A stretch of DNA of 64,000 nucleotides from a virus (lineage: Duplodnaviria; Caudoviricetes). Within the stretch, counting starts at the first letter, position 1, and each line of letters opens with the position of its first letter. The notes beneath the pieces were generated by a model. That model searched no databases. It was not told the DNA's origin and worked only from the letters and a program-made list of their open reading frames with translations. Shown here in pieces: positions 1-64,000 of the stretch. The stretch spans positions 1 to 64,000 of the IMG/VR virus record IMGVR_UViG_3300044557_000107. One strand, given 5' to 3'. A program made the position numbers and the translations under genes.

Positions 1-347
1 TGCCTTGCGTAACGCAAAGGTACCATAATCAGTTATAACCCGCGGCGGATCACTCAAAAAGTACCCGTAGTCATTTAATGAGTTTAAATCTGCTTCGTGT
101 GGATCTTTAAAAGTGTAACCCGTTTCATGAGCAATGTCTTTAATAAGTATCTTTTTACCCTTGTAGTCTTTTGACTTTTCCATAAGTACCCCCTACTTTC
201 TACTGTTGAACTTTTCATGTTCCTTGTCACAGTACCACATCATTCCCACGATTACTAGCGCCGATAATATTAGCGGATTACTGAAGTCCCATGCTAAGTA
301 TAAGACTAGTCCTAAAATAATATATTTCATAGTTATTACTCCCTTTC

Positions 348-593
348 TTAATGCACGTAACTAACAAGCAATTCAATAGCACCATGCAGAATTATGTTAG
401 GTTCAAAATAGTTTACTTTGTCATCAGTAACTTGATTGACTGCCAAGTCTTTATAATTGTCTTGGAGTTCCTTAACACTAGCACTCAAATACTTTAAAGC
501 GTCTTTTCGGTTCTCGAAAGTCTTGACAAAACTTTCAAAAAGCCCTGTCTTGACCTCATAGCTACTTTCCACAATATTGTATACTTTATTCAT
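348..593 (-). CDS. small early (terminal-repeat-type) hypothetical protein
   Basis: 81-aa ORF with RBS (AAAGGGAG) and its own near-consensus sigmaA promoter at 623-651. Confidence 0.8.
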   Translation of the reverse strand: MNKVYNIVESSYEVKTGLFESFVKTFENRKDALKYLSASVKELQDNYKDLAVNQVTDDKVNYFEPNIILHGAIELLVSYVH

Positions 594-622
594 AAGTATT
601 ACTCCCTTTCTTGATTGTCTTA

Positions 623-651
623 ATCATAGTCTATTAATTAGACTTTGTCAA
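623..651 (-). promoter_or_regulatory. sigmaA-type early promoter
   Basis: TTGACA-N17-TATGAT on the minus strand; spacer contains the inverted repeat AGTCTA-N5-TAGACT. Confidence 0.85.
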
Positions 652-654
652 GCA

Positions 655-852
655 CTATTTTAAATTAATCCAGTAGTTCACGTAAATAAGTAAACTGGCA
701 AGTCCTAACCAAAGCAACCCCATGTCTGTTAAATAGGCTTTATAAATAACTTCCTTGTGCCTCCGTGTAGTAGTATTTACTTGGTACCGTTTAAAGTTCC
801 TTATGGTCTGATAGAGTCCAAACAGTACAGTTCCTGCTGTAATATAATTCAT
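655..852 (-). CDS. small membrane protein, early
   Basis: 65 aa, hydrophobic N- and C-terminal segments, RBS AAGGGAAG, promoter at 884-912. Confidence 0.75.
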   Translation of the reverse strand: MNYITAGTVLFGLYQTIRNFKRYQVNTTTRRHKEVIYKAYLTDMGLLWLGLASLLIYVNYWINLK

Positions 853-883
853 GTTAATTACTTCCCTTCTTGTTTATGCACCT

Positions 884-912
884 ATCATAGTCCACCCATT
901 GGACTTTGTCAA
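884..912 (-). promoter_or_regulatory. sigmaA-type early promoter
   Basis: TTGACA-N17-TATGAT; spacer contains AGTCCA-N5-TGGACT. Confidence 0.85.
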
Positions 913-1067
913 TACTATTTTTAAATTAATTTCAAAGCCCTTTAAAAGTCCTTTTAATGGTAGAAACTATTTAAGTACGCGCTGTAAACACTGATACAGC
1001 AGTCTTTTAGCGGTACTTGCAGAATACGCAAAGACCATCCCCAGCCCCCTAGAGTACCTCGCTAAGG

Positions 1068-1407
1068 TCGAAAACAAACTTTTTGTCTGCTTACAGCTAC
1101 TGCAAAGGTACTACATAGTTCCTATTTAGTCCTTCAAGTCTACTGATTAGTATTTACAGGGGGTCATTTAGGGGACTACATAGGGAAACTTCCCTAGTTT
1201 GTACAAGTCTTCACTAAGTACCATGATTTTAAGGAATCCTATTATACCAGTCTTTAGCGGACTTTGGGGATGACTTTCCCCTTATATGAAATTCGTTTAG
1301 GATTCCTTAGATTGTGACGTACTGCACAGACTTCCTAAGCTCATCCCCAGGTTCCTCGAAAACAAACTTTTTGTCTGCTTACAGCTACTGCAAAGGTACT
1401 ACATAGT
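1068..1407. repeat. perfect 52-bp direct repeat (1068-1119 and 1356-1407)
   Basis: TCGAAAACAAACTTTTTGTCTGCTTACAGCTACTGCAAAGGTACTACATAGT occurs twice, each copy preceded by CATCCCCAG. Confidence 0.95.
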
Positions 1408-1427
1408 CCTAGTCATTCCCTAGAAAA

Positions 1428-1648
1428 CACAAAAAGTCCCCACAGTTTTACCCGTGAGGACTTCTAGGACTAGAAGGATCTTTTGTGCACTTCTAGATTC
1501 TCAGCTGAGGCTCCTTTAATAAAGTCCCACTGAGATACTAGCCAGTAAAGTATGTGCACAAAAACCATGCAAGATATACTTGAGTCTTCCGCGTTACTCT
1601 CTAAGTTGCCGTACTAGTAACTACCAAGGACTCCTTAAGTAAATCTTG
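1428..1648 (-). ncRNA. candidate structured small RNA 1
   Basis: Promoter TTGACA-N17-TATGAT (1683-1655), intrinsic terminator 1434-1463 with T-tract, no credible ORF, nested stems such as 1481-1490/1554-1563. Confidence 0.55.
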
Positions 1649-2040
1649 ATTTCTATCATAGACCTTCCAGAGCACCTTGTCAACCCCTAAGTTTACTTTT
1701 ATGACATCCCCTTGTATCTCTAAAGCGCCTTGCAAGTGCCCTAAAGTCATCATAGACGTTCTTTAGCTAGTCTTCTATGTATTTACCTATTAAGTCCTTA
1801 AAAGGTACTCACGAGTGTTTTAGAGTGGTCTAAGGGGATGAACCTCTAATAGTCTATTATGTGTACTTTTGCTAGTCTTGCTATAGGTACACCCACCACA
1901 GTCCTCTCAAAGTACCCTCAAGTCTTCATACAAGTCTTTTACAGTATTTCCTATGTATTTACCTAGGATTACTTTAAAGTCTCTCTACGGACTTCTAAGG
2001 TACCTTACAAGTAAAGTACACATAATGGACTTTCGGGGAT

Positions 2041-2230
2041 AATAAAACCGGATAGCCTTATCATCACTATCCGGTAATCTGCTCTATAAGATACTCAAAG
2101 TCCCTGGGATAACCAATCCCTGTCCACCAAGGTACTTAGCGAAAGCACACACAAGGTCCGACCCCATGCTTTTAAGTCTACATTATTAGCTTGCTGTAAC
2201 AGCAAGGACTTTGCAGTACTCTTAAGAACA
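2041..2230 (-). ncRNA. candidate structured small RNA 2
   Basis: Promoter TTGACA-N17-TATACT with extended TG (2264-2236), terminator 2047-2075, long closing stem plus internal hairpins, with G-U pairs on the minus strand. Confidence 0.6.
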
Positions 2231-2452
2231 ACTTCAGTATACCATCTTCTAGTATAACTGTCAAGGATTATTCTAAATTTATTTTCAGTGGCTTAAAGGA
2301 CTGAAACGAGAGTCCTCACTAAAACGACTTACGGACGTCTTATCCAGTCTTATCAAGGGTTCTTGACCAGTTTTACTAGTTTACTGAAACGGGAATTCTT
2401 AGGGAAAGCCTACTTTCAAAAAAACTCAAAATTGATTAAGCCCTTTTCAGAC

Positions 2453-2977
2453 TCTCTCAAGTTGACTCACTAGTCAACAAGACTTCTAAGTACTTTAGAG
2501 TATCTTCTAGTATCTTTAATAAGTCCATAGTTAATAGCTTTCAAAGATCCTTTAAAGTTTCCTCAAGTTCCTTTTCGAATACGCCTAAGTCGGCTTAGTA
2601 GTTATTGCAGGATAGTTAGAAATTGACAGTTGACATTTAGCGGTTGCTATCTTCTTTAAAGGTCTTATTCTAGGCTTTTATAAAGTCCTTACAGTTTTAT
2701 TAATAGACCCTTAGTTATTCATCTATCTCTCAAGTTGACTCTCTAGTCAATAGACTCCTAAGTCCTTTAAAGTATCTCTAGTATCTTTCTAGTTCCTTTA
2801 ATAAGTTCTCTAGTCAATAGACTTTAGTAAGACTTGAGTACCTACAAAGTATCTATATCTTAAGCTATCTCTTGACTAACCGGTCAATAGATTTCTTCTG
2901 GGTTTCTGATAGTACTATGAAGGTCCTTATCGGTATTCTCTCTCAAGTTGTTTTGTTGACTAAGTAGTCAATAGAGT
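2453..2977. repeat. array of 16-bp palindromes TTGACT-N4-(A/G)GTCAA within longer degenerate repeats
   Basis: Copies at 2462-2477, 2735-2750, 2872-2887 and 2956-2971, plus a half site near 2811-2817. Confidence 0.85.
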
Positions 2978-3058
2978 TCCTTACTTGCGTACTCTAAAGA
3001 AACCAGTAGACTAAAATAAGCACCCTTCCGTATATAGAAAGGACGCTTATTGGTTGAC

Positions 3059-3565
3059 TTAAAAAATCTTATAATTTGCCGCTGTTAACTTTTCACTTAG
3101 AGAATCCTTTAGCTCTTTAGACTCTTCTTTAGACAAGATGAAGTCCTTAGTAACAGCATCCATTAAGTAGTTAATGAACTTAGTAACCCTTGGGTTTTCT
3201 ACGTGTTCTGCATCCGTTTCCTCTGGATACACTCCAATATCTTCTTTAGAACATGGGAATAACTCTACTGGAGCCTTACGATCTTTATCATGCCACAACA
3301 CCGCTGGGTAATCCTTATTAAGGAAGAAGGTATCCCAAACGTTTGTTTCTGCTGAAGTTTCTACTTCAGTAAAATAGAAGTAATCATCATGATTATTCTT
3401 TAAGTACACGTTAGTGGTCCGAACTTTAAACAACTGGTTATCTTGGGATAGCTTTACATAAGACACATGGTCAGTACTTGCCACACGAGTTAAGTCTTCA
3501 TAAGTACCTTTATAGAATAAGCATGTTGCAACGTCTAGTGTAATAGTAATAGTTCTATTTGCCAT
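3059..3565 (-). CDS. hypothetical protein
   Basis: 168-aa ORF, last gene of its operon, followed by a hairpin at about 3016-3051. Confidence 0.75.
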   Translation of the reverse strand: MANRTITITLDVATCLFYKGTYEDLTRVASTDHVSYVKLSQDNQLFKVRTTNVYLKNNHDDYFYFTEVETSAETNVWDTFFLNKDYPAVLWHDKDRKAPVELFPCSKEDIGVYPEETDAEHVENPRVTKFINYLMDAVTKDFILSKEESKELKDSLSEKLTAANYKIF

Positions 3566-3567
3566 TA

Positions 3568-3981
3568 TTAATAACTCTTTCTTTTAATATCTTTTTCTTG
3601 TGTGGCTACTAATTGGTGCTTATCATTAGCGTGCTCCTTAACGATTTTATTAATTGACTCGTTCATGTGTAAATCTTCTAAGTCTACTTGGTCTACCTTG
3701 ACAAGCTCCATCTTATAGATTAATTGACCGTCTGAATCAAATACTTTAGCGTAAGCATAACCTAATTTAAAATTGGCATGAATACTATAATCATAGATAT
3801 TCCCAAATAACCTACGCATATTAATCAAGTAGTTTTCTAACAGCTTATCAAGGTAATCATATAGTTCGGGCTTATGACTACTAGTAACCTCAGTTTCTGC
3901 AACTTGCATTAACGGTTCATCTATGGACATATCACTAACTTCATATTCTCGTATGGACCATTTAATCTTTGAACTTATCAT
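3568..3981 (-). CDS. hypothetical protein
   Basis: 137-aa ORF, RBS GGAGG; N-terminal half resembles 6318-6878. Confidence 0.75.
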   Translation of the reverse strand: MISSKIKWSIREYEVSDMSIDEPLMQVAETEVTSSHKPELYDYLDKLLENYLINMRRLFGNIYDYSIHANFKLGYAYAKVFDSDGQLIYKMELVKVDQVDLEDLHMNESINKIVKEHANDKHQLVATQEKDIKRKSY

Positions 3982-3991
3982 TTTTAGCCTC

Positions 3992-4759
3992 CTAACACCA
4001 TGCTAGATGTTTTAAATAGTTTCCATGATAGTCACCCATTGAATCCCGGAGTCGATAAGCATTTGCTATTTTTGACTGTCTAAGATCCCGTGCTAGTTCT
4101 TGATTGCAAGTGTTGCACAAGGTATTCCCTAGTAATCGACCGCTATGTTCAATTGGTTTACCACAGCACTCGCATAGTACCCCATAAGTTCTTTCGAGGT
4201 CTTGAGTATCTGCTTTGCCATAGTTGAAGTTACTAATTAGCTCTAGAATGCCGGCGTCCATAGGTAAGTTCCCGGAATGGACTAGACGAGGTATACCAAA
4301 TCTATCATCCTTCCAAGACCACGAGTTACGCCAGACTGCTAGCTCCAGTCCCATTGTGCTATTTGTTATTAGCTTGCTATGTTCAACTACCCGAGCGGTG
4401 GGAAACATTCTTTGGATATAAGATGGCGGCGTCGTATAGTTTACATAGCTACCGTGATTAACTAGCATTGTCATACTTGCCTGTGGTCTAATCTCATCTA
4501 GCATCGCCCATAAGCACAGTTTTAGACTATGAAACCCTTTAGAGTAAACTTCATGTGTTTTATAGTTACCTACTGAAGCATCTAGGGTTATCCCCTCATT
4601 ATTCAAAGGGGTAATCTTAAAAACACCACTAGGTTTTCCAATAGGCATGCTCTTGAGAGCTTCTTTTAAACTGTGATAAGCATTATTTGATGATTCCATT
4701 CGAGATATACCATATTTTACGGTATAGTCTGCTTGATGAAGTCTACTTGATTTTAACAC
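3992..4759 (-). CDS. hypothetical protein with C-terminal zinc finger
   Basis: CECCG...CNTC motif. Confidence 0.7.
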   Translation of the reverse strand: MLKSSRLHQADYTVKYGISRMESSNNAYHSLKEALKSMPIGKPSGVFKITPLNNEGITLDASVGNYKTHEVYSKGFHSLKLCLWAMLDEIRPQASMTMLVNHGSYVNYTTPPSYIQRMFPTARVVEHSKLITNSTMGLELAVWRNSWSWKDDRFGIPRLVHSGNLPMDAGILELISNFNYGKADTQDLERTYGVLCECCGKPIEHSGRLLGNTLCNTCNQELARDLRQSKIANAYRLRDSMGDYHGNYLKHLAWC

Positions 4760-5438
4760 CTTTAATGTCCCCCATAAGATGATTATCTACGTGTTTATCA
4801 AACTTGCCCACAATTGCCGGCTTAGTTACTAGCTTATCCTTAGCACCACTACGTTCGTACGCTTCCACCATCTCGTCTAGGGTAAGTCCTACATAGTCAT
4901 CTTCCCAGTCAGCAATAAAGAACAATTCTGGGAGCCAGTTTTCCTTCTTAGCGTCTCCTAAGAGCCCAAAAAGCACAGGGTCTCGTTGCTTAGTAATGTA
5001 CTTCTTGTCTTCACCAGTATAATCAGTTCCGATAACAATCATTCCATCAAATAACTCCTGGGCATTAATTGCTTCAATCTTATCCGCAACTTCTTCAGGA
5101 ATATCCCCAGTGTAATCTTCTAAGGGGAAAATTGCCACGTCTTTATCTGCGAGCTGGTCAAAGATGGTATTTAGCTTTTTAATACTAATAGTCTTATTAA
5201 ATCCGGCATCGAGTAACTTAGAGACACTTCCGTTACACTGAATAGTAATATCCAGCTTCTCAACTTTATGCTTTTGACCGGCTTTCTCAGCTTTATCTCG
5301 CATCTTGTATAGAGTCTTCCAATGGTGTTCAAATTTTACATGGTCTATAGTCTTCAGAAATCCGTGATCATTAACGTTTTCCTTTAGTTGCTTAAAGAAC
5401 TTCTCAGTATTATAAGTAATTGTTGCATCTTCTGACAT
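4743..5438 (-). CDS. conserved phage hypothetical protein
   Basis: 231 aa, RBS AGGAA, RDPVLFG...FIADWEDD motif. Confidence 0.75.
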   Translation of the reverse strand: MSEDATITYNTEKFFKQLKENVNDHGFLKTIDHVKFEHHWKTLYKMRDKAEKAGQKHKVEKLDITIQCNGSVSKLLDAGFNKTISIKKLNTIFDQLADKDVAIFPLEDYTGDIPEEVADKIEAINAQELFDGMIVIGTDYTGEDKKYITKQRDPVLFGLLGDAKKENWLPELFFIADWEDDYVGLTLDEMVEAYERSGAKDKLVTKPAIVGKFDKHVDNHLMGDIKGVKIK

Positions 5439-5505
5439 CTTTATTATTCCTTCTTTCCTTTATCTATGAATCAAGTATACCACAATAACATTCTTGTGCA
5501 ATACC

Positions 5506-6027
5506 TTAATTAGTTAATTTAATAACTTCGTCGATGCTAATGGGAGTATAATTCGTCAGGTCTACACCCACGTTAACTGCCCGTTTACTCAAAGTCTTTT
5601 TAAAGTACTCTTCGGAATGATTATGAACATGACCGTATAGATGAATAGATCCTTTATAGAAGTCATTCCACTCTAAGATCGGATAATGAAATAGTATGAT
5701 ACTTTTATGGGTGTAACGTAGTTCATAGTAGTATTTGATCCATACAAATAATGAAGTATCAAACTCAGGATCTTTTAAGTAGGTGTCATGATTCCCTATA
5801 ATAAGGTACTTCTTCCCATTAAGTTGCTTTAATAGACTATTTGCCTTTTCCCCGGAACGTGTCATAATCAAGTCTCCAAGAATGTATACTTCATCTTTAG
5901 GCTTTACTACATGATTCCAGTTCTTAATAAGTGCTTCATCATGTTCCTCAATAGTCTTAAAAGGACGATTGCAAAGCTTTAAGATATTCTGATGATTGAA
6001 ATGGGTATCTGCTGTAAAATAAATCAT
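5506..6027 (-). CDS. calcineurin-like metallophosphoesterase
   Basis: DTH, GD, GNHD, H and GHVH motifs. Confidence 0.9.
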   Translation of the reverse strand: MIYFTADTHFNHQNILKLCNRPFKTIEEHDEALIKNWNHVVKPKDEVYILGDLIMTRSGEKANSLLKQLNGKKYLIIGNHDTYLKDPEFDTSLFVWIKYYYELRYTHKSIILFHYPILEWNDFYKGSIHLYGHVHNHSEEYFKKTLSKRAVNVGVDLTNYTPISIDEVIKLTN

Positions 6028-6048
6028 GAGATTTCCTCCTTATTATAA

Positions 6049-6279
6049 TTATGACGTGAACATATCTATCAGGGATTCACCAAGGAATTCTCGCGACTCC
6101 TCTAAGCTAAAATAGTAGTAATGTTGATCGACTCTTAGTAATACCAGTAGTGCTCTTGTAACATTTATCAGTATCCACACAAGTGTCATGGGTATCTTAC
6201 TCAGTATTCCAATAGGTATGGTTAATATCCATACAATGAGTATGATAATATTTCTAATAATATTTTTCATTATTATCAT
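6049..6279 (-). CDS. small membrane protein
   Basis: Hydrophobic ORF; start probably near the AAAGGA RBS rather than at 6360. Confidence 0.55.
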   Translation of the reverse strand: MIIMKNIIRNIIILIVWILTIPIGILSKIPMTLVWILINVTRALLVLLRVDQHYYYFSLEESREFLGESLIDMFTS

Positions 6280-6317
6280 TATTCCTTTCTTTTCTACTGC
6301 TCTAGTATGTCTTAAAC

Positions 6318-6878
6318 TCATTGGAGAGTTTTGTAAGGAACTGCCTGATAGTAACCCCATGTCAGATATGGATTAAGACTAAGTTTATCCTTGACTTCCT
6401 CCTTTGTAAATAGGTACCGTTGATTACCCTTAGGAGACATTAGTAACTCATCTGCATCCACAAAATATTGTACACCGTCTTCTTTCTCCATAGAAAATGA
6501 GATACCTCCATTTTCCCACAGAAAAGCAATGTAGTACTTTTGTTCATCTTTATCTGGGGTTGTAGCAACAAATTTAGTTGATTCTTTACAGGTGTCATCT
6601 AAATTTATGGTATCTACTTTAGTAATTACCATTTTAGCAGTTTCCTCATTCCAACTATTTGTTGCTGTAAACACTTTAGCAGCGTCGTTATCGTAATAAC
6701 TAGTTACAGAATCTACAGAATCATTTACAGATCTAAATCTATCCTGTAGGCTACGTAGGTACGCTTTAACTTTCTCCTCGTTAGACCCGGTAACTCGTGT
6801 TTCTGTTTCAGGTTCTAAAATGAACCCTTTAGATGGCTCTGCAACTAACTTATAATACTGTACTCTATATTCTAGCAT
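6318..6878 (-). CDS. hypothetical protein
   Basis: 186-aa ORF with RBS. Confidence 0.75.
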   Translation of the reverse strand: MLEYRVQYYKLVAEPSKGFILEPETETRVTGSNEEKVKAYLRSLQDRFRSVNDSVDSVTSYYDNDAAKVFTATNSWNEETAKMVITKVDTINLDDTCKESTKFVATTPDKDEQKYYIAFLWENGGISFSMEKEDGVQYFVDADELLMSPKGNQRYLFTKEEVKDKLSLNPYLTWGYYQAVPYKTLQ

Positions 6879-6898
6879 ATTTTTTATTTCCTTCCTTT

Positions 6899-8059
6899 TT
6901 AAAATACCTTGTTAAACGAACGTGGAACAGACTTGAAAGCAATCTTAGCAATGCTTAGTTTCTCCGCGACTTTCCAACCATCATTTTCAACATAATGATA
7001 AAGTTTTAAAATAATATCATCTAGACTTTCTAGCTTATTTTTGATACTCGAATCTTCAAGAGAAAGCTCAGAGAATCCTGAATTTACGTTATAAGTAAAC
7101 ATTGAACGTGGTACTTTTACGTTAACAACCACGTCACCTTTAATATCATAATCTGGCCAATTTACGTTTTTTCGAGGAGTTTCTAAAACAAAGTTTCCAT
7201 CCTCAAAGTTAATATCATAATCAGAATCCCAATTTTCAATAACCGAGGGCATTGGAAATTCTTCCCCATTTGTTAAAAATACTTTAACAGTATATTTACC
7301 ACCACCATCAGTACTGATATTCAACATATTTAGGGCATCTTTTAGACTTGTACCTACATTTAACTCATCTGAAATAGCATCTAGGTAATCATAAGTAATT
7401 GGAATCCGTGAACTTAGACTCTGAATACCTTTTAGAGTATCTTCATTAGCATTCTCTACGTGGTCTTGGATAAACTCAGAAGCCACTTGTGAGGATACTT
7501 GGTCAAACTCAAAGAGATAGTGAAAACGTCCAGGACGATTAATCAAGTATTCAGATAGATTAGTTAGATTATTTGCAGTGATCACAAATAGCTTCTTAGA
7601 AGTGTTTAACCCGTCGAATAAGGTAAGCATACTATCCATATGATTCTTAAAGCTCTTTTCAAATTCATCAAAGATAATTACAGCAGGCGTCTTAATAGAA
7701 CTTAGAAACTCGGCAATACCATCATCATAGTTATTTACCATAATTGTTGGTAAGCTTTGATCTAAGGCTCTCTGGGATAACCGTTTAGCAAACATTGTCT
7801 TGCCCATACCTTTAGTACCTGAAAGAATAACTCCTGTAGACTTATCCTTGTGGTTAAACATAGATAGCACGTGTTCAATTCGGTCATTTGTCTTACCATA
7901 TAACTTTTGAGTAACTTTAAAGTTATCTTGTACTTCTAACCAGAATCCTCGCTGTGGTGAAAAGCTCACACTGTAAGTTCCTTTGGGAAGATCGTCGAAG
8001 ACCGCAATATTATCTGAGTTCTGGATCATATAACTTGTATCTGAATTAATTACTTTCAT
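6899..8059 (-). CDS. AAA+ ATPase
   Basis: Walker A GTKGMGKT, Walker B IIFDEFE, sensor ITAN, arginine finger NRPGR; likely start MKVINS at 8059. Confidence 0.9.
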   Translation of the reverse strand: MKVINSDTSYMIQNSDNIAVFDDLPKGTYSVSFSPQRGFWLEVQDNFKVTQKLYGKTNDRIEHVLSMFNHKDKSTGVILSGTKGMGKTMFAKRLSQRALDQSLPTIMVNNYDDGIAEFLSSIKTPAVIIFDEFEKSFKNHMDSMLTLFDGLNTSKKLFVITANNLTNLSEYLINRPGRFHYLFEFDQVSSQVASEFIQDHVENANEDTLKGIQSLSSRIPITYDYLDAISDELNVGTSLKDALNMLNISTDGGGKYTVKVFLTNGEEFPMPSVIENWDSDYDINFEDGNFVLETPRKNVNWPDYDIKGDVVVNVKVPRSMFTYNVNSGFSELSLEDSSIKNKLESLDDIILKLYHYVENDGWKVAEKLSIAKIAFKSVPRSFNKVF

Positions 8060-8102
8060 TATTTTCCTCTTCTTTCTCTGATTTAATAGTAGCAATTCAA
8101 GG

Positions 8103-10390
8103 TCATACAGCTGTAAGTAGTACGAGAACTAAGACGCCTACAAATCCTAGAACGACACTATAGGTAATACTTGATGACGCCATTTTCTGTACCTGTTTAG
8201 CTGATCCATGATCACCTAGAACATGATACCGAGTAGTTTTACCATCAAACCCCTGATAGACAACCTTTTCTTTAGTAGATGCTAAAGATATGCTAATGTT
8301 ATTATAGTGCTTGTAGTCCTGATAAGTGTAGACAGCACCTCCAATCAAACAAAATGAAAGTACCATCAGTAAGTATTTCTTAAAATTATCTGTCATCGTC
8401 AGCCTCCGCATGTTTACTAAACCACTTTTCAAAGTTGATTAACCCATTAACTACCCCTGTAGTTAAAAAAGAAGTGGTAATTAGTAATAATAATGATGAC
8501 ATCATGTGACCTGTAGCTTGCTGATAAAGAAATAAACTCCCAAGGGATGTCATAAACCCTAGCGCCAGTCTAATTTCAAACTCTATTAAATAATACCAGT
8601 ATTTAACCTTCATCAGTATCCTCCTGTGTTTCTAAAAATTTACTAATTTGTTTATCCAACCACTGATACCGATAATACAGGCTGTTATCACTCAGCTTAC
8701 TAATCTCTTCTACCGAGTAATCTTGTTGAGCAATCCAGTTAGCAAAATCTGGTGCAGACACTAGCGGTAGAGTATACAGATACCCAAAATCCCATGTAAA
8801 CCCGTAGACAGTTAAGCTCATCTGATCTGGTATGCTCCTCATCTCCAAACCCTTCTGCTACTTCACTTTCCTCTGTAGTAATACTATGCAGTTTAATTTT
8901 CATTTTTGTATTCTCCTTCGTTATGCCGGTTGCCCCTCTCCTGTTCCCATACCTTTTGTCAGATCAAGAACAATCACTTTCCTATAAGAGCGTCCGTCTC
9001 TATCTACCTCTTTTTCACTTGGATTAAGACTAGACACGTTTATTAAGGGAATAAATATAGGACTAGGGGAAGTAATCAGAGACTGCAATGGACGACCATA
9101 AGCAGGAACACCTAGGTATTTACTAACGTATTTCAAGTTGCTTAAAAGTTCTTCAAAGGCACTATACATTAAATCACAACTAATCCTAACGATCTTTGGA
9201 TTATTTGTATCAATATAACTTATATCGCGTCCAATGAACTGCTGATAATACTTTGTTCGAAACAAATTGTGACTAACTGGACTAACAGGGTATTCATGCG
9301 GACCAAAACAGCTAAACAATACAGCAGTAGTCGCCTTTTTACCCGTCTCTGACAATACCTTAGCTGAAGCTACTACAACTTTATCGGATACAGTTTCCAT
9401 GCGCCTTTCATAGTGCTTTAAGAAATGCTGATACTCTTCATCTTCGCGTGCTTTAACGAGTTTGTCGTTTTCTTCAACAACATTATTTAGTCGTTCCTTT
9501 AGATTCTTCATCTTTCTTAACCACCTTAAAATCTTCTTCGCGTTCTAATTCCATGAATTCTGTTACTTTATTTACAAGGAATTTAGCGGTGTTTAATTGA
9601 TCTAATACTCTATTCCATGAGTCCTTATTACGAATATTATCATCTTTGGTATGCGAATAAACCTGCCGGGTAACTTCATGGAGTGCTGGCCAGATACCAT
9701 ATAATCGTGATTGAACATTCTGCATACGAAATAAATCATCGTAACTAACAGGCTCTTCCCACTTATCCTGTGATTCGAAGACATCATTAAAGTTAGCACG
9801 AAGCTCCTTTTCAGATACCCAAACATCATTCCCATCGTTAGTTCTCAACTTGTAAGGCAAATTCATATTTGACTGTGACCAATCAACATCCTTCACTGTT
9901 AGTAATGCCAGAACCTTATCATCTTTTTTATAACAACTCATAGTTTTCTCTCTTTCCTTTGCTAATTTCTTGTAGTAGTCATCAAATATCTCATCAATCT
10001 TCTTTTTATCAACATTATCTGGTAACTTATCTAAGCTCATGATTCTTTCATGTCTATTCAAAGTACTTCCTCCTTCTTGTTTACATACATAATAATACCC
10101 CTCAACATATCTGGTGTCAAGGGGTAATTTAATTAGATATCTTTAATTTGATCAAATAAAATTTTAGCTTGTTCTAGTCCTTTAATATATCCCTTATAAT
10201 ACTCTTCAGATATATCATAGGAATCCTTGTGTTCCTTACTCCATTTAATTTCCTGGTCAATGGCTTGAGGTAGTCCATTTTGGAGGATCTCATGCTGCTC
10301 TTCCATACCTAGAATGACAGATTCTAAAACACTAGCGTTTTCATCATCACTATCCATTTCATATAGCTCTCGTATAGTTCTATTTGTCAT
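8103..10390 (-). other. cluster of small early hypothetical/membrane genes (8103-8432, 8386-8613, 8603-8848, 8921-9511, 9483-10061, 10133-10390)
   Basis: Tightly packed or overlapping ORFs with RBSs; promoter TTGACA-N17-TATTAT at about 10092-10120. Confidence 0.7.
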
Positions 10391-10488
10391 TGTTAGTACC
10401 TCTTTCTTTTAATCTAAATTTCTTACAGTTATTAGCTTGTCCTTGTTCAAGGGCATCAATTTGTTCTAGTGCATCTTCTTTGTATTCT

Positions 10489-11737
10489 ATGAACTACACC
10501 GTGTTTAAAAACACGGGTTTCTAGGAACACTGCATGCTTGGGTACCCTAAAATACCTAGAGGTTACAGCTATTTACTAAGGGCTGCCCCAGCCCATGTTA
10601 GTCTTTATCTTTGTGATGCTTGTAAAATGTTAATTGCCGCATTGATATCTCTATCATGGTGTGTACCACATTTAGGACAAGTCCATTGTCTAATATCTAA
10701 GGTATGTTTACCATCATCATAACCACAACTAGAACAAATCTGTGATGTTTTTCTGGGGTTAACAATGACTAATTGTTTCCCATACCACTCACATTTATAC
10801 TCTAATTGTTTCCTAAGTTCTCTCCAACTTTGGTTAGCAATTGCTCTAGCAAGTTTATGATTCTTAAGAAGATTTTTGGTTTTCAAATCTTCTATTTTAA
10901 TCACATCATACTGTTCTACTAGATCTTTTGTTAGCTTATGAAGATAGTCATTACGCTGGTTAACTACTTTCTCACTGTACTTAGCTACCATAATTTTAGC
11001 TTTTTGATAATTCTTAAAGTCTGCTAAATCGCGTGGCTCTGATACTTTATTATGTTTATCCCATGCAATTTCTTTCTTAGCCTGTAATCTTCTACGCGCT
11101 AGTCGTTTCTCCCAGTAATGTTTCTTATTAGCTAATATTTTATCAAATCTGATAGTGGGATACTTAACACCATCACTAGTAATCATTAGATCAGATACTC
11201 CCATATCAATACCTACTTGATTATCTGTATTAAGAATACTATCAATTTCTGTATCAACTAACAAAACTGCATAATACTTATTGGTTGAAGACAACCGAAT
11301 AGTAACCCTATTAATTTTACAGTCTGGTATTTGTCCTTTGGTTTTAACAACACCAATCTTAGGTAGCTTTAAATAATTTGTTGAAGCCTTGCTAATTCCC
11401 ATTTTTGATTGGTAACTCTGTTTAGGGAATTTACGAGACTTAAACTTAGGAAATCCTTTGTGTTCTCTAAAGAATTTCTTATAAGCTTCAACCAAGTCCT
11501 GATTAGTGTTTTGCAAACTGGTAGATTCAGCGTTTTTTAAGAAATGGTATTCACATTTTAAAGTTGGTAATAGTTTATCTAGAGTATAGGCTCCCAGAAA
11601 AGGCGCTTCTGGATTGTTTTCATAACGCTTTATCATCATGTCTAACATCTGATTATACTACCAACTATAATAGTGGTCGCTCAAGACGTTAATTCATCTC
11701 AGCATTAAAATACCGAACTTTCTCAACTAGCTTGGTA
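10489..11737 (-). mobile_element. IS200/IS605-family (IS1341-like, tnpB-only) element A
   Basis: TTTAC target at 11742-11738, AAAG next to the left-end hairpin, tnpB, omegaRNA-like tail, right-end hairpin CCGTGTTTTTAAACACGG and TTCAT end; removing it restores a 40-aa ORF in frame. Confidence 0.85.
10605..11648 (-). CDS. tnpB: TnpB RNA-guided nuclease, N-terminally truncated
   Basis: RuvC motifs GIDMG, IEDL and DRDINAA plus zinc finger CSSC/CPKC intact; the usual ~30-aa N-terminus before NQMLDMM is absent. Confidence 0.9.
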   Translation of the reverse strand: MLDMMIKRYENNPEAPFLGAYTLDKLLPTLKCEYHFLKNAESTSLQNTNQDLVEAYKKFFREHKGFPKFKSRKFPKQSYQSKMGISKASTNYLKLPKIGVVKTKGQIPDCKINRVTIRLSSTNKYYAVLLVDTEIDSILNTDNQVGIDMGVSDLMITSDGVKYPTIRFDKILANKKHYWEKRLARRRLQAKKEIAWDKHNKVSEPRDLADFKNYQKAKIMVAKYSEKVVNQRNDYLHKLTKDLVEQYDVIKIEDLKTKNLLKNHKLARAIANQSWRELRKQLEYKCEWYGKQLVIVNPRKTSQICSSCGYDDGKHTLDIRQWTCPKCGTHHDRDINAAINILQASQR

Positions 11738-11747
11738 GTAAATTGGT

Positions 11748-12155
11748 TCATTCCTCTGCCTCCAGTAAATCTAAATTCTCGTGAACGTTTCCTACAACTA
11801 CGCATGCGCCATCATAAAGGGAAAGACGATCATCCCAGTCGGAATAGGAATCATATAGTACGCCATCAAAAAGTATTTGCTTCATAATCTCACCTTTTAT
11901 AACAAAAGATCCAGATTCAAAAACAACTTCTGCATATCCACTAATTTCACTATTGAGTTCCACTGAGATGCGAACAATGTCTCCTTCGAAAATCTTGTTA
12001 CCATCCTTATCTTTTAATCCAGTGTACTGTTCCCAGACTACATCATGAGGATCAAGCATATCCCAGCTACTGTCAGCTACTATGGAGAATAAAGTAGCGT
12101 CATCTTCTAAATAATCATTGTCCTCTAGATCATATGCTCTAAATTCTGGTGTCAT
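11748..12155 (-). CDS. YopX-family protein
   Basis: FRAYD...EQYTGLKDKDGNKIFEGDI...VGNVHEN. Confidence 0.9.
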   Translation of the reverse strand: MTPEFRAYDLEDNDYLEDDATLFSIVADSSWDMLDPHDVVWEQYTGLKDKDGNKIFEGDIVRISVELNSEISGYAEVVFESGSFVIKGEIMKQILFDGVLYDSYSDWDDRLSLYDGACVVVGNVHENLDLLEAEE

Positions 12156-12607
12156 TTATTTACCTCCAACAATTCTGGATTTTCGTGAACATTACCAATA
12201 ATCTCAATATTTTCACGTCCTTGGTCAACATCACACAATAATCTCGTGACATATAATTTAATGTGCAGTGCTATAACCCTAAATGCACCCTTTTCATTAA
12301 TTACTTTTACTGTACGTGTGACTGTCTTAGGTGGAATTATTTTCGGGTTACAGTCATATTCATCCGTGTATAAATATGTTTTTGGATCATCATAACTAAG
12401 TTTCAAGATATCGCCTTCGAAAATCTTGTTACCATCCTTATCTTTCAATCCAGTGTACTGTTCAACAATAACTGTGTTAGTAACATTGCTATCAATTTCA
12501 CCAAAACTACTATCATATACTTCACCCTCTGGTGACATATAATAGAAGACCTGATTAGTACTGTATAGGTTATTCTCAGTATCCCACACTCTAAATTCTG
12601 GTGTCAT
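12152..12607 (-). CDS. YopX-family protein (tandem paralog)
   Basis: FRVWD...EQYTGLKDKDGNKIFEGDI...IGNVHENPELL. Confidence 0.9.
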   Translation of the reverse strand: MTPEFRVWDTENNLYSTNQVFYYMSPEGEVYDSSFGEIDSNVTNTVIVEQYTGLKDKDGNKIFEGDILKLSYDDPKTYLYTDEYDCNPKIIPPKTVTRTVKVINEKGAFRVIALHIKLYVTRLLCDVDQGRENIEIIGNVHENPELLEVNK

Positions 12608-12858
12608 TAGTCTTCACCTAACTTTCTTCCACATTGTGGGCAGTACGGGGGTCTTAATTCTGCAAGCACTTTTTCATCAGCATATACTCCAAAGACTTTA
12701 TGCTCAATAATCCCATATAAATCATCAGATTCTGAGTATAGTGCCTTAAACGGTTCATGACAGTACGGGCAATCATCTTGTTCTCTATTCATCGACTTCA
12801 TATTCCTTTCCGTATCCTGCATAGTAAGCGCGTTCTGGTAACAATTTAAGTTCCCCAT
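12607..12858 (-). CDS. small zinc-ribbon protein
   Basis: CPYC...YCPQCGRKL; real start probably MKSMN or MNREQ. Confidence 0.7.
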   Translation of the reverse strand: MGNLNCYQNALTMQDTERNMKSMNREQDDCPYCHEPFKALYSESDDLYGIIEHKVFGVYADEKVLAELRPPYCPQCGRKLGED

Positions 12859-13225
12859 TTAATCCTACTACTTTGTAGTAGCTACTAGAATGAGGATAAG
12901 GGGAATGGCTAATTTCAGAACTTTGATCTCCTGTTATCAACTCAATACTTTTTACTGGATTACCATAGAGAAACCCTAGTGGTTCACCCGTATAAAACCT
13001 TACAATATCCCCAAATACTGTTGATAAAGTCTCAATTTTTCTATTTTTCATAATGTTTTCTCCTATATCTAGATGCCGTCTAATACATAGAGTCAAAGTA
13101 CCACCCACAAGATTTAGTGCATTCCTATAATAGCTCTTAATCCACGACAGATCCATATTTAAGCAATATAGTAGTATACCATTGATTATTATCTCTGTTA
13201 CCATATGGGCCCTTAGCTGACTCCA

Positions 13226-13360
13226 TTATTTTATCACCTCGGTTTTATTACACTTTTCACAAGTACGATGCTTCCCATCTACCCAATAATACCAGTCGTG
13301 ATGAAAGCAAAGTGCTTGTTTCAATTTACGCTTAAATCTTACCCAAAAAGGTTCTACCAT
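13226..13360 (-). CDS. 44-aa Cys/His small protein (not in ORF track)
   Basis: MVEPFWVRFKRKLKQALCFHHDWYYWVDGKHRTCEKCNKTEVIK, RBS AGGAG. Confidence 0.6.
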   Translation of the reverse strand: MVEPFWVRFKRKLKQALCFHHDWYYWVDGKHRTCEKCNKTEVIK

Positions 13361-13371
13361 ATTTATATCTC

Positions 13372-13833
13372 CTATCCTAGTTTCATAAAGATTAACCAGT
13401 GAGTTTTACTTCGCTTATCACCAAATAAAGGGGTATACCCCACTGCTTTTAACACTTCTCGTACTTTAATCTGGTCATCATTCCACTTAAAGATTAAGGT
13501 ACCATAAGGTTTAAGTACCCGGAATGCTTCATCAAACCCATGTTTTAAGTCATCTTGCCATGTATCTTTATTAAGTACCCAATACTTTTTCTTTAACCAA
13601 CTATTATCACCTGCGTGAAGCAAGTGAGGTGGATCAAAGACTACCATGTGAAACATATTGTCTGAAAATGGTAACTTCTTAGTCCAGTCTGCTACAATAT
13701 CAGGATGTACCTTAATTGTACGATCAGGTAATTCATACTCTACATCGCGTTTATCTACAAAGGTAGCATTTTCATTCTGTTTATCCCACCAGAACATGCG
13801 ACTACCAGCAGTCATATCTAGAATTGACTTCAA
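13372..13833 (-). CDS. SAM-dependent (probable DNA amino-) methyltransferase
   Basis: ILDMTAGSRMFW SAM-binding motif and FDPPH catalytic-like motif. Confidence 0.85.
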   Translation of the reverse strand: MKSILDMTAGSRMFWWDKQNENATFVDKRDVEYELPDRTIKVHPDIVADWTKKLPFSDNMFHMVVFDPPHLLHAGDNSWLKKKYWVLNKDTWQDDLKHGFDEAFRVLKPYGTLIFKWNDDQIKVREVLKAVGYTPLFGDKRSKTHWLIFMKLG

Positions 13834-13863
13834 CTTAGTTATTCCCCCTATTCCTAGTTATAT

Positions 13864-14004
13864 TTATCTCCAACTAATACATTCATCTCGATAGTCTCCG
13901 TGACCAAAAGGATCATTCCAACATGCAAATGGATCATCTTTTTTCATTGGGTCATTCCACGGTTCGAATAGATCATTGTTTTTAGGATACTGATTGTTAT
14001 TCAT
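13864..14004 (-). CDS. 46-aa peptide with duplicated WNDP motif (not in ORF track)
   Basis: MNNNQYPKNNDLFEPWNDPMKKDDPFACWNDPFGHGDYRDECISWR, RBS AAGGTAGG. Confidence 0.6.
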   Translation of the reverse strand: MNNNQYPKNNDLFEPWNDPMKKDDPFACWNDPFGHGDYRDECISWR

Positions 14005-14166
14005 TACATGTACCTACCTTTTCTTAGATTGTAATTAGCTTGCCGTCTTTCATGCCTATGAATTTTACTCCGGTACTTACTTAATACATATTTCTTATTT
14101 TCTTTAGCACCCTTAATGGCATCTACGTCCCAGATATATCTATTGAACGCTTTGTAGTGTGTATTC

Positions 14167-17100
14167 CTATTTTTCATTAATGGATACTTCCAGTTTAGTA
14201 AACATAGAACGATTTAGGAAAAGAGGAGATTCTGTAATTTCTTCATCAGTGAACCCTACTTTATCTGAATCTTCCCTAGTTTCAATCCACCGACCATCAG
14301 AGCTTTCATATAAGTATCCTTTATCAATAATCCATTGACCCTCAGCTTCCTTGATTAACACTGGAACACAATTTTCCTCTGGATCATGTGGTTCAATAAT
14401 ATAAGCATAATGTTTTACTTGCTTACGATACTCTACTGGTGTTTGCGTATATTCCTCTATCAAGTCAAATAACTCAGGAGTGATCCAAGCTGTAATGAGT
14501 AAACTATGCTGTGCATTATTAATAGACGCTACCTGTTGGGTACCATTCTTGTACCAAACAGTGATAGTTCCATCATAATCAGGAAAAGCCCGGTAACCTG
14601 TACTTTCCGGAACATCTAATTCATTTACAGCTTTAACAAATTCTTCTTGTGTTAACATTTTAGTATTCCCCCACTTGCTTACTTAAATATTCATCAAATT
14701 GCTTTTCAATCTCTTTATCTTTAGCTTGTAACTCATCAAAGTTAGTAATCATGGTATCTCCATTCATAACAATATCGCGCTTAATAGCTTTCAAACAGTG
14801 CTTTAAGTCTGAGTAGAATCCCATAGTCACCGGTTGTTTTAATGGAGTCCCCTCAGCGGTGACCCCAGTCTTACTTAGAATATAATTCATTGTATCATTT
14901 GTAATAATGTATTTGCCAATTTCAAATTTAACCATTTTGTTGTCCCTCCCATGTAATAGCTAGTCCAATTTCGCCATCTTCATCATAGAGTTTCTCTACT
15001 GTATACCCTAATGACTGTAGCTTAGTAACTAAGTTTTTAGTCCCTAGTTTAATAGCTTCTTCGCTAAAAATGTGTAGTGTGCAGATTAATTCATATTTAT
15101 CGTAGTGATAGAATCCCTCCCGGTTATAAGGAATACTAAAGGTATCTGGGTATGGACTGTACCCCCAATTGTGCTTGGATACTTGACTTAATAAGTGCCT
15201 AGATACTAACAGGTCTAAAATATCTCCTACTACAGGTACTTGGTGACTAATTGCTGTTTCACTAAATTGTTTCAAATCTTCTGGTTGTGGAATGACTCCA
15301 TAGTTACTCATTTAGCCATGCCTCCTTAATGGTTTCATAGGTAGTATCCATAATATCATCTATCATTGTATCTAACGCCAGATTATAAATTTCCTTACTA
15401 TCAGCTATAGCCGCTTTGTAAGCAATACATTTATAGTTGGTTACAATCTGCTTAATCTTTGCACGTAAATCACTATCCATAACTAGTCTCCTTTTTCATA
15501 GCTATTTGTTTACATCTATTATTATAGCACTTCTAATGGCCAAGTCAATAGGGTAAAACAAAAAAGTCACCTAAAATTAATCAGATGACCTCTATTATTA
15601 GATATTATTACTAATTATTTGTCCTTCTTAATCGCGTATATATAAGTTTTGTTGTGATTATATGATATATCCTCAGTAGGCCCTACCACATCATCGTCAT
15701 ATACCCAGATATCAAAGTCTTCAATACTTTTCCCTTCTTTATCTAGGTACTCTTCAAACTCTAATTTTGCACTATATAGGCCTTGCATAACTAGACCAAG
15801 AGTCCCATCTGTTACAAAATAAACCCACCATTCACTATCAGCAGATCTGTTAGTTTTATCTTCTTTAAACCATTCTTTAGAATCATCATAAGGTTCTAAG
15901 GTACTTAGATAGTCCACAATCTGTTTCTTAGCGTCTTCCACACTAATTACTTCAAAGTCAATTTTTTGTTTCTCTTGTTCACTTTTAGACAGTTCTGGCA
16001 GTTGCTTATCCTGAAAATCATTATAATAAGCTATATACTTTTTAGCATATTCTATAGGTGACCCGTGATTGTTATTAAGTTTATCGTTAACGATGTGGTC
16101 TGCATAATCCGATAGATTACCCTTTGGTTGCTCGATATAATTATTTTTAAAAATACTATCCAGTTCATAGGAAAGGTAAGCTTCTGTATAGTCTCCGGGT
16201 AAGGGAGAACCAAATCGACTCGTATAAGTAGGCAAAATAGCCCAGTGTTTCCCTTTTGAAAGAGTTGCTTTAACCAGGTAATCTCCTTGTGGCGAACCCC
16301 ACCATCGGGGATTCCAACTACTGTCGTCCTCAATATAGGTACCTAGTGTCTTTCCACCAGCAGTAATGCTCCAATCTGTCATTAGTAACCCACCTCAGCT
16401 TCTACTACGTCGTCTAAACTAATACCCCGGGCACTTAGCTGTTCTTTTGTCCAAACTACGTTAGGATAGATAAAGGCAAAGTCCTTATCGGGTTCATCAC
16501 TACGACTAACAGTTCCTAATAAGGTTGAGTGATCAACTTGATCTGGATGAGTATAGTAGAAGCCCTTAGTATAAGGGACAGGATAGAAATATTTTCTTTC
16601 TTTGGTCACAGTAAACCCATGATAATATGCCTGATGAAACTCTTCTTCATGCTTATCAATCCAATTCATACAATCCACATTACTACTATCAGAATTGATT
16701 AGATAGAATACAAGATTAAGGTATGTGTCGTCACCAGTGTATACTGCGTGTCCCTCATTCTTTAAAGGAACTTCAAAACTGGGGTTAAGTAATCTAGCAA
16801 TATTAACTGGTACTTCTGGATAATCGTTTACTTTGTCTACTACTGCCCCAGGAATAGGCGATCCTATGCCGGTAATCTCATCTACGATAGTGTAACCTGT
16901 TGGGTTACCATTTTGGTCATATTGAATATCCTTTACAGTTCCTTCAAATTTAGCAGTGTCTCCTACTTTAATATCTTTTGCCATATTATCAAGCCCCTTC
17001 TGTAATTTATTAAGTCTTTCAGCACAGTTTTTCATCCAGTCCTCGGGAGTCCTGAAAGTTGTCTCTGATTTTTCAGTTCCTTCGCCATTTAGACCTTTTA

Positions 17101-18233
17101 AAAAATAGTCGTCCGGTAATTTATAAGCATCTACTGAAAATGTTGACACAATATCCTCTCCTTAGTATCCATTTTACTACTTATCTTTTAGTTTATCAAG
17201 CATATGTTTATTTTTATCCTCATACTCTTTCTTAATCATCATCTCAAGTGAGATATATTTCTGGTGTTCTGTTAGCGGTGCCTGTGTAATGTGATACAGA
17301 TCATGTAGGAACTCTGCACGATCCCATTCGTCAAAGAATTTGTCAGGTATCCCATCAAGGAATTTATCTACGTCTTTAGCTGTTTCCTCGATAAACTCAT
17401 CTTCGTCTTGTTCTGAAGTGAAAAAATACTTTGTCATACTCGTGCCTTCTTTCTTATATTCCTAATTATAATCCTAAATATCTTTCAAGTCAACTGAAAT
17501 ATGGCTAGTCCCACCAACCATCAAGATGTTCTGCCAAGTACCTTCCAGCCTCTAAAGCATTTGCTTGTTTACTAGCGAGCACAGGATTGTTTAACTGAGA
17601 AACTAGAAGCATACTGTAGAAGTACTCTAGTTCATGAACCTGTTTAATAGCTCCCTTGTCTTCCTCTACTCCCTCGTAGTACTTATGAAAAGCGACCCAA
17701 ATGGTATACACGATTAGTGCTTTTATTTGCTTGTCGTCATAGCTTAAGATAATATCTCGGTACTTTGGTGTACTTTCTCGGACCCAATGATCCTCTTTTT
17801 CCTGACTCCATGGGACAATACTATCAAAATAATCTGAGATACTCTTAATACTCTTCTTGACTTCGTTATACTGTCTGGACTTTCCTCGGTCACAGATTAG
17901 ATACATAAACTGGCGAAAATACACAGGATCCCACCATTTAACCTTATTTCGTATTTTTCGAACTCGCCGTTTAGTAAACCATGGGCTAATATCATGTAAA
18001 GCATCCTGTAGGCTACGTTCTATTTCACTGTGATAGCTCCACCCCCAGCTAAGTTTGTACCCTTTACGTCCCTGATTTTTATTTTCTTCAATAGCTTCCT
18101 TAATAGATACTTTCCAGTCTTTTAATTGATCTTCCACAGTTAAGTTGTTTGACCAGTTCAAAGCATACCCTGAGATATCCTGCAAGTACTGATCATGATC
18201 TTCTTCTGCCTTATCCCAATTAATTTTATCCAT
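14167..18233 (-). other. cluster of early hypothetical genes (14167-14658, 14660-14935, 14928-15311, 15615-16382, 16382-17149, 17177-17437, 17505-18233)
   Basis: Consecutive ORFs with RBSs; promoter TTGACT-N16-TATAAT at 15548-15521. Confidence 0.7.
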
Positions 18234-18296
18234 ACACGGTTCCTTTCTTGAGCCTAGCGCCTAAATTAGCTTTGATACTGAAAGGGGATTATTACA

Positions 18297-18638
18297 TTGA
18301 ATCATCTTAGTAATTTTAAAAAGTTGCTTAAACAGTTACACTTCTATTATGACTACTATGCGTATACCATTGAAAACGAAGATACACGACTACGAGTAGA
18401 ACATCAAGTTACACTAATTGACCAATCCATTCAGGAACTACTTCCAGATCTTCAGAGAGAGTCTGAAAGACGCTGGGCAACCCGGTATATAAGTCTACGC
18501 CAGTCTTTTGAAGAAACTAATAGCAATTACTACCAAATCACTATGTCAACTTACAAGCAACAATATTACTTACTAATAGACACCTTAGATAATCTTGTTA
18601 AGTCTTTAACGCGTACTAACTATTATGACGCTAGTTAG
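18297..18638 (+). CDS. hypothetical protein on the opposite strand
   Basis: 113 aa, RBS AAAGGGG, preceded by the late-type motif CTAAATTAGCTTTG at 18261-18274. Confidence 0.7.
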   Translation: MNHLSNFKKLLKQLHFYYDYYAYTIENEDTRLRVEHQVTLIDQSIQELLPDLQRESERRWATRYISLRQSFEETNSNYYQITMSTYKQQYYLLIDTLDNLVKSLTRTNYYDAS

Positions 18639-18957
18639 ACTGCTTATACCCCAGAACATTACTTACATTTGCGTGAAGCCACATGGATAAATTAGTCATT
18701 ACTCCTAAAGACTTATTAGTAATAACTCGGTTATTCACATAGTGCAAATCTCCTAGGCAGTCTAGATAGCATAATTCAAAATATGAAGTGCTTGGAGAAT
18801 CTCTATATTCCAGCTTAATTGGCTTTTGCTCGTCGTTTATATCATAAGTCACACGATACCCATTCTCTTGATAATCCGCGTGACGCTTAAGGAACCCTTC
18901 ATGACTTTGAAGAGTTCTTTTTAAATTCTGTTCTTGGACTTTAGATAGTTTTTCCAT
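18631..18957 (-). CDS. hypothetical protein
   Basis: 108-aa ORF with RBS. Confidence 0.65.
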   Translation of the reverse strand: MEKLSKVQEQNLKRTLQSHEGFLKRHADYQENGYRVTYDINDEQKPIKLEYRDSPSTSYFELCYLDCLGDLHYVNNRVITNKSLGVMTNLSMWLHANVSNVLGYKQSN

Positions 18958-19124
18958 TGTTTCACCTAAGACCTTTCGTGTAGGTAGCTAAAACAGGCTA
19001 CTTTATAGTACATACCGTTAACTTATCTTAAAATTTTAGTAGCTTTTGCTAAGTAACCTAAAGTTATTCTATGTTTCACATGAGTAACTTATTTGAATAA
19101 TAATTAGGATCCGAGGTATCTACC

Positions 19125-19916
19125 CTAAAAATCAACCAATTTTATTTTTATACCAAATACGTCAAAAACCTTATCTTTGTTGTTAAAAACTTCTTCAATA
19201 GCCTTATTTCTAAGCTCTTTTAGCTTATTTATCTTTTCATATTCTTTGACTTTTGTTTCAACGTCCTCAAGATACGTACGAATTCCTAGATGGTCTTCTT
19301 CTAAGTACTTAGACAGTAAATCATAGTATCTAGCATTAGAAAAGTATTCACGGTAAATATATACTCTCATTTGACTGGTTAGTCTTAGTCTGTTACCGAC
19401 TGCATAAAAAATACTTCCAAGAATGCTCTGATAGCTTCGTTCACTAAAGTCAAAATTATTCCAGTCTTCTATATCCTGAGCTAATCCAAACTCCTGCTTA
19501 GTAGGAACTTCATAGGAATCCGTGTACAAGTTAAATATTTTTGGATTCATGTACCAAGAGTATACCCCAGTAGATACTGTATAATAGCCATGTGGTCCAG
19601 TTACTTCTGATTTATCCTTAGTACATAGTAAATCTAGAAGCGTTATAGAATAATCCTTTTTAAGTTCAATATACTTTACGGTATACGGATAATGCTTAAT
19701 TAGCTCCTTAAATACCTTTTGCATTACTCGGTATGAAAGCCCAATAGTATGAGTTCCATACTTTTCTTTTAGCTGTTCTTCGTTAAGCATACTAAGATCC
19801 TTGAAAGTTCCTGGAATATCATCTAAAGCACTTTTTGTTCTTACCAAGGCCCCAATTTCAGAGTACTCAGCATTCACTGAATCTTTATATTTTTCAAATT
19901 CGTCCAACCGTATCAC
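19125..19916 (-). CDS. hypothetical protein
   Basis: 263-aa ORF behind TTGACT-N17-TATAAT. Confidence 0.7.
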   Translation of the reverse strand: MIRLDEFEKYKDSVNAEYSEIGALVRTKSALDDIPGTFKDLSMLNEEQLKEKYGTHTIGLSYRVMQKVFKELIKHYPYTVKYIELKKDYSITLLDLLCTKDKSEVTGPHGYYTVSTGVYSWYMNPKIFNLYTDSYEVPTKQEFGLAQDIEDWNNFDFSERSYQSILGSIFYAVGNRLRLTSQMRVYIYREYFSNARYYDLLSKYLEEDHLGIRTYLEDVETKVKEYEKINKLKELRNKAIEEVFNNKDKVFDVFGIKIKLVDF

Positions 19917-20003
19917 CTTCCTAATTAGGAATTATATGCTAGTAACTACCAGAAGTCAAATAAAAAGAACCCCATAAATTGGAGTTCTTTAAAGTATTTC
20001 TTA

Positions 20004-20240
20004 TTATCCTGCTACAGTCGTAGTAGTCGTGGTTGGAGCTACTGTAGTTGTAGTAGTTGTGGTATCTGTAAAGTCTGGTACAACTACTTTGTTGCTTTCC
20101 TTTGTTCCATCGTAATTCAAGTGTGTTAGAGTGTATCCTGTATAGGTGACTCCACTTTCTACAGGGATAGCTAACGGTGAGGCACCAGTTTGAACTAATG
20201 CACCCAGCTCATTGTATAAATTAAACTTTGCTTCTGCCAT
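20004..20240 (-). CDS. small virion decoration/tail-type (FN3-like) protein with C-terminal poly-Thr tag
   Basis: ESNKVVVPDFT resembles the ESxKVDVPxFxT tail-decoration motif; ends DTTTTTTTVAPTTTTTTVAG. Confidence 0.7.
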   Translation of the reverse strand: MAEAKFNLYNELGALVQTGASPLAIPVESGVTYTGYTLTHLNYDGTKESNKVVVPDFTDTTTTTTTVAPTTTTTTVAG

Positions 20241-20297
20241 GATATATCATAGTCCTTTCTGAAATCTGATTTCAAGTTTAATTTAGCTATTATATTA

Positions 20298-20969
20298 TCA
20301 CAAAAGTAATCCAAACAAGCCGTTAACAAGAATACTCAGAAGCATTAATCCCATATTTCTTAGCAAAGTCTTCTTAAAGTGAACTTCGCTTATTTTAGAA
20401 GAAACTAAAGCTACCACAGTAACGCTAGTTATGGCCCCAATTAAACCTGCATAAAATACATAATAGCTAGGCATTAATAGTAAGAATACTAAAGGGATTA
20501 TTCCAGAACAAAAAGCAAATATCAAAGAATAGATTGTAGCTTGAACAGGACTAACTGAGTGACCTTTTTCAATATTATACTTATTTTCTAGTATCTCAGT
20601 AACTGGATCCCGAAGCGCTTTAACTGCTCTTTCCGCAGTTTCTTGTGAAATCCCCTTTTGCATATACTGCTGGGTAAGTTCTTTACAGGAACTTTCAGGG
20701 TCTTTACGCATTCTATCATATTCCTTAGTCGTAATTTCCTGCTCTAATTGCTTTTGAGATGTTACGGAGTTATATTCCCCAGCAGACATAGAAATAGCAC
20801 AGGCGACCAAATTAGATATTCCAGCTACAAGAATAACATATTTATTACTTGAAGCAATGCCTAAACTAAATATTATTCCTACAGTTGTTAAAATTCCGTC
20901 ACTAGAACCCAGAACACCGGCTCTTAGTGAATTGACTCTTTGCTCTAAAGTATCACTCATATTATGCAC
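20298..20969 (-). CDS. VIT1/CCC1 family Fe/Mn transporter
   Basis: LRAGVLGSSDGI...ISMSAGEY motif and transmembrane helices. Confidence 0.9.
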   Translation of the reverse strand: MHNMSDTLEQRVNSLRAGVLGSSDGILTTVGIIFSLGIASSNKYVILVAGISNLVACAISMSAGEYNSVTSQKQLEQEITTKEYDRMRKDPESSCKELTQQYMQKGISQETAERAVKALRDPVTEILENKYNIEKGHSVSPVQATIYSLIFAFCSGIIPLVFLLLMPSYYVFYAGLIGAITSVTVVALVSSKISEVHFKKTLLRNMGLMLLSILVNGLFGLLL

Positions 20970-21637
20970 CCCACTAAATAAGTAATTCCCATAGATATTG
21001 TCCCTATAATTAAATTACGGATAATATTAGATATTACAGAACTCTTTGTTACTTTAGCCGCGATTGTTCCAATAATAAGAAGAGCTATCACAACACTTAT
21101 TCCAGTAAAGAGAAGCTTAAACTTTATAGGCGCAATCATGACAAAGATAAGGGGTATGAGACTACCTAGAGGAAAAGCTATAAAAGAAGCAATACCCGCA
21201 AAATATGGGTTAGTTATGTTATTAATATCAAAACCATACTTTTCTTGAACTATAGTTCTTAGAGGGTCCTCTTGTAGCATTTCTTGAGCAAAGTTAAGGG
21301 ATAATTCTTCTGGTAGTCCCTTCTTTTGATATAAAGATGCAATAAAATGTAATGACTTTCCCTGATTAAGGTTGCTTCGTTCATTAATAATAACTTTTTG
21401 TTGAGAGTCCTTTTCAGCACTTACTGAAGCAACTTCCCCTAAAGCCATACTGATCATACCCGCAATAATACCAGCAACAATAGACTTAAATAGAACTCCG
21501 GAATTGCTTGTTGTTGCTAAAACACCTAAAGCTAATCCTGAAATAGATATAAGTCCATCATTGAAAGACATCAGAAAAGATCTTAAAATATTAGATTCAT
21601 CACTTAAACTAAGTTTCAATTTACCTTCTTCTTTCAT
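20957..21637 (-). CDS. VIT1/CCC1 family Fe/Mn transporter
   Basis: LRSFLMSFNDGL...ISMALGE...NP...ASFIAFPLGSLIPL. Confidence 0.9.
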   Translation of the reverse strand: MKEEGKLKLSLSDESNILRSFLMSFNDGLISISGLALGVLATTSNSGVLFKSIVAGIIAGMISMALGEVASVSAEKDSQQKVIINERSNLNQGKSLHFIASLYQKKGLPEELSLNFAQEMLQEDPLRTIVQEKYGFDINNITNPYFAGIASFIAFPLGSLIPLIFVMIAPIKFKLLFTGISVVIALLIIGTIAAKVTKSSVISNIIRNLIIGTISMGITYLVGCII

Positions 21638-21744
21638 CCTGTTTTCAAGTACAAGTTTCTGTATTTTACTCCAAAGTTAATTTAGTTCTCTATTTGTATG
21701 TAAACTATCTAAATTAAATTTGGCGGATAGAAAGGATATGCGAA

Positions 21745-22704
21745 ATGTTAAAATACTATAAGATACAAAACACAAATAACCTAGTAGAAACAACTAGTGA
21801 TGACTATGACTGGGCAAACGCAGTTTCTCCAAATAACCTAGAAATAAGTCAATTACGCCCGAGAACTCACCTAGACTCTGAGTCCCTAAACCAGATCCTG
21901 AGCAATTCCCAAAGTAACCATATTGATGGGCTATCTAAAGACCCGAATCCCGTTACTATGATTTTACAGTACCCCACTAAGATTCTATCTAATTTTGGAA
22001 ACTTTTATGAATACACTACAAGACCTATTGTTTTAGTTATTACCAACGATAATGACAAAGATGATCTAATCACTATGTCCAAAGAACTTCCAGACTTTAT
22101 TAGTCACATTATATCCAACACTGAGCACCTAAAGCTTAATATCGGAGCTAAAGAAGATATCATTTTATCCGCAATCTATTATCTTGCCCGAGAATTTGAA
22201 AATGTCTTATTAAATATTGAGGATACCACTATTCGATTAGAAAAGTCCTTAAATAAAGCTACTGATAACGATACACTGTATGAAATTATGAGTCTACAAA
22301 AGACCCTCAATTCTTTCACAAGTGCTTTGCGTAGAAACAATGAAATATGCAATCAGATTATTCAGGATGAAGACTACTTCAACGACCCTAAATATAATGA
22401 TCTAAGTAAGAAAGCTAGTCTAGCACTAGATGATACCTTTGAAAAAGATCAGTATCTCAAACAAGTGCTCGAAGACTATTCTAGTATGATTCAAGCGGTA
22501 GTCCAAAATAATCAAAGTACTTCAATTAATAAGTTAACTGTTTGGTCTATTGTACTCGCTTGTGTATCTGCGGTAGCTGGAATCCTTGGAATGAACTATG
22601 TTATTCCTTTCGCCAGTGACCACTATATGTTCTACTTTGTACTTTTAGGAATCATTGGTGTCGGTACATTCATCTGGTATAAGCTAAAAAACACGTTAGG
22701 TTAA
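21745..22704 (+). CDS. corA: CorA-family Mg2+/Co2+/Mn2+ transporter
   Basis: Large soluble domain, INKLT, GILGMN signature and two C-terminal TM helices. Confidence 0.88.
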   Translation: MLKYYKIQNTNNLVETTSDDYDWANAVSPNNLEISQLRPRTHLDSESLNQILSNSQSNHIDGLSKDPNPVTMILQYPTKILSNFGNFYEYTTRPIVLVITNDNDKDDLITMSKELPDFISHIISNTEHLKLNIGAKEDIILSAIYYLAREFENVLLNIEDTTIRLEKSLNKATDNDTLYEIMSLQKTLNSFTSALRRNNEICNQIIQDEDYFNDPKYNDLSKKASLALDDTFEKDQYLKQVLEDYSSMIQAVVQNNQSTSINKLTVWSIVLACVSAVAGILGMNYVIPFASDHYMFYFVLLGIIGVGTFIWYKLKNTLG

Positions 22705-22731
22705 AAAAGGAGACCCTAGGGTCTCCTTTTT
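22704..22731. terminator. bidirectional intrinsic terminator
   Basis: AAAAAGGAGACCCTAGGGTCTCCTTTTT between the convergent corA and glycosyltransferase genes. Confidence 0.85.
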
Positions 22732-22732
22732 G

Positions 22733-23740
22733 TTATGCTGAAAGAATATTATTAATATCCACAATAGTTTTATAAGTATAATATCCAGATTTAACACGAG
22801 CTTGATATTCTTTAACTTTAGCAAAGCTACTTACAGAAACCATATCCAGATCATTTAAGGACGCTACGGTTGTACCAATTCCATGCTTCTTAGCATATTC
22901 TCCGACATTAGTTCCCGCTTTAGCAACTATGAATAGCTTTGAGGCTAAATATAAACTAGCTTTATGCGACCAATTATACTCTTGATACTTTTGGTACCTA
23001 CTATCCGGAGTTCCGTCCCATACCAGTCCCATAGAATACCGGTCAATAATACTAGGAAGAACCTGTGATGGAAACTTTCCTTTGTAAAACAGATACGGAT
23101 TATCCTGTATAACCACTCTAATTTTGTCATCAGGGTCTCCATAGACGTCTAAGAAGGTATTTATATCCTTTAGGAATTCAGACTTCTTAGCGGTCAAATT
23201 ACCAGCGTATACCATGCTTGCAGTAACTTCAGGAAAACCGCTTGTATTATCATTTTCAGATACGTCATAGTCAAAGACCTCTTGAACTACATATTTGATA
23301 TTAGAATTATTCAAATGATCTTTAATCCAATTTTTAATCTTCACTGAGCTAACTACTAGTACATCGGCTTTCTCAAGCCACTGCAAGTCGTCCTGTGCGT
23401 TGCTCACAAGTCCTCTTAAGTAATCTATATCGTGTACCCATAAAACAACCTTACAGTTCTTATCTTTAATACTCTCGAAGATACGACTGTTTGTTTCAAA
23501 GCTATTGTACGTAGGAACCTGCAAGATAACTACAGAATTTAGTTCAATACTACTCAGTGTATTCTCCATACTATCTAGACTTTGACCAAACATTGGAAGA
23601 ACCACCGGCACATACCCCTGCGGACGACAAAAGTTTCCAATGTCCTTTCGGGGCTTAACTGTTGCATCGTAAGACCATGCGGAATTACTAGGGACGGCAA
23701 TATACTTGCTAGGCATTTTTAGCTTCCTCTGATGTGGCAC
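22733..23740 (-). CDS. GT-B glycosyltransferase, Gtf3/beta-1,6-galactofuranosyltransferase-like
   Basis: LQVPTY, VHDIDYLR, VFDY, YAGNL..KSEFL, GLVWDG and YNWSHKASLYLAS motifs. Confidence 0.85.
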   Translation of the reverse strand: MPHQRKLKMPSKYIAVPSNSAWSYDATVKPRKDIGNFCRPQGYVPVVLPMFGQSLDSMENTLSSIELNSVVILQVPTYNSFETNSRIFESIKDKNCKVVLWVHDIDYLRGLVSNAQDDLQWLEKADVLVVSSVKIKNWIKDHLNNSNIKYVVQEVFDYDVSENDNTSGFPEVTASMVYAGNLTAKKSEFLKDINTFLDVYGDPDDKIRVVIQDNPYLFYKGKFPSQVLPSIIDRYSMGLVWDGTPDSRYQKYQEYNWSHKASLYLASKLFIVAKAGTNVGEYAKKHGIGTTVASLNDLDMVSVSSFAKVKEYQARVKSGYYTYKTIVDINNILSA

Positions 23741-24008
23741 TTGCAGGTACGCTAGAAGTTGTTGTTGTAGTAGCTTCCGCCTCTAAACTAGACTCTGCTT
23801 GTTCTAGTTCATCTAAATATTCCGAAAAGTCTTTCAAGAAACTATCTTTACTCCTAATAATACCCTTAATAGAACTTGTGGTAATTCCAATATATCTATT
23901 AGAATTTTCTAGAGATAAATTAGTATTAAACCTAGCAAGACTCTCTGTACTATCTGTAGCCATACTAGTTGCGGTAACTGTAACTGTTTTATTTGTGTCT
24001 AATCCCAT
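23709..24008 (-). CDS. small protein with Thr/Ser-rich tail between the two glycosyltransferases
   Basis: Likely start MGLDTNK; C-terminal ATTTTTSSVPASATSEE. Confidence 0.65.
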   Translation of the reverse strand: MGLDTNKTVTVTATSMATDSTESLARFNTNLSLENSNRYIGITTSSIKGIIRSKDSFLKDFSEYLDELEQAESSLEAEATTTTTSSVPASATSEEAKNA

Positions 24009-24016
24009 TTTTATTC

Positions 24017-24958
24017 CTACTTTCTTACTTTTCCAATTGCCTTTGCGTATTCTGACGAGCATAACTCTGGATTTACCCATGAAAGATCCTTGTATAAAGG
24101 ACTTCTAGCTATATACTCACCCTTGTAGAATGCTTTGTCTCTTACTCGCATTTCTTCAGTAATTCCAGCATTATGCAGGATCTTGGTTTCTTGATACCGA
24201 CTAATATTATCCGTAGACCAAGAAAACTCAAGTTCTTTACTTTTCTCAGTAGTAATCCCATACTTATTGCATAAATATAACTCTGCATACATTTCAGCAC
24301 ACCATACTTGAATAAAGTAATCTTGCGTACCTCCATTAGATTTCAAGATATAGTCATATTGATGTTGCACTTTGTTCATCCATGAGTACAACGTGTAAGA
24401 CTTCTGATAAACATCTTCCCAGTATTCTTTAGTTGGCTTACTAATAATCCATTGAGCACCAATTGAGCGCCCTTTAAATGCCATCATAGATTCTGCATCA
24501 CTAAGTCCTAGAAAAGAACTTATTCGTTGAAGTATATCTTTTCCTTTAGATCCTAAATAATCAGGACCTACATAGGACTCTACATCTGCTCCGTACCAGT
24601 GATCAGAGGATAATAATGGAAACTGATTAAAATCTAAAGGTTCTCTATAAATAATATCAGAGTCCTGATAGACAAAGTCTTCATTACAATACTCGGGATT
24701 TTCTTCTAGAAAAACTGACCATAAATAGGGGCGTATACTGGGAATATACTGAGAAGCTAGTGCTGGACGTTTGTCATGATACTTAAAACAGTTAACGGAG
24801 TACTTAGAAGCGATCTTATCAGGTATGTGCTTTCCTCGATCTGTAAATAATAAAATAACCTTACTAAGGTCTATGCCTAGTTCACCCATATTAGTTAAAA
24901 CAACTTCTAGTTGCCATTCGTAATAAGGATCATCAGGCTGTGCCATTAAGTAGTACAA
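24017..24958 (-). CDS. GT-A glycosyltransferase resembling peptidyl O-glycosyltransferases (HPAT/SGT1-like)
   Basis: YYEWQ, YIPSIRP, DxD (YQDSD) and WCAEMY match the YxxWQ/NKP/DxD/WxxEMY pattern of plant HPAT/SGT1 enzymes. Confidence 0.7.
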   Translation of the reverse strand: MYYLMAQPDDPYYEWQLEVVLTNMGELGIDLSKVILLFTDRGKHIPDKIASKYSVNCFKYHDKRPALASQYIPSIRPYLWSVFLEENPEYCNEDFVYQDSDIIYREPLDFNQFPLLSSDHWYGADVESYVGPDYLGSKGKDILQRISSFLGLSDAESMMAFKGRSIGAQWIISKPTKEYWEDVYQKSYTLYSWMNKVQHQYDYILKSNGGTQDYFIQVWCAEMYAELYLCNKYGITTEKSKELEFSWSTDNISRYQETKILHNAGITEEMRVRDKAFYKGEYIARSPLYKDLSWVNPELCSSEYAKAIGKVRK

Positions 24959-25021
24959 TATAGGTACCTTCTTTATTTTTACTTGTACTTTTATTGTATC
25001 ACAGAGGCACTTTTAAAATAT

Positions 25022-25610
25022 CTAATTAGACAACCCAATAGCACCCCATAGTTCTGCATAGGTGTGGTCTTCCATGATTTTCTTTACAGCATCTTTATTG
25101 GCGCTGATAAATTGACTCGCCTGCTTAATATCGGGAATATCATCCTTAGATAGCAAACTATTAGGATCCCCATAAATCTTAATCCAAGGCTCCATGGATA
25201 AGATGTACTTCAATTGTTTATCTGTTGCTTCTTTCAATATCATTTACCCCCTAAATTATTAACTGGACAAGACTAGGATTCTGAAAAACATGACGAAGCT
25301 TATTCTTAATCTTATCTGGTTCCTGCTTAAAGGCTTCTTGACTAACTAGTACCGGCATAATCCGGTGACCATCTTTCGGTGTATCTGTAGAAAATCCAAT
25401 TACTAAGACTCGCTTTTGGAGTTCCTTTTCCGCTTCTTCAGTAGAATCTAAGTCTAAACGTTGTACAAGATCTTGTACGTTTTTTCGTGGATGCACTTTA
25501 TCCATGGCATCATCAAACATGTTTAGCATAATGTCATAATCCGCATTTTCTTTCACCCGGACAATCTGATTATTATGCAAGAACATTAAATCAAACTCGT
25601 CATTCTTCAA
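25022..25610 (-). other. two hypothetical genes (25022-25243, 25251-25610)
   Basis: ORFs with RBSs. Confidence 0.65.
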
Positions 25611-25629
25611 TATAATTCCTTCTTCCTTA

Positions 25630-25932
25630 CTAATTTTTATAGTACTTAACTTCTCTTTGCAAATTGCTTGGCAGGGGAATAACTGTAATCAGCATAGGGA
25701 TACCTTCCGAGTATCCGTAAATGAATACATAACTATTATAAACCACCACGGAATGTGGACGTTCTTCCTTAAGCGCAATTGACGCAAGGTACTTTCGAAG
25801 ATTACCTTTAGCATCTGACTGCTTGATCCCTTTATCTAAAGCTCGACTAAATTGACGTAACGTAGCTTTCTTTGGAATACCCATGCGGCTCTTAATTCGT
25901 TTAGTCGCGTGTCTTGAAATAGTAACTTCCAT
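25630..25932 (-). CDS. basic protein with RelE-like/DUF4258-type signature
   Basis: ISRHATKRIKSRMG...LITV; own promoter TTGACA-N16-TATAAT (25985-25958). Confidence 0.55.
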   Translation of the reverse strand: MEVTISRHATKRIKSRMGIPKKATLRQFSRALDKGIKQSDAKGNLRKYLASIALKEERPHSVVVYNSYVFIYGYSEGIPMLITVIPLPSNLQREVKYYKN

Positions 25933-25997
25933 GACTACGCCTCCTTCCTATGAGTATATTATAGCACAGAAGGAAAACTTGTCAACGTTCTATAGCA

Positions 25998-26223
25998 TAA
26001 AAATAGACCCTTTCAGGCCTATTCCTAATACACATGATTTTTATCGTTGCCAGCTCAACTATCTAGAATATGTCCAGCCTTGAAAATTACAAGTTTTTCT
26101 GATGCTTGCCATCCGCAGGCCCATACGTCCCGGATTTATGTCTGGTTAATTATAAGCAGTCATGCCTGCACAAATATGTATGCCCCAGCATTTGAGCACT
26201 TTTAGTAGGCTTCTGGGGCTTAG
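25998..26223 (-). ncRNA. candidate structured RNA 3 downstream of the endolysin
   Basis: TGCTATAAT extended -10 at 26238-26230, GAAA-loop terminator 26002-26023, several GC-rich stems, no ORF. Confidence 0.55.
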
Positions 26224-26245
26224 ATTCTTATTATAGCATATGTTA

Positions 26246-27550
26246 CTACTGAATGCTACCCAATAGCACCCGTGTATTTGCATTTCTAACAGCAATGTAG
26301 TGGTGGTATCCACCTTTAATCTTGTAACTTACGTAAATGTAGTTACCACGTTTTACGAATCCGTCGTAAGAAATTTGCTGCCCTTTGTAGTATCTAGCAC
26401 CAGTTGGCTGTGAACCTGGATAAGCGAATACTCGCAAGGTTTGCCCAGCAGTGAAGACTCCGTTTTGACGTGTAATTGTATATCCACCGTCTTTAAAGGT
26501 TCCTGATACTTTAGTGGTAGCACTTGAAGAGCTTGTTGACGTAGTTACTGGTGTACCTACACTAAGAATTTCAACATCAGACTTATTTGCCCAACTAAGT
26601 ATTCCTGCTAAAAGAACTTTGTTTCCGGACACTTGGATAACTTTATATGAATTACCCTTTACCCAGCTAGGAATAGTTACATTATTACTCCACTTGGTAG
26701 CAGAATAGTTGACCTTGACTGTATCGCCAACTTTAATATCAGACTTTGCAGTATTATTAGCTTGCTGACCTGCTTCAATAGCTGGAGTAGTCGTATCTGT
26801 CTTTACTGCGGTGCCGCCTTGATCACTGGTTGTAGTACCATTATACCCATTATCAGTAATCCCAGTTAGATCTACATCTCCGTCAACCCCAGAATTATTA
26901 GTCCCGAAGTTATCGGCAAACTGCCAAATAGCTACGTTGTCAAAACTTGGAAAATAATTAAAGTCTGGTGCAGTCTGTCGACTAGTAGTTTTGTAGCTGG
27001 CAATCCAAACCTTGTTAGACCCAAATTTTGCCGCAATTTCTGCATCATTTATATAAGACTTGAAATAAGGCTTATAACTGTAGATTACAGGAGTATATCC
27101 AGCATCTTTGATCATTTGCATGGCCAAAATTATGTTAGCTGTGTTAGCTTCCTTATCACTAGAAGCTCCTTCTTCGTAATCTACAGCAACAATTGAACCT
27201 TTAGGAGTTTGGACTTTTGCAAGTATTGAAGGCAAAACTGCCTTAGTTCTTGTCTGATCGGCCCCATTAGCCATGTAAAAATAAGTGTGTGATCGACGCC
27301 CTTGAGCAATTGTATATTGGACTTGTGTTGCATAGGTACTTTGATAGATTACCTTAGAATTATAAATACTACCAATACCAACAATGTTAAACTTAGTATT
27401 TGGGCTTCCTAGGTTGCCTAAAGTCCCTTGAGGATAGCTATTATCCGCCCCTAAGTCACCTTTTGCTGCGTTTGCTACAGTCGGTATAAAAAACAAACTA
27501 AAGATAAACACAGAAAGACTTAGTACATATTTTTTAAACCTATTAGTCAA
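26246..27550 (-). CDS. endolysin: signal peptide + GH25 muramidase + two SH3b-like cell-wall-binding domains
   Basis: N-terminal signal peptide (..TVANA), DYE catalytic motif, WIASY, IWQF, VDGD; C-terminal SH3_5-like YDG..GNYIYVSY. Confidence 0.9.
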   Translation of the reverse strand: MTNRFKKYVLSLSVFIFSLFFIPTVANAAKGDLGADNSYPQGTLGNLGSPNTKFNIVGIGSIYNSKVIYQSTYATQVQYTIAQGRRSHTYFYMANGADQTRTKAVLPSILAKVQTPKGSIVAVDYEEGASSDKEANTANIILAMQMIKDAGYTPVIYSYKPYFKSYINDAEIAAKFGSNKVWIASYKTTSRQTAPDFNYFPSFDNVAIWQFADNFGTNNSGVDGDVDLTGITDNGYNGTTTSDQGGTAVKTDTTTPAIEAGQQANNTAKSDIKVGDTVKVNYSATKWSNNVTIPSWVKGNSYKVIQVSGNKVLLAGILSWANKSDVEILSVGTPVTTSTSSSSATTKVSGTFKDGGYTITRQNGVFTAGQTLRVFAYPGSQPTGARYYKGQQISYDGFVKRGNYIYVSYKIKGGYHHYIAVRNANTRVLLGSIQ

Positions 27551-27641
27551 GTTTTTGGCTCCTTTCTTTGAATGGTGTTCAAAAATAATATAGAGCCAAA
27601 TAACTAAAAAAAGAACCCCTTAAGGATTCTTTTAATCTTGA

Positions 27642-28208
27642 CTAGGCTTGAGAAGCCGGTGCCGCACTTTCAGTAGCAACTTCACTAGATACTTGAGAAG
27701 CACTTGTTGTTTCTTCTGGTGTACTTGAGGACTCCTTAAGCACGTTTTTAACAATATCTTTGACTTGCGCTTCAGTAAGTGTTCCCGTAGTTATACTATG
27801 ACTTTCTGTAGTAGTTGTGGTTGTAGTAGGAACCGCAGTAGTGGTCGTAGTTGTAGTGGGATCTGCTTGAGTATAAGCATCCAAGGTTCCATCAGTAGTC
27901 AAGGTAGCATAGGCTGTTTCAACTGCGTTTTTAATAGTGTTAGCTTCAACCTTAGTAAATCCTAAGTTCTTTAAAGAATCTGAAACAAGTTGCACTGCTT
28001 TAGACTTTTTAACTTCCCCGTCAATATACGAGGTGACCCCTAACTTTTGTAAAGCTACTACGGCATCCTTAGCTAATGTAGGTAGAACATCTACAAGCGT
28101 TGAGGCAGTCTTGCTAGATTTAATAAGCTTAGCTAAGTATGGTGTAACAACCCCAATAATGGCTACGGCTACTGTAACAACGATCTCTGAAATATTTTGA
28201 ACATCCAT
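27642..28208 (-). CDS. holin, LL-H family, with Thr-rich C-terminal extension
   Basis: Single N-terminal TM, AVVALQK..GEVKKSKAV..IKNAVETAY; adjacent to the endolysin. Confidence 0.8.
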   Translation of the reverse strand: MDVQNISEIVVTVAVAIIGVVTPYLAKLIKSSKTASTLVDVLPTLAKDAVVALQKLGVTSYIDGEVKKSKAVQLVSDSLKNLGFTKVEANTIKNAVETAYATLTTDGTLDAYTQADPTTTTTTTAVPTTTTTTTESHSITTGTLTEAQVKDIVKNVLKESSSTPEETTSASQVSSEVATESAAPASQA

Positions 28209-28235
28209 AAATTATCACTCACTTTCAAAGTTAAT

Positions 28236-29297
28236 TTAGTTCTCTCGGTTAATTCCGCGACGATGAAGTTCTTCGTAAAGAGTTCGGCTAGAAATACCTA
28301 AGTCTTTAATAATATCCGTGACATGGTCATTATTAAAGTACCGCTCACAAGCCTCGTCTAAAATAGCCTTTTTACTGGCTTCTTTATTATTACTTTTCAA
28401 AGTATCTTCAAGTAACGGGTTAATTTTAGAGTTATCATAGATAGGAACTGAAGGACTCTTCTTATCTATAATATCCTTCAAGGTCTTATTTTTAGACTTG
28501 CGGGGCGCTTTGATTGGTACATCTTCACTAAAGAATAACTGCTTAAGTCCTTTAAGCTGACTATCATATTTAGAAACTTCTTGGTCTCCAATCAAGTTAC
28601 GCATTGTATTCACATAAGTTTCTGTTAGGGAATACTCTAAATATGCTTGATAATGGTCAAACGTTTCTACTTTCCGAATAAGACTTAAAAGCTCCTTAAA
28701 AGTATCCAAGTCTTTAGTACTATCTGAGTTTGTTAATAACGCTAACTTTCTAAAGAATGCTAATGAGGCTCGGTTAAGATCATTTGTAGGTTTACTCAAG
28801 CTACTAGTAAATTCACCTTTAGGAGTCTCAGAAGGAGAACCGTAGAGTAACCCAGAAACACGATCCTGAATCTGAGAAACTGTCAAACCTTCAAAAACAT
28901 CGCCGGATACCAAGTAAATTTCTTGGTAATTATTTGAGTCTTTACCTAAACGGTCTGATGTAAGAACCATAAGTAAGTTAGCAGGAGTTAACCGAAGCTC
29001 ATTAATGTTACTATTTAAAAATTCCCAATAAGCATCCGGAGTAAGTACAAAAGTATTATCAAAAAATAAATCGGTCACCTGAAATAATTTACTACCATTG
29101 GACCGTGTAGTACTTTCAGTATCATAACGATCTTCCGGAGCATCAATAATACCTAGATTAATCAACAATGAAGTAACTCCCTGTGGGAGTATCTTGATAT
29201 ACTTTTCTTTACCATTTACAGTAATATCTAAGTAGTTATATTCCGCGGAATACCGTGTTGCTTTAAGAACTAAACTTAAAGATTCTTCTTCGTCCAT
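28236..29297 (-). CDS. hypothetical protein with C-terminal helix-turn-helix
   Basis: VTDIIKDLGISSRTLYEEL. Confidence 0.75.
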   Translation of the reverse strand: MDEEESLSLVLKATRYSAEYNYLDITVNGKEKYIKILPQGVTSLLINLGIIDAPEDRYDTESTTRSNGSKLFQVTDLFFDNTFVLTPDAYWEFLNSNINELRLTPANLLMVLTSDRLGKDSNNYQEIYLVSGDVFEGLTVSQIQDRVSGLLYGSPSETPKGEFTSSLSKPTNDLNRASLAFFRKLALLTNSDSTKDLDTFKELLSLIRKVETFDHYQAYLEYSLTETYVNTMRNLIGDQEVSKYDSQLKGLKQLFFSEDVPIKAPRKSKNKTLKDIIDKKSPSVPIYDNSKINPLLEDTLKSNNKEASKKAILDEACERYFNNDHVTDIIKDLGISSRTLYEELHRRGINREN

Positions 29298-29307
29298 TAT
29301 TTTCCCC

Positions 29308-30114
29308 TTATAGTGTGACTGGTGCTGAATCGGTATCTAGCGACTGTTCATCCGAAGCAACAATGGCAAAATACCCATCTTGGTTATCTAAAGTGTACAA
29401 AATAACTCCAATAGGTGCTTCAGGAGCATCTGTAGACGTCCCTGAATCATCGCTATTAATAGCAAAATCGGAATACCAGGACTCCGGGATACTTGAATAA
29501 TACCCAGGTATATTAACGTTAATATCAATTAAGTCCCCTACGTCTGTATTATATCTAAAATCTACAGATTGGTAAGAACCATCAGATAATTGTATTAGAT
29601 TCTTGCCATCAAGATCTTTAGAATCTCTAGCATATCCTAATAAGGTTGTCGTAGTTGTAGTTCCCGGAAACAAAGTTGTTGTCGTAGTCGTTACCGCAGA
29701 TTCCGGTAAGAAATAAACCCCGGTGATACTACTTGTATTTCCTTTGTTATCCTTAGTATATTTTAATATGGTACCTACGTTAAGATACTTTAAAGTAGGG
29801 TTAACTAGCGCTTGTGTATCAGTATATTCATAGCAGGGGTACGTAGATAAGGCGTCGATACTTATAGCATAGTCTTGCCATGCAGTAGGGCCTGAAGAAT
29901 CATAATACATAGCAATTTCTGTCCTTGGATAGGTATCTTCTGTAAGCTTAACATAGACGTCCCCGCCTAATGACTGCTCGTATTTGGGAATGACAATAGT
30001 ATATCCACCAATTAATTTGTTAAAAATATCACTTAGTCCCAATCGACGAGTTCCCATATCTTGCAAACTATCTGGACTCAAAACGTCATAATTGGCTAAA
30101 CTATAAGCTGTCAC
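29308..30114 (-). CDS. probable virion protein with internal poly-Thr insert
   Basis: VTTTTTTLFPGTTTTTTLLG; acidic, structural-type composition. Confidence 0.65.
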   Translation of the reverse strand: MTAYSLANYDVLSPDSLQDMGTRRLGLSDIFNKLIGGYTIVIPKYEQSLGGDVYVKLTEDTYPRTEIAMYYDSSGPTAWQDYAISIDALSTYPCYEYTDTQALVNPTLKYLNVGTILKYTKDNKGNTSSITGVYFLPESAVTTTTTTLFPGTTTTTTLLGYARDSKDLDGKNLIQLSDGSYQSVDFRYNTDVGDLIDINVNIPGYYSSIPESWYSDFAINSDDSGTSTDAPEAPIGVILYTLDNQDGYFAIVASDEQSLDTDSAPVTL

Positions 30115-30865
30115 TGTCTACACCCCCTGCCTTTAGTGCCCGTTTAAGTGCTAAATAATCTTTATCTAGGTCTAAGTTACGATTAAACTCTGCTTCCGCC
30201 TTGGACAAACTCTCGCGAGCTTCTTCTTGCTTTTCCTTGGGTACATAATCAATTAAAACTTTAGATAGAACATAAGAAAGCTTCTGCTGACGTGTCTGTA
30301 AAGCGTTGATGCCTTTCACTGTCATACCTCTTAAAGCTCCATCCGTAAGCTTGTTTTTTAGTTCTATGGCCTTAATCGTATTTTGAGGGGCCATGCCATC
30401 TTGCTCAAGTGCTGTTCCTAGGCCCTTATGAATCATTACATCGAGGACTTCAACATCATTCAAGTATTTATAGTCTACATCCGCGTTTTCAGCAACCTCA
30501 GTTGAATCATCCATGGTAAGCTCGGAATGCTCCGGATCCTCACTCAAATCTTGACTTTCTAATTCATTCTTTATATTTGCTATGTGCTTATTTTTATCTT
30601 TGCTCTCAATAGAACTATTAATTTTACGTTCCCACTCAAGAGTTCCTGCAATAAGTTCACCCACGGGTATACCTTGCTCTTCAGCTTCTTTAAGCTTCTT
30701 CTTGTAGCGAGTGATTGCACTCTTACTAATAGAAACTCCTTGTTGCTGACACAAATCAATAATTTCTTGATAATTAGTACCAATGTTTAAAGCTTCTTCT
30801 ACTTGCTTTCGAAGAATGGTGTTATTATACAAAGATAATAGAGACTTTTGTTGCTTTTCAACCAA
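30101..30865 (-). CDS. conserved Herelleviridae HTH protein (possible terminase small subunit)
   Basis: N-terminal YQEIIDLCQQQGVSISKSAITRYKK HTH. Confidence 0.6.
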   Translation of the reverse strand: MVEKQQKSLLSLYNNTILRKQVEEALNIGTNYQEIIDLCQQQGVSISKSAITRYKKKLKEAEEQGIPVGELIAGTLEWERKINSSIESKDKNKHIANIKNELESQDLSEDPEHSELTMDDSTEVAENADVDYKYLNDVEVLDVMIHKGLGTALEQDGMAPQNTIKAIELKNKLTDGALRGMTVKGINALQTRQQKLSYVLSKVLIDYVPKEKQEEARESLSKAEAEFNRNLDLDKDYLALKRALKAGGVDSDSL

Positions 30866-30873
30866 AAAATCAC

Positions 30874-32352
30874 CTACTTTCCAAAGATACGATCAAGCCC
30901 AGACTGAAATGCTCTAGCATAGTGTTCTTGATGATCTACAAATATTGGTTGCATACCCTTGTCAGTATAATTAATATTGATCTGAAACTCACTATGGGCT
31001 TTAACCAGTTCACTTTTATAATTTTTAAAGTTAATTTTAGAGCTCTTTACTAGATCTAACCCAATCGCTTGACCTAAAAGCTTATAATCTTGACAATTCA
31101 TAGACTCAACTCCTTGAAATCAATAACTTAATATTAGCATATTTAAGGTGAATTGTCATTACATAAGAACCATTTTCATAGCTTATATAAGCACTTTTTA
31201 TACTATTTTCAGGAATCTTAAAGGAACCTGCTAAAGACCCAATTACTAATTCGCGGTCTTCACGATTATATCCCAAATCAAAGTTACTCTGAACCGGAAA
31301 TAAAAAACCTTGAAGATTATTGCTAGGCATATTTAAGTTACAGCTTAGCAAAGTTAAACTAGAATATTTAAGCAACGACACAATCTTTGTAGTTACCGAT
31401 GGGCTAATTCTCGTGTTCAAAAACGGGGTTAATGCTGATGGTAGGGAACTGGACGTCTTCAGGAAAAGCAAATTAAAGACAATATCCCCTGGTAAACTAT
31501 CTTTGTAGTCACTCATTTTAACTAAAGGTAAGTGATAAGTCATATTAACTCGATAGTATTCGGAACCATTTAGATAAATATTATCCTTTCTAATATCCCA
31601 ATCCGGACTGTCGTCATCAATAAGGATCTCTAAACGACATGATTGCACGGCTAGACTCTCATCCTTATAATCTGTCCCATCAAGCCCTATATCCAAGATA
31701 TTCATAGAATCTGCAAGGCCCTGAAAAACATTCATAGAATCTTCAGGAACATCAGCAGATATCTCTAAGGAAACTAAGCTCGGATCTAAAAAAGTAACCT
31801 TAACTAGATTCTTATAAGATAAGTTAGTTTGAAAATCGTAGTCTTGACTAGATGATACCCCGACTAGCTGATACCCGTTAATTCTGCTATCTCTAATATA
31901 CTTTATTATTTTAGTTGAATGTTTCATTTAGTAGGGTGTTCCTTTCCAAGTCTGTAGTTCTTATGATAGTCTTTTACCGTTTTCTCGCCATACTTTCTAA
32001 ATTTAGATTGATGCTTTTTTAGAGCTACTCGTTGTACATTAGATTGAAATTGACGTTTTTTAAAGTTAGCTTGTACCCAGAAATTATCCCCGATGATCCG
32101 ATAGTAGACAAATAGTTTTCCCCAGTATCTTTGCGAGTATTTAAAATAATAGGTTACATCCATACCTTGCTTAACATACTTGGTATGATACTCCTCTAAA
32201 TAAACTAAGTCTTCTGGTAGTCCAATATCCCTTCCAATTTTACGAGCAATAAACTTAGGAAAATGATCAACTTCTTCTGAGGTTAGACCGAGATACTCAT
32301 AAGTCTTATCTAAGTAGTAGTAACCCCATGGGTTCTTATATCCAATAAACAT
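30874..32352 (-). other. conserved hypothetical genes (30874-31101, 31106-31927, 31924-32352)
   Basis: Consecutive, overlapping ORFs. Confidence 0.7.
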
Positions 32353-32960
32353 TAAGGCAACACCTTGTATCTAATAATATTATGATCTGGATGAAAATCG
32401 CCCCTGATGTACGCAGAGCAAATTACTAATGAAAGCTTCTTATGGTAGCTAATATATTTCATAAAAGATGCTTTCCTAGTCACCTTTAAGGTCTCCCCTA
32501 GCTTCTTAGCCATTTCCTGTGCTATTTTCTTATATTCGTAGCTCCATAATAAATTATATCCATATTTAACTAAGTTACATTGAGAATTAACATGAGCTTC
32601 CCGAATAACTCCTGGAAACAACTTACTATCTGTTTCCGTGTAGGCTACAATGCCGACCTGTGGGTATTGTTCAACAATCTCTGTAGCCTCATACAACATT
32701 TCGTTATGAACTAAAATGTAGACTTTATAGCATACTTTCAGATAGTCTTTAATCTGATGATCTAGACGTTCCTTGCTATCATGCGCCGTTTTTATTTCAA
32801 TGCCTATAATTCCCTCTGGGGTAAATATTAGACAGTCTGCACGAGTTCTATTAGTAATTTCCTTTTCAAAAACTGCTATAGAAGAACTAGCAGAATCTGT
32901 AAACATATGCCCGCGATGCAGAATTAAATTCTTAACGTCAAGCTCATAAGCTTTGGGCAA
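32352..32960 (-). CDS. PD-(D/E)XK nuclease-fold protein (sce7726/MmcB-like)
   Basis: E...RADCL...GIEIKTAHDS..RL..Q...Y. Confidence 0.75.
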   Translation of the reverse strand: MPKAYELDVKNLILHRGHMFTDSASSSIAVFEKEITNRTRADCLIFTPEGIIGIEIKTAHDSKERLDHQIKDYLKVCYKVYILVHNEMLYEATEIVEQYPQVGIVAYTETDSKLFPGVIREAHVNSQCNLVKYGYNLLWSYEYKKIAQEMAKKLGETLKVTRKASFMKYISYHKKLSLVICSAYIRGDFHPDHNIIRYKVLP

Positions 32961-33474
32961 GATGATCCCTTAATTCTTCCAGCTTCATTGTAGGCTTTCC
33001 CCACCGAATGTTGTCTTCATTAACAAATACTCCAGTAGGTTCCCCTTTAATAAACCGATTGCGGATTACTTTATCAGGAGTATACTCTTTAAATCCTATG
33101 CAAGGCTTACCTGTAAAAGTATCTGTTCCTCGTTCTTGATAAGATATATACAGCGGTGGCTTAACTATTCTTTGACGTTGCCCCGTTTTCTTGTCGTCTT
33201 GATCGATTAAGCCGGCGGCAAGATTAGATAGGATAGTATGCCCAGAAAAGTGGGGAGCTTGTTTCTTAACCTCAATTGTTTTGTAGTCTTTAACCGGTAA
33301 TTTGGATCCTGATGTATTTGGCTTACTAGCATACACTAGGTAAGTCACTAACCCATCTGGGTATTCTACTTTGTCAATTATATACTGAGGCTCTTTATAC
33401 GACTTATCTCCTATGATATAAAGAACCCCTTCAGTGTATATGTTAACATCTATTTTATTAGATCTATCTTCCAT
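32944..33474 (-). CDS. conserved phage hypothetical protein
   Basis: 176-aa ORF. Confidence 0.7.
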   Translation of the reverse strand: MEDRSNKIDVNIYTEGVLYIIGDKSYKEPQYIIDKVEYPDGLVTYLVYASKPNTSGSKLPVKDYKTIEVKKQAPHFSGHTILSNLAAGLIDQDDKKTGQRQRIVKPPLYISYQERGTDTFTGKPCIGFKEYTPDKVIRNRFIKGEPTGVFVNEDNIRWGKPTMKLEELRDHLAQSL

Positions 33475-33486
33475 GATTAACCCAAC

Positions 33487-33849
33487 CTAGTCATTTTTTG
33501 AGTCCCCGTATTCATCTTTATTATTAGCAATTACTTTATTGGCGTGGTGTTTAATATAAGTACTTACAATTACTCGTACCACAAACTCACCTAGAACACT
33601 GAACAGAGAGGAACATAGAATAATTAAGCTTAAATAAAGCACTAATAATAACATGCTTGTGATAGAAATAAACGCAAATATTAAACTAAATACATAAATT
33701 CCGAGCACTCTACCTAATAATCTAGCTATAATAATCACCGGAGTACTAAAAACTAGTTTTTGGTGATACGTGTGACTATGATTTATAGCCGCCAACAACT
33801 GAAATAGATAAGTAAATACTGTGTAAACATATACTGGAATTAAAATCAT
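33487..33849 (-). CDS. membrane protein
   Basis: Three hydrophobic segments. Confidence 0.75.
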   Translation of the reverse strand: MILIPVYVYTVFTYLFQLLAAINHSHTYHQKLVFSTPVIIIARLLGRVLGIYVFSLIFAFISITSMLLLVLYLSLIILCSSLFSVLGEFVVRVIVSTYIKHHANKVIANNKDEYGDSKND

Positions 33850-33864
33850 TTTAGGAACCCTCTT

Positions 33865-35124
33865 TTAGAGAAATACTGGTTGGAAAATAGGACTATCTAC
33901 ACGATCGTTTAGAACCATAATCATTTGGGAAGGTGCTGTATCTGGCATATTAAGTTCTTTTGAATAGTTATTAGCGCCCATTGGTGAACCGACATAAACA
34001 TTAAACCGCGAGTAATCTTCTTGAATAATACGTGTTGTATGAATATGCCCCATAATCAAATAATCAATACTATGATCTTTAATATGACTTGGAATCTTCA
34101 CATCATTAGCCTTTTTCTCTCGGTCCCCGTGTTCCACTAAAATATTCTTAACGCCAACTTGGTCTTCTAAATAATATATATCGTTTCGATTATCCATCAC
34201 AGTTACATTAGGAAGAAGCCCCATAGACTTAACTAGTAGTATTTGAGAAAGGGCGATATACATAGCACTATCATTGTATACTTGATCTTTCTTATTGCCG
34301 TTTAGACGATCATGATTACCACCTACGCACCCAAAAGTTACTTTCCCTAGTCCCCCTAAGCGGTTTAGAAATTCAATTAGTAATCGAATACCCTTAGCAA
34401 TTTGCTCCGCCATAGTAAACTCCGTATCAAAAGCCTGGTTTACATTTCGCATCGCAATATGCTCAATTAAGTCTCCAATATGGTAAACATGAATATCAGT
34501 CACATGCTGACTGATTACAGCATTTTTAACCTCTTCATAAAAAGTGTCTAAACGTTCTTTCAACAGCTTGTAGTCGTATCCTCCTGTTTCTACATTATCA
34601 ACAAGAGCCCCTACATGCCAGTCTGCTAAGCACACAATAATATGCTTTCGGTCGTCTACTTGAGTAACTTTTTCAGAAACATAGGTAGTCTTATTTAAAG
34701 ACTTAAGTTCTTTTAATAAGCTATCTTTAAGACTATCCATCAATAGCTCTAGTGTAGACCCATCTTTGATAGCTCGACGGTACTCACGAAGATAGTCTTG
34801 AGATAATTGATGTTGCTTATTATAGGTAGTTAAAATATCGTAAACTTCTGAATCATTATTTAGCTTGTGTGTCCCTGAATTAGGAAGATCCGCTAAAGAA
34901 ATTTTATCAGTATAAACTTCATCAAATAAATCATTATAATATTTAGTGTTCTGCTTGATCTTATCAAATAAATCATTATACCCTCTACGAGTAATATTTG
35001 TGTTTCCTAACGAACAATATATTTTATTAAAGTCACTTAAAGTTGCTTTACCTTTCTTTAATTGAAGATACGCAATAATTACTACTTTAGTTATTGTACT
35101 ATCAGATAAATTATATTTAGGCAT
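33865..35124 (-). CDS. metallophosphoesterase (Mre11/calcineurin-like)
   Basis: DWH, GD, GNHDR, HGD and GHIH motifs. Confidence 0.88.
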   Translation of the reverse strand: MPKYNLSDSTITKVVIIAYLQLKKGKATLSDFNKIYCSLGNTNITRRGYNDLFDKIKQNTKYYNDLFDEVYTDKISLADLPNSGTHKLNNDSEVYDILTTYNKQHQLSQDYLREYRRAIKDGSTLELLMDSLKDSLLKELKSLNKTTYVSEKVTQVDDRKHIIVCLADWHVGALVDNVETGGYDYKLLKERLDTFYEEVKNAVISQHVTDIHVYHIGDLIEHIAMRNVNQAFDTEFTMAEQIAKGIRLLIEFLNRLGGLGKVTFGCVGGNHDRLNGNKKDQVYNDSAMYIALSQILLVKSMGLLPNVTVMDNRNDIYYLEDQVGVKNILVEHGDREKKANDVKIPSHIKDHSIDYLIMGHIHTTRIIQEDYSRFNVYVGSPMGANNYSKELNMPDTAPSQMIMVLNDRVDSPIFQPVFL

Positions 35125-35208
35125 AGTTAATCCCTTTCAAGTTTGATTAACCTCAGTATAACACACGGCAAATATAAAAAAGCCCAAATTACCCGCTTAG
35201 AAGGTAAT

Positions 35209-35877
35209 TTAGACAAATTTATCCAAAATAGTTGTATATTTTTCGATATCAGAATCGTAAACAGGACAACTATAAATTCCAGTGTAGTCCTCATAATACT
35301 TATCAAGTTTGGTTGCAAAATAAGTATCTGAAGTAACTATAAAGACATTAGATTGACTTCGCATTAAAATTAAAATATTAGGATTACTTCGAAGTAGCTT
35401 TATATAGGGCATTGTAGTATTACCATACATGAGTTCCTTATTAAATTTTGAAATATTCACTCGATGATTATAGTTATACATAAAATGCTTATTATTATTA
35501 TGCATTCCTTGCCTTATAAAATCATAATATTTAGTAAGATCCCCCTTAATATATCCAAGGTTCTCTTGAAGCATATAGCTTGCTTGAATAAGTAAACTAG
35601 CCTCTGAAGCATCTGAAACGTCTTTAACATAGTATCCTTGATCTAAGCAAGCAATAATATTGTTAGTAGTATCTAGGGTAAACTTCTTTAGCATAATATT
35701 CTTATCGGGAGTATCTGAGTGTAAATCAAAGTATCCTAAAGAATCTTCTTGAAGATCATTGTAATCCCCTAATTCAATGTCTGATGAGTTATATGAAAAC
35801 ACCACAGGATATTCATTTTCAAGCGCATAGTTAAGTAAATAATTATACGAGTTAGGTTTTATAACAAACTTTGGCAT
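35209..35877 (-). CDS. hypothetical protein
   Basis: 222-aa ORF. Confidence 0.7.
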   Translation of the reverse strand: MPKFVIKPNSYNYLLNYALENEYPVVFSYNSSDIELGDYNDLQEDSLGYFDLHSDTPDKNIMLKKFTLDTTNNIIACLDQGYYVKDVSDASEASLLIQASYMLQENLGYIKGDLTKYYDFIRQGMHNNNKHFMYNYNHRVNISKFNKELMYGNTTMPYIKLLRSNPNILILMRSQSNVFIVTSDTYFATKLDKYYEDYTGIYSCPVYDSDIEKYTTILDKFV

Positions 35878-35881
35878 ATTT

Positions 35882-36124
35882 TTAGTTCTCCTCTCTATAA
35901 CCGTCTAAATCAAAGCCTCTAAATATATCATTTAGCGTTGGTTTAGATGGCTTCGAAACGCGGAGAAGTAACTCATGATTTTTGACGATAACTTCGAGTT
36001 CTTGACCAAGCGAATCTCCTATACCGATTTGATTCAAAATCGTTTTAGGAATTCGAACTCCTTGAGAATTACCAATTTTAACAACTTTCAGTGTTTGAGA
36101 CATCCTTTCTCCACTTCCTTCCAT
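35882..36124 (-). CDS. AbrB/MazE/SpoVT-family antitoxin-like protein (orphan)
   Basis: LKVVKIGNSQGVRIPKTIL...ELEV...LLL...TLNDIF; own promoter TTGACT-N17-TATTAT (36172-36144). Confidence 0.85.
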   Translation of the reverse strand: MEGSGERMSQTLKVVKIGNSQGVRIPKTILNQIGIGDSLGQELEVIVKNHELLLRVSKPSKPTLNDIFRGFDLDGYREEN

Positions 36125-36218
36125 CTAAACATCTCTATTAATTATAATAGACTATTTTAATTAATAAGTCAAGCAAAAAAAGAACCCCATAAATTGGAGT
36201 TCTTTAGAGTATTTCTTA

Positions 36219-36853
36219 TTATCCTGCTACAGTCGTAGTAGTAGTAGTTGGAGCTACAGTCGTAGTGGTAGTCGTCGGCGCCACAGTCGTTGTGGACGTA
36301 GTAGGCGCTACGGTTGTAGTCGTGGTTGTCGGACTAACTGTGGTAGTCGTCGTTAGGGGTTTACCGTGGTTGTGGTAGTCGTGGTTGGTGCTACTGTAGT
36401 CGTAGTAGTTGTGGTATCCTTATCATTAGTAATACTATCTACTAATTCTGGCGCGTCATTAACGAAGACTTCATAATCACCGTAGTTAAAGGCCCCATCT
36501 ACATACGCTAAGAACCCTTTAACAATTTCAAGTTCCTCTGTTGAAGTACTTGCAATAGTCTTTTTAGCAATCCCAGGTTGATCAATAGGAAACTTTATTT
36601 CGTTATCGACATAGTATAAATGGTCAGATCCATCAGTATACACTACAGGAAGTGCATCGCTAACTAGTCCTCCAGCGGACTCACTAACTTTCATTGGAAA
36701 TACTGAATATCCTACATCTTTTTCAACCTTATAAATGTGATTTCCTGCGTAAATATTGTTCATCCCGTCGCTATCGGAAACAACAAAGAAATATTTATTT
36801 TCAATATCTGGTTTAGCTTGATTTACTAAACTTTTAATTGTAGTTGTTGCCAT
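36219..36853 (-). CDS. virion (tail-associated) protein with poly-Thr tail; 36353-36853 plus a probable -1 frameshift extension to 36219
   Basis: Position after the sigma gene and YTDG motif as in Twort-like virion proteins; A-AAC-CCC-TAA at the stop, and the -1 frame adds 45 aa of T5-6V(A/S)P repeats. Confidence 0.7.
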
Positions 36854-36918
36854 TATTATTCCTACTTTCTTTATTCATTTGCTTTTCAGAATTAATATAG
36901 GTGGCAACTTTTAGGACA

Positions 36919-37536
36919 TCAGAACAAGAAATTGACGTTCAAAAGAGTATTAGCAACATGGTTATAGGAGTTTTTAAATTCTTCTGCGGTATAGGAATCC
37001 TTAGTAGTATTATGGTTTTTAACTAAGCTCTTTATTCTAGTGAAATTAGACGTTTGATAATGAACCATAAAGTAGCCAATATTAAAACATAACTCCGAGG
37101 CATCCTGCTTGAGCAGTACCCCTGCTAGCTTTTCCCATACCGCATCTTTAACGCTGTCATCTTCTATCTCAAAGTAGTCTTTAGGATCTTCTAAATCAGA
37201 GAATACAAGGTCTGATGAATTACCCTCCGCAGTTTCATTTTTAATATCACGAGATCTTCGGGAAAGATGGGTTCCTAAAACTCGTTTTCCAAGTTTGTTG
37301 GCAATGTACCCGGGGAAGTCTATAGGTCCATTAATGTCGTACTCTTTGACTAGACGAACGAATTCAGTGTCAATGTATCCTTGTAAGTCATCATATCCCG
37401 CGTCATCGTAACTTTGACTAGATGTTGTGTATCCTCTAGTGTTATCCTTAAGAAACTTATACTTGTTCTTAGAAGCAATAGATTCTCGCAAAGGCTTGTA
37501 TTGCTGATAAAGAAACGCTATGTCCCGATTAAACAC
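36919..37536 (-). CDS. phage RNA polymerase sigma factor
   Basis: LYQQYKPL...DLQGYIDTEFVRLVKEYDINGPIDFPGYI; syntenic after recA. Confidence 0.85.
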   Translation of the reverse strand: MFNRDIAFLYQQYKPLRESIASKNKYKFLKDNTRGYTTSSQSYDDAGYDDLQGYIDTEFVRLVKEYDINGPIDFPGYIANKLGKRVLGTHLSRRSRDIKNETAEGNSSDLVFSDLEDPKDYFEIEDDSVKDAVWEKLAGVLLKQDASELCFNIGYFMVHYQTSNFTRIKSLVKNHNTTKDSYTAEEFKNSYNHVANTLLNVNFLF

Positions 37537-37813
37537 TAGGCAATTCCTTCTTTACAATTATTTTTGCAGACTTCCCTGAGTTCGTAGCTACTAAGTCTGC
37601 ATATAATAATGTAGCCGGAATATTAATATATCCCAGATCATCACTATACTGGCTAGAATGCCCTTTTGCAAAATATGGTCCTACATAGTCAATAGTAATA
37701 ACTCTAATATCAGGTGAACGAGTGTCCATGTTATTAATCATAAGTTCTGTATGGTTTAACTTGTAACTTATAAACTTTTTAATTAGGTCTTCGTATTTAG
37801 GCATCGTCTTCAC
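37529..37813 (-). CDS. conserved hypothetical protein
   Basis: Between recA and sigma, as in Twort-like phages. Confidence 0.7.
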   Translation of the reverse strand: MKTMPKYEDLIKKFISYKLNHTELMINNMDTRSPDIRVITIDYVGPYFAKGHSSQYSDDLGYINIPATLLYADLVATNSGKSAKIIVKKELPSV

Positions 37814-39023
37814 CTGATTTATCTACATTTTTTAATTGGTCGTAATGCTCTTTAACTCCTTGCATATCTTCCCATTTAGTTACATCAACGGTTTCATTTT
37901 GGAGTGGTTTAAATCCTTCGGGGAAGTAAATATATAGAATTCGTTGAAATAACTCTTTGCGTAACTCTTTACCTTCAGGACTCTTTAGAAAAGTAATGAA
38001 TTTGTTTTCTCCACTAACCCCTTCACTAGTAGCAAAGCTATACTCTTTTCCACTCAAGCTAGTATACTTACGATATTTACCTACGGTAGTAATAAGTCCT
38101 TGATTATGAGCTTCCATATAAATATTGTATTCATAATCTAATCCATCAACTTTAACTGCTTCTTCATCTGGCTTGTCTGGTTCCATACTCATACCAGCCA
38201 TTAAATAAGCTTCTTGCTTACGATGTGGACGACTTTGCTTAGACTTGTCTGTTATCATTCGAAGAACATGACCACCATATTCATTATTGTTGTCTTTAAC
38301 AACTTTCCCTTTGCGAAGTTCTAATCGTAAGCTACAGAAATGCTTAAGAGCTTCTCCACCGGGGTGGGTATACTTTGCATCAAATTTATTTATCATATTT
38401 TGGTTGGCTCGAACTTGATTAATAAAAATTAAGGCAATGTTAGCTTCACCTAAAATAGACTTTGTTTTCTTTACTAATTTAGTTACCGCAGAAGCTCCAC
38501 GTCCCCGCTGGCCTTCCTGATCGTATTCAATCTCTCCCTCAGCCTTAGAAAGAGTTCCCCCTACAGAATCCCAAATAATAACTACAGGGGTCTTCTGGAG
38601 TTCCTCAGTAGCCTTGTAGGCGTTGATGATATTTTCCATTGACTGACCGACACCTTCGATAGTCATATCGTCTTTTTCAGGCTGAGCTACAAAGGTCTTT
38701 GTAGTATCCACACCAAGTTCTTCCATACGATCTCGATCCGCCGTACCTTCTGTATCAATCCAATAAACAGTTACTCCTAAATGATTCAATACTTTAGTCA
38801 ATCCTATCATAAAAGTAGACTTTCCAACCTGTTCAGGAGCAAATATTTCAGTCATTCGGTTAAATGGAATTCCTCCACCTAACAGATAGTCATATTGAGG
38901 AATAAACGTAGGAACCATATCTTTAATGTGATTGAAATCTGCATCATTGACTTGAACAAAACCCAGCTTTTTAGCTAAATCTACAGTATTAACTTTTTCA
39001 TCTGTTTTCTTTGCACGTGGCAT
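37797..39023 (-). CDS. recA: RecA/UvsX-like recombinase
   Basis: LGGGIP, APEQVGKST Walker A, IIWDSV, FINQVR, PGGEALK. Confidence 0.93.
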   Translation of the reverse strand: MPRAKKTDEKVNTVDLAKKLGFVQVNDADFNHIKDMVPTFIPQYDYLLGGGIPFNRMTEIFAPEQVGKSTFMIGLTKVLNHLGVTVYWIDTEGTADRDRMEELGVDTTKTFVAQPEKDDMTIEGVGQSMENIINAYKATEELQKTPVVIIWDSVGGTLSKAEGEIEYDQEGQRGRGASAVTKLVKKTKSILGEANIALIFINQVRANQNMINKFDAKYTHPGGEALKHFCSLRLELRKGKVVKDNNNEYGGHVLRMITDKSKQSRPHRKQEAYLMAGMSMEPDKPDEEAVKVDGLDYEYNIYMEAHNQGLITTVGKYRKYTSLSGKEYSFATSEGVSGENKFITFLKSPEGKELRKELFQRILYIYFPEGFKPLQNETVDVTKWEDMQGVKEHYDQLKNVDKSGEDDA

Positions 39024-39136
39024 GTTATAGCTCCTTAATTATTAAAAAGGTAAGCTAAATATTTAGCTTACCTTTAACTTTATTTAATTTAATTATACCA
39101 CACGACTATATTTGAATGAGGCTAATTACTAGAACG

Positions 39137-39458
39137 ATGAACTACACCATGTTTAAAAACACGGGTTTTTAGGAACGCTGCATGCTTGGGTACCCTAAAG
39201 TACCTAGAGGTTACAGTTATTTACTAAGGGTCGTTCCGACCCAGTTTACTTAAATACCTTTAAGTAACTTATTAAGATACTTGGTTTTCGCATCTAAAGT
39301 TACCTAAGTTCTTTATGGTTCTTAGTATACCACTAGTTGATTCATCACGTAACTAAAGTAACGTGTTTTATCAACTTTTATTTATAAAATACAATGGCGG
39401 TCATCTAAGATGTTGATTCATCTCGGCATTGAAATACCGAGCTTTCTCAATTAGAACG
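39137..39458 (-). mobile_element. non-autonomous chimeric IS200/IS605 derivative B (omegaRNA cassette)
   Basis: A-type left end after TTTAC (39463-39459), internal C-type left end after TTTAT (39388-39384), omegaRNA scaffold, A-type right end with TTCAT. Confidence 0.85.
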
Positions 39459-40629
39459 GTAAATCATCTTCTGAGATATCAATTGTTTGACCATTATTTG
39501 CGAAAGGATCCGCAGAAGTCTCCAAAGATTCTTTATTCGGTGTGTTATTAGCAACTGGATTAGCTGTAGGCGTATTATCCTTTTCACTTACGGTAGTAAA
39601 CCCGAGACTCGCTGGGCTAGGAGCAACACCCGCAGGAGTTGTATTAGGATTACTATTAGGAATTCCAGTGTTATCTTGAGCAGACACACTCCATGGAGTT
39701 TGTGGGTTTTCTGTAGGATTCCCTTGACTATTTACCGCAGGCGATACAGTTTCCTGAGCATATGGATTTTGCTGATTTGCCATAGGTGGCGTATTAACAT
39801 ACCCTTGGAAGGTAGTCGTTGACGTAGTAACTAATCCCAAAGCTTCATCCATTTTATCAACTGCCCAGCTAACAACTTTAGGCTTGTATTGATAAGATGG
39901 TGTTGCTTGATAATCTAAATCTTCTAATGACTTTTCCCATCCAGCGTCTAATGGTGCCAGCATGTTAGAAGACTGCAAAGAAATGTTAGACTCAAAAATA
40001 TTATTTTTTCCCAGACTACCTGACATATGAACCGGGTATGCAATTAAAGGACTCATGAAACTCCAATCATCAGATCCTTGTACCCCGTATTGTTGAGACA
40101 TCTGTGAATAAAATTGATTACTTGTTGGATTATTTGCCGGGTTCTTTGCTAATGCTTCTAGTTGAGTGAACTGCGTCCAGCTCATACTAAGAACATATAC
40201 TTTATAATTCCCTTGTTCATCCCGAACTTCTTGGTACTGATTATCCTTAAATACTAAAGGAATTACGTTTAAAAGGAACTTAGTAGTGTATCCTCTACCT
40301 GAATTACCATCACGATTATATGGAGTCAAAATGCGTTTTCCCCATCGTGGAATAGCTTGATTTAAAGGATCTTGAGGATCATTCTGAGAAGATGACTGAA
40401 ATACCATACTGCTACGTCCTTTACTAGTATCTAATACCATAGATACTGTTCGGAAATCTTTATAAAAGGTGTTTCCAGTAGGAAGAATACGTACATAGAA
40501 ATCCGGAGTTTTGCGTCCTAGCTTTACTAACCCATTTTTAAGTTTTGTATAAGGCTCTACAATATCATCATTACCTTGTTGTTCGCCATAGGCTTGTGTG
40601 AAACCACTTAATGCTTCTGATAATCCCAT
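39451..40629 (-). CDS. ssb: single-stranded DNA-binding protein
   Basis: VRILP motif, position between polymerase and recA, Pro/Asn-rich linker and acidic DDLPF tail. Confidence 0.8.
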   Translation of the reverse strand: MGLSEALSGFTQAYGEQQGNDDIVEPYTKLKNGLVKLGRKTPDFYVRILPTGNTFYKDFRTVSMVLDTSKGRSSMVFQSSSQNDPQDPLNQAIPRWGKRILTPYNRDGNSGRGYTTKFLLNVIPLVFKDNQYQEVRDEQGNYKVYVLSMSWTQFTQLEALAKNPANNPTSNQFYSQMSQQYGVQGSDDWSFMSPLIAYPVHMSGSLGKNNIFESNISLQSSNMLAPLDAGWEKSLEDLDYQATPSYQYKPKVVSWAVDKMDEALGLVTTSTTTFQGYVNTPPMANQQNPYAQETVSPAVNSQGNPTENPQTPWSVSAQDNTGIPNSNPNTTPAGVAPSPASLGFTTVSEKDNTPTANPVANNTPNKESLETSADPFANNGQTIDISEDDLPF

Positions 40630-40694
40630 ATGATTACCCCTTTTCTTTCAATTTACAGTGTTAATTGTAGCACACGATTGATAAAATGGCAACC

Positions 40695-41167
40695 CTAATT
40701 ACCATTTCTGTAATCTTTTCTTTGCTCTGCCCCAAATTGAATCAGCATGTCCCTACGCTGTTCAAATGCTTTTACGAGGTACTGAAGCTGTAAGGAAAGT
40801 CGGTGAGACTCATTAACCTTTATAAGCTGCGCTTGATAACCTGTATCCTGTACAATTAAGGACTCAATATGGTCCTTTGTAGCTCGAATACCTTGCTTGC
40901 TAAGATCATTATAAACTTGATTATAATTATCGGATCTAATTTTGCTTAAAAGATTATTCTCGCTTTCTTCCTGTTCCTTACATATTGTATACACAGATGC
41001 CCAGTAAATATAATTAGAAGCTTGCTTAGTATACTCAATCTCATAGTTATCTGCGTTAAACTTTAAAAGATCTGATATGTTATATTCTTGAGCTTCACCG
41101 TTTTGGTCTACCAAACGGATAATATTAAAATCGAAGTTACCGATAGTTACTGTTATTTTACTCGTCA
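40695..41167 (-). CDS. coiled-coil recombination-mediator-like protein
   Basis: Y.YWAS...LVKAFEQRRDML conserved downstream of pol in this phage group; likely start MTSKI. Confidence 0.6.
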
Positions 41168-41178
41168 TGTTTGTCCCC

Positions 41179-44100
41179 TCATATTTCTTGATATTCATGC
41201 TTACGTTCTTTAAGTTCTTCTAGTCTCTTGTCATAAATATCACTATTTTCTTGGTCATCATCACTGAAATAATTAGAATCCTTTTGGTCGCTTAATTGAC
41301 TTATCTCATAATAGTATTTACAGTAACCTTGTGGTGAATTAAATGTTTTAAAGTCATCATAGTTAAAGTCTACCATATCGTTGTAAGTTAATCCAATAGA
41401 GTCTTCTGCCTCAATAGGGTATCTTACTTTCTTACCATTAATAGTAACTATAAGCCAATCATAAGGTAAGTTTTCCATAATATACTCGGCTTTCTGACCA
41501 GCCTTAGCCGCCTCATCAGCGGGGGAGTCTACTACAACAGAGTCATGAACAGTTAATACTACCCGAGACTTCATTTTGTTATCTATAAAGTATTTATTAA
41601 TGTAATAAATAGCGGTATTAGTTAAGAAAGTCCCAGTTCCTTGAACTATAGTATTTACAGATTGGCGAAGAGCTTTTTTAGATTCCCCCCGATCCCGAGA
41701 CCATATCCCACGAAGCCATCTTCTGAAGCCTGGAACTGTTAAGACATAGCCTTTGTCTTCAACAAACTTGTGGGAGTCATCAATAAACTTCTTCATTTCT
41801 GGCTTAGCATCCATGTACTTTTTTTCAAAGTCTTCGGCTTCTTCTACCGTCTGATTTGTTTGTTTCGCCACCGAAGCAGAACCTCTACCATACAGGATAC
41901 CAAAATTTAAAGACTTTGCGTTTTGACGCATTTGTCGAGTTACTTCATCTTCGGGAATCCCTAAAGCCTGTGCCGCAGTAGCCTTATGAATGTCTTCTCC
42001 ATTAACAAAAGTATCATACATACCTTTATCTCCGGAGATTAACCCCGCAATTCTCATTTCTAGGTTAGCATAATCAATATTGTGAAGAACACCATTAGGG
42101 AACCGGGAAATAAATTCTCGCTTAATAGGATTCTGATAATCGAATCTTCCCACATCTGTAGTTGCATGAGGTAATTGTTGCATATTAGGGTTAGATGCAG
42201 ACAAACGAGATGTTTCAGTTCCGGTCTCTGAAAAAGATCCATGAGAATATCCATCAACATTAGATAAGTGTTTTTTAAGCTTATCTGTAAAATCACTTTT
42301 AAGTGTCTTGACCTTAGCCAATTCAACTAATAAGTTAGCATACTCTTTTTGGAGCTTCGAACCATTATCCTGAATATACTTTAAAGTCGTCTTAGCACTT
42401 AATGAATAATCTTGCCACGTTGCGTCTTCCTTGCTATTCATTTTCTTCCATGCAGAGTCTCCAAAATAATCACTATCAAAAGGAACCTCGGCTTCTAAGA
42501 AATTAAACAAAGCATATCGAATATCAAAAGGAGTTCCTGTAAATCCCAGACTATTTTTAAATTTGTTGCGGTAAACTACTAAATCCTCATCTCGATATCC
42601 AGCTTTTTTGAGTTCTTTAGGATATTTCAAATTACTACCCTTATGCGTATACTCTCGGTATAACTTGTCATATTCCATAAATTTGGCTTTATCTGTATCG
42701 TCCAAATTAGCATCTTTGGCTTTTAGAGGCTTTCCATCAATATCAAACACTAAATGGTACTTAGATTTCTGGAACTCCTTTAGCCCAATATCATACAAAT
42801 TTTGTTTATATTCAATTACTGCTTGAGAAGCAGGAAGATTAGTTAATTCTTTCATGAGCCGATCATACTCATTTTGATAAGACTCTTGTAAATTATTCAT
42901 ATAGTCTATATCTACCGCAATCCCAAAGTTTTGAATCCATACTAGGCCTAATACAATTTTAGGATAAAAGTTAAGCCATAAATCGAGAATCTTATGTTGA
43001 GGGTCCTCTGTATCACTCAACATATAATTTTTCTCCCATTGACAACATCTATAGGTCGCTACAGCATCTCCGCAAGCATAGGGTGTCATAATACTTAATG
43101 GAATCCAATCATAGTTAAACTTACCACCATCGACCTCGTTTACTAGCATGTTTGCCATAGACTCATGCCGGTGCTCATTAATTTGCGGAATAATAATAGG
43201 AATTAAAAGCTTATTTATAATTTCGTCTTGGTTAAACTTGTATTTATTAAAAATACTTAGATCAGTATTTTCTAGAATAGATGGAACGTCTGCATCTGAT
43301 AACATTATACTATCCTTAAGTTGTTCTTTTTTAACTTTATACAGCTCATCCTTTTTATCTAAATTATCTTGAGCTTCCTTAATCTTGCCTTTAAGAATCT
43401 CATAAGCCCCTTTGAGTAATACTTGACTAACCCATTTATGGAAATCTTCCAATGGATCATCGTAACCACCCATATCAGTAAGCTCTTTAGATAAATCAGT
43501 AAGTCTTAGAGATTCTTTTACAGCCTGATTAATGGTTAAATAATAACCATCTTTAGTATCTATAACTTTGTTGAAATTAAAATTATAGTCTTTAAAAGTA
43601 TACATGATCATGCTTAAATCATATTTAGAGTTATGCATTACCTTGTAATTGTTATTAGCATAAATTTGAGCAATCTTTTTAATAATATTGTTTAATTGAT
43701 CAGAACTCCATCCTTTGAAATCTCGATGGTAAATTGGAATTTCATATCCAGTATTGGGGTCCATAGCTATGGTAAATACCAGTATTTTTGCTCCTTTAGT
43801 ATAGGCGTCCAAAGTATTAGTTTCCGTATCTAAAGCAACCAAAGGACTGTTAATAGCCTTATTTAGTACTTCCATTGTTTTATCATAATCATCTAAGAAA
43901 ACACTTTTATATCCTCCTAGATTACTATCAATAGAACCATCCAAAAGATAATCTTTAATATAAGCAAAACCAATATTACGCTTAAACGCTAAATTGGGGT
44001 CTAAATCAATACGTTCTTGAGAATAAATAGGAATAGTCCATTTAGTGCTTTTACTATCAGTCTTCAGGGATCGAGGAAAACTATAATCTACTTTAGAAAA

Positions 44101-44445
44101 CCCCAAATATTTCATACAAGCAATTCCCAAAGGACCTGTAGGGATTACAAGATCTACCTCAGAATCTATAACTTTACTACGTAGTCTCTCATAATAAGGT
44201 TCCATAGAAGATAACTTAGCTTTAGGGACATTATAAGACGTAATATTTCCGTAATAGTCTCTGTTTTTAACTTCTGGTATTTTCGTATAAACATAATCAA
44301 ATACATAATCTTTATTGTATATCATACCAATAGACTTCAAAACCTTAATAAATTCTTTTCCCGTATTGGATTTTGCATAGTCTAATTTACCATCAGCAAA
44401 ATAGTCCTGACGTAAGTATTCTATTAAAACTAAAACTTTAGGCAT
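41179..44445 (-). CDS. polA: family A DNA polymerase with 3'-5' exonuclease and N-terminal UDG-like domain
   Basis: ALDTET, HNSKYD, TETSRLSASNPNMQQ, DYANLEMR, RQNAKSLNFGILYG, TVHDS; likely start MPKVLV. Confidence 0.95.
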   Translation of the reverse strand: MPKVLVLIEYLRQDYFADGKLDYAKSNTGKEFIKVLKSIGMIYNKDYVFDYVYTKIPEVKNRDYYGNITSYNVPKAKLSSMEPYYERLRSKVIDSEVDLVIPTGPLGIACMKYLGFSKVDYSFPRSLKTDSKSTKWTIPIYSQERIDLDPNLAFKRNIGFAYIKDYLLDGSIDSNLGGYKSVFLDDYDKTMEVLNKAINSPLVALDTETNTLDAYTKGAKILVFTIAMDPNTGYEIPIYHRDFKGWSSDQLNNIIKKIAQIYANNNYKVMHNSKYDLSMIMYTFKDYNFNFNKVIDTKDGYYLTINQAVKESLRLTDLSKELTDMGGYDDPLEDFHKWVSQVLLKGAYEILKGKIKEAQDNLDKKDELYKVKKEQLKDSIMLSDADVPSILENTDLSIFNKYKFNQDEIINKLLIPIIIPQINEHRHESMANMLVNEVDGGKFNYDWIPLSIMTPYACGDAVATYRCCQWEKNYMLSDTEDPQHKILDLWLNFYPKIVLGLVWIQNFGIAVDIDYMNNLQESYQNEYDRLMKELTNLPASQAVIEYKQNLYDIGLKEFQKSKYHLVFDIDGKPLKAKDANLDDTDKAKFMEYDKLYREYTHKGSNLKYPKELKKAGYRDEDLVVYRNKFKNSLGFTGTPFDIRYALFNFLEAEVPFDSDYFGDSAWKKMNSKEDATWQDYSLSAKTTLKYIQDNGSKLQKEYANLLVELAKVKTLKSDFTDKLKKHLSNVDGYSHGSFSETGTETSRLSASNPNMQQLPHATTDVGRFDYQNPIKREFISRFPNGVLHNIDYANLEMRIAGLISGDKGMYDTFVNGEDIHKATAAQALGIPEDEVTRQMRQNAKSLNFGILYGRGSASVAKQTNQTVEEAEDFEKKYMDAKPEMKKFIDDSHKFVEDKGYVLTVPGFRRWLRGIWSRDRGESKKALRQSVNTIVQGTGTFLTNTAIYYINKYFIDNKMKSRVVLTVHDSVVVDSPADEAAKAGQKAEYIMENLPYDWLIVTINGKKVRYPIEAEDSIGLTYNDMVDFNYDDFKTFNSPQGYCKYYYEISQLSDQKDSNYFSDDDQENSDIYDKRLEELKERKHEYQEI

Positions 44446-44469
44446 TATATTACCAACTTTCTTAATTAT

Positions 44470-44508
44470 ACTAAAATAAGGGTACCACAAAGGTATCCTT
44501 AAGTCAAG
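44470..44508 (-). promoter_or_regulatory. promoter overlapped by a palindrome, upstream of the polymerase
   Basis: TTGACT-N17-TACCCT overlapping TAAGGATACC-N5-GGTACCCTTA; near-identical copy at 52866-52898. Confidence 0.55.
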
Positions 44509-44516
44509 TTAAAATA

Positions 44517-45290
44517 TTAATTTTGTTTTAATGCCTGATCTAGGCTAATCTTATGCCCATGACTAACAACATTCCCTTGATCACAGTCTCTATAGTAATT
44601 CAACAGAGCCTTTTCAGATACATTATTTGCTACTAATTGAATTCCCATACCCCACACTGATAGTGGCTGTTGCATAATCTTAAAGCATCTGAACTTATCC
44701 TCGGAATTAAGCAAGTAACTATCATTTACTTTATGATAATATCTTTCGCTATCTTTTGTAAGTTGAGACTCTTGCTTGCTTGGAAAGTTTAAAATTATTT
44801 GATCAACATTTGTATGAACTTGATACAGTCCAAAAAGAAGTTGTTCCGGGTCATCTTCTGGGAGACTGATATTAAGACTTAAAATAACTTCGGTAGCTTT
44901 AAAGGCTTCCTGAATATTAGTGACCATATCACCATATTCTTGATACTTATCCCATAAGTAAACTAAAGTCCCATTGGAGTACCTATTAAAAATATCCATG
45001 ATCTCTACAGGAATTGTATCTTCTGTATAAACATAAATATGAGCTACCTTTGGAGCCATTAATTCAATTAATTCAATATCCTTTTCAGTAGTACTATAAA
45101 ACTCATAAACGTCATTTAGATGCTCTAAATGATCAATTACAGAACCTTCAGTATTACTAAATACCTTTTTCAGACTATCAAAGTTTGCCTCAGTAACTTT
45201 TTGGCGTAATGCATAGTCACTAGGAATAACTAAGTTAAGATTATATTTATGGGTTGTATTATAGATTACTGGACGTTTCTGCTTTACCAT
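44517..45290 (-). CDS. conserved hypothetical protein
   Basis: 257-aa ORF in the replication block. Confidence 0.7.
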   Translation of the reverse strand: MVKQKRPVIYNTTHKYNLNLVIPSDYALRQKVTEANFDSLKKVFSNTEGSVIDHLEHLNDVYEFYSTTEKDIELIELMAPKVAHIYVYTEDTIPVEIMDIFNRYSNGTLVYLWDKYQEYGDMVTNIQEAFKATEVILSLNISLPEDDPEQLLFGLYQVHTNVDQIILNFPSKQESQLTKDSERYYHKVNDSYLLNSEDKFRCFKIMQQPLSVWGMGIQLVANNVSEKALLNYYRDCDQGNVVSHGHKISLDQALKQN

Positions 45291-45549
45291 GATCCTTTAC
45301 CTTTGCTTTCCATGCTTTTATTTTCCCAATATTAAAGTCGTTCCATTCATCTACTTTTACGCCATCTTTGAATATCCTAACTAAGGGCGCCGATAGCATA
45401 TTAAGTTTATCCATATAGGATATCACATCACTATTAGTATTGCTCATTCGATCTATTAACTCCATATCAACAGGCATTGGGCTTAACTGCATCTCCGTAA
45501 GACGACATTTTTGACAACCTTTGGTATGAAATATTTGTGCAGTATACAT
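45259..45549 (-). CDS. NrdH/glutaredoxin-like redoxin
   Basis: CQKC, SAPLV, WNDFN. Confidence 0.85.
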   Translation of the reverse strand: MYTAQIFHTKGCQKCRLTEMQLSPMPVDMELIDRMSNTNSDVISYMDKLNMLSAPLVRIFKDGVKVDEWNDFNIGKIKAWKAKVKDHGKAETSSNL

Positions 45550-45577
45550 TTAATCAAATCCCCTTGTATGCACTATA

Positions 45578-46102
45578 TCAAACAAACAAGTAGGGTAGAT
45601 CCAGTCTTTTAAGTAGCTGATTCGTTAACTTCTTATAGTCCTTTGTAACATCTTTAGGAATATTGCTCATGTAATGAAGATAGTTAATGTACACGTCATC
45701 TTTAATTAAATTCTGGGGGTATCCTAAGTTACTTGCTAGTTTCTTATAGTGCTCTTTTATATATTTATATAGCTCTATTAATTTAGTTGATTCTATCGAA
45801 AAATCTAAATTAAATTTAAATAGCTTAGGAACAACATCCAAAGCAAGTATGATCTGGCCAACAGCATCTAGTATAAACTGATATTGATACTGGTCGTCAC
45901 TAGATTTAATACTTGAAGAGTCTAAAAGTATCTTCGATACCTGATCATAGTATTCCCATGGTTCAATTGGACTTGGAAGATCTTTAAGTATATTATTAAG
46001 ACCAAAATTCTCAAAAATAGGCTTAGAATTAGGAATATCTTCTATAAGTTTATTATAGTAAGACTGCCATGTCGTATATTTAAAAGACGTCATTAATATC
46101 AA
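45578..46102 (-). CDS. hypothetical protein
   Basis: 174-aa ORF. Confidence 0.65.
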   Translation of the reverse strand: MILMTSFKYTTWQSYYNKLIEDIPNSKPIFENFGLNNILKDLPSPIEPWEYYDQVSKILLDSSSIKSSDDQYQYQFILDAVGQIILALDVVPKLFKFNLDFSIESTKLIELYKYIKEHYKKLASNLGYPQNLIKDDVYINYLHYMSNIPKDVTKDYKKLTNQLLKRLDLPYLFV

Positions 46103-46733
46103 CTTCCTTTGTTAAACCCGGTGAATCTTTAGACTCTTCTAAAGAAATAGGACTGCTACAATCCCATTTATCCTTATCGTTTAGTATACTTTTCTGATAC
46201 CCCAAGTATTCTGATAAGTCTTGGACCTCTAAAAAATCGTCTAAGTCCATCAATAAAGTTTGAGAACTTCTGCGGTCTTCTCCTAGAGTATAATAGAATA
46301 GGTTATTACGAATAACATAATAATTGTCACGAATGTTATCAAGCAGTTCTGCATTATAAGGAAACACAATGTAGTTATGAGTATGGTAACCTGCGTAAAC
46401 TAGCAAAGGAACACTATGACTTGCGATAGATTCCCGCATTGTTTGGGACCACCATGTTTCCTCTTTACAAGTATCTCTAAATTGGTAAGTGTGGTAGCAG
46501 TAATGCTCGATTGAGGCATTATCATACTTTTTACATTCGATCAAAGAGTGCCATTCTGGTATCTCAGTAGTCATCACGTCACCATAAACATCTGGAGACC
46601 AATGTAAAGACCCTGAAGCGGGGGTTGAATGAAAATCCTTATTAGCCCAGTCCGAAAATTTGTGTGCAATAACATTCTGGTAGCTAAAACCTTTTGAATG
46701 TGCATCATGCCCTACTTTTGATCTTGACACCAT
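46080..46733 (-). CDS. Holliday junction resolvase-like nuclease
   Basis: KGFSYQ...TPASG...GD...IECK...WWSQ. Confidence 0.8.
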   Translation of the reverse strand: MVSRSKVGHDAHSKGFSYQNVIAHKFSDWANKDFHSTPASGSLHWSPDVYGDVMTTEIPEWHSLIECKKYDNASIEHYCYHTYQFRDTCKEETWWSQTMRESIASHSVPLLVYAGYHTHNYIVFPYNAELLDNIRDNYYVIRNNLFYYTLGEDRRSSQTLLMDLDDFLEVQDLSEYLGYQKSILNDKDKWDCSSPISLEESKDSPGLTKEVDINDVF

Positions 46734-46738
46734 AATAA

Positions 46739-47432
46739 CTACTTCTTATCTTCTTGCTGTTTGCTTACTTCTTTGTCTAAAGCATCTGAAATCCGCGAAT
46801 AATATTCTTTGTATTTTTCAACGGCGGCTTCAATCTTTTCTTTGGGAACAGTATCATCAATAATGTATTCTAGAATCGTGAGCTCTTTGTTAATATGATT
46901 GAGAAACTTTTCGTTTTGCATTCCGAGTCCCGCATAAAATTCATAAACGTCCCCTAAATTAACAGACTTACGCCGTAAGAACTCATATTCTTCTTTGTTA
47001 GTATCATCTACTCCATCGGTGACAATCTTAAAGAACTTATTAAGATCCCCATCATCAAGTTGCTTTTTCTGTAATTGCTTAATTTGTTCATTCGATAATT
47101 TATTCTTCATTTTTGCTGTCTTCACCTTTCAAGAATGAGTCAATCCCATCTTCTGTTTGCTTATCTAGCAGTTTAATGTCTTCTGCTTGACGAGCAGTAA
47201 TTACTTTACTCTTTTCAAGCACACTTAAAATATTACTATGTTTGAGTTCGGCTTCTTTCTGAAAAGCTTTAATCAGTACAGTCATATTATAAATGCTATA
47301 GCTAACTGCATTTTCAATATCTTTCCAGGTCGCCGTTTTGTCACCAAAGGACTTTTCTAAATGTGCTACTTTTTCTTTGTCTTTATTCATCAGAGCAGTT
47401 TTAAGCTCTTCAATATACTCTTCGATACTCAA
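46739..47432 (-). other. two acidic hypothetical genes (46739-47125, 47100-47432)
   Basis: Syntenic after primase. Confidence 0.7.
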
Positions 47433-47468
47433 AATATCACCTCAACTTAATTATAACATACATCGTCT

Positions 47469-48536
47469 TTAGTTAAGACCAAATAGCATAGCACTCTTTA
47501 CAGAATATTTTACTTTATAGTCTCTAATTATACTATAAATTCTATCCTTACCCAGACTATTTGCGTCTCTATTTGTAGAATTAAATACCATGTATACATT
47601 AGGATGCTGTCTGGAAATCCTTTTAGCCAACTCAATCATAATGTTTTTGGCGTCCATGTCAAGCAGTACTATGATAGGCGTTTCTTTTGGTACTGATGAG
47701 CATATCAAGTCTACTTGCTCATTTGAAACAGATTTACCGAAGGTAGCTACTGCGGGTGCCCCTAACGTAATCGCATCTGGAACCCCTTCTGTTACGATTA
47801 AATAGGGTTGGCTTTTAGCAACATTTAAATTAAAAACACAGTTTCTTTTAGAATAATGACCCTCTATTTCTGGTGCGTTTTTAGCTTTAACTGGGGACTT
47901 AACAATAGATCTTGTATTCCAGTAAATGGGAAGACCCTGGAAATCGTAAGTGGTAAATATAAGAGACTTGTAAATACTTGTTAAGTAATTCCCATCTAAA
48001 TCATATACTCTAGAAAATGGACAGTATCCTATGTGGTAACTTCGAATATCCTCTATGGAAAACCCTCGGGATTGACAGTAAGCAAAATATGGATATGCTT
48101 CCGGATTATATAAATTGTCTTCAAGAAGTTTAAATTCAGTTGGGAAAATCGTAGGATATATACTATTAATTGCTTGACCATCTAAATTAGATTCATTTTT
48201 TAGTATCCCTGTGTTACTTTCTAAAGCAAGAATTAATTGTTCCTTATCACTGGATTCCGGATTATAATTACGACTATCAAAACCTGCACCATAGTTAATT
48301 GCAATATCTTTTGCATTATTAAACCCGATGTTGTTTATCTTCATAATAAATTGGATAAAATTACCTGATTCTTTACAATGCTTACAATCCCATAATCCTA
48401 CACGTTCACTACCTTCATCTGTATTTACATAGAACTTATAATTACTTTCATGGCAAAAAGGACACAAATATCTTGTTTGACCAGAATTTGTGTCCATGCT
48501 TGTTCCTAATTGTTCATCAAAATAATCTTTAATCAA
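47469..48536 (-). CDS. DNA primase
   Basis: CPFC...CKHC zinc finger; TOPRIM motifs VTEGVPDA and LDMDA. Confidence 0.92.
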   Translation of the reverse strand: MIKDYFDEQLGTSMDTNSGQTRYLCPFCHESNYKFYVNTDEGSERVGLWDCKHCKESGNFIQFIMKINNIGFNNAKDIAINYGAGFDSRNYNPESSDKEQLILALESNTGILKNESNLDGQAINSIYPTIFPTEFKLLEDNLYNPEAYPYFAYCQSRGFSIEDIRSYHIGYCPFSRVYDLDGNYLTSIYKSLIFTTYDFQGLPIYWNTRSIVKSPVKAKNAPEIEGHYSKRNCVFNLNVAKSQPYLIVTEGVPDAITLGAPAVATFGKSVSNEQVDLICSSVPKETPIIVLLDMDAKNIMIELAKRISRQHPNVYMVFNSTNRDANSLGKDRIYSIIRDYKVKYSVKSAMLFGLN

Positions 48537-48544
48537 GGAAACAC

Positions 48545-48882
48545 CTCGCTACAATAAACTTATAAAATATTGCTAATATAAGTCTAAATTCCTGCTTCTT
48601 CCTATCCCTGTTCTACTATTAGATTAGTAATAGCTACTTAGGTTTGTATAATAGCCCACAAGCGTAAATTCCCGTTTAGCCAGCGGTACATATTTAAGTA
48701 GCAGTCTAATAAGCTAACTTGAATTTAGAAGTGTTACAGATATTCTCACTAGCGTTAATATCTCTATCTAGGTGCGAACAACAATTGGGACAATCCCACT
48801 TTCTCACACTAAGGAATCGTTGTCCCATTGTTCTAAAGGCTTCGTTATAGAAGCCACATTGTGAGCATGTTTTAGAGCTAGG
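48545..48882 (-). pseudogene. tnpB: 3' remnant of a second, different tnpB with its own omegaRNA-like tail (IS607/IS1341-like)
   Basis: PSSKTCSQCG...WDCPNC..HLDRDINASENI followed by GTACCGCTGGCTAAACGGGAATTTACGCTTGTGG...GAAGCAGGAA. Confidence 0.75.
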
Positions 48883-49133
48883 GTGAACCACTCGTTACTA
48901 AAGTAACGAGCTTCTAGGAACACTGCATACTTGGGTACCCTAAAGTACCTAGAGGTTACAGCTATTTACTAAGGGTCGTCCCGACCCATATTAGTTTACT
49001 TTAAGATTCTTAAGTAACTTATTAAGATACTTGGTTTTCGCATCTAAGGTTACCTAAGTTCTTTATGGTTCTTAGTATACTACTAGTTGATTCATCACGT
49101 AACTAAAGTAACGTGTTTTATCAACTTTTATTT
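48883..49133 (-). mobile_element. 251-bp non-autonomous IS200/IS605 derivative C (omegaRNA cassette)
   Basis: TTTAT target (49138-49134), left-end hairpin CACGTTACTTTAGTTACGTG, scaffold shared with element A, right-end hairpin, TTCAC end. Confidence 0.85.
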
Positions 49134-49141
49134 ATAAATAA

Positions 49142-49828
49142 TTAGTTACTGTTGCTTACCTTCTTAACTTTCCGGCATTCCTGTAGCATATTGTATAGTG
49201 ACTGTAACTGATAAATTTTAAATTCTGTTTCTTTAGAAAGAACTACGTTTTTACCACTAGTCCCTTCACTAATTCCCAAAGGATATCCCTTGAAACGGTC
49301 CCCAGTAATTAAACTGTAAAGTAACATAACACCTTCACCGTGTGTATATGTTGGTAAAACATCTAAAAATCCTTGACTGATGTAAGCCCCATCTAAGATA
49401 TAGTCTATTTCAGAATTAATGGTTTTTATGCTCGACATAACATCTTCCATAGTATAACTACTGGGGTCATCAAGCCATGTAATAATAGAATATTCTTGTG
49501 ACCAAAATTTTAAATTTGAATTTGCCTTCTTAACACATTCAATAACATTATTACTTAATTTAGGCAACTCTTTAGCTTTCTGAGTGTTACCAATTTCTTT
49601 ATAAGCTGGGTCTTCATACCCTTTCAAATATTTAACATTTCGAGATAAATACACATCGTTAATTTTAGTATTTGTATAAAGATCGTATTGAAAGTTGCAT
49701 GGGTACCAATTGGGTAGTGTGTCATAGTCAAAATTAAATTCTGTACTAGGTCCCTTTTCAAATTTCGAGTAAATTGTTGCATGTCCTTGTAAATTTCCAG
49801 ATTCATCTAAATAATAATTCGTTCTCAT
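49142..49828 (-). CDS. hypothetical protein
   Basis: 228-aa ORF between the nuclease and primase genes. Confidence 0.7.
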   Translation of the reverse strand: MRTNYYLDESGNLQGHATIYSKFEKGPSTEFNFDYDTLPNWYPCNFQYDLYTNTKINDVYLSRNVKYLKGYEDPAYKEIGNTQKAKELPKLSNNVIECVKKANSNLKFWSQEYSIITWLDDPSSYTMEDVMSSIKTINSEIDYILDGAYISQGFLDVLPTYTHGEGVMLLYSLITGDRFKGYPLGISEGTSGKNVVLSKETEFKIYQLQSLYNMLQECRKVKKVSNSN

Positions 49829-49894
49829 AATTAGTCCCTCTAATTCCGTTTTCTTTATTATATCCTTTATCTTGCAGAAAATCTACCCAGTACC

Positions 49895-51787
49895 TCACTT
49901 GACTGTGGAATTACCATCAATGTCTTTAGACACCGTAATAATATTATCAAAGGAACTTTTAAGTGCATCGTTATGTGACACCACAAAAACAGAGTCTAAG
50001 GTAGCATAGTTAGTATGTAGCATCTCCATTACATATTCCATGCCAATGCTATCAAGCCCATCAAAACATTCGTCATAAATAGCAATATTGAAATTAGACT
50101 GGCTTTGTTTAGCAATTAAATCTCGTATTGCAAAACTAATCGCAAGATCTACGCGTTTCCGCTCTCCTGTAGACGCGTTCTTGTACATTAGATTTTCACC
50201 TTTCATATCAAAAAGTGATATATCAAATTTTTCTTTGATGTCCCCTGATTTATTAGTACTCTGAGTTGATAAATGCATAGTCATAGTTTCACCAGTTAGC
50301 TGAGACAAATACTTATTTGCCTGAGCATCCAGAAACGGAGTAATAGCCTGCAAAACATATGATCGAATACCCGAATTTGAAAATATCTTTTTAGCAACTA
50401 ACCCATATTCTTCGATATCCTTATCAAGTTCCTTATGATCTTTAACCATTTTGCTTAAAGATTCTTGATATTTCTTAATTTCATCTTCCCAGTTTACTAG
50501 TGAATTTAACTGAACTAGTAAGTTATCATGCTTACGTTGTTCGTCTTCAACTTGACGCTCTCTGTTTTGCAAGTCATTGTTTAACTGTTGAACGCGCTTA
50601 ATAGACTCCTGAATATTACTATTAAGTTCTCCATATCCGGATAAACTATCCTTTACTTTATTGAATTTAAATTCAAGATCTTTCTTTTTATCTTCCAAGG
50701 GACCTAAACTATTTACTTTATCTAAATAATCCTTTTTAATTTGAACTCCTTGCTGAGTTATTCTGTCAATTTCTTGTTTGCGATGTGCTTCGTCTAGGAT
50801 TGCTCCACACCATGGACAAGTTTTTTGATAAGAACTTTCAGAATACTGATTTCGGAGTTCTACCAACTTACTCTGTAAATCTGAAACTTGGTAATTAATT
50901 TGTGAAATATCATTAGATACCTTACTAATATCAGAGCTAATATCTTGATAATCTTGTTGATACTGCTTATAACTATCAATACTTCTTTGCCATACTACTT
51001 GCTGAGCATTTTCCTCGGCTATTTGTCTACTATAGTCAACCTTAAAATTAGAAAGACTCTTGTTTAATAATTCTTTATTACTCAGGGATTCTTGCAACTT
51101 TTGATTTATTTCTTTCGACTTATCCTCAGTTTCCTGTTGCTTATCAGAAAGTTGTTCAATAGTGTGCGTACTACTATTTATTTTTGCTTGAAGCACTTGT
51201 GACTTTGTATCTAATTCTTTATATTTATTTAATGCAATTTCGTGAGCTTTATCATAGATAGACAGTTTAGCGATATTCTCTAAAATATCCTTTTTTTGGC
51301 TATCTGAAGCATCTGCAAATAAGGGAACCGTATCTGATTTTCCTACATGAATTCCTGTTATATATGTTTCATAGTCTGTGCCAATTACTTGCTGAATATG
51401 CTGATCGGTCTTAGCTGTAGTGGCTTCTGTAATTTCTTCACCATTAGCATACAATAATACTCGATTATGATTAGTTTTGTCCTTACGATAACGTTCAATC
51501 CTATACTTGGTATTACTTTCAGTATCTACAAAATCAAGTTTTACATAAGTTCCTTTAGCAAAATTTCGATTAATAATATCATCAGACTTAAGACCATTAA
51601 TCGTTTTCCCATATAGTGCATACGTGATGGAACCAATTAATGAAGACTTGCCACTTCCGTTACTATCTAGGCCTTCAGCCAAACTATTTTCACCGGTAAT
51701 TAAAGTAATTCCCTGGTTATCTAATGGCAAAATTGCGTGATGGAACGAAAGAAAATTATTTAATTCTACTTGTGTTAACTTAATCAT
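49895..51787 (-). CDS. SbcC/Rad50-like (gp46-like) ATPase
   Basis: SNGSGKS, coiled coil, CPWC zinc hook, STGERKR signature, YDECFDGLD. Confidence 0.93.
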   Translation of the reverse strand: MIKLTQVELNNFLSFHHAILPLDNQGITLITGENSLAEGLDSNGSGKSSLIGSITYALYGKTINGLKSDDIINRNFAKGTYVKLDFVDTESNTKYRIERYRKDKTNHNRVLLYANGEEITEATTAKTDQHIQQVIGTDYETYITGIHVGKSDTVPLFADASDSQKKDILENIAKLSIYDKAHEIALNKYKELDTKSQVLQAKINSSTHTIEQLSDKQQETEDKSKEINQKLQESLSNKELLNKSLSNFKVDYSRQIAEENAQQVVWQRSIDSYKQYQQDYQDISSDISKVSNDISQINYQVSDLQSKLVELRNQYSESSYQKTCPWCGAILDEAHRKQEIDRITQQGVQIKKDYLDKVNSLGPLEDKKKDLEFKFNKVKDSLSGYGELNSNIQESIKRVQQLNNDLQNRERQVEDEQRKHDNLLVQLNSLVNWEDEIKKYQESLSKMVKDHKELDKDIEEYGLVAKKIFSNSGIRSYVLQAITPFLDAQANKYLSQLTGETMTMHLSTQSTNKSGDIKEKFDISLFDMKGENLMYKNASTGERKRVDLAISFAIRDLIAKQSQSNFNIAIYDECFDGLDSIGMEYVMEMLHTNYATLDSVFVVSHNDALKSSFDNIITVSKDIDGNSTVK

Positions 51788-51792
51788 CTGCT

Positions 51793-52845
51793 TTATTCAC
51801 CTCTCATAGCCTGTTCAAGACATTCTAAAGACTTATCAAGTAAACTACTATCAATTGACTTTACATAGTCCCTAACGGTGTCTAAGGGGCTCTCAATACG
51901 ATCCTCGTTAATTTCTAGTTCCTTGTGGTCACTTGTTGACTCTCTAATAAAACGAATATGATTACTTGTAAGGTCATCTAAAGAATCTAAAACGTCCTTA
52001 TCATCCTTAGTACCCGTAAATTTTACATAGTTACCCTCTTTAACCATTTTTTTGACTTCATCAATGTTAGTAGCGGTTAAAAACTGAGGGGCAACAGACT
52101 TTTCGAATGATTGTTTTAAAGTAAGGTTATCTTCATCAATATCTATAATGTCATATCCTTTATCCGAACCAGCGTCACTGAAAGAATTCTCAATTGTAGA
52201 TCCTCCATAAAACATGTTATCTGTTAGCGCTTGACGCATATGATAATGTCCTAAGTATACTAAATCAAATTTATCGGAGTACATATCAGCTATCTTAAAA
52301 GGGCCTTCAATTACTCGATTACCTACGCCTTTAGACCCATCAACGCCTAAATGAGCAATTAGAATATTAACTTTTTCTGTATCAAGTTCATCAGCCCACG
52401 ATCTAATTTGATCTTTCATAAGCTTGTTATTGTTGCTATATGGTAGACAATATAATTTAACCTTACTTGATAAATTAACTACTTGAGGAACTGAAGCTAC
52501 TCTTGAATTATCTAAAGTATCTAACAAATCAATAGATGCTGGGCTACCCATGGTTTCATTAATCGAGTCGTGATTACCTCGTAGAAATACTTTATTAACA
52601 TTAGAATACTTATTTAAAATTCTAAAAGTATTATTAAATGTAACAGTATCAACCTTCGTTCGATCATGAAATAAGTCTCCTCCAAAAATAACTGTTGCAT
52701 TCTCATTATTTGCCTTTTTATAAATAGTTTCTAGAACTTTAAGCTGGTTTTCGAAACGATCGGTTAATTTAGTATGTGGATCAACTGTAGAAAAATCAGT
52801 AAATCCAGAATTCATATGAATATCTGTATATAATATAAGCTTCAA
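51793..52845 (-). CDS. SbcD/Mre11-like (gp47-like) nuclease
   Basis: DIH, GGDLFH, GNHD, AH and GHYH motifs. Confidence 0.93.
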   Translation of the reverse strand: MKLILYTDIHMNSGFTDFSTVDPHTKLTDRFENQLKVLETIYKKANNENATVIFGGDLFHDRTKVDTVTFNNTFRILNKYSNVNKVFLRGNHDSINETMGSPASIDLLDTLDNSRVASVPQVVNLSSKVKLYCLPYSNNNKLMKDQIRSWADELDTEKVNILIAHLGVDGSKGVGNRVIEGPFKIADMYSDKFDLVYLGHYHMRQALTDNMFYGGSTIENSFSDAGSDKGYDIIDIDEDNLTLKQSFEKSVAPQFLTATNIDEVKKMVKEGNYVKFTGTKDDKDVLDSLDDLTSNHIRFIRESTSDHKELEINEDRIESPLDTVRDYVKSIDSSLLDKSLECLEQAMRGE

Positions 52846-52904
52846 TTTTAAGCCCCCTTCAGTTAACTAAAATAAGGATACCACTAAGGTATCCTTAAAG
52901 CAAA

Positions 52905-54419
52905 TTATACTCGTAGATCCTCTGGAATATTATTCCGTAATTCTGATAGTTCTTTCTCCGACTTTTTAAAGGCTTCTGGTTTATGCCCCTTATTCCCAAT
53001 ACTTGATAGCAAATTATCATGATTATCACTTTCATCAGGTGTCTCACATGAAATTCTAACAGTCTTGGTATTAACTTTAAATTTTAACATAGAGTTACGT
53101 TGAGGATCCTCAGTAGATTCCGGACGATTACGACTCTTATCTACATAAATACGCATAAACCCTTTAGAAAACTCTTCACTAGTCTGGTTGAGTGTTCCAC
53201 AAAATTCTACAGAGTTTAATTTCTCTTTAGAACCTTCAATACTTTGAACAGTTTTAATATCCTGAGTATACGCAGTCCGATTAGTTTGAGACACAACCCA
53301 AAGAACTACCTTATACCGATTAGCTACTGCTCGGAGTTCATGGTATAAGCGACCCATAGCTGAATATTCATTAATACCTTTACGCTCAAAAGGATTATTT
53401 AGTAATTCAGGATAGTCAATGACAACCACGTCCGGATATGCCCCATCTCGCCTTAAAGTATCATTCAAGACTCGTTCAATGTCTTTAGGAGTTAATTGAT
53501 AGGGTTCCTTTACCCACAAGCGAACATCTCCTACACGTTTCTCTTCATATGCTTTTTCCATGTACTTATTTAATTGCTTAAACTTTTCTTCGTCTAACTT
53601 AGGTTCTATTTTATTCCCATCATCGTCTTTGTCTTTATAATAGAAATGACGATTTTGGTTACTTAGCAAAGATAACATTTTATTTTCCATACGTGCCATG
53701 CGCTCTTCCAAAACAAAGTATAATACATGCTTCCCGTTAAGCACATAGTTAGTGGCCAAGTTCATTAATAACGTTGTCTTACCAGTTCCAGAAGGTGCCA
53801 CTAGCATACCCATTTCACCATATCCTAGTCCGCCATCGGTAACTTCGTCTAAGTTATCCCATCCTGTAGACAAAGAATTACCATAGGTTTCTTTAGCGTA
53901 CTCAATTCGAAGATCTTCGTCTTCTGGCTTAAACATGCTTAGAGTTTCACCAAGATCATCGTCATTCGTTACATGGGAAATTTCATCTAAGTCTTGAGCT
54001 AGTGATTCCAGGCCCTGTTGACTATTATCATTGTCTAAAATATATCGCTTAATTCGCTTAACAGTTAGCTGGTTATATAACCACTTCGTTGTTTCTTGTT
54101 CAATTAACTTAGTATTACTAAAATTTTCACCATTAGCTACTTGTACGATGTCATTAATATCCTGTACAAAATTCAAGTACAAGTCATCCGTATATTTACG
54201 CCGCTTTTTTAAATCTACGCTAATAGCTATTTTTAGCTCTTCACTGCTAATAGCACTATCATGACTCTGATAATGCTTTGTAATATACTTAGCTAAATCT
54301 AAATACTCTCCATAAATATCTTCTGTTAAAGGAACCTTAGAAAACCCTTTCGTCCCATAAGAAGTGTCAATTAAAGAACGATAAAATATTTGCTTTAATG
54401 TTTCTTCCAAATCATGCAC
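52905..54419 (-). CDS. DnaB-like (SF4) replicative helicase
   Basis: APSGTGKT, VVIDYPE, VSQTNR, DKSRN. Confidence 0.9.
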   Translation of the reverse strand: MHDLEETLKQIFYRSLIDTSYGTKGFSKVPLTEDIYGEYLDLAKYITKHYQSHDSAISSEELKIAISVDLKKRRKYTDDLYLNFVQDINDIVQVANGENFSNTKLIEQETTKWLYNQLTVKRIKRYILDNDNSQQGLESLAQDLDEISHVTNDDDLGETLSMFKPEDEDLRIEYAKETYGNSLSTGWDNLDEVTDGGLGYGEMGMLVAPSGTGKTTLLMNLATNYVLNGKHVLYFVLEERMARMENKMLSLLSNQNRHFYYKDKDDDGNKIEPKLDEEKFKQLNKYMEKAYEEKRVGDVRLWVKEPYQLTPKDIERVLNDTLRRDGAYPDVVVIDYPELLNNPFERKGINEYSAMGRLYHELRAVANRYKVVLWVVSQTNRTAYTQDIKTVQSIEGSKEKLNSVEFCGTLNQTSEEFSKGFMRIYVDKSRNRPESTEDPQRNSMLKFKVNTKTVRISCETPDESDNHDNLLSSIGNKGHKPEAFKKSEKELSELRNNIPEDLRV

Positions 54420-55159
54420 CCACTTCTATCTACTGTTAATTTACCTGTGTTTCCAATCTTTTGATAATTATTACATGTCCCAATAAACTTTGCAATAGAT
54501 ATAATTTCACTCCGAGTCTTATTAGATAGCTCCATTAGATCAAACCCATACAAATACTTTAAATATTGACCGATATTGTCTATTGTATAAGACCATAAAT
54601 TTGTAACTTCATGTTCTAATGTTGGAAATTGATTGATTATTTCTAATCCTCTTTCAATAACCGCTAATTGATCTTCACTAATGTAATCATAGTAGTTACT
54701 AATTAAATCTGGCGTAATTTTTTGAAAATCTCTGATACCATAGTATAGCTGGCATAGGCAATTAATTATAATAGATTCCGAACCAATAACTTTATTAAAA
54801 TTATTTAGCTGAGTAGAATTAGCTATCAAATACGACCAGACATTTAAGACCTTACTATCTAATAGTTTATCTAAATCAGGACCGCGGTTACTCTTATATG
54901 GAGTATATAAAGAGTAACAACTAAAGAGCGCATTAAAATATACTCTCGGATCCTTTGCTCCAATAACATAAGAAACCTCTTTGAACTTTTGAGCAACCTT
55001 TATGTTAGAACTAAGTTTAATCTTGTGACCAGTATAAATTATGGAGTACTCCTCAAATAGCCGCATTAAAGAATACCATTCATAATTATGTTTATCTAAT
55101 CTTAAAGAATCATTAGTAGTTAACGATGTATATTTTTTGATGTGCCCTTGATTAGTCAA
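54395..55159 (-). CDS. hypothetical replication-block protein
   Basis: 254-aa ORF between the two helicases. Confidence 0.65.
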   Translation of the reverse strand: MTNQGHIKKYTSLTTNDSLRLDKHNYEWYSLMRLFEEYSIIYTGHKIKLSSNIKVAQKFKEVSYVIGAKDPRVYFNALFSCYSLYTPYKSNRGPDLDKLLDSKVLNVWSYLIANSTQLNNFNKVIGSESIIINCLCQLYYGIRDFQKITPDLISNYYDYISEDQLAVIERGLEIINQFPTLEHEVTNLWSYTIDNIGQYLKYLYGFDLMELSNKTRSEIISIAKFIGTCNNYQKIGNTGKLTVDRSGCMIWKKH

Positions 55160-57387
55160 TTTGTCACCAGCTCCTTAACAAATACTACAGGGAACTTTTC
55201 AATTCCGTAAACCTCTTGGCGTTCTTTAGAATGCTTTTGAAGATAATCATTATTTCGATCATAGAAGTCAAATATTTTAGCCGTATTATCTCCTTCTTTC
55301 TTACGAAGCGCACGACCAATTCTCTGAACTACCTGTCTAAAGCTTTTCCCTGCTCCTGCTAATACTAGCACATTAAATCCAGATACGTCAAGTCCTTCAT
55401 CAAAGATACTTGTAGCAATAACTACTCGAAGTTTACCATCCCGAACTTGCTGAATATATTCTTTCCGGTACTTAATATCCTGAGTCCCATTTAAAAACTT
55501 ATTAGGGACTTGCTCGTCGTCTAAGTACTTTGAAAGAATTTCACCTTGTTCTGCATAATTAACAATAATCAAGATAATATTATTACCCGCATAAGCTCGC
55601 TTTGTTAAATAAGCAATCATTTTATTACGGTGCTCATTTTGAACAATCCCATACCGGTACGTATCCATCCAGTTTAGCTTAGCACCTTTTTGAGCAACCT
55701 CATCAGGTATATTAAACCCTTGTGTATTATTGATCGTATAAATTGTAGGCTTGGCAAGAATTCCTTCTTTAATTAGGCTTTCCGCATCCTTTTTTGCAAT
55801 GATTTCACCAAAAATAGCTTGAAGTCGCATCCACAATACCGGATCTCGCTGATCAACTGTGGCTGATAATCCAATATGATAGCGAGCATTATTACACTGG
55901 AGCAAGGATGTATACCATGTATCACTCTTGGTATGATGGCACTCATCTGCAAAATAAGCAACAATGGAATCTAGAAACTTATGAACAAATTGTTGCTTTT
56001 TCAGCTTGTCTCCAGCTTTGTCTTTTAAAACATCCAACCATTGGCTACTATACCGCTTAAAAAGATCCTGAACATCCTTATCAGAACCACAAGAATACAA
56101 GTCATCTTCTAAAGACTGCTTGATCCGCTGTTCAATTTTACTTTTAGGACTAAAGAACCTAATAAATGACTTAAATGCAGATAAAGCATTAGGATTGTCT
56201 ACAAACTGGGGTGCATAATTTAGAGCTATCTTTTTAAGTTCGGATTTCTTTCCGGATATTTTTAGTTTTGCCATTGGGTCTATTGCAAGTGCTGAGCTAA
56301 CCGTTGGTAGCATTACAACCATAACTTTAGATAGTTTACGTTTACTACCACCCCAGTACCCTACAGAAAGTCCAAGCCGGGTGCTTAAACGATCAATGGT
56401 TTGCTTATAAATCTCAGTTGAACCAGTAAAGAAAACAATACGTTCATCCTTTTGCAATTCTGGTAATAATTGCTTGATAAGTCCCGCGGCAATTTCCGTG
56501 TTATGATTAATGATACCATTAGCTACAAACGAATGTGTCTCGGGCATGCTTACATCATAAGTAAACTTATGACCAGCTGGGACTTTATTAATCACCTTTT
56601 CATATGCATACTGAGGGAGATCCCTAGCACTAATACCCTTGTAAGTAACTACTAAGTCATCTACCTCGATGTCCTTAGCTTGTACCCATGTTTGACCAGT
56701 GTTTCTACTTACTAGAAGCGGGTGATTTAGAGTAATCTCTTCATGCTTACCAGACTCTAACATGATATTAACAACTTCACGTTCGCCATTTCGAGTGAAC
56801 TGACCAATTTCTTCGAGCTTCCCATAACGGTTAACTAACTTTAGCGGTTTATTTGGCAGTATCGCCTTTGCATATCCGTCTAGTAGAATTCCTTGATCCT
56901 TGAAAATATCTTCAATAGTCTCATATCCATTTTCTGTAAGCAACTCTGTATCACTCGTCACACACTTTCCTGCGGCCGTTGCAAAATTCATAATACCATA
57001 GCCCTTTTCAAGACCGTTGAAGACTGCTCGCCGCTGATATGGCCGCAACGTGATTTCACTATTGGTATCCTGTAGTTTAATATCACTTGGAATATCATTA
57101 CCGTCTACAAATAAATCTGGTCGCTTGTCAAATGATTCAATACTATATCCATGGCTCATTAAAATCTGCTTAACTTTCTTAACAAGTCCTGTTGGAAACT
57201 CTTGCGTTTTAGCATTATAAAAATTAATAGAAGGATCGCCACCATGCTTAAACGCCCAGCTATACTGATAGTCCTTTGGTAATACTGAAAGTTCATCCGT
57301 TAAGATAGTTTCTATTTTCTTTTGAAGGTCCGCTTCAGTATCTTTAAATTTTATTTTAGTATATGAGGAGTCTATATATAACTTCAA
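55156..57387 (-). CDS. SF2 (UvsW-like) DNA helicase containing an intein
   Basis: LRPYQ, ATAAGK|intein|TE, DECHH, SAT, QRIGRALR. Confidence 0.93.
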   Translation of the reverse strand: MKLYIDSSYTKIKFKDTEADLQKKIETILTDELSVLPKDYQYSWAFKHGGDPSINFYNAKTQEFPTGLVKKVKQILMSHGYSIESFDKRPDLFVDGNDIPSDIKLQDTNSEITLRPYQRRAVFNGLEKGYGIMNFATAAGKCVTSDTELLTENGYETIEDIFKDQGILLDGYAKAILPNKPLKLVNRYGKLEEIGQFTRNGEREVVNIMLESGKHEEITLNHPLLVSRNTGQTWVQAKDIEVDDLVVTYKGISARDLPQYAYEKVINKVPAGHKFTYDVSMPETHSFVANGIINHNTEIAAGLIKQLLPELQKDERIVFFTGSTEIYKQTIDRLSTRLGLSVGYWGGSKRKLSKVMVVMLPTVSSALAIDPMAKLKISGKKSELKKIALNYAPQFVDNPNALSAFKSFIRFFSPKSKIEQRIKQSLEDDLYSCGSDKDVQDLFKRYSSQWLDVLKDKAGDKLKKQQFVHKFLDSIVAYFADECHHTKSDTWYTSLLQCNNARYHIGLSATVDQRDPVLWMRLQAIFGEIIAKKDAESLIKEGILAKPTIYTINNTQGFNIPDEVAQKGAKLNWMDTYRYGIVQNEHRNKMIAYLTKRAYAGNNIILIIVNYAEQGEILSKYLDDEQVPNKFLNGTQDIKYRKEYIQQVRDGKLRVVIATSIFDEGLDVSGFNVLVLAGAGKSFRQVVQRIGRALRKKEGDNTAKIFDFYDRNNDYLQKHSKERQEVYGIEKFPVVFVKELVTN
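56500..56964 (-). mobile_element. 155-aa mini-intein in the helicase Walker A motif
   Basis: Starts CVTSDT, block B TLNHPLL, ends FVANGIINHN followed by Thr; no homing endonuclease motifs. Confidence 0.92.
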
Positions 57388-57465
57388 AATTACACCTTCT
57401 AAATTTATTTTTTAAAATCTTTGCTAATTGACTTGTTATTCTGTTCTACTATGATATAATGATAG

Positions 57466-58124
57466 TACATATTTAAAAGAATAGCAAAAGAGTAATACGT
57501 TTTTGGCATACGTTACAATGTTGGGTCGCACCCACTAGCAAAAGGACTGGTTCATCTCTCGAGTCGCTCTCTGAATTAACCCATGAGAATATAGTAGTAT
57601 TCTTGCAGTCAACAACGGAATACCAATCCATCAGGATGAAAAACCCTGTAAAAGAGCGGGGGTAGCCTGTAGAGACTACCATGGAAACCATGAATTTAGT
57701 TATCATTCCCCAGATTGTAGTCTAGTGGGTTACACGAGTTACCACTTAAATAACAACTCACTACAACTGGTTGCGTGGGCATGGAGAGCATAATGAATGC
57801 CGTAATTCTTGACGATGTAAGCTAATTAATTGCTATTGTTGCAGTTCTTTAGTTAATAATTATTACATCTTAAATTACTTACGGGTGTTATCTGAGATAC
57901 TATCTTAAGAGACATATTAGCCTGCACTAGGTTAAGTGTCTTTTGAGATACTACAAGCACTAAAATAAAGGTTCTTAAGGTGATTATAGTCCATAAAATA
58001 TCCTAATAGTTCCTTTAAGGTACTAAAGTATCTAATATTGACAATTATAGTTTGCTTAAAAGTACATAATATTTATTCATAGAAATGAATATAAAAGAGG
58101 ACTCTAATATAGAAGTCCTCTTTT
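57466..58124 (+). ncRNA. candidate large structured RNA (~500-650 nt)
   Basis: Plus-strand promoter 57428-57460, terminator 58093-58124, many stems including long-range and pseudoknot pairings; G-U pairs favour the plus strand. Confidence 0.55.
58093..58124. terminator. bidirectional intrinsic terminator
   Basis: AAAAGAGGACT-N10-AGTCCTCTTTT. Confidence 0.85.
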
Positions 58125-58127
58125 ACT

Positions 58128-58331
58128 TTAATTGATATTATTAAGTTGGTCCTTAAGGTCTTGCTTAAGTTTCTTAACTTCTTCTAGTTCTTTATGAAGT
58201 TCTTGAGACTCTTTAATAATAGTATGCTTAGCTTTCCAAAGATCTTGGTCATGCTTTGTTGGAACATGGATAAAGGCAATTGCTCTTCCATGCTTATTAT
58301 ACTGTTTCTCCTGATATCCCATACATACCAC
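58128..58331 (-). CDS. small coiled-coil protein at the end of the tail operon
   Basis: Follows the adsorption protein, as in Twort-like phages. Confidence 0.65.
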   Translation of the reverse strand: MVCMGYQEKQYNKHGRAIAFIHVPTKHDQDLWKAKHTIIKESQELHKELEEVKKLKQDLKDQLNNIN

Positions 58332-58344
58332 ACTCCGTGTTACT

Positions 58345-61300
58345 TTATTCCTGTGTCATGATGCATTGAAGTGCTTTTACCCGCGGACGTTCATAACTGT
58401 TAGATGTGGATAAGTCTAAACGTATCTTGAATTGCTTACTCCAGTTATCGGTATTATCACCAGTTGCGGTGGTTTGAGTATAAGATACACCTGTCCAATC
58501 TCCTTGAGTAGTCGTTACAGGGTTCGCTGTAAATGCCGTCCATGTAGTACCACCATCCGTACTGTATTTTGGAACAACATTAGCAGTTGAAGGAGTTATC
58601 TGACCATACGTTACCTTTAGAGTATTATATGGACTTGCTGTCATATCAACATTGAGACCAATGTAGGAACCCGAAAGTCCATGCAAGAAAGCACCAAGGG
58701 ATAGATCTTCAGTACTCAGTAGTGGTGAAGAATACATAGAGGCATCAAAGGTTGCTTTTAATTGGAGTTGCTTAATTAGTCCATTTGCTTGAACTAACGT
58801 ATAATTTGATAATGCTATCCAAGGCAACGTTGTAATATCAGTATTAGATGCTGTACTAGAATAGATTGCGCGGTAGTACCAAGTAGCACCCGTATTATTT
58901 GGTGTTAAGTAAGTACTTAACAAGAGAAGACTATCTAAGTTAACGGTCATAGGCTTAAATAGAATAGTGGCTGATGAGTTATATTGAGCCGCGTAGATAT
59001 TAAACTTCAAATCAGAAGTTTGTTGCTCAGACCATGTATAGGCGTTAGAAGATTCAAACATCATTCCTGGAGTATAAGCATTCTGATTAAGTGTCCCTAC
59101 GTTGCCAATTAATGTTTCTCCTTGTTTAGCATAGTAAACGGAGTAATCATCAGAATTTGCTAATATTACGATACAATATTGTGTACCAGAGTCTAATCGG
59201 ATCATATCGTCAAAAGATACTTTAGTTTCTACAGAAGCATCTGATGATACACTAACTTGACTAGATGACAGAATTGCAGTTCCATAGATGGTTTCATTAG
59301 GAAATCCTGAAGTCATTCCACGTACTTGAACTTTAACACTGTCTGTGTTAGACTTAGAAGCGAAATAGAGTCCTAAGGACGTCATGTTGTAATACGTAGT
59401 AGGAACAAATGACTGAGCTAGAGGATCTGTAAAATGTGCGGTTACATAAGTCTTAAAGATAATATCTTCGACAGTCTTTTTAATCCCTTGAGCTTCATAA
59501 GGAGCCTCAGCAGAATCTGCATCATTGGTGAAGACAACTTCACGGGTACCACAAGGAACATTAGCTGGGATAACAAAAGTTCCTTGATATGATCCATCAG
59601 CGGCTACTTGAACTTGACCAGAACTATTAGCGGCGTTATAACCAGAACCGGCGGTAATTGGACAAGTTATTCCATAAAAAGTGATATAGAATCCCGTTGC
59701 ATTAGGAGTTAATCCAGTAGCTGAAAATGATAATGTACGAGAGCGAATATACTGTTCCATGGATTCGGTAGTCTGAGTACCACCAGCACTTAAAACAGTT
59801 CCTTGAAGATCTTGAATACCAAGGTTTGTTCCTTCTGTAAATTCAGTCCAGTTACCATTAACATAACTACTTGAATAAGAACTATTTGCAGTATTCCAAG
59901 TAGCATTTTGGACATACCATTCGGCATCTGATGAGTTTATATATCCCCCATGTTGCCACCAGCGATCAAGATAAATTGTCTTATACTGGTCTTCAGTAAC
60001 GGTAACATTGTCAGTATCAATCCAGTTATCAGAACTTGGTGTTAATACTAGCTTACCTTCTCGGGCTTGGTCATATGGATTGACATTTATTGTACTAGTA
60101 GCTTGAGTTTGCTTAATTACTGCGGTTTCCGTAAAGGGTGCCGTAATTAAAGTACTCGTTGTATCTAAGTTGGACTGAGTTAAGTCAAGTTCCGGAGTAA
60201 CATCGACTTGTGCAGTATACGGAAGAGTTAATTCTGCGTCATCGAAGCTCATAGCCGCATCCCAAATAGGATTAGTAGTATCTGCTTTGTCTAGGCTAAT
60301 AAAGCCATCAGAAAATACGCCTCGAAGACTTGTTGGATCTGTTGCATTATAAGATGCTTTATCAAGCATATTAATAGCTTCATTATACTCAATATTGTCT
60401 ACTCGGGTCTTTAGCTTTCCTAAGTCACTCATAGTTAAATTAGAGGTTACATAGACGTTAGAAGAACTATTAGATGAATTAGGGTATAATTCTACATACC
60501 CAATTTGAAGTACCGTACTATCAACTAAGTTAGGTGCCGCAACAGTATCTGCATTAGCTGGAGTCCCTGTATGAACAGTTAAGTTACCATCTTTATCAAT
60601 TGTGATAAGATCTTTACGGTATAAGTAGTATTCGTAAGTAGTCTGAATTAAGCTATTACTAATTAAGACACCACCTGTACTATCACCGGATCCTACAATT
60701 CCCATACCGGTAAAGTCAATATAAGTAACAGCCAAATCACCGGTTCCAGTAACGACCTTGTAGTCTGTATTTAAGACTAATGTTTTGTTGTATACATACG
60801 TAACCCGATAAGAAGTACCCGCAGTAGGATAACTTCCAGAAGCCTTCCAAGTAATACTAGTGTGATCGTTAGTGTAGTCGGTTCCAGCAGTATAAGTAAC
60901 ACCACTGGTACCTTCCGTAAATACTTTTTCGACGGTCAAGACATTACTATCGGGGAAAGTATCAGTTCCCCCAACAGTAGCTCCCCGAGTCATCGTTACA
61001 GTTTTACGAACCTGAGCTACAACGGTATCTACAGATTTAACTGCGGGATAGCTTAAATTGTACTTATAGGTTCCTGTAGTGTAGTAATTTCCTTCAGACT
61101 GTTCGGTAGCTGTAGTTAATGATTTATCTACAGCAATACGTGTAGGGTATTTCTTCTTTACTGGGTATCCTAACACGTAGGCATTTCCTGAATCTACGAT
61201 AATATCCACTTTATTTGTATTAGATGCGTTTTGTGCGGTGCTTAATCCAAATCCATTAGTACCTGAGCGGAAACTACCATTAGTATCATAACTCGTATTA

Positions 61301-61848
61301 GCAATCAGTTCTTGGACCTTACTAAGTTCCGTACTAATATTATTATTAACTAAAACACCGTCTTTAAACGTATAAATAGTTGCCGCGGTAGAATCATTTG
61401 CGACAAGACTAACAGTCTCTTGAAGTCGATCAGCCCCTAGAGACTGGTAAGCATCGGTACCAACTGCGGGATTCTTTAAACTAGGATCATCGTCTGCTGT
61501 AATGATGCTTTGAATTAATTTAACGCCTAGAGTTTCTGTTCCAGCTCCGGTGATTGACACCGTTTGTTCTGGAAAGTGACGACGCATGCCTCCAAGATAA
61601 ACGTCGCCTTCAGATACGGTAATGCTATTTCCAGATTGGGTATATCCCATTCCAGACTGTTTATCACCATCCGACATAACTGAATCTCCAACACCTTTAA
61701 TAGCATAATGGAGTTCAGATTGCATTTCATTTAATTCAGATGCTGATAGTTGTCGGTCAACGTTAAATAAAACCATGGTTCGATTATTACTAGAGTCATA
61801 ACGATCATAGTAAGGACTAACAGTTAAGTCAATGGTTGTGTCTGCCAA
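58345..61848 (-). CDS. adsorption-associated baseplate/tail protein (DUF4815-like)
   Basis: SPYYDRYD...VLFN.DR.L.ASELNEMQS, FSDGF, NVNPY, DPLAQSF. Confidence 0.88.
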   Translation of the reverse strand: MADTTIDLTVSPYYDRYDSSNNRTMVLFNVDRQLSASELNEMQSELHYAIKGVGDSVMSDGDKQSGMGYTQSGNSITVSEGDVYLGGMRRHFPEQTVSITGAGTETLGVKLIQSIITADDDPSLKNPAVGTDAYQSLGADRLQETVSLVANDSTAATIYTFKDGVLVNNNISTELSKVQELIANTSYDTNGSFRSGTNGFGLSTAQNASNTNKVDIIVDSGNAYVLGYPVKKKYPTRIAVDKSLTTATEQSEGNYYTTGTYKYNLSYPAVKSVDTVVAQVRKTVTMTRGATVGGTDTFPDSNVLTVEKVFTEGTSGVTYTAGTDYTNDHTSITWKASGSYPTAGTSYRVTYVYNKTLVLNTDYKVVTGTGDLAVTYIDFTGMGIVGSGDSTGGVLISNSLIQTTYEYYLYRKDLITIDKDGNLTVHTGTPANADTVAAPNLVDSTVLQIGYVELYPNSSNSSSNVYVTSNLTMSDLGKLKTRVDNIEYNEAINMLDKASYNATDPTSLRGVFSDGFISLDKADTTNPIWDAAMSFDDAELTLPYTAQVDVTPELDLTQSNLDTTSTLITAPFTETAVIKQTQATSTINVNPYDQAREGKLVLTPSSDNWIDTDNVTVTEDQYKTIYLDRWWQHGGYINSSDAEWYVQNATWNTANSSYSSSYVNGNWTEFTEGTNLGIQDLQGTVLSAGGTQTTESMEQYIRSRTLSFSATGLTPNATGFYITFYGITCPITAGSGYNAANSSGQVQVAADGSYQGTFVIPANVPCGTREVVFTNDADSAEAPYEAQGIKKTVEDIIFKTYVTAHFTDPLAQSFVPTTYYNMTSLGLYFASKSNTDSVKVQVRGMTSGFPNETIYGTAILSSSQVSVSSDASVETKVSFDDMIRLDSGTQYCIVILANSDDYSVYYAKQGETLIGNVGTLNQNAYTPGMMFESSNAYTWSEQQTSDLKFNIYAAQYNSSATILFKPMTVNLDSLLLLSTYLTPNNTGATWYYRAIYSSTASNTDITTLPWIALSNYTLVQANGLIKQLQLKATFDASMYSSPLLSTEDLSLGAFLHGLSGSYIGLNVDMTASPYNTLKVTYGQITPSTANVVPKYSTDGGTTWTAFTANPVTTTQGDWTGVSYTQTTATGDNTDNWSKQFKIRLDLSTSNSYERPRVKALQCIMTQE

Positions 61849-61874
61849 TTTATTAATACCTCTTTCTTTTTTAT

Positions 61875-62125
61875 AAATAAAAGTTGAGAAAACACGTTAC
61901 TTTAGTTGCGTGATGAATCAATTAGTGATATACTAAGAACTATAAAGAACTTAGGTAACCTTAGATGCGAAAACCAAGTATCTTAATAGGTTGCTTAAGT
62001 ATATTTAAGTAAACCAATATGGGTCGGGACGACCCTTAGTAAATAGCTGTAACCTCTAGGTACTTTAGGGTACCCAAGTATGCAGTGTTCCTAGAAGCTC
62101 GCTACTAAAGTAACGAGTGGTTCAC
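61875..62125 (+). mobile_element. 251-bp non-autonomous IS200/IS605 derivative D (omegaRNA cassette)
   Basis: TTTAT target 61870-61874, same architecture as C, ends TTCAC; opposite orientation to the flanking genes. Confidence 0.85.
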
Positions 62126-62135
62126 TTCCTTCTTT

Positions 62136-62726
62136 CTAGTTCGCTAATAGAATTTCAATGGGAACAATCGCGCTTAAAGTAACTTGAGTATTACTTTGAG
62201 GATAAATTGGGGATATATTAGAGTATTCTATTAGTGTTCCTGTATTAGATATTTCTGTAGGCTTTAAAATAGTTTTTTGTGTACTAGCAGTAACTCCCAA
62301 GCAAATCCCATATTGTCTAAAACCATTAGTAATTGAAATATCACTATTAGTAAATGATGTTACGAAATAGACACAATCAGGTACATTAGTTGCACTAAGA
62401 TTACTTTCATCCATTATTTCGTAGGTAGTACCTTGAAATTCTATTGTACTTACAGGTACTGAAGTTGTCGTTGTAGTAGTGGTAGTAGAGTTACTTGTTG
62501 TAGTCGTGGTAGTAGTCGGAATAGTATATTTTTTTAAGGGGACTGCTTTAGTTGCTTGAACGTAATACTGAATATCTTCAAGATTGCTTGTAGTTACACT
62601 TTCTGTATCCGGGGTAGCTTCATTGATCCAAGCACTTGTTTTACCCAATGAAAAGTATATTTGAGTTACGTTACTAATCAAATATTTATATATTAAATTT
62701 TTTAAGTTATTTGTTGGGGTTGCCAT
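62136..62726 (-). CDS. baseplate protein with poly-Thr insert
   Basis: YFSLGKTSAW..E..P, FRQYG; insert PTTTTTTTSNSTTTTTTTTSVP. Confidence 0.8.
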   Translation of the reverse strand: MATPTNNLKNLIYKYLISNVTQIYFSLGKTSAWINEATPDTESVTTSNLEDIQYYVQATKAVPLKKYTIPTTTTTTTSNSTTTTTTTTSVPVSTIEFQGTTYEIMDESNLSATNVPDCVYFVTSFTNSDISITNGFRQYGICLGVTASTQKTILKPTEISNTGTLIEYSNISPIYPQSNTQVTLSAIVPIEILLAN

Positions 62727-62744
62727 AATTTTCCTTTCCGAGTA

Positions 62745-64000
62745 CTATGGTGCTGTCGTTGTTGTAGTCGTAGTAGCTAAGGGTACTAATATTTCTTCAC
62801 TTTCACTATTAATATAGGCGGTTGTATCATTATATTTATCAAATATTCCTTGTAAATATAAGTAAATATTATTAAAAATAGTATTTATTAATGAATTTTC
62901 TGGATCACTACATGATAACAGAGAGTACCCTGATGTGCTTACATAATCCTGCAAATTGCTTATTTTAGAACCTGAGGTTAAGCTATCAAAAGTACTTGTA
63001 TTAAAATTATATAGCATAATCGGAAGACTAGGCGAAATATTTGCATTTAAAGTTACTTCTAAATTGCTTATAATTGACTTCCATGCAGAATCATAATTTA
63101 ATGTAGGATTATCTTTTATGTAAAGACTTATGAAGCTCCCAAAACGATTATAAAAGATATCTTTAAAAGCAATAGATACACTTAAATTTTTAAGCACATC
63201 TGCTGGATTAGGTGTCCATGGAGTGGCTGTGGCACCTTTCTCTAGTTTAAGATGACTAATAGTAGCAGTACCTGTACCACTGAGTTGAATATATCCAAAA
63301 CCTTGATTTACATTTGTTACTACTGTAGGTACTCTGAAGAAAGCAGACATTCTACCGGATCCTGAATCACTATTGTAGTTTATAGGGTACACCCAAGGTC
63401 CATGATATGCATTATCTGATGGAGTACTAAATCTTACTTCCCATCCTAATCTATTATTACCACTGCCTACTGTGAAATCAACATATTCATAATCATAAGA
63501 GATGGTTACTAATTGTCCTTCTAATGATTGAAATAATGCTAGTAATCCATCTTGATTCTCATTACACAGATATCCTTGGGTATTGCTTCCTACAACACTA
63601 GCTTGACCTGTTCCAGTCAGTAAGTTATTTCCAACTGTATCACTACTATTATCTTTACCATCGAAATTAAGATCTTTTGATTGGATATTGATGGGGTTAA
63701 AATAGGATTCTGATGATGGGCTGAGTGATATTAAGTTTTCATTCGTTAGATCATATGATACATAGGTAAATTCTGCTGGATTAGGGCACCAATCAGTTGC
63801 TACACTACCCTTTTCTAGCTTTTCTTCTTTCCAATAAACAAGTATGTCTTTGCTTTGTGCAGAAAATCCTAGTGGAGTTAAGTTAATATATCTTACTTCT
63901 GCTGGAATTGTAAAAGTAACTTTAGATACCCCACCAGTATTAGCTAATACAATGTTCCCTTGACCAATGATGTCATACCAATTCTTGTTTTCATCATATG
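62745..64000 (-). CDS. 3' part of a large baseplate/tail protein with carbohydrate-binding-type repeats and C-terminal poly-Thr tag (5' end beyond window)
   Basis: Two KLEKG..AT.W.PNPA repeats (~63.2 kb and ~63.8 kb); ends LATTTTTTTAP. Confidence 0.75.
   Translation of the reverse strand, partial: YDENKNWYDIIGQGNIVLANTGGVSKVTFTIPAEVRYINLTPLGFSAQSKDILVYWKEEKLEKGSVATDWCPNPAEFTYVSYDLTNENLISLSPSSESYFNPINIQSKDLNFDGKDNSSDTVGNNLLTGTGQASVVGSNTQGYLCNENQDGLLALFQSLEGQLVTISYDYEYVDFTVGSGNNRLGWEVRFSTPSDNAYHGPWVYPINYNSDSGSGRMSAFFRVPTVVTNVNQGFGYIQLSGTGTATISHLKLEKGATATPWTPNPADVLKNLSVSIAFKDIFYNRFGSFISLYIKDNPTLNYDSAWKSIISNLEVTLNANISPSLPIMLYNFNTSTFDSLTSGSKISNLQDYVSTSGYSLLSCSDPENSLINTIFNNIYLYLQGIFDKYNDTTAYINSESEEILVPLATTTTTTTAP

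Follow-up and report, generated by a model that had tools for sequence, protein, structure and literature searches.

A probable phage-encoded protein O-glycosylation system working through threonine-rich tags in a Herelleviridae-like phage of lactic acid bacteria

In plants and algae, the enzymes HPAT (PF23452, GT95) and SGT1 (GT96) start glycosylation on the hydroxy amino acids of proline-rich, extended peptides. In streptococci and lactobacilli, the serine-rich repeat protein (SRRP) adhesins are glycosylated in a fixed order, by GtfA/B, then by Gtf3/GtfC, which attaches a hexose to the protein-bound O-GlcNAc, and then by GT8 enzymes such as GlyE. Glycogenin exemplifies that a GT8-type fold is able to glycosylate a protein side chain directly. 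To our knowledge, mycobacterial phages are so far the only ones for which glycosylation of the virion has been demonstrated. Virion O-glycosylation in mycobacteriophages such as Che8, Corndog and Myrna is said to have been described by Freeman et al. 2023 (Cell Host Microbe 31:1216). That study is cited in PMC12582341 (reference 80) and in PMC13313380 (reference 34).

Here, we analyzed a window of 64,000 nucleotides (IMGVR_UViG_3300044557_000107:1-64000) belonging to the 139.8-kb complete genome of a Herelleviridae-like myovirus, a phage of lactic acid bacteria. The window encodes two putative glycosyltransferases, GT1 (24017..24958) and GT2 (22733..23740), which form one operon with a tagged small open reading frame (ORF) in between. 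All the ORFs listed in a preliminary description of this DNA are present on the minus strand, and the runs of five to eight threonines (Thr) that it reported for at least seven unrelated proteins were found at each named site by a six-frame scan. We consider it likely that enzymes and runs constitute a phage-encoded protein O-glycosylation system working through short sequence tags, with the reservation that all evidence is computational and that no glycan has been observed. A published description of such an enzyme-tag pairing was not found for Firmicutes phages.

GT1 belongs to phrog_4417 (PHROG E 5e-87) and is the candidate initiating peptidyl-Thr O-glycosyltransferase. The ORF finder placed its start at TTG 24958; a start at ATG 24946 is more likely, given that residue 5 is the first one of the Atlas record. 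The motifs attributed to it earlier are all present (PYYEWQ, residues 11-16; DSD, residues 99-101; WCAEMY, residues 219-224). Sequence searches of Pfam, NCBIfam and the PDB gave no match. Based on its AlphaFold2 model (pLDDT 95), GT1 is confidently predicted to be a GT-A enzyme with a retaining-type fold. The model matches solved GT8-type structures with Z scores of 13-15, and those for glycogenin, LgtC, GlyE and 3tzt span 13.3-14.6 (glycogenin, 14.6; UGGT, 14.1; LgtC, 13.6; the SRRP adhesin enzyme GlyE, 13.5), and GT1 shares with glycogenin and LgtC the GT-A fold, the DxD motif and a downstream His. Across 43 sequences, D101 and H262 do not vary at all, while conservation of D99 reaches at least 90%; we infer that these three residues form the metal/nucleotide-sugar site. 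GT1 differs from GT8 enzymes in that the TM score is only about 0.45 and that no sequence relationship is detectable even by family profile, there being neither a Pfam match to GT8 (PF01501) nor a GT8 chain in a profile search of PDB sequences. It should be noted that the fold alone does not distinguish an initiating from an extending enzyme, and that most GT8 enzymes extend sugars.

The proposal that GT1 is HPAT-like holds by shape and fails by sequence. The closest family-annotated matches of its fold are HPAT-family models, in ESM Atlas clusters of which 55-99% of the members carry Pfam HPAT (TM 0.73-0.74). These include a 99%-HPAT Chlorophyta cluster (TM 0.73 over 282 aligned residues, rmsd 4.0) and a bacterial PqqD+HPAT cluster (TM 0.74), and an Atlas feature search also returned clusters with some HPAT members among its matches. 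In these comparisons, one predicted model is set against another. The Pfam HPAT profile (PF23452), on the other hand, does not match GT1 and matches only two of 43 family members (best E 0.039), which leaves the sequence similarity below the Pfam threshold; the same profile gave no match in a six-frame search of the genome or of the control genomes. In contrast to the plant and algal enzymes, GT1 appears to be soluble and cytoplasmic, not a Golgi membrane protein, and its likely acceptor is Thr instead of hydroxyproline or Ser. HPAT family members transfer arabinofuranose to peptidyl hydroxyproline; the phage tags contain Thr and Pro. As read from the sequence, neither GT1 nor GT2 has an N-terminal hydrophobic stretch of the signal-peptide or membrane-segment type.

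The assignment of GT2 as a Gtf3/GtfC-type GT-B glycosyltransferase is borne out by both sequence and fold. A phmmer search against the PDB retrieved 4w6q (E 2e-11), 9hu9, 3qkw and 3rhz over residues 58-328, with E values from 2e-11 to 2.7e-10, and Foldseek aligned the GT2 model to 4w6q, 3rhz and 9hu9 with TM scores of 0.76-0.79 and E values of about 1e-17, which surpass those for other GT-B enzymes by seven to eight orders. GT2 itself had no match in a Pfam search; a 96%-identical homolog carries Gtf3_N and Gtf3_C, and PF26334 and PF26337 are present in close homologs. By analogy with these relatives, we infer that GT2 is probably a glycan extender, although its target is less certain than that of GT1. 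The resemblance to the SRRP systems thus comprises a clear Gtf3/GtfC homolog, the GT8-like fold that GT1 shares with GlyE, a cytoplasmic location, repeats rich in hydroxy amino acids and, for the phage only as a proposal, stepwise building of the glycan. Unlike the SRRP systems, the phage repeats consist of Thr instead of Ser, the substrates would be phage proteins, and an accessory Sec export system plays no part.

Genome-wide, 18 tracts of at least five Thr residues occur in 11 reading frames, in every case on the coding strand. The typical tag consists of two Thr runs around a proline-containing spacer of three to four residues (VAP, AVP, VSP or FPG). In the crude gene set on which chance was estimated, 14 runs were observed, versus 0.07 expected under an independent-residue model and a mean of 0.3 (maximum 3) in 200 within-protein shuffles. 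A DNA pattern of five Thr codons has 47 matches on the coding strand and none on the opposite strand, compared with 0, 0, 2 (a single site), 0 and 0 matches in five Herelleviridae genomes lacking GT1. The tags are well above chance and specific to this genome. Codon counts confirmed that the tracts use mixed Thr codons (ACT 38%, ACA 32%, ACG 16%, ACC 15%; outside the tracts 45%, 30%, 11% and 15%, respectively), which argues against simple DNA slippage.

The tagged proteins, all encoded on the minus strand, are diverse. The small ORF of the operon (23709..24008), which overlaps the start of GT2 by 32 nt, encodes a 99-aa protein with a five-Thr run (DNA 23757-23771) followed by a C-terminal tail rich in Ser, Pro and Ala; it matched no known family. 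Non-homologous small Thr-tailed ORFs lie directly upstream of GT2 in phage LP65 (gp043) and in loci L206/L207. A 78-aa phrog_14018 protein (20004..20240) ends in runs of seven and six Thr around VAP (DNA 20016-20063), and its family is found immediately upstream of GT1 in a siphophage locus (L035, E 6.5e-43). The holin, of the Holin_LLH family (27642..28208), has two seven-Thr runs in its C-terminal tail (DNA 27807-27857), and the non-homologous holin of phage SAC12B bears TTV-x-P-type repeats. Internal runs are found in the virion structural proteins phrog_1104 (29308..30114; two of six Thr, DNA 29644-29691) and phrog_1394 (62136..62726; seven and eight Thr, DNA 62463-62516). An Ig-domain protein (36353..36853) terminates in two seven-Thr runs around VAP (DNA 36365-36415); its identity to SAC12B_0175 is 31%, and the latter has TTV(A/K)P repeats at its end, with the GT1 gene coming directly after it. 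The 767-aa tail fibre protein, of which the window holds the C-terminal part (62745..64000; the gene extends to genome position 65048), ends in seven Thr and Ala-Pro (DNA 62754-62774). Three of the 11 tagged frames are located outside the window, at genome positions 69466-69825, 69847-74589 and 83044-83571. The major capsid and sheath proteins are untagged. The holin and the tail assembly chaperone are tagged yet are not virion-surface proteins, and their tags are at odds with a pure virion-coat role.

The GT1 family is large and mostly viral. It forms 993 clusters when grouped at 50% identity, no fewer than 595 loci of IMG/VR carry it, and a tblastn search found it in 77 of 50,697 complete phage records. 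The hosts include Clostridium, Enterococcus, Lactococcus, Staphylococcus and Chryseobacterium, and the family also occurs in uncultured large phages. In the best 80 of the at least 595 loci, Thr or Ser/Thr runs were present on the GT1 strand without exception; one 58-member cluster dominates these loci, and therefore the effective sample is about 20 lineages. When clustered at 60% identity, 19 of the 20 clusters have runs of at least five Thr, mostly within 200 nt, and in the twentieth (SAC12B) the TTV(A/K)P repeats are on the gene just upstream of GT1, so that Thr-rich tags adjoin the GT1 gene in all lineages sampled. The GT1 genes are placed within late structural operons, and the proteins carrying the tags, usually at the C-terminus, are mutually non-homologous (three major-head families, three tail-tube families, portal and fibres). 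No run of at least five Thr was present in 200 kb of five GT1-negative siphophages having homologous tail-tube and capsid proteins; the capsids of phiFL1A and Javan47, for instance, have a C-terminal block in common, beyond which Thr runs are found only in the GT1-positive phage. Together with the five GT1-negative Herelleviridae, which have 0-1 tag sites each, this gives ten essentially untagged controls. Conversely, GT1 was not nearby in 112 of 118 sampled IMG/VR loci with seven-Thr runs, and hence the tag is not exclusive to GT1. Some GT1 enzymes are fused to PqqD, to radical SAM and SPASM, or to a second glycosyltransferase domain of family GT2, GT6 or GT25; these forms likewise adjoin poly-Thr proteins, and where the partner is PqqD or SPASM, the fusion suggests that the substrate is a peptide. 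The GT2 enzyme was found only together with GT1, in 19 GT2-carrying complete phage records that are all among the 77. The suggested co-occurrence of glycosyltransferases and tags is thus strongly positive, and the view that they form a protein O-glycosylation system was supported by every comparative test run, without having been demonstrated biochemically. Since GT1 always travels with tags across many unrelated phages, such viruses very probably sugar-coat their particles.

The pairing of a phage glycosyltransferase with co-travelling virion-protein extensions, as in the mycobacteriophages, therefore holds for GT1 (20/20 lineages tagged versus 10/10 controls untagged). In both cases the glycosyltransferases are kept with structural genes, and the mycobacteriophage targets are reportedly C-terminal extensions of capsid and tail-tube subunits, an arrangement that GT1-positive siphophages share. 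However, the tags described here are near-homopolymeric Thr, the host range covers Firmicutes and other bacteria, experimental proof is lacking, and the present myovirus tags fibres, baseplate, Ig-domain, holin and chaperone proteins instead of capsid and tube. No Mycobacterium phage is among the 77 records obtained by tblastn with GT1, which suggests, without a direct comparison to the enzymes of Che8, that the enzyme family may be a different one.

The chemistry, donor sugar, order of action and biological role are inferences drawn from the folds, conserved motifs and co-occurrence statistics established here. In the mechanism we propose, the soluble GT-A enzyme GT1, whose inferred metal site is of the Asp-x-Asp...His type, would take a host nucleotide sugar and place the first sugar on the hydroxyls of Thr runs flanking a proline-containing spacer. 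The tags, located on exposed tails or linkers, would receive their sugars in the cytoplasm, either ahead of assembly or while it proceeds, and GT2 would probably extend the first sugar by another one, in the way that its homologs do on serine-rich adhesins. The expected outcome in this myovirus is a mucin-like brush of glycans that covers its fibres, baseplate and decoration proteins, and in the many siphophages with GT1 alone a brush on capsid and tail-tube C-termini, possibly serving shielding, stability or adhesion.

The part of this mechanism that concerns GT2 has an alternative, which we regard as unlikely: GT1 glycosylates the tags and GT2 acts elsewhere, on phage DNA, a nucleotide or a cell-wall polymer, their adjacency being a recent rearrangement without functional meaning. 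The GT2 homolog of SAC12B is located between helicase/primase and deoxynucleoside kinase genes, a slot that by synteny is empty in the present phage (SbcD directly follows the helicase gene), and for that of Enterococcus phage 9183 the surrounding genes encode thymidylate synthase, dUTPase, an NDP-sugar pyrophosphorylase-like protein, RNase H and thymidine kinase; such replication and nucleotide-metabolism modules would fit a nucleic-acid or other target. Against this, all complete GT2-positive records are GT1-positive, with the two genes 3-7 kb apart in LP65 and L206/L207, Thr-tailed small ORFs lie directly upstream of GT2 in three lineages, and the closest solved relatives of GT2 extend protein O-glycans. 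Moreover, the complete genome lacks thymidylate-synthase-like hydroxymethylase, TET/JBP and C5-methylase genes, which could prepare DNA for glycosylation, and SAC12B likewise lacks such a hydroxymethylase.

Whether GT1 initiates at all can also be questioned, as a host system, such as a lactobacillar GtfA/GtfB-type O-GlcNAc transferase, might place the first sugar and leave both phage enzymes to extend it. By homology, the solved relatives of GT2 are enzymes that, according to the generally known pathway, act on GlcNAc pre-placed by GtfA/B, and the solved folds nearest to GT1 include the sugar-extending GlyE and LgtC. We nevertheless consider host priming very improbable: GT1 tracks the tags in phages of such dissimilar hosts as Clostridium, Enterococcus, Lactococcus, Staphylococcus and Chryseobacterium, and also in large phages that have not been cultured, which makes a common host primer unlikely, and it is fused to peptide-recognition domains and is nearer to the peptide-initiating HPAT than to GT8 enzymes. 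No GtfA/B-like primer was seen adjoining the GT1 and GT2 genes, a statement limited to the locus as the genome was not exhaustively searched. That the Thr tracts are merely flexible, protease-resistant linkers, unrelated to enzymes that act on cell-wall polymers of the host (for instance as a barrier to superinfection), seems hardly tenable to us. Linkers rich in Thr occur widely among the proteins of viruses and bacteria, teichoic-acid-modifying prophage glycosyltransferases are well known, and most of the sampled seven-Thr loci have no GT1 nearby; but unrelated functions would not account for tags on non-homologous carriers, usually within 200 nt of GT1, in all lineages and none of the controls, for the location of GT1 in late structural operons, for the absence of an N-terminal signal-peptide or membrane-type stretch from both enzymes, or for the fusions mentioned above.

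If the tags are glycosylated, virion glycosylation would not be a mycobacteriophage peculiarity but a common phage trait, spanning phages of Enterococcus, Staphylococcus, Lactococcus, lactobacilli and Clostridium and many uncultured ones. Enterococcus and Staphylococcus are commonly considered for phage therapy, and the GT1-positive phages VPE25, 9183, SA2, 1706 and PLE3 are phages of these genera or food-fermentation pests. A glycan coat would affect antibody recognition, stability, adsorption and mucus binding. In addition, phrog_4417, a large family of unknown function, gains a testable one; a short genetically encoded tag with a soluble enzyme could be used for glyco-engineering in bacteria; and there is a hint of an evolutionary link to plant enzymes that glycosylate cell-wall proteins. 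A wider reading is possible that we put forward only tentatively: GT1 would define a new family of peptidyl-Thr O-glycosyltransferases, very large, for the most part viral and distant kin of plant and algal HPAT, acting on a minimal portable code of Thr runs and proline spacer that is also used beyond the virion coat (holin, tail assembly chaperone), with the share of tagged subunits set by -1 ribosomal frameshifting immediately ahead of the stop codon.

Candidates for such a -1 frameshift are the Ig-domain gene of this phage and the capsid gene of Enterococcus phage 9183. The -1-frame continuation of the Ig-domain gene (36222..36355, minus strand), a candidate frameshift extension, contains four further Thr runs (36231-36353), and its tagged part has no start codon of its own. 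Over its last ~95 nt, which comprise the tag end, a double stop and a terminator, it is almost the same in sequence as the end of the gene encoding the 78-aa protein.

The phage studied here is a Herelleviridae-like myovirus of a distant lineage, and the window covers the first 64 kb of its complete 139,820-bp record, which has direct terminal repeats. A megablast search with a 10-kb region found no phage record similar at the DNA level, and the nearest catalogued relative is the Levilactobacillus brevis phage SAC12B, with 43.5% identity on a 1167-aa baseplate/adsorption protein. The preliminary description proposed that the glycosyltransferases of the phage and the Thr runs on its proteins constitute an O-glycosylation system, a reading that the comparative evidence supports. 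The best explanation, and in our judgement a likely one, is tag-based O-glycosylation in which GT1 (24017-24958, minus strand) is the initiating enzyme and GT2 (22733-23740, minus strand) is probably the extending one.

All ORFs and motifs described previously are present in the sequence, and a six-frame scan detected runs of five to eight Thr residues at every site named as a Thr tract, together with extra runs in a -1-frame stretch immediately 3' of the gene encoding the Ig-domain protein (36353-36853, minus strand). Across the whole genome, 18 Thr tracts occur in 11 frames, without exception on the coding strand. Tagged products, according to PHROG annotation, are the 78-aa protein (20004-20240, minus strand; phrog_14018), the small ORF located between the two glycosyltransferases (23709-24008, minus strand), two virion structural proteins (phrog_1104 and phrog_1394), the Ig-domain protein, the holin, a 767-aa tail fibre, the tail assembly chaperone, a 1575-aa tail protein that has a glycerophosphodiesterase domain, and a 120-aa product whose function is unknown. 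The crude gene set holds 14 Thr runs, compared with 0.07 (independent residues) to 0.3 (within-protein shuffles) expected by chance, and no other amino acid forms comparable runs in this genome. The use of mixed Thr codons in the tracts is borne out and matches the mixed usage of the genome, and a DNA pattern of five Thr codons has 47 matches on the coding strand and none on the opposite strand. Among five GT1-negative Herelleviridae (List-36, EFDG1, Sb1, SPO1L4 and Goe25; 709 kb in total), a single Thr-run site was found in one phage and none in the other four.

GT1 is assigned to phrog_4417, a family of unknown function, and its sequence has no match in Pfam, NCBIfam or the PDB when used singly, nor in the PDB when a 43-sequence profile is used. 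The AlphaFold2 model of GT1 is confident (pLDDT 95, pTM 0.92), and the solved structures closest to it are those of retaining GT-A enzymes of GT8/GT24 type, namely glycogenin (Z 14.6), the UGGT catalytic domain (14.1), a Skp1 galactosyltransferase (13.9), LgtC (13.6) and the pneumococcal adhesin enzyme GlyE (13.5). Among predicted structures, unannotated and mainly viral relatives of GT1 rank first (TM about 0.9), and the closest family-annotated ones are models of the HPAT family: a green-algal cluster of which 99% carries Pfam HPAT (TM 0.73) and a bacterial cluster with PqqD and HPAT (TM 0.74). The likeness to HPAT enzymes that had been proposed from motifs therefore reflects a real structural resemblance, but it does not extend to the sequence level, as the HPAT profile fails to reach the protein; it has no match in the genome of the phage, but the control genomes are equally without one, which makes the genome search uninformative. 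Within the GT1 family, D99 is conserved in at least 90% of members and D101 and H262 are invariant, which is the DxD...His pattern expected of a metal and nucleotide-sugar site. The family comprises 993 clusters at 50% identity, 599 of which have E-values below 1e-30, with relatives in at least 595 IMG/VR loci. Many members are 500-780 aa long. Fusions of the GT1 domain to other domains are common (for instance in the GT1-family proteins P0130, P0061, P0148, P0151, P0242 and P0143) and involve a second glycosyltransferase domain of CAZy family GT2, GT6 or GT25, a methyltransferase, PqqD, or radical SAM plus SPASM. PqqD and SPASM domains typically occur in enzymes for the recognition and modification of peptides. 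Mucin-like poly-Thr proteins adjoin all three of the fusions examined.

The association of GT1 with tags held across phages, since Thr or Ser/Thr runs are encoded on the GT1 strand in all 80 of the best IMG/VR loci. Together with 12 loci obtained by other routes, these fall into 20 GT1 clusters at 60% identity, of which 19 have runs of at least five Thr residues, mostly less than 200 nt from GT1. The remaining cluster is that of SAC12B, in which the holin and the product of the gene immediately upstream of GT1 terminate in TTV(A/K)P repeats; the latter product shares 31% identity with the Ig-domain protein of the window phage. In siphophages, the tags are located at the C-terminus of major head proteins (three unrelated PHROG families), tail-tube proteins (three families), a portal protein and the small phrog_14018 protein. 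Neither GT1 nor runs of at least five Thr residues were found in 200 kb of five control siphophages whose tail-tube proteins belong to the same family (Streptococcus phages Javan47 and Javan505, SPP1, Bassarid and phiJL-1). The capsid proteins of Javan47 and phiFL1A share a C-terminal block, soon after which the former stops and the latter adds three Thr runs. It should be noted that the reverse relationship is loose: GT1 lay within the fetched stretch in only 6 of 118 viral loci picked for a seven-Thr run, and therefore Thr runs occur without GT1 too.

In Lactobacillus phage LP65 (locus L214, 8225-9107), gp051, annotated as structural on the basis of 2-D gel and mass spectrometry, and gp050 have Thr-rich TETQTQ-type repeats at their ends and are encoded directly upstream of a divergent GT1 (gp049). 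The similarity between gp051 and the Ig-domain protein is not significant (E 9), and the mass-spectrometry evidence is therefore not transferable by homology.

The role of GT2 is the weakest link of the reading. Its designation as a Gtf3-type enzyme is upheld by a sequence match to the solved Gtf3/GtfC enzymes of serine-rich-repeat adhesin systems (E 2e-11), to which it is also similar in fold (TM 0.76-0.79, E about 1e-17), with other GT-B enzymes far behind. Its target is less clear than that of GT1. The GT2 homologue of SAC12B is flanked by helicase/primase and deoxynucleoside kinase genes, in a slot that is empty by synteny in the window phage, and that of Enterococcus phage 9183 lies among nucleotide-metabolism genes. 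It was also considered whether both enzymes serve to modify DNA. The complete genome of the window phage has no thymidylate-synthase-like, TET/JBP or C5-methylase gene, so that a DNA-sugar pathway would be without a visible source of an acceptor base, and this explanation was set aside for this phage. A thymidylate-synthase-like gene was not found in SAC12B either, and no DNA glycosyltransferase is described in the VPE25 anti-restriction paper.

A link between GT2 and GT1 is favoured by their co-occurrence in records, the proximity of their genes and the Thr-tailed ORF upstream of GT2. All 19 complete phage records with GT2, which represent 13 phages from at least three lineages, are also GT1-positive, and GT1 is present in 77 of 50,697 records. 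Cultured GT1-positive phages include SAC12B, 521B, LP65, Iacchus, phiFL1A, VPE25, 9183, PLE3, iLp84 and 1706. The two genes form one operon in the window phage and are 3-7 kb apart in LP65 and in the GT2-bearing loci L206 and L207 (40%-identical relatives). A small Thr-tailed ORF lies directly upstream of GT2 in these three lineages, without detectable homology between them. BLASTP searches with GT2, the small ORF and the 78-aa protein gave no match in the ORFs of 198 loci (80 GT1 and 118 poly-Thr loci). TnpB/Cas12f-like genes are located near the Gtf3-like gene in L206 (12972-14462) and L207 (16020-17026).

The folds, conserved motifs and co-occurrence on which tag-based O-glycosylation rests are shown here. 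We infer the chemistry, the donor sugar, the order of action and the biological benefit: GT1, a soluble late enzyme, would act in the cytoplasm and transfer the first sugar onto Thr residues in exposed tags, GT2 would extend it, and the assembled particle would carry short mucin-like glycan brushes. As read from its sequence, the holin has an N-terminal membrane segment, a basic stretch and then the Thr tail, and because of this order the tail probably faces the cytoplasm. That the holin and the chaperone are tagged as well points to modification beyond the virion surface.

In mycobacteriophages, phage enzymes reportedly modify capsid and tail-tube subunits at their C-termini. Virion O-glycosylation in these phages is the nearest established system (Freeman et al. 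2023, cited in PMC12582341 and PMC13313380). The overall logic is the same, whereas the enzyme family, the near-homopolymeric Thr tag, the host range and the set of proteins tagged in the window myovirus are different. No description of poly-Thr tags together with a glycosyltransferase in phages of Firmicutes was found in full-text searches.

Several further features were observed. In phage 9183 (locus L205, 2400-9800), a Gtf3-like gene is clustered with genes for thymidylate kinase, thymidylate synthase, dUTPase, a HAD hydrolase, an NDP-sugar pyrophosphorylase-like protein, RNase HI and thymidine kinase, and this cluster is a candidate DNA-hypermodification cassette. In the major capsid gene of the same phage (locus L204, 11018-11125), the heptamer C-CCA-AAA lies two codons upstream of the stop, and a Thr-rich tail of 30 residues is encoded in the -1 frame there. 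The Ig-domain gene of the window phage ends in GTA-AAC-CCC-TAA (36353-36362), and the -1 frame past its stop contains four more Thr runs followed by a double stop (to 36222). Frameshifting may determine what proportion of the subunits is tagged. About 95 nt at 36170-36270, the end of the -1-frame extension, are nearly identical to those at 19945-20045, the end of the 78-aa gene, and comprise the final Thr run, VAG, a double stop (TAATAA) and a terminator hairpin, so that tag and terminator have the appearance of a duplicated cassette. The stretch at 20298-22704, which separates the glycosyltransferase operon from the 78-aa gene, holds two tandem VIT1-family iron/manganese transporter genes (E 1e-39 and 7e-45) and, adjoining them in divergent orientation, a gene for a CorA-like magnesium transporter (E 4e-29), all of which are unusual cargo for a phage. 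The endolysin (26246-27550) combines a GH25 domain with a C-terminal SH3_5 domain and contains two linkers rich in Ser/Thr. The linkers resemble the Ser/Thr/Ala-rich domains of lactobacillus autolysins, which are O-glycosylated, and might be further substrates.

Follow-up and report, generated by a model that had tools for sequence, protein, structure and literature searches.

The question raised by this locus is what is encoded in a gap of 740 bp (57388–58127) that separates the tail module of a phage from a helicase with an intein, with all the genes around it on the minus strand. The window, that is, the whole stretch of 64,000 nucleotides analysed here, is the first 64 kb of a source record of 139,820 bp with direct terminal repeats and a GC content of 36%; among named phages, those closest to it are Herelleviridae of Lactobacillus, Listeria and Enterococcus, which share only ~43% protein identity with it. 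An earlier note, made from the letters of the DNA, had proposed that the gap encodes a large, pseudoknotted RNA on the plus strand, either a member of a class such as ROOL and GOLLD or a new one, with a role in replication priming as an alternative. The genes adjoining the gap are the following:

55156–57387, minus strand: superfamily-2 DNA helicase with intein (Pfam Helicase_C, ResIII, Intein_splicing; PHROG 16), first gene of the replication module
58128–58331, minus strand: 67-aa protein (PHROG 1074), last gene after the DUF4815 tail protein
58345–61848, minus strand: DUF4815 tail or receptor-binding protein, 1167 aa

Beyond the superfamily-2 helicase, further minus-strand genes encode a 254-aa protein and a DnaB-like helicase; the replication module beside the gap comprises both helicases and nuclease/SbcC-like genes. 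The intein of the helicase corresponds to residues 150–296 (Pfam Intein_splicing). Along the record, the four-fold-site GC skew of the top strand is ~−0.1 over 0–56 kb and ~+0.2 over 56–112 kb, with the gene strand unchanged.

The gap contains no credible ORF, in agreement with the earlier reading. On the plus strand no ORF of at least 30 aa was found, and frame 1 alone has 28 stops; the longest ORF on the minus strand has 77 aa, no family match and a poor ribosome-binding context. ARAGORN revealed no tRNA or tmRNA in 57000–58500. As for base composition, the gap holds a 42% GC island flanked by two of the most AT-rich 250-bp windows of the 36% GC genome; these flanks are among the eight most AT-rich such windows, yet they are no outliers.

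We propose, with a probability of about 0.6, that the gap functions as a gene in its own right, whose product is a large structured non-coding RNA; this RNA would act in trans through its shape and would be restricted to this lineage. The parts of the predicted unit, in 5' to 3' order, are:

57433–57460, plus strand: sigma-A-type promoter, −35 TTGTTA (57433–57438), 16-nt spacer, extended −10 TGATATAAT (57452–57460); 10/12 match, TG present
57467–58127, plus strand: predicted primary transcript of ~660 nt without ORF, bounded by promoter and terminator; plus-strand fold z −6.0
57467–57504, plus strand: fast-evolving 5' leader (the 5' flank, 57388–57516, varies at 13/129 sites)
57505–57801, plus strand: Domain 1 (D1), multibranch, ~297 nt, ~42% GC; minimum free energy (MFE) and RNAalifold folds agree; almost invariant among relatives
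57802–57878, plus strand: Domain 2 (D2), bulged hairpin of 77 nt; z −3.7 on the plus versus −1.6 on the minus strand
57884–57961, plus strand: Domain 3 (D3), long hairpin with a 23-bp stem (57901–57950) and five G-U pairs; z −5.2 on the plus versus −0.7 on the minus strand
57962–58091, plus strand: fast-evolving AT-rich 3' tail with hairpins at 57966–58017, 58018–58033, 58044–58069 and 58074–58091
58092–58125, both strands: bidirectional intrinsic terminator with a 12+3 bp stem and a U-rich tail on either strand, which the tail operon of the minus strand shares

All the sequence features named in the earlier note were found where it had placed them, including TTGACT (57428), TATGAT (57450), TGATATAAT (57452–57460) and the terminator hairpin (58092–58125). 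The promoter that it had drawn from these elements was retained in part: the extended −10 TGATATAAT is conserved, whereas the overlapping alternative, TTGACT (57428)-16-TATGAT (57450), is destroyed in three relatives. In TTGTTA-16-TGnTATAAT the −35, the TG and the TATAAT are invariant across all relatives; positions 57431, 57432, 57446, 57447 and 57454 vary, and 57454, the sole change inside the motif, falls on the free 'n'. At the other end, the tip of the terminator (58104–58113) is exactly reverse-complemented in two relatives, L088 and L089 (CTCTAATATAGAAG vs CTTCTATATTAGAG), and the stem is kept on both strands. A large structured phage ncRNA can be defined operationally as a promoter-to-terminator unit with no ORF and with a conserved fold; of these features, a predicted promoter and terminator of its own and the lack of an ORF were found at this stage.

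From this organisation, host sigma-A RNA polymerase would start at ~57467, the position predicted from the extended −10 promoter; transcription would then run against both neighbouring operons and stop at the bidirectional terminator (58092–58125), producing an RNA of ~660 nt. Early expression would be expected because the promoter is of the sigma-A type. In SPO1-type phages, early expression occurs from sigma-A-type promoters.

The same organisation could also be explained by a cis-acting regulatory or insulating region without any RNA functioning in trans, in which divergent, overlapping promoters control the helicase operon, and the convergent plus-strand transcript blocks read-through from the tail genes or forms dsRNA with the late transcript of the tail operon. 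In favour of this, a promoter-like site on the minus strand (TTGCTA-17-TATCAT, 57487–57459) overlaps the −10 box of the plus strand, the terminator is shared and bidirectional, and the unit is located exactly between two temporal modules. However, promoter-like sites are not commoner in the region than in shuffled sequences (6 vs 6.8), and, on the whole of the evidence, we regard a purely cis-acting role as improbable.

The conservation of the gap was evaluated among close relatives of the phage. When the helicase was searched against 5.8 billion proteins, a single 90% cluster was obtained, beyond which no protein was more than 56% identical. Six contigs from independent metagenomes (L006, L088, L089, L090, L091 and L096) carry the gap and are 96–100% identical to the window: L090 is identical to it, and the other five are distinct (96–99% identical). 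The gap region is present in all the close relatives examined and, with the window included, the element is known from six distinct sequences only, 96–100% identical. Variable sites were counted over the window and four distinct relatives (five contigs including the identical L090, with L096 left out):

57388–57516, 5' flank: 13/129 variable sites
57517–57953, core: 7/437 variable sites (1.6%)
57954–58091, 3' flank: 30/138 variable sites
Both non-coding flanks: 43/267 variable sites (16%), versus core p = 5e-13
Third codon positions of three neighbouring genes: 127/1472 variable sites (8.6%), versus core p = 1.5e-8
Codon positions 1 and 2 of the neighbouring genes: 34/2945 variable sites, versus core not significant

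When L096 was added, 9/437 sites of the core were variable. In the flanks, the rate of change equals or exceeds the synonymous one, while the core lies five-fold below it. Judging from these substitution counts, the 437-nt core is under purifying selection as strong as that on the non-synonymous sites of essential replication genes. This selection signal is the strongest result for the element, and it indicates that the gap is a real, constrained non-coding element.

The promoter region is variable, yet 437 nt well downstream of it are strongly constrained, and neither insulation nor transcriptional interference would need that. An element acting at the DNA level (a protein-binding, packaging or recombination site), or the remnant of a decaying gene or mobile element, in both cases without RNA function, could be invoked considering that the slot is variable among Herelleviridae (SAC12B, P100, Lbab1) and that the genome is rich in TnpB elements. 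Nevertheless, decay is incompatible with a conservation five-fold below the synonymous rate; since the core is constrained to this extent, a decaying remnant is excluded. Moreover, the gap holds no protein remnant, and specifically none of the SAC12B 'replication protein' or of the ORF found in the corresponding slot of L007, a more distant relative (tblastn), no copy of the element exists elsewhere in the genome, and 437 contiguous constrained bases far exceed what a binding site needs. Overall, we consider an explanation at the level of DNA very improbable.

In the tail region the relatives differ more: nucleotide identity among them is ~94.6% beyond 62.1 kb, so that this region is variable in otherwise near-identical phages. 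The DUF4815 protein has 1167 aa in the window, L088 and L090, and 1143 aa in L006 and L089. The inteins of the relatives' helicases differ in size and occur with or without a LAGLIDADG domain, in forms of 743, 784, 848 and ~1000 aa.

The folding excess of the region depends on the strand. The plus strand of 57465–58127 folds at −177 kcal/mol (z −6.0), and the minus strand at −156.5 kcal/mol (z −3.9). The predicted structural core (57505–57961), almost invariant among relatives, consists of the multibranch domain of 297 nt and, after it, two long hairpins rich in G-U. D1 is closed by the helices 57505–57515/57791–57801, 57566–57572/57783–57789 and 57580–57585/57774–57779, with pair probabilities of 0.8–0.99. 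Its folding excess is modest (z −2.4 on the plus vs −1.8 on the minus strand) and this best-conserved part is yet without strand preference; because the two values are similar, the strand cannot be read from D1 alone. Instead, in D2 and D3 the folding excess is significant only on the plus strand. The 57901–57950 hairpin of D3, described earlier as having four G-U pairs as its only non-Watson-Crick pairs on the plus strand, is indeed present with 23 bp, but the G-U pairs are five.

The G-U pairs offer a further indication of strand, since the core has ~19 of them, and each would become a C-A mismatch if the minus strand were read. Five of the eight substitutions in core helices (57705, 57805, 57906, 57954 and 57958) preserve the pair via G-U, on the plus strand only, when scored on a consensus fold that was derived from the same six distinct sequences as the substitutions themselves. 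In D2, 57805 A>G replaces A-U by G-U, a pair that exists only on the plus strand; in D3, pairs are preserved by 57906 U>C (G-U to G-C) and by 57954 C>U and 57958 C>U (both G-C to G-U). The minus strand would tolerate just one of the eight (57526). On the other hand, 57761 C>A breaks a predicted core pair, and two further core substitutions break loop-closing pairs. Double changes were observed in four pairs, all in the 3' hairpins or the terminator, and outside the terminator compensatory double changes occur only in the 3' tail (helices 22 and 23); the core hardly varies, and none of its pairs is changed on both sides. The leader of ~40 nt and the AT-rich tail of ~130 nt drift freely, with the hairpins of the tail partly kept by compensatory changes. 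The first of these hairpins tolerates indels, because L091 carries a 9-nt insertion at window position 57967 (L091:~437–445), together with a cluster of changes in the same hairpin.

The preference for the plus strand speaks against a cis-acting region and, since the folding excess is on this strand, the core is not a leader of the helicase. Hairpins that are paired only by virtue of G-U would be mismatched as DNA cruciforms, against a role at the DNA level. Both the cis-regulatory and the DNA-level readings fit the extent and the strand bias of the constraint poorly.

The pseudoknots attributed to the RNA are not supported. The stems on which they had been based were confirmed as sequence matches (GACTG 57545/CAGTC 57606, CGCTCT 57565/AGAGCG 57653 and TTGTAGT 57715/ACTACAA 57760), and the inverted pair ACCCACTAG (57530)/CTAGTGGGT (57722) is located as claimed. 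However, the long-range pairings compete with nested helices of the MFE and consensus folds, are singly at chance level and fall in columns that never vary. Perfect 9-nt inverted repeats in the region number 6, against 2.9 expected, and 24 of 200 shuffles reach as many. By contrast, four findings support the proposal of a new large plus-strand ncRNA: the selection on the core, the strand-specific fold, the G-U substitutions, and the conserved promoter with the terminator.

The assignment to ROOL, GOLLD or a similar class was not borne out. Rfam 15 was searched by cmscan over the whole window, giving no matches at the gathering score, and over the rest of the genome, where only 4 tRNAs were found. 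At E ≤10, the region 57300–58250 gave five noise matches, terminator-like (sxy, rli40, RefA9) and none of them to ROOL or GOLLD. ROOL (RF03087) had no covariance-model match in the window, the gap or the rest of the genome, and neither had GOLLD (RF02032), whose usual adjacency to tRNA genes is also absent, with no tRNA in 57000–58500. OLE, group I/II introns, known self-cleaving ribozymes, tmRNA, RNase P and 6S had no Rfam 15 matches either; an intron was discarded also in view of the flanking genes, which are complete and on the opposite strand. An omega-RNA or mini-element of the TnpB/IS200-IS605 type was rejected as well, as the seven TnpB-type matches of the genome are all outside the gap, which contains no tnpB remnant, and the window RNA has no similarity to any of the TnpB loci and omega-RNA cassettes of the same genome (BLAST, covariance models); nor were element ends recognisable in the gap region, which all relatives carry. 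The known families are thus ruled out at the level that Rfam covariance models can detect.

Homologues were sought with several approaches. Two covariance models built from the core, R1 (57617–57770) and R2 (57802–57961), had no match in L007, in 22 further loci or at any other place in the phage's own genome, in which BLAST likewise revealed no second copy. No homologue was detected by blastn in 50,697 phage records or in plasmid collections, by nhmmer in 80 Herelleviridae helicase loci, or by 20-mer scans of viral contigs and genome contigs. The 20-mer scan of metagenomes gave two matches, in L092 (24 nt) and L093 (20 nt), with no similarity beyond them; the former (L092:1164–1187) equals window 57603–57626 exactly, lies inside a methyltransferase-like ORF of an unrelated contig and was judged to be due to chance. 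On these grounds, the element is most likely a new, lineage-restricted large ncRNA that belongs to no catalogued family.

The closest known systems are in the same virus family. Phage K (Kayvirus, Herelleviridae) produces two abundant lncRNAs, lnc001 and lnc002, of 635 and 1154 nt, and at least one of them has an early promoter of its own (PMC9241854); in Listeria phage CKA15, non-coding regions with high transcription have been described (PMC12282133). The likeness lies in RNAs of several hundred nucleotides without ORF, with a separate host-type early promoter for at least one of them. There are, however, three differences: no sequence similarity was found (blastn, 50,697 phage records); those RNAs are beside tRNA genes in the early region, whereas the window unit is between the tail and replication modules; and expression was measured there, while here it is predicted from sequence. 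Large ornate RNAs are represented by ROOL and GOLLD of Lactobacillales and their phages, which form RNA-only cages (Kretsch et al., bioRxiv 10.1101/2024.12.08.627333 / PMC12286853). The window RNA resembles them in size class (~0.5–0.8 kb), in being phage-borne and a stand-alone transcription unit, and in its multi-domain fold, predicted here; it differs in having no covariance-model match even at E ≤10 and in not being beside tRNA genes.

The principal competitor of the trans-acting RNA is an origin-associated transcript, in which transcription into the AT-rich zone activates or primes the replication of the phage DNA. Models for this are ColE1 RNA II, whose folded transcript becomes the primer, and the origins of T4 (oriF/oriG R-loops) and T7, which depend on promoters. 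As in these systems, a promoter-driven RNA of ~550–650 nt would be made next to replication functions and enter AT-rich DNA: the unit adjoins the replication module, its RNA has about the length of RNA II and runs into sequence of 20–28% GC, and GAGATACT occurs twice in direct and once in inverted orientation around D3. In addition, the four-fold-site GC skew flips from −0.16 in the 48–56 kb bin to +0.24 in the 56–64 kb bin, with the genes all on the minus strand. The flip could mark a change of replication direction. It falls, however, where the replication genes give way to the structural ones, and codon usage explains it equally well because the structural genes use more C-ending codons (0.13–0.14 vs 0.09–0.10). 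In contrast with the models, the predicted RNA stops at an intrinsic terminator, and the AT-rich region is free of constraint: it is the least conserved part, whereas the structured core is the constrained one. Moreover, no iteron arrays are present, and the origins proposed for phage K and CKA15 lie elsewhere in those genomes, in AT-rich regions that are not transcribed. We therefore judge the replication-priming alternative to be weak, and an origin transcript to be unlikely.

At the same position in other phages, a comparable gene-free gap was found, among 38 Herelleviridae loci, only in L007/L024 (the same contig), in which the helicase is 56% identical. The unit in this contig is as follows:

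L007:3982–5044, minus strand of the locus: counterpart of the window unit in slot and orientation, with a TTGCGT-17-TGCTATAAT extended −10 promoter, ~900 nt without ORF and a bidirectional terminator

This gap directly follows the bidirectional terminator of the small gene and is predicted to form a multibranch domain of ~280 nt and long hairpins, with a strand-specific folding excess (z −4.1 and −4.95 vs −1.7 and −0.8); it has no Rfam match. No homology to the window RNA was detected: the opposite strand shares more k-mers with it than the same strand does, covariance-model scores are at background, and the structure conservation index is 0.18, compared with 0.12 for shuffles and a maximum of 0.20 among them. 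One local alignment to the window RNA (z ~3.6) was rejected as being in AT-rich sequence and structurally inconsistent. The unit of L007 is a positional and architectural parallel only, and homology with the window RNA is not claimed. In another locus, L032, an apparent gap turned out to be a small gene plus an ordinary intergenic region. Elsewhere the slot contains a reverse-strand 'replication protein' gene (SAC12B), extra small genes (P100) or nothing (Lbab1). Because other members of the family fill the slot differently, the unit behaves like a moron-type insert.

The presence of an unrelated-looking RNA unit in the same slot of a distant relative hints that the position beside the replication genes may matter. 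A tentative extension of this observation is that the slot could house an uncatalogued, fast-evolving class of large (0.65–0.9 kb), early-transcribed structured RNAs, of which the window and L007 units would be members that diverged beyond recognition, having a dedicated role in infection, such as replication control or priming, RNA-only assembly or a protein sponge. We consider this possible, though doubtful at present.

An antisense action of the RNA is unlikely because its complementary matches in the rest of the genome do not rise above chance: the best candidate target in trans matches at 18/19 nt (E 0.07) in variable positions, and the others are 12–13-mers at chance level. The RNA would rather act in trans by its shape, binding a phage or host protein or self-assembling in the manner of ROOL and GOLLD. 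Equipped with a promoter and a terminator of its own, and restricted to this lineage, it would be comparable to a phage 'moron' in a slot that other Herelleviridae fill otherwise.

In bacteria and phages, RNAs that are both large and structured are a rarity; the functions of ROOL, GOLLD, OLE and raiA are mostly unknown, and their architectures have recently been found to be unusual. The present element adds a candidate with an unusually clear selection signal, namely a 437-nt non-coding core constrained like non-synonymous sites. The unit is small and separable and would suit deletion and complementation experiments if the host is culturable; the phage itself recurs in at least six independent metagenomes. 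Cheese-rind or food samples in which it occurs are ERR3150486, ERR4073753, SRR16378546, SRR22388074, ERZ795006 and ERZ28616196.

A last observation concerns the TnpB-type genes of this phage. Seven TnpB/Cas12f zinc-ribbon matches are distributed over the genome, at 10.6, 48.7, 75.7, 110.1, 122.1, 129.9 and 132.3 kb; six of them are in open frames of 350–487 aa, plus a 62-aa fragment (window 48739–48879). This number of genes for RNA-guided nucleases is unusually high for one phage.
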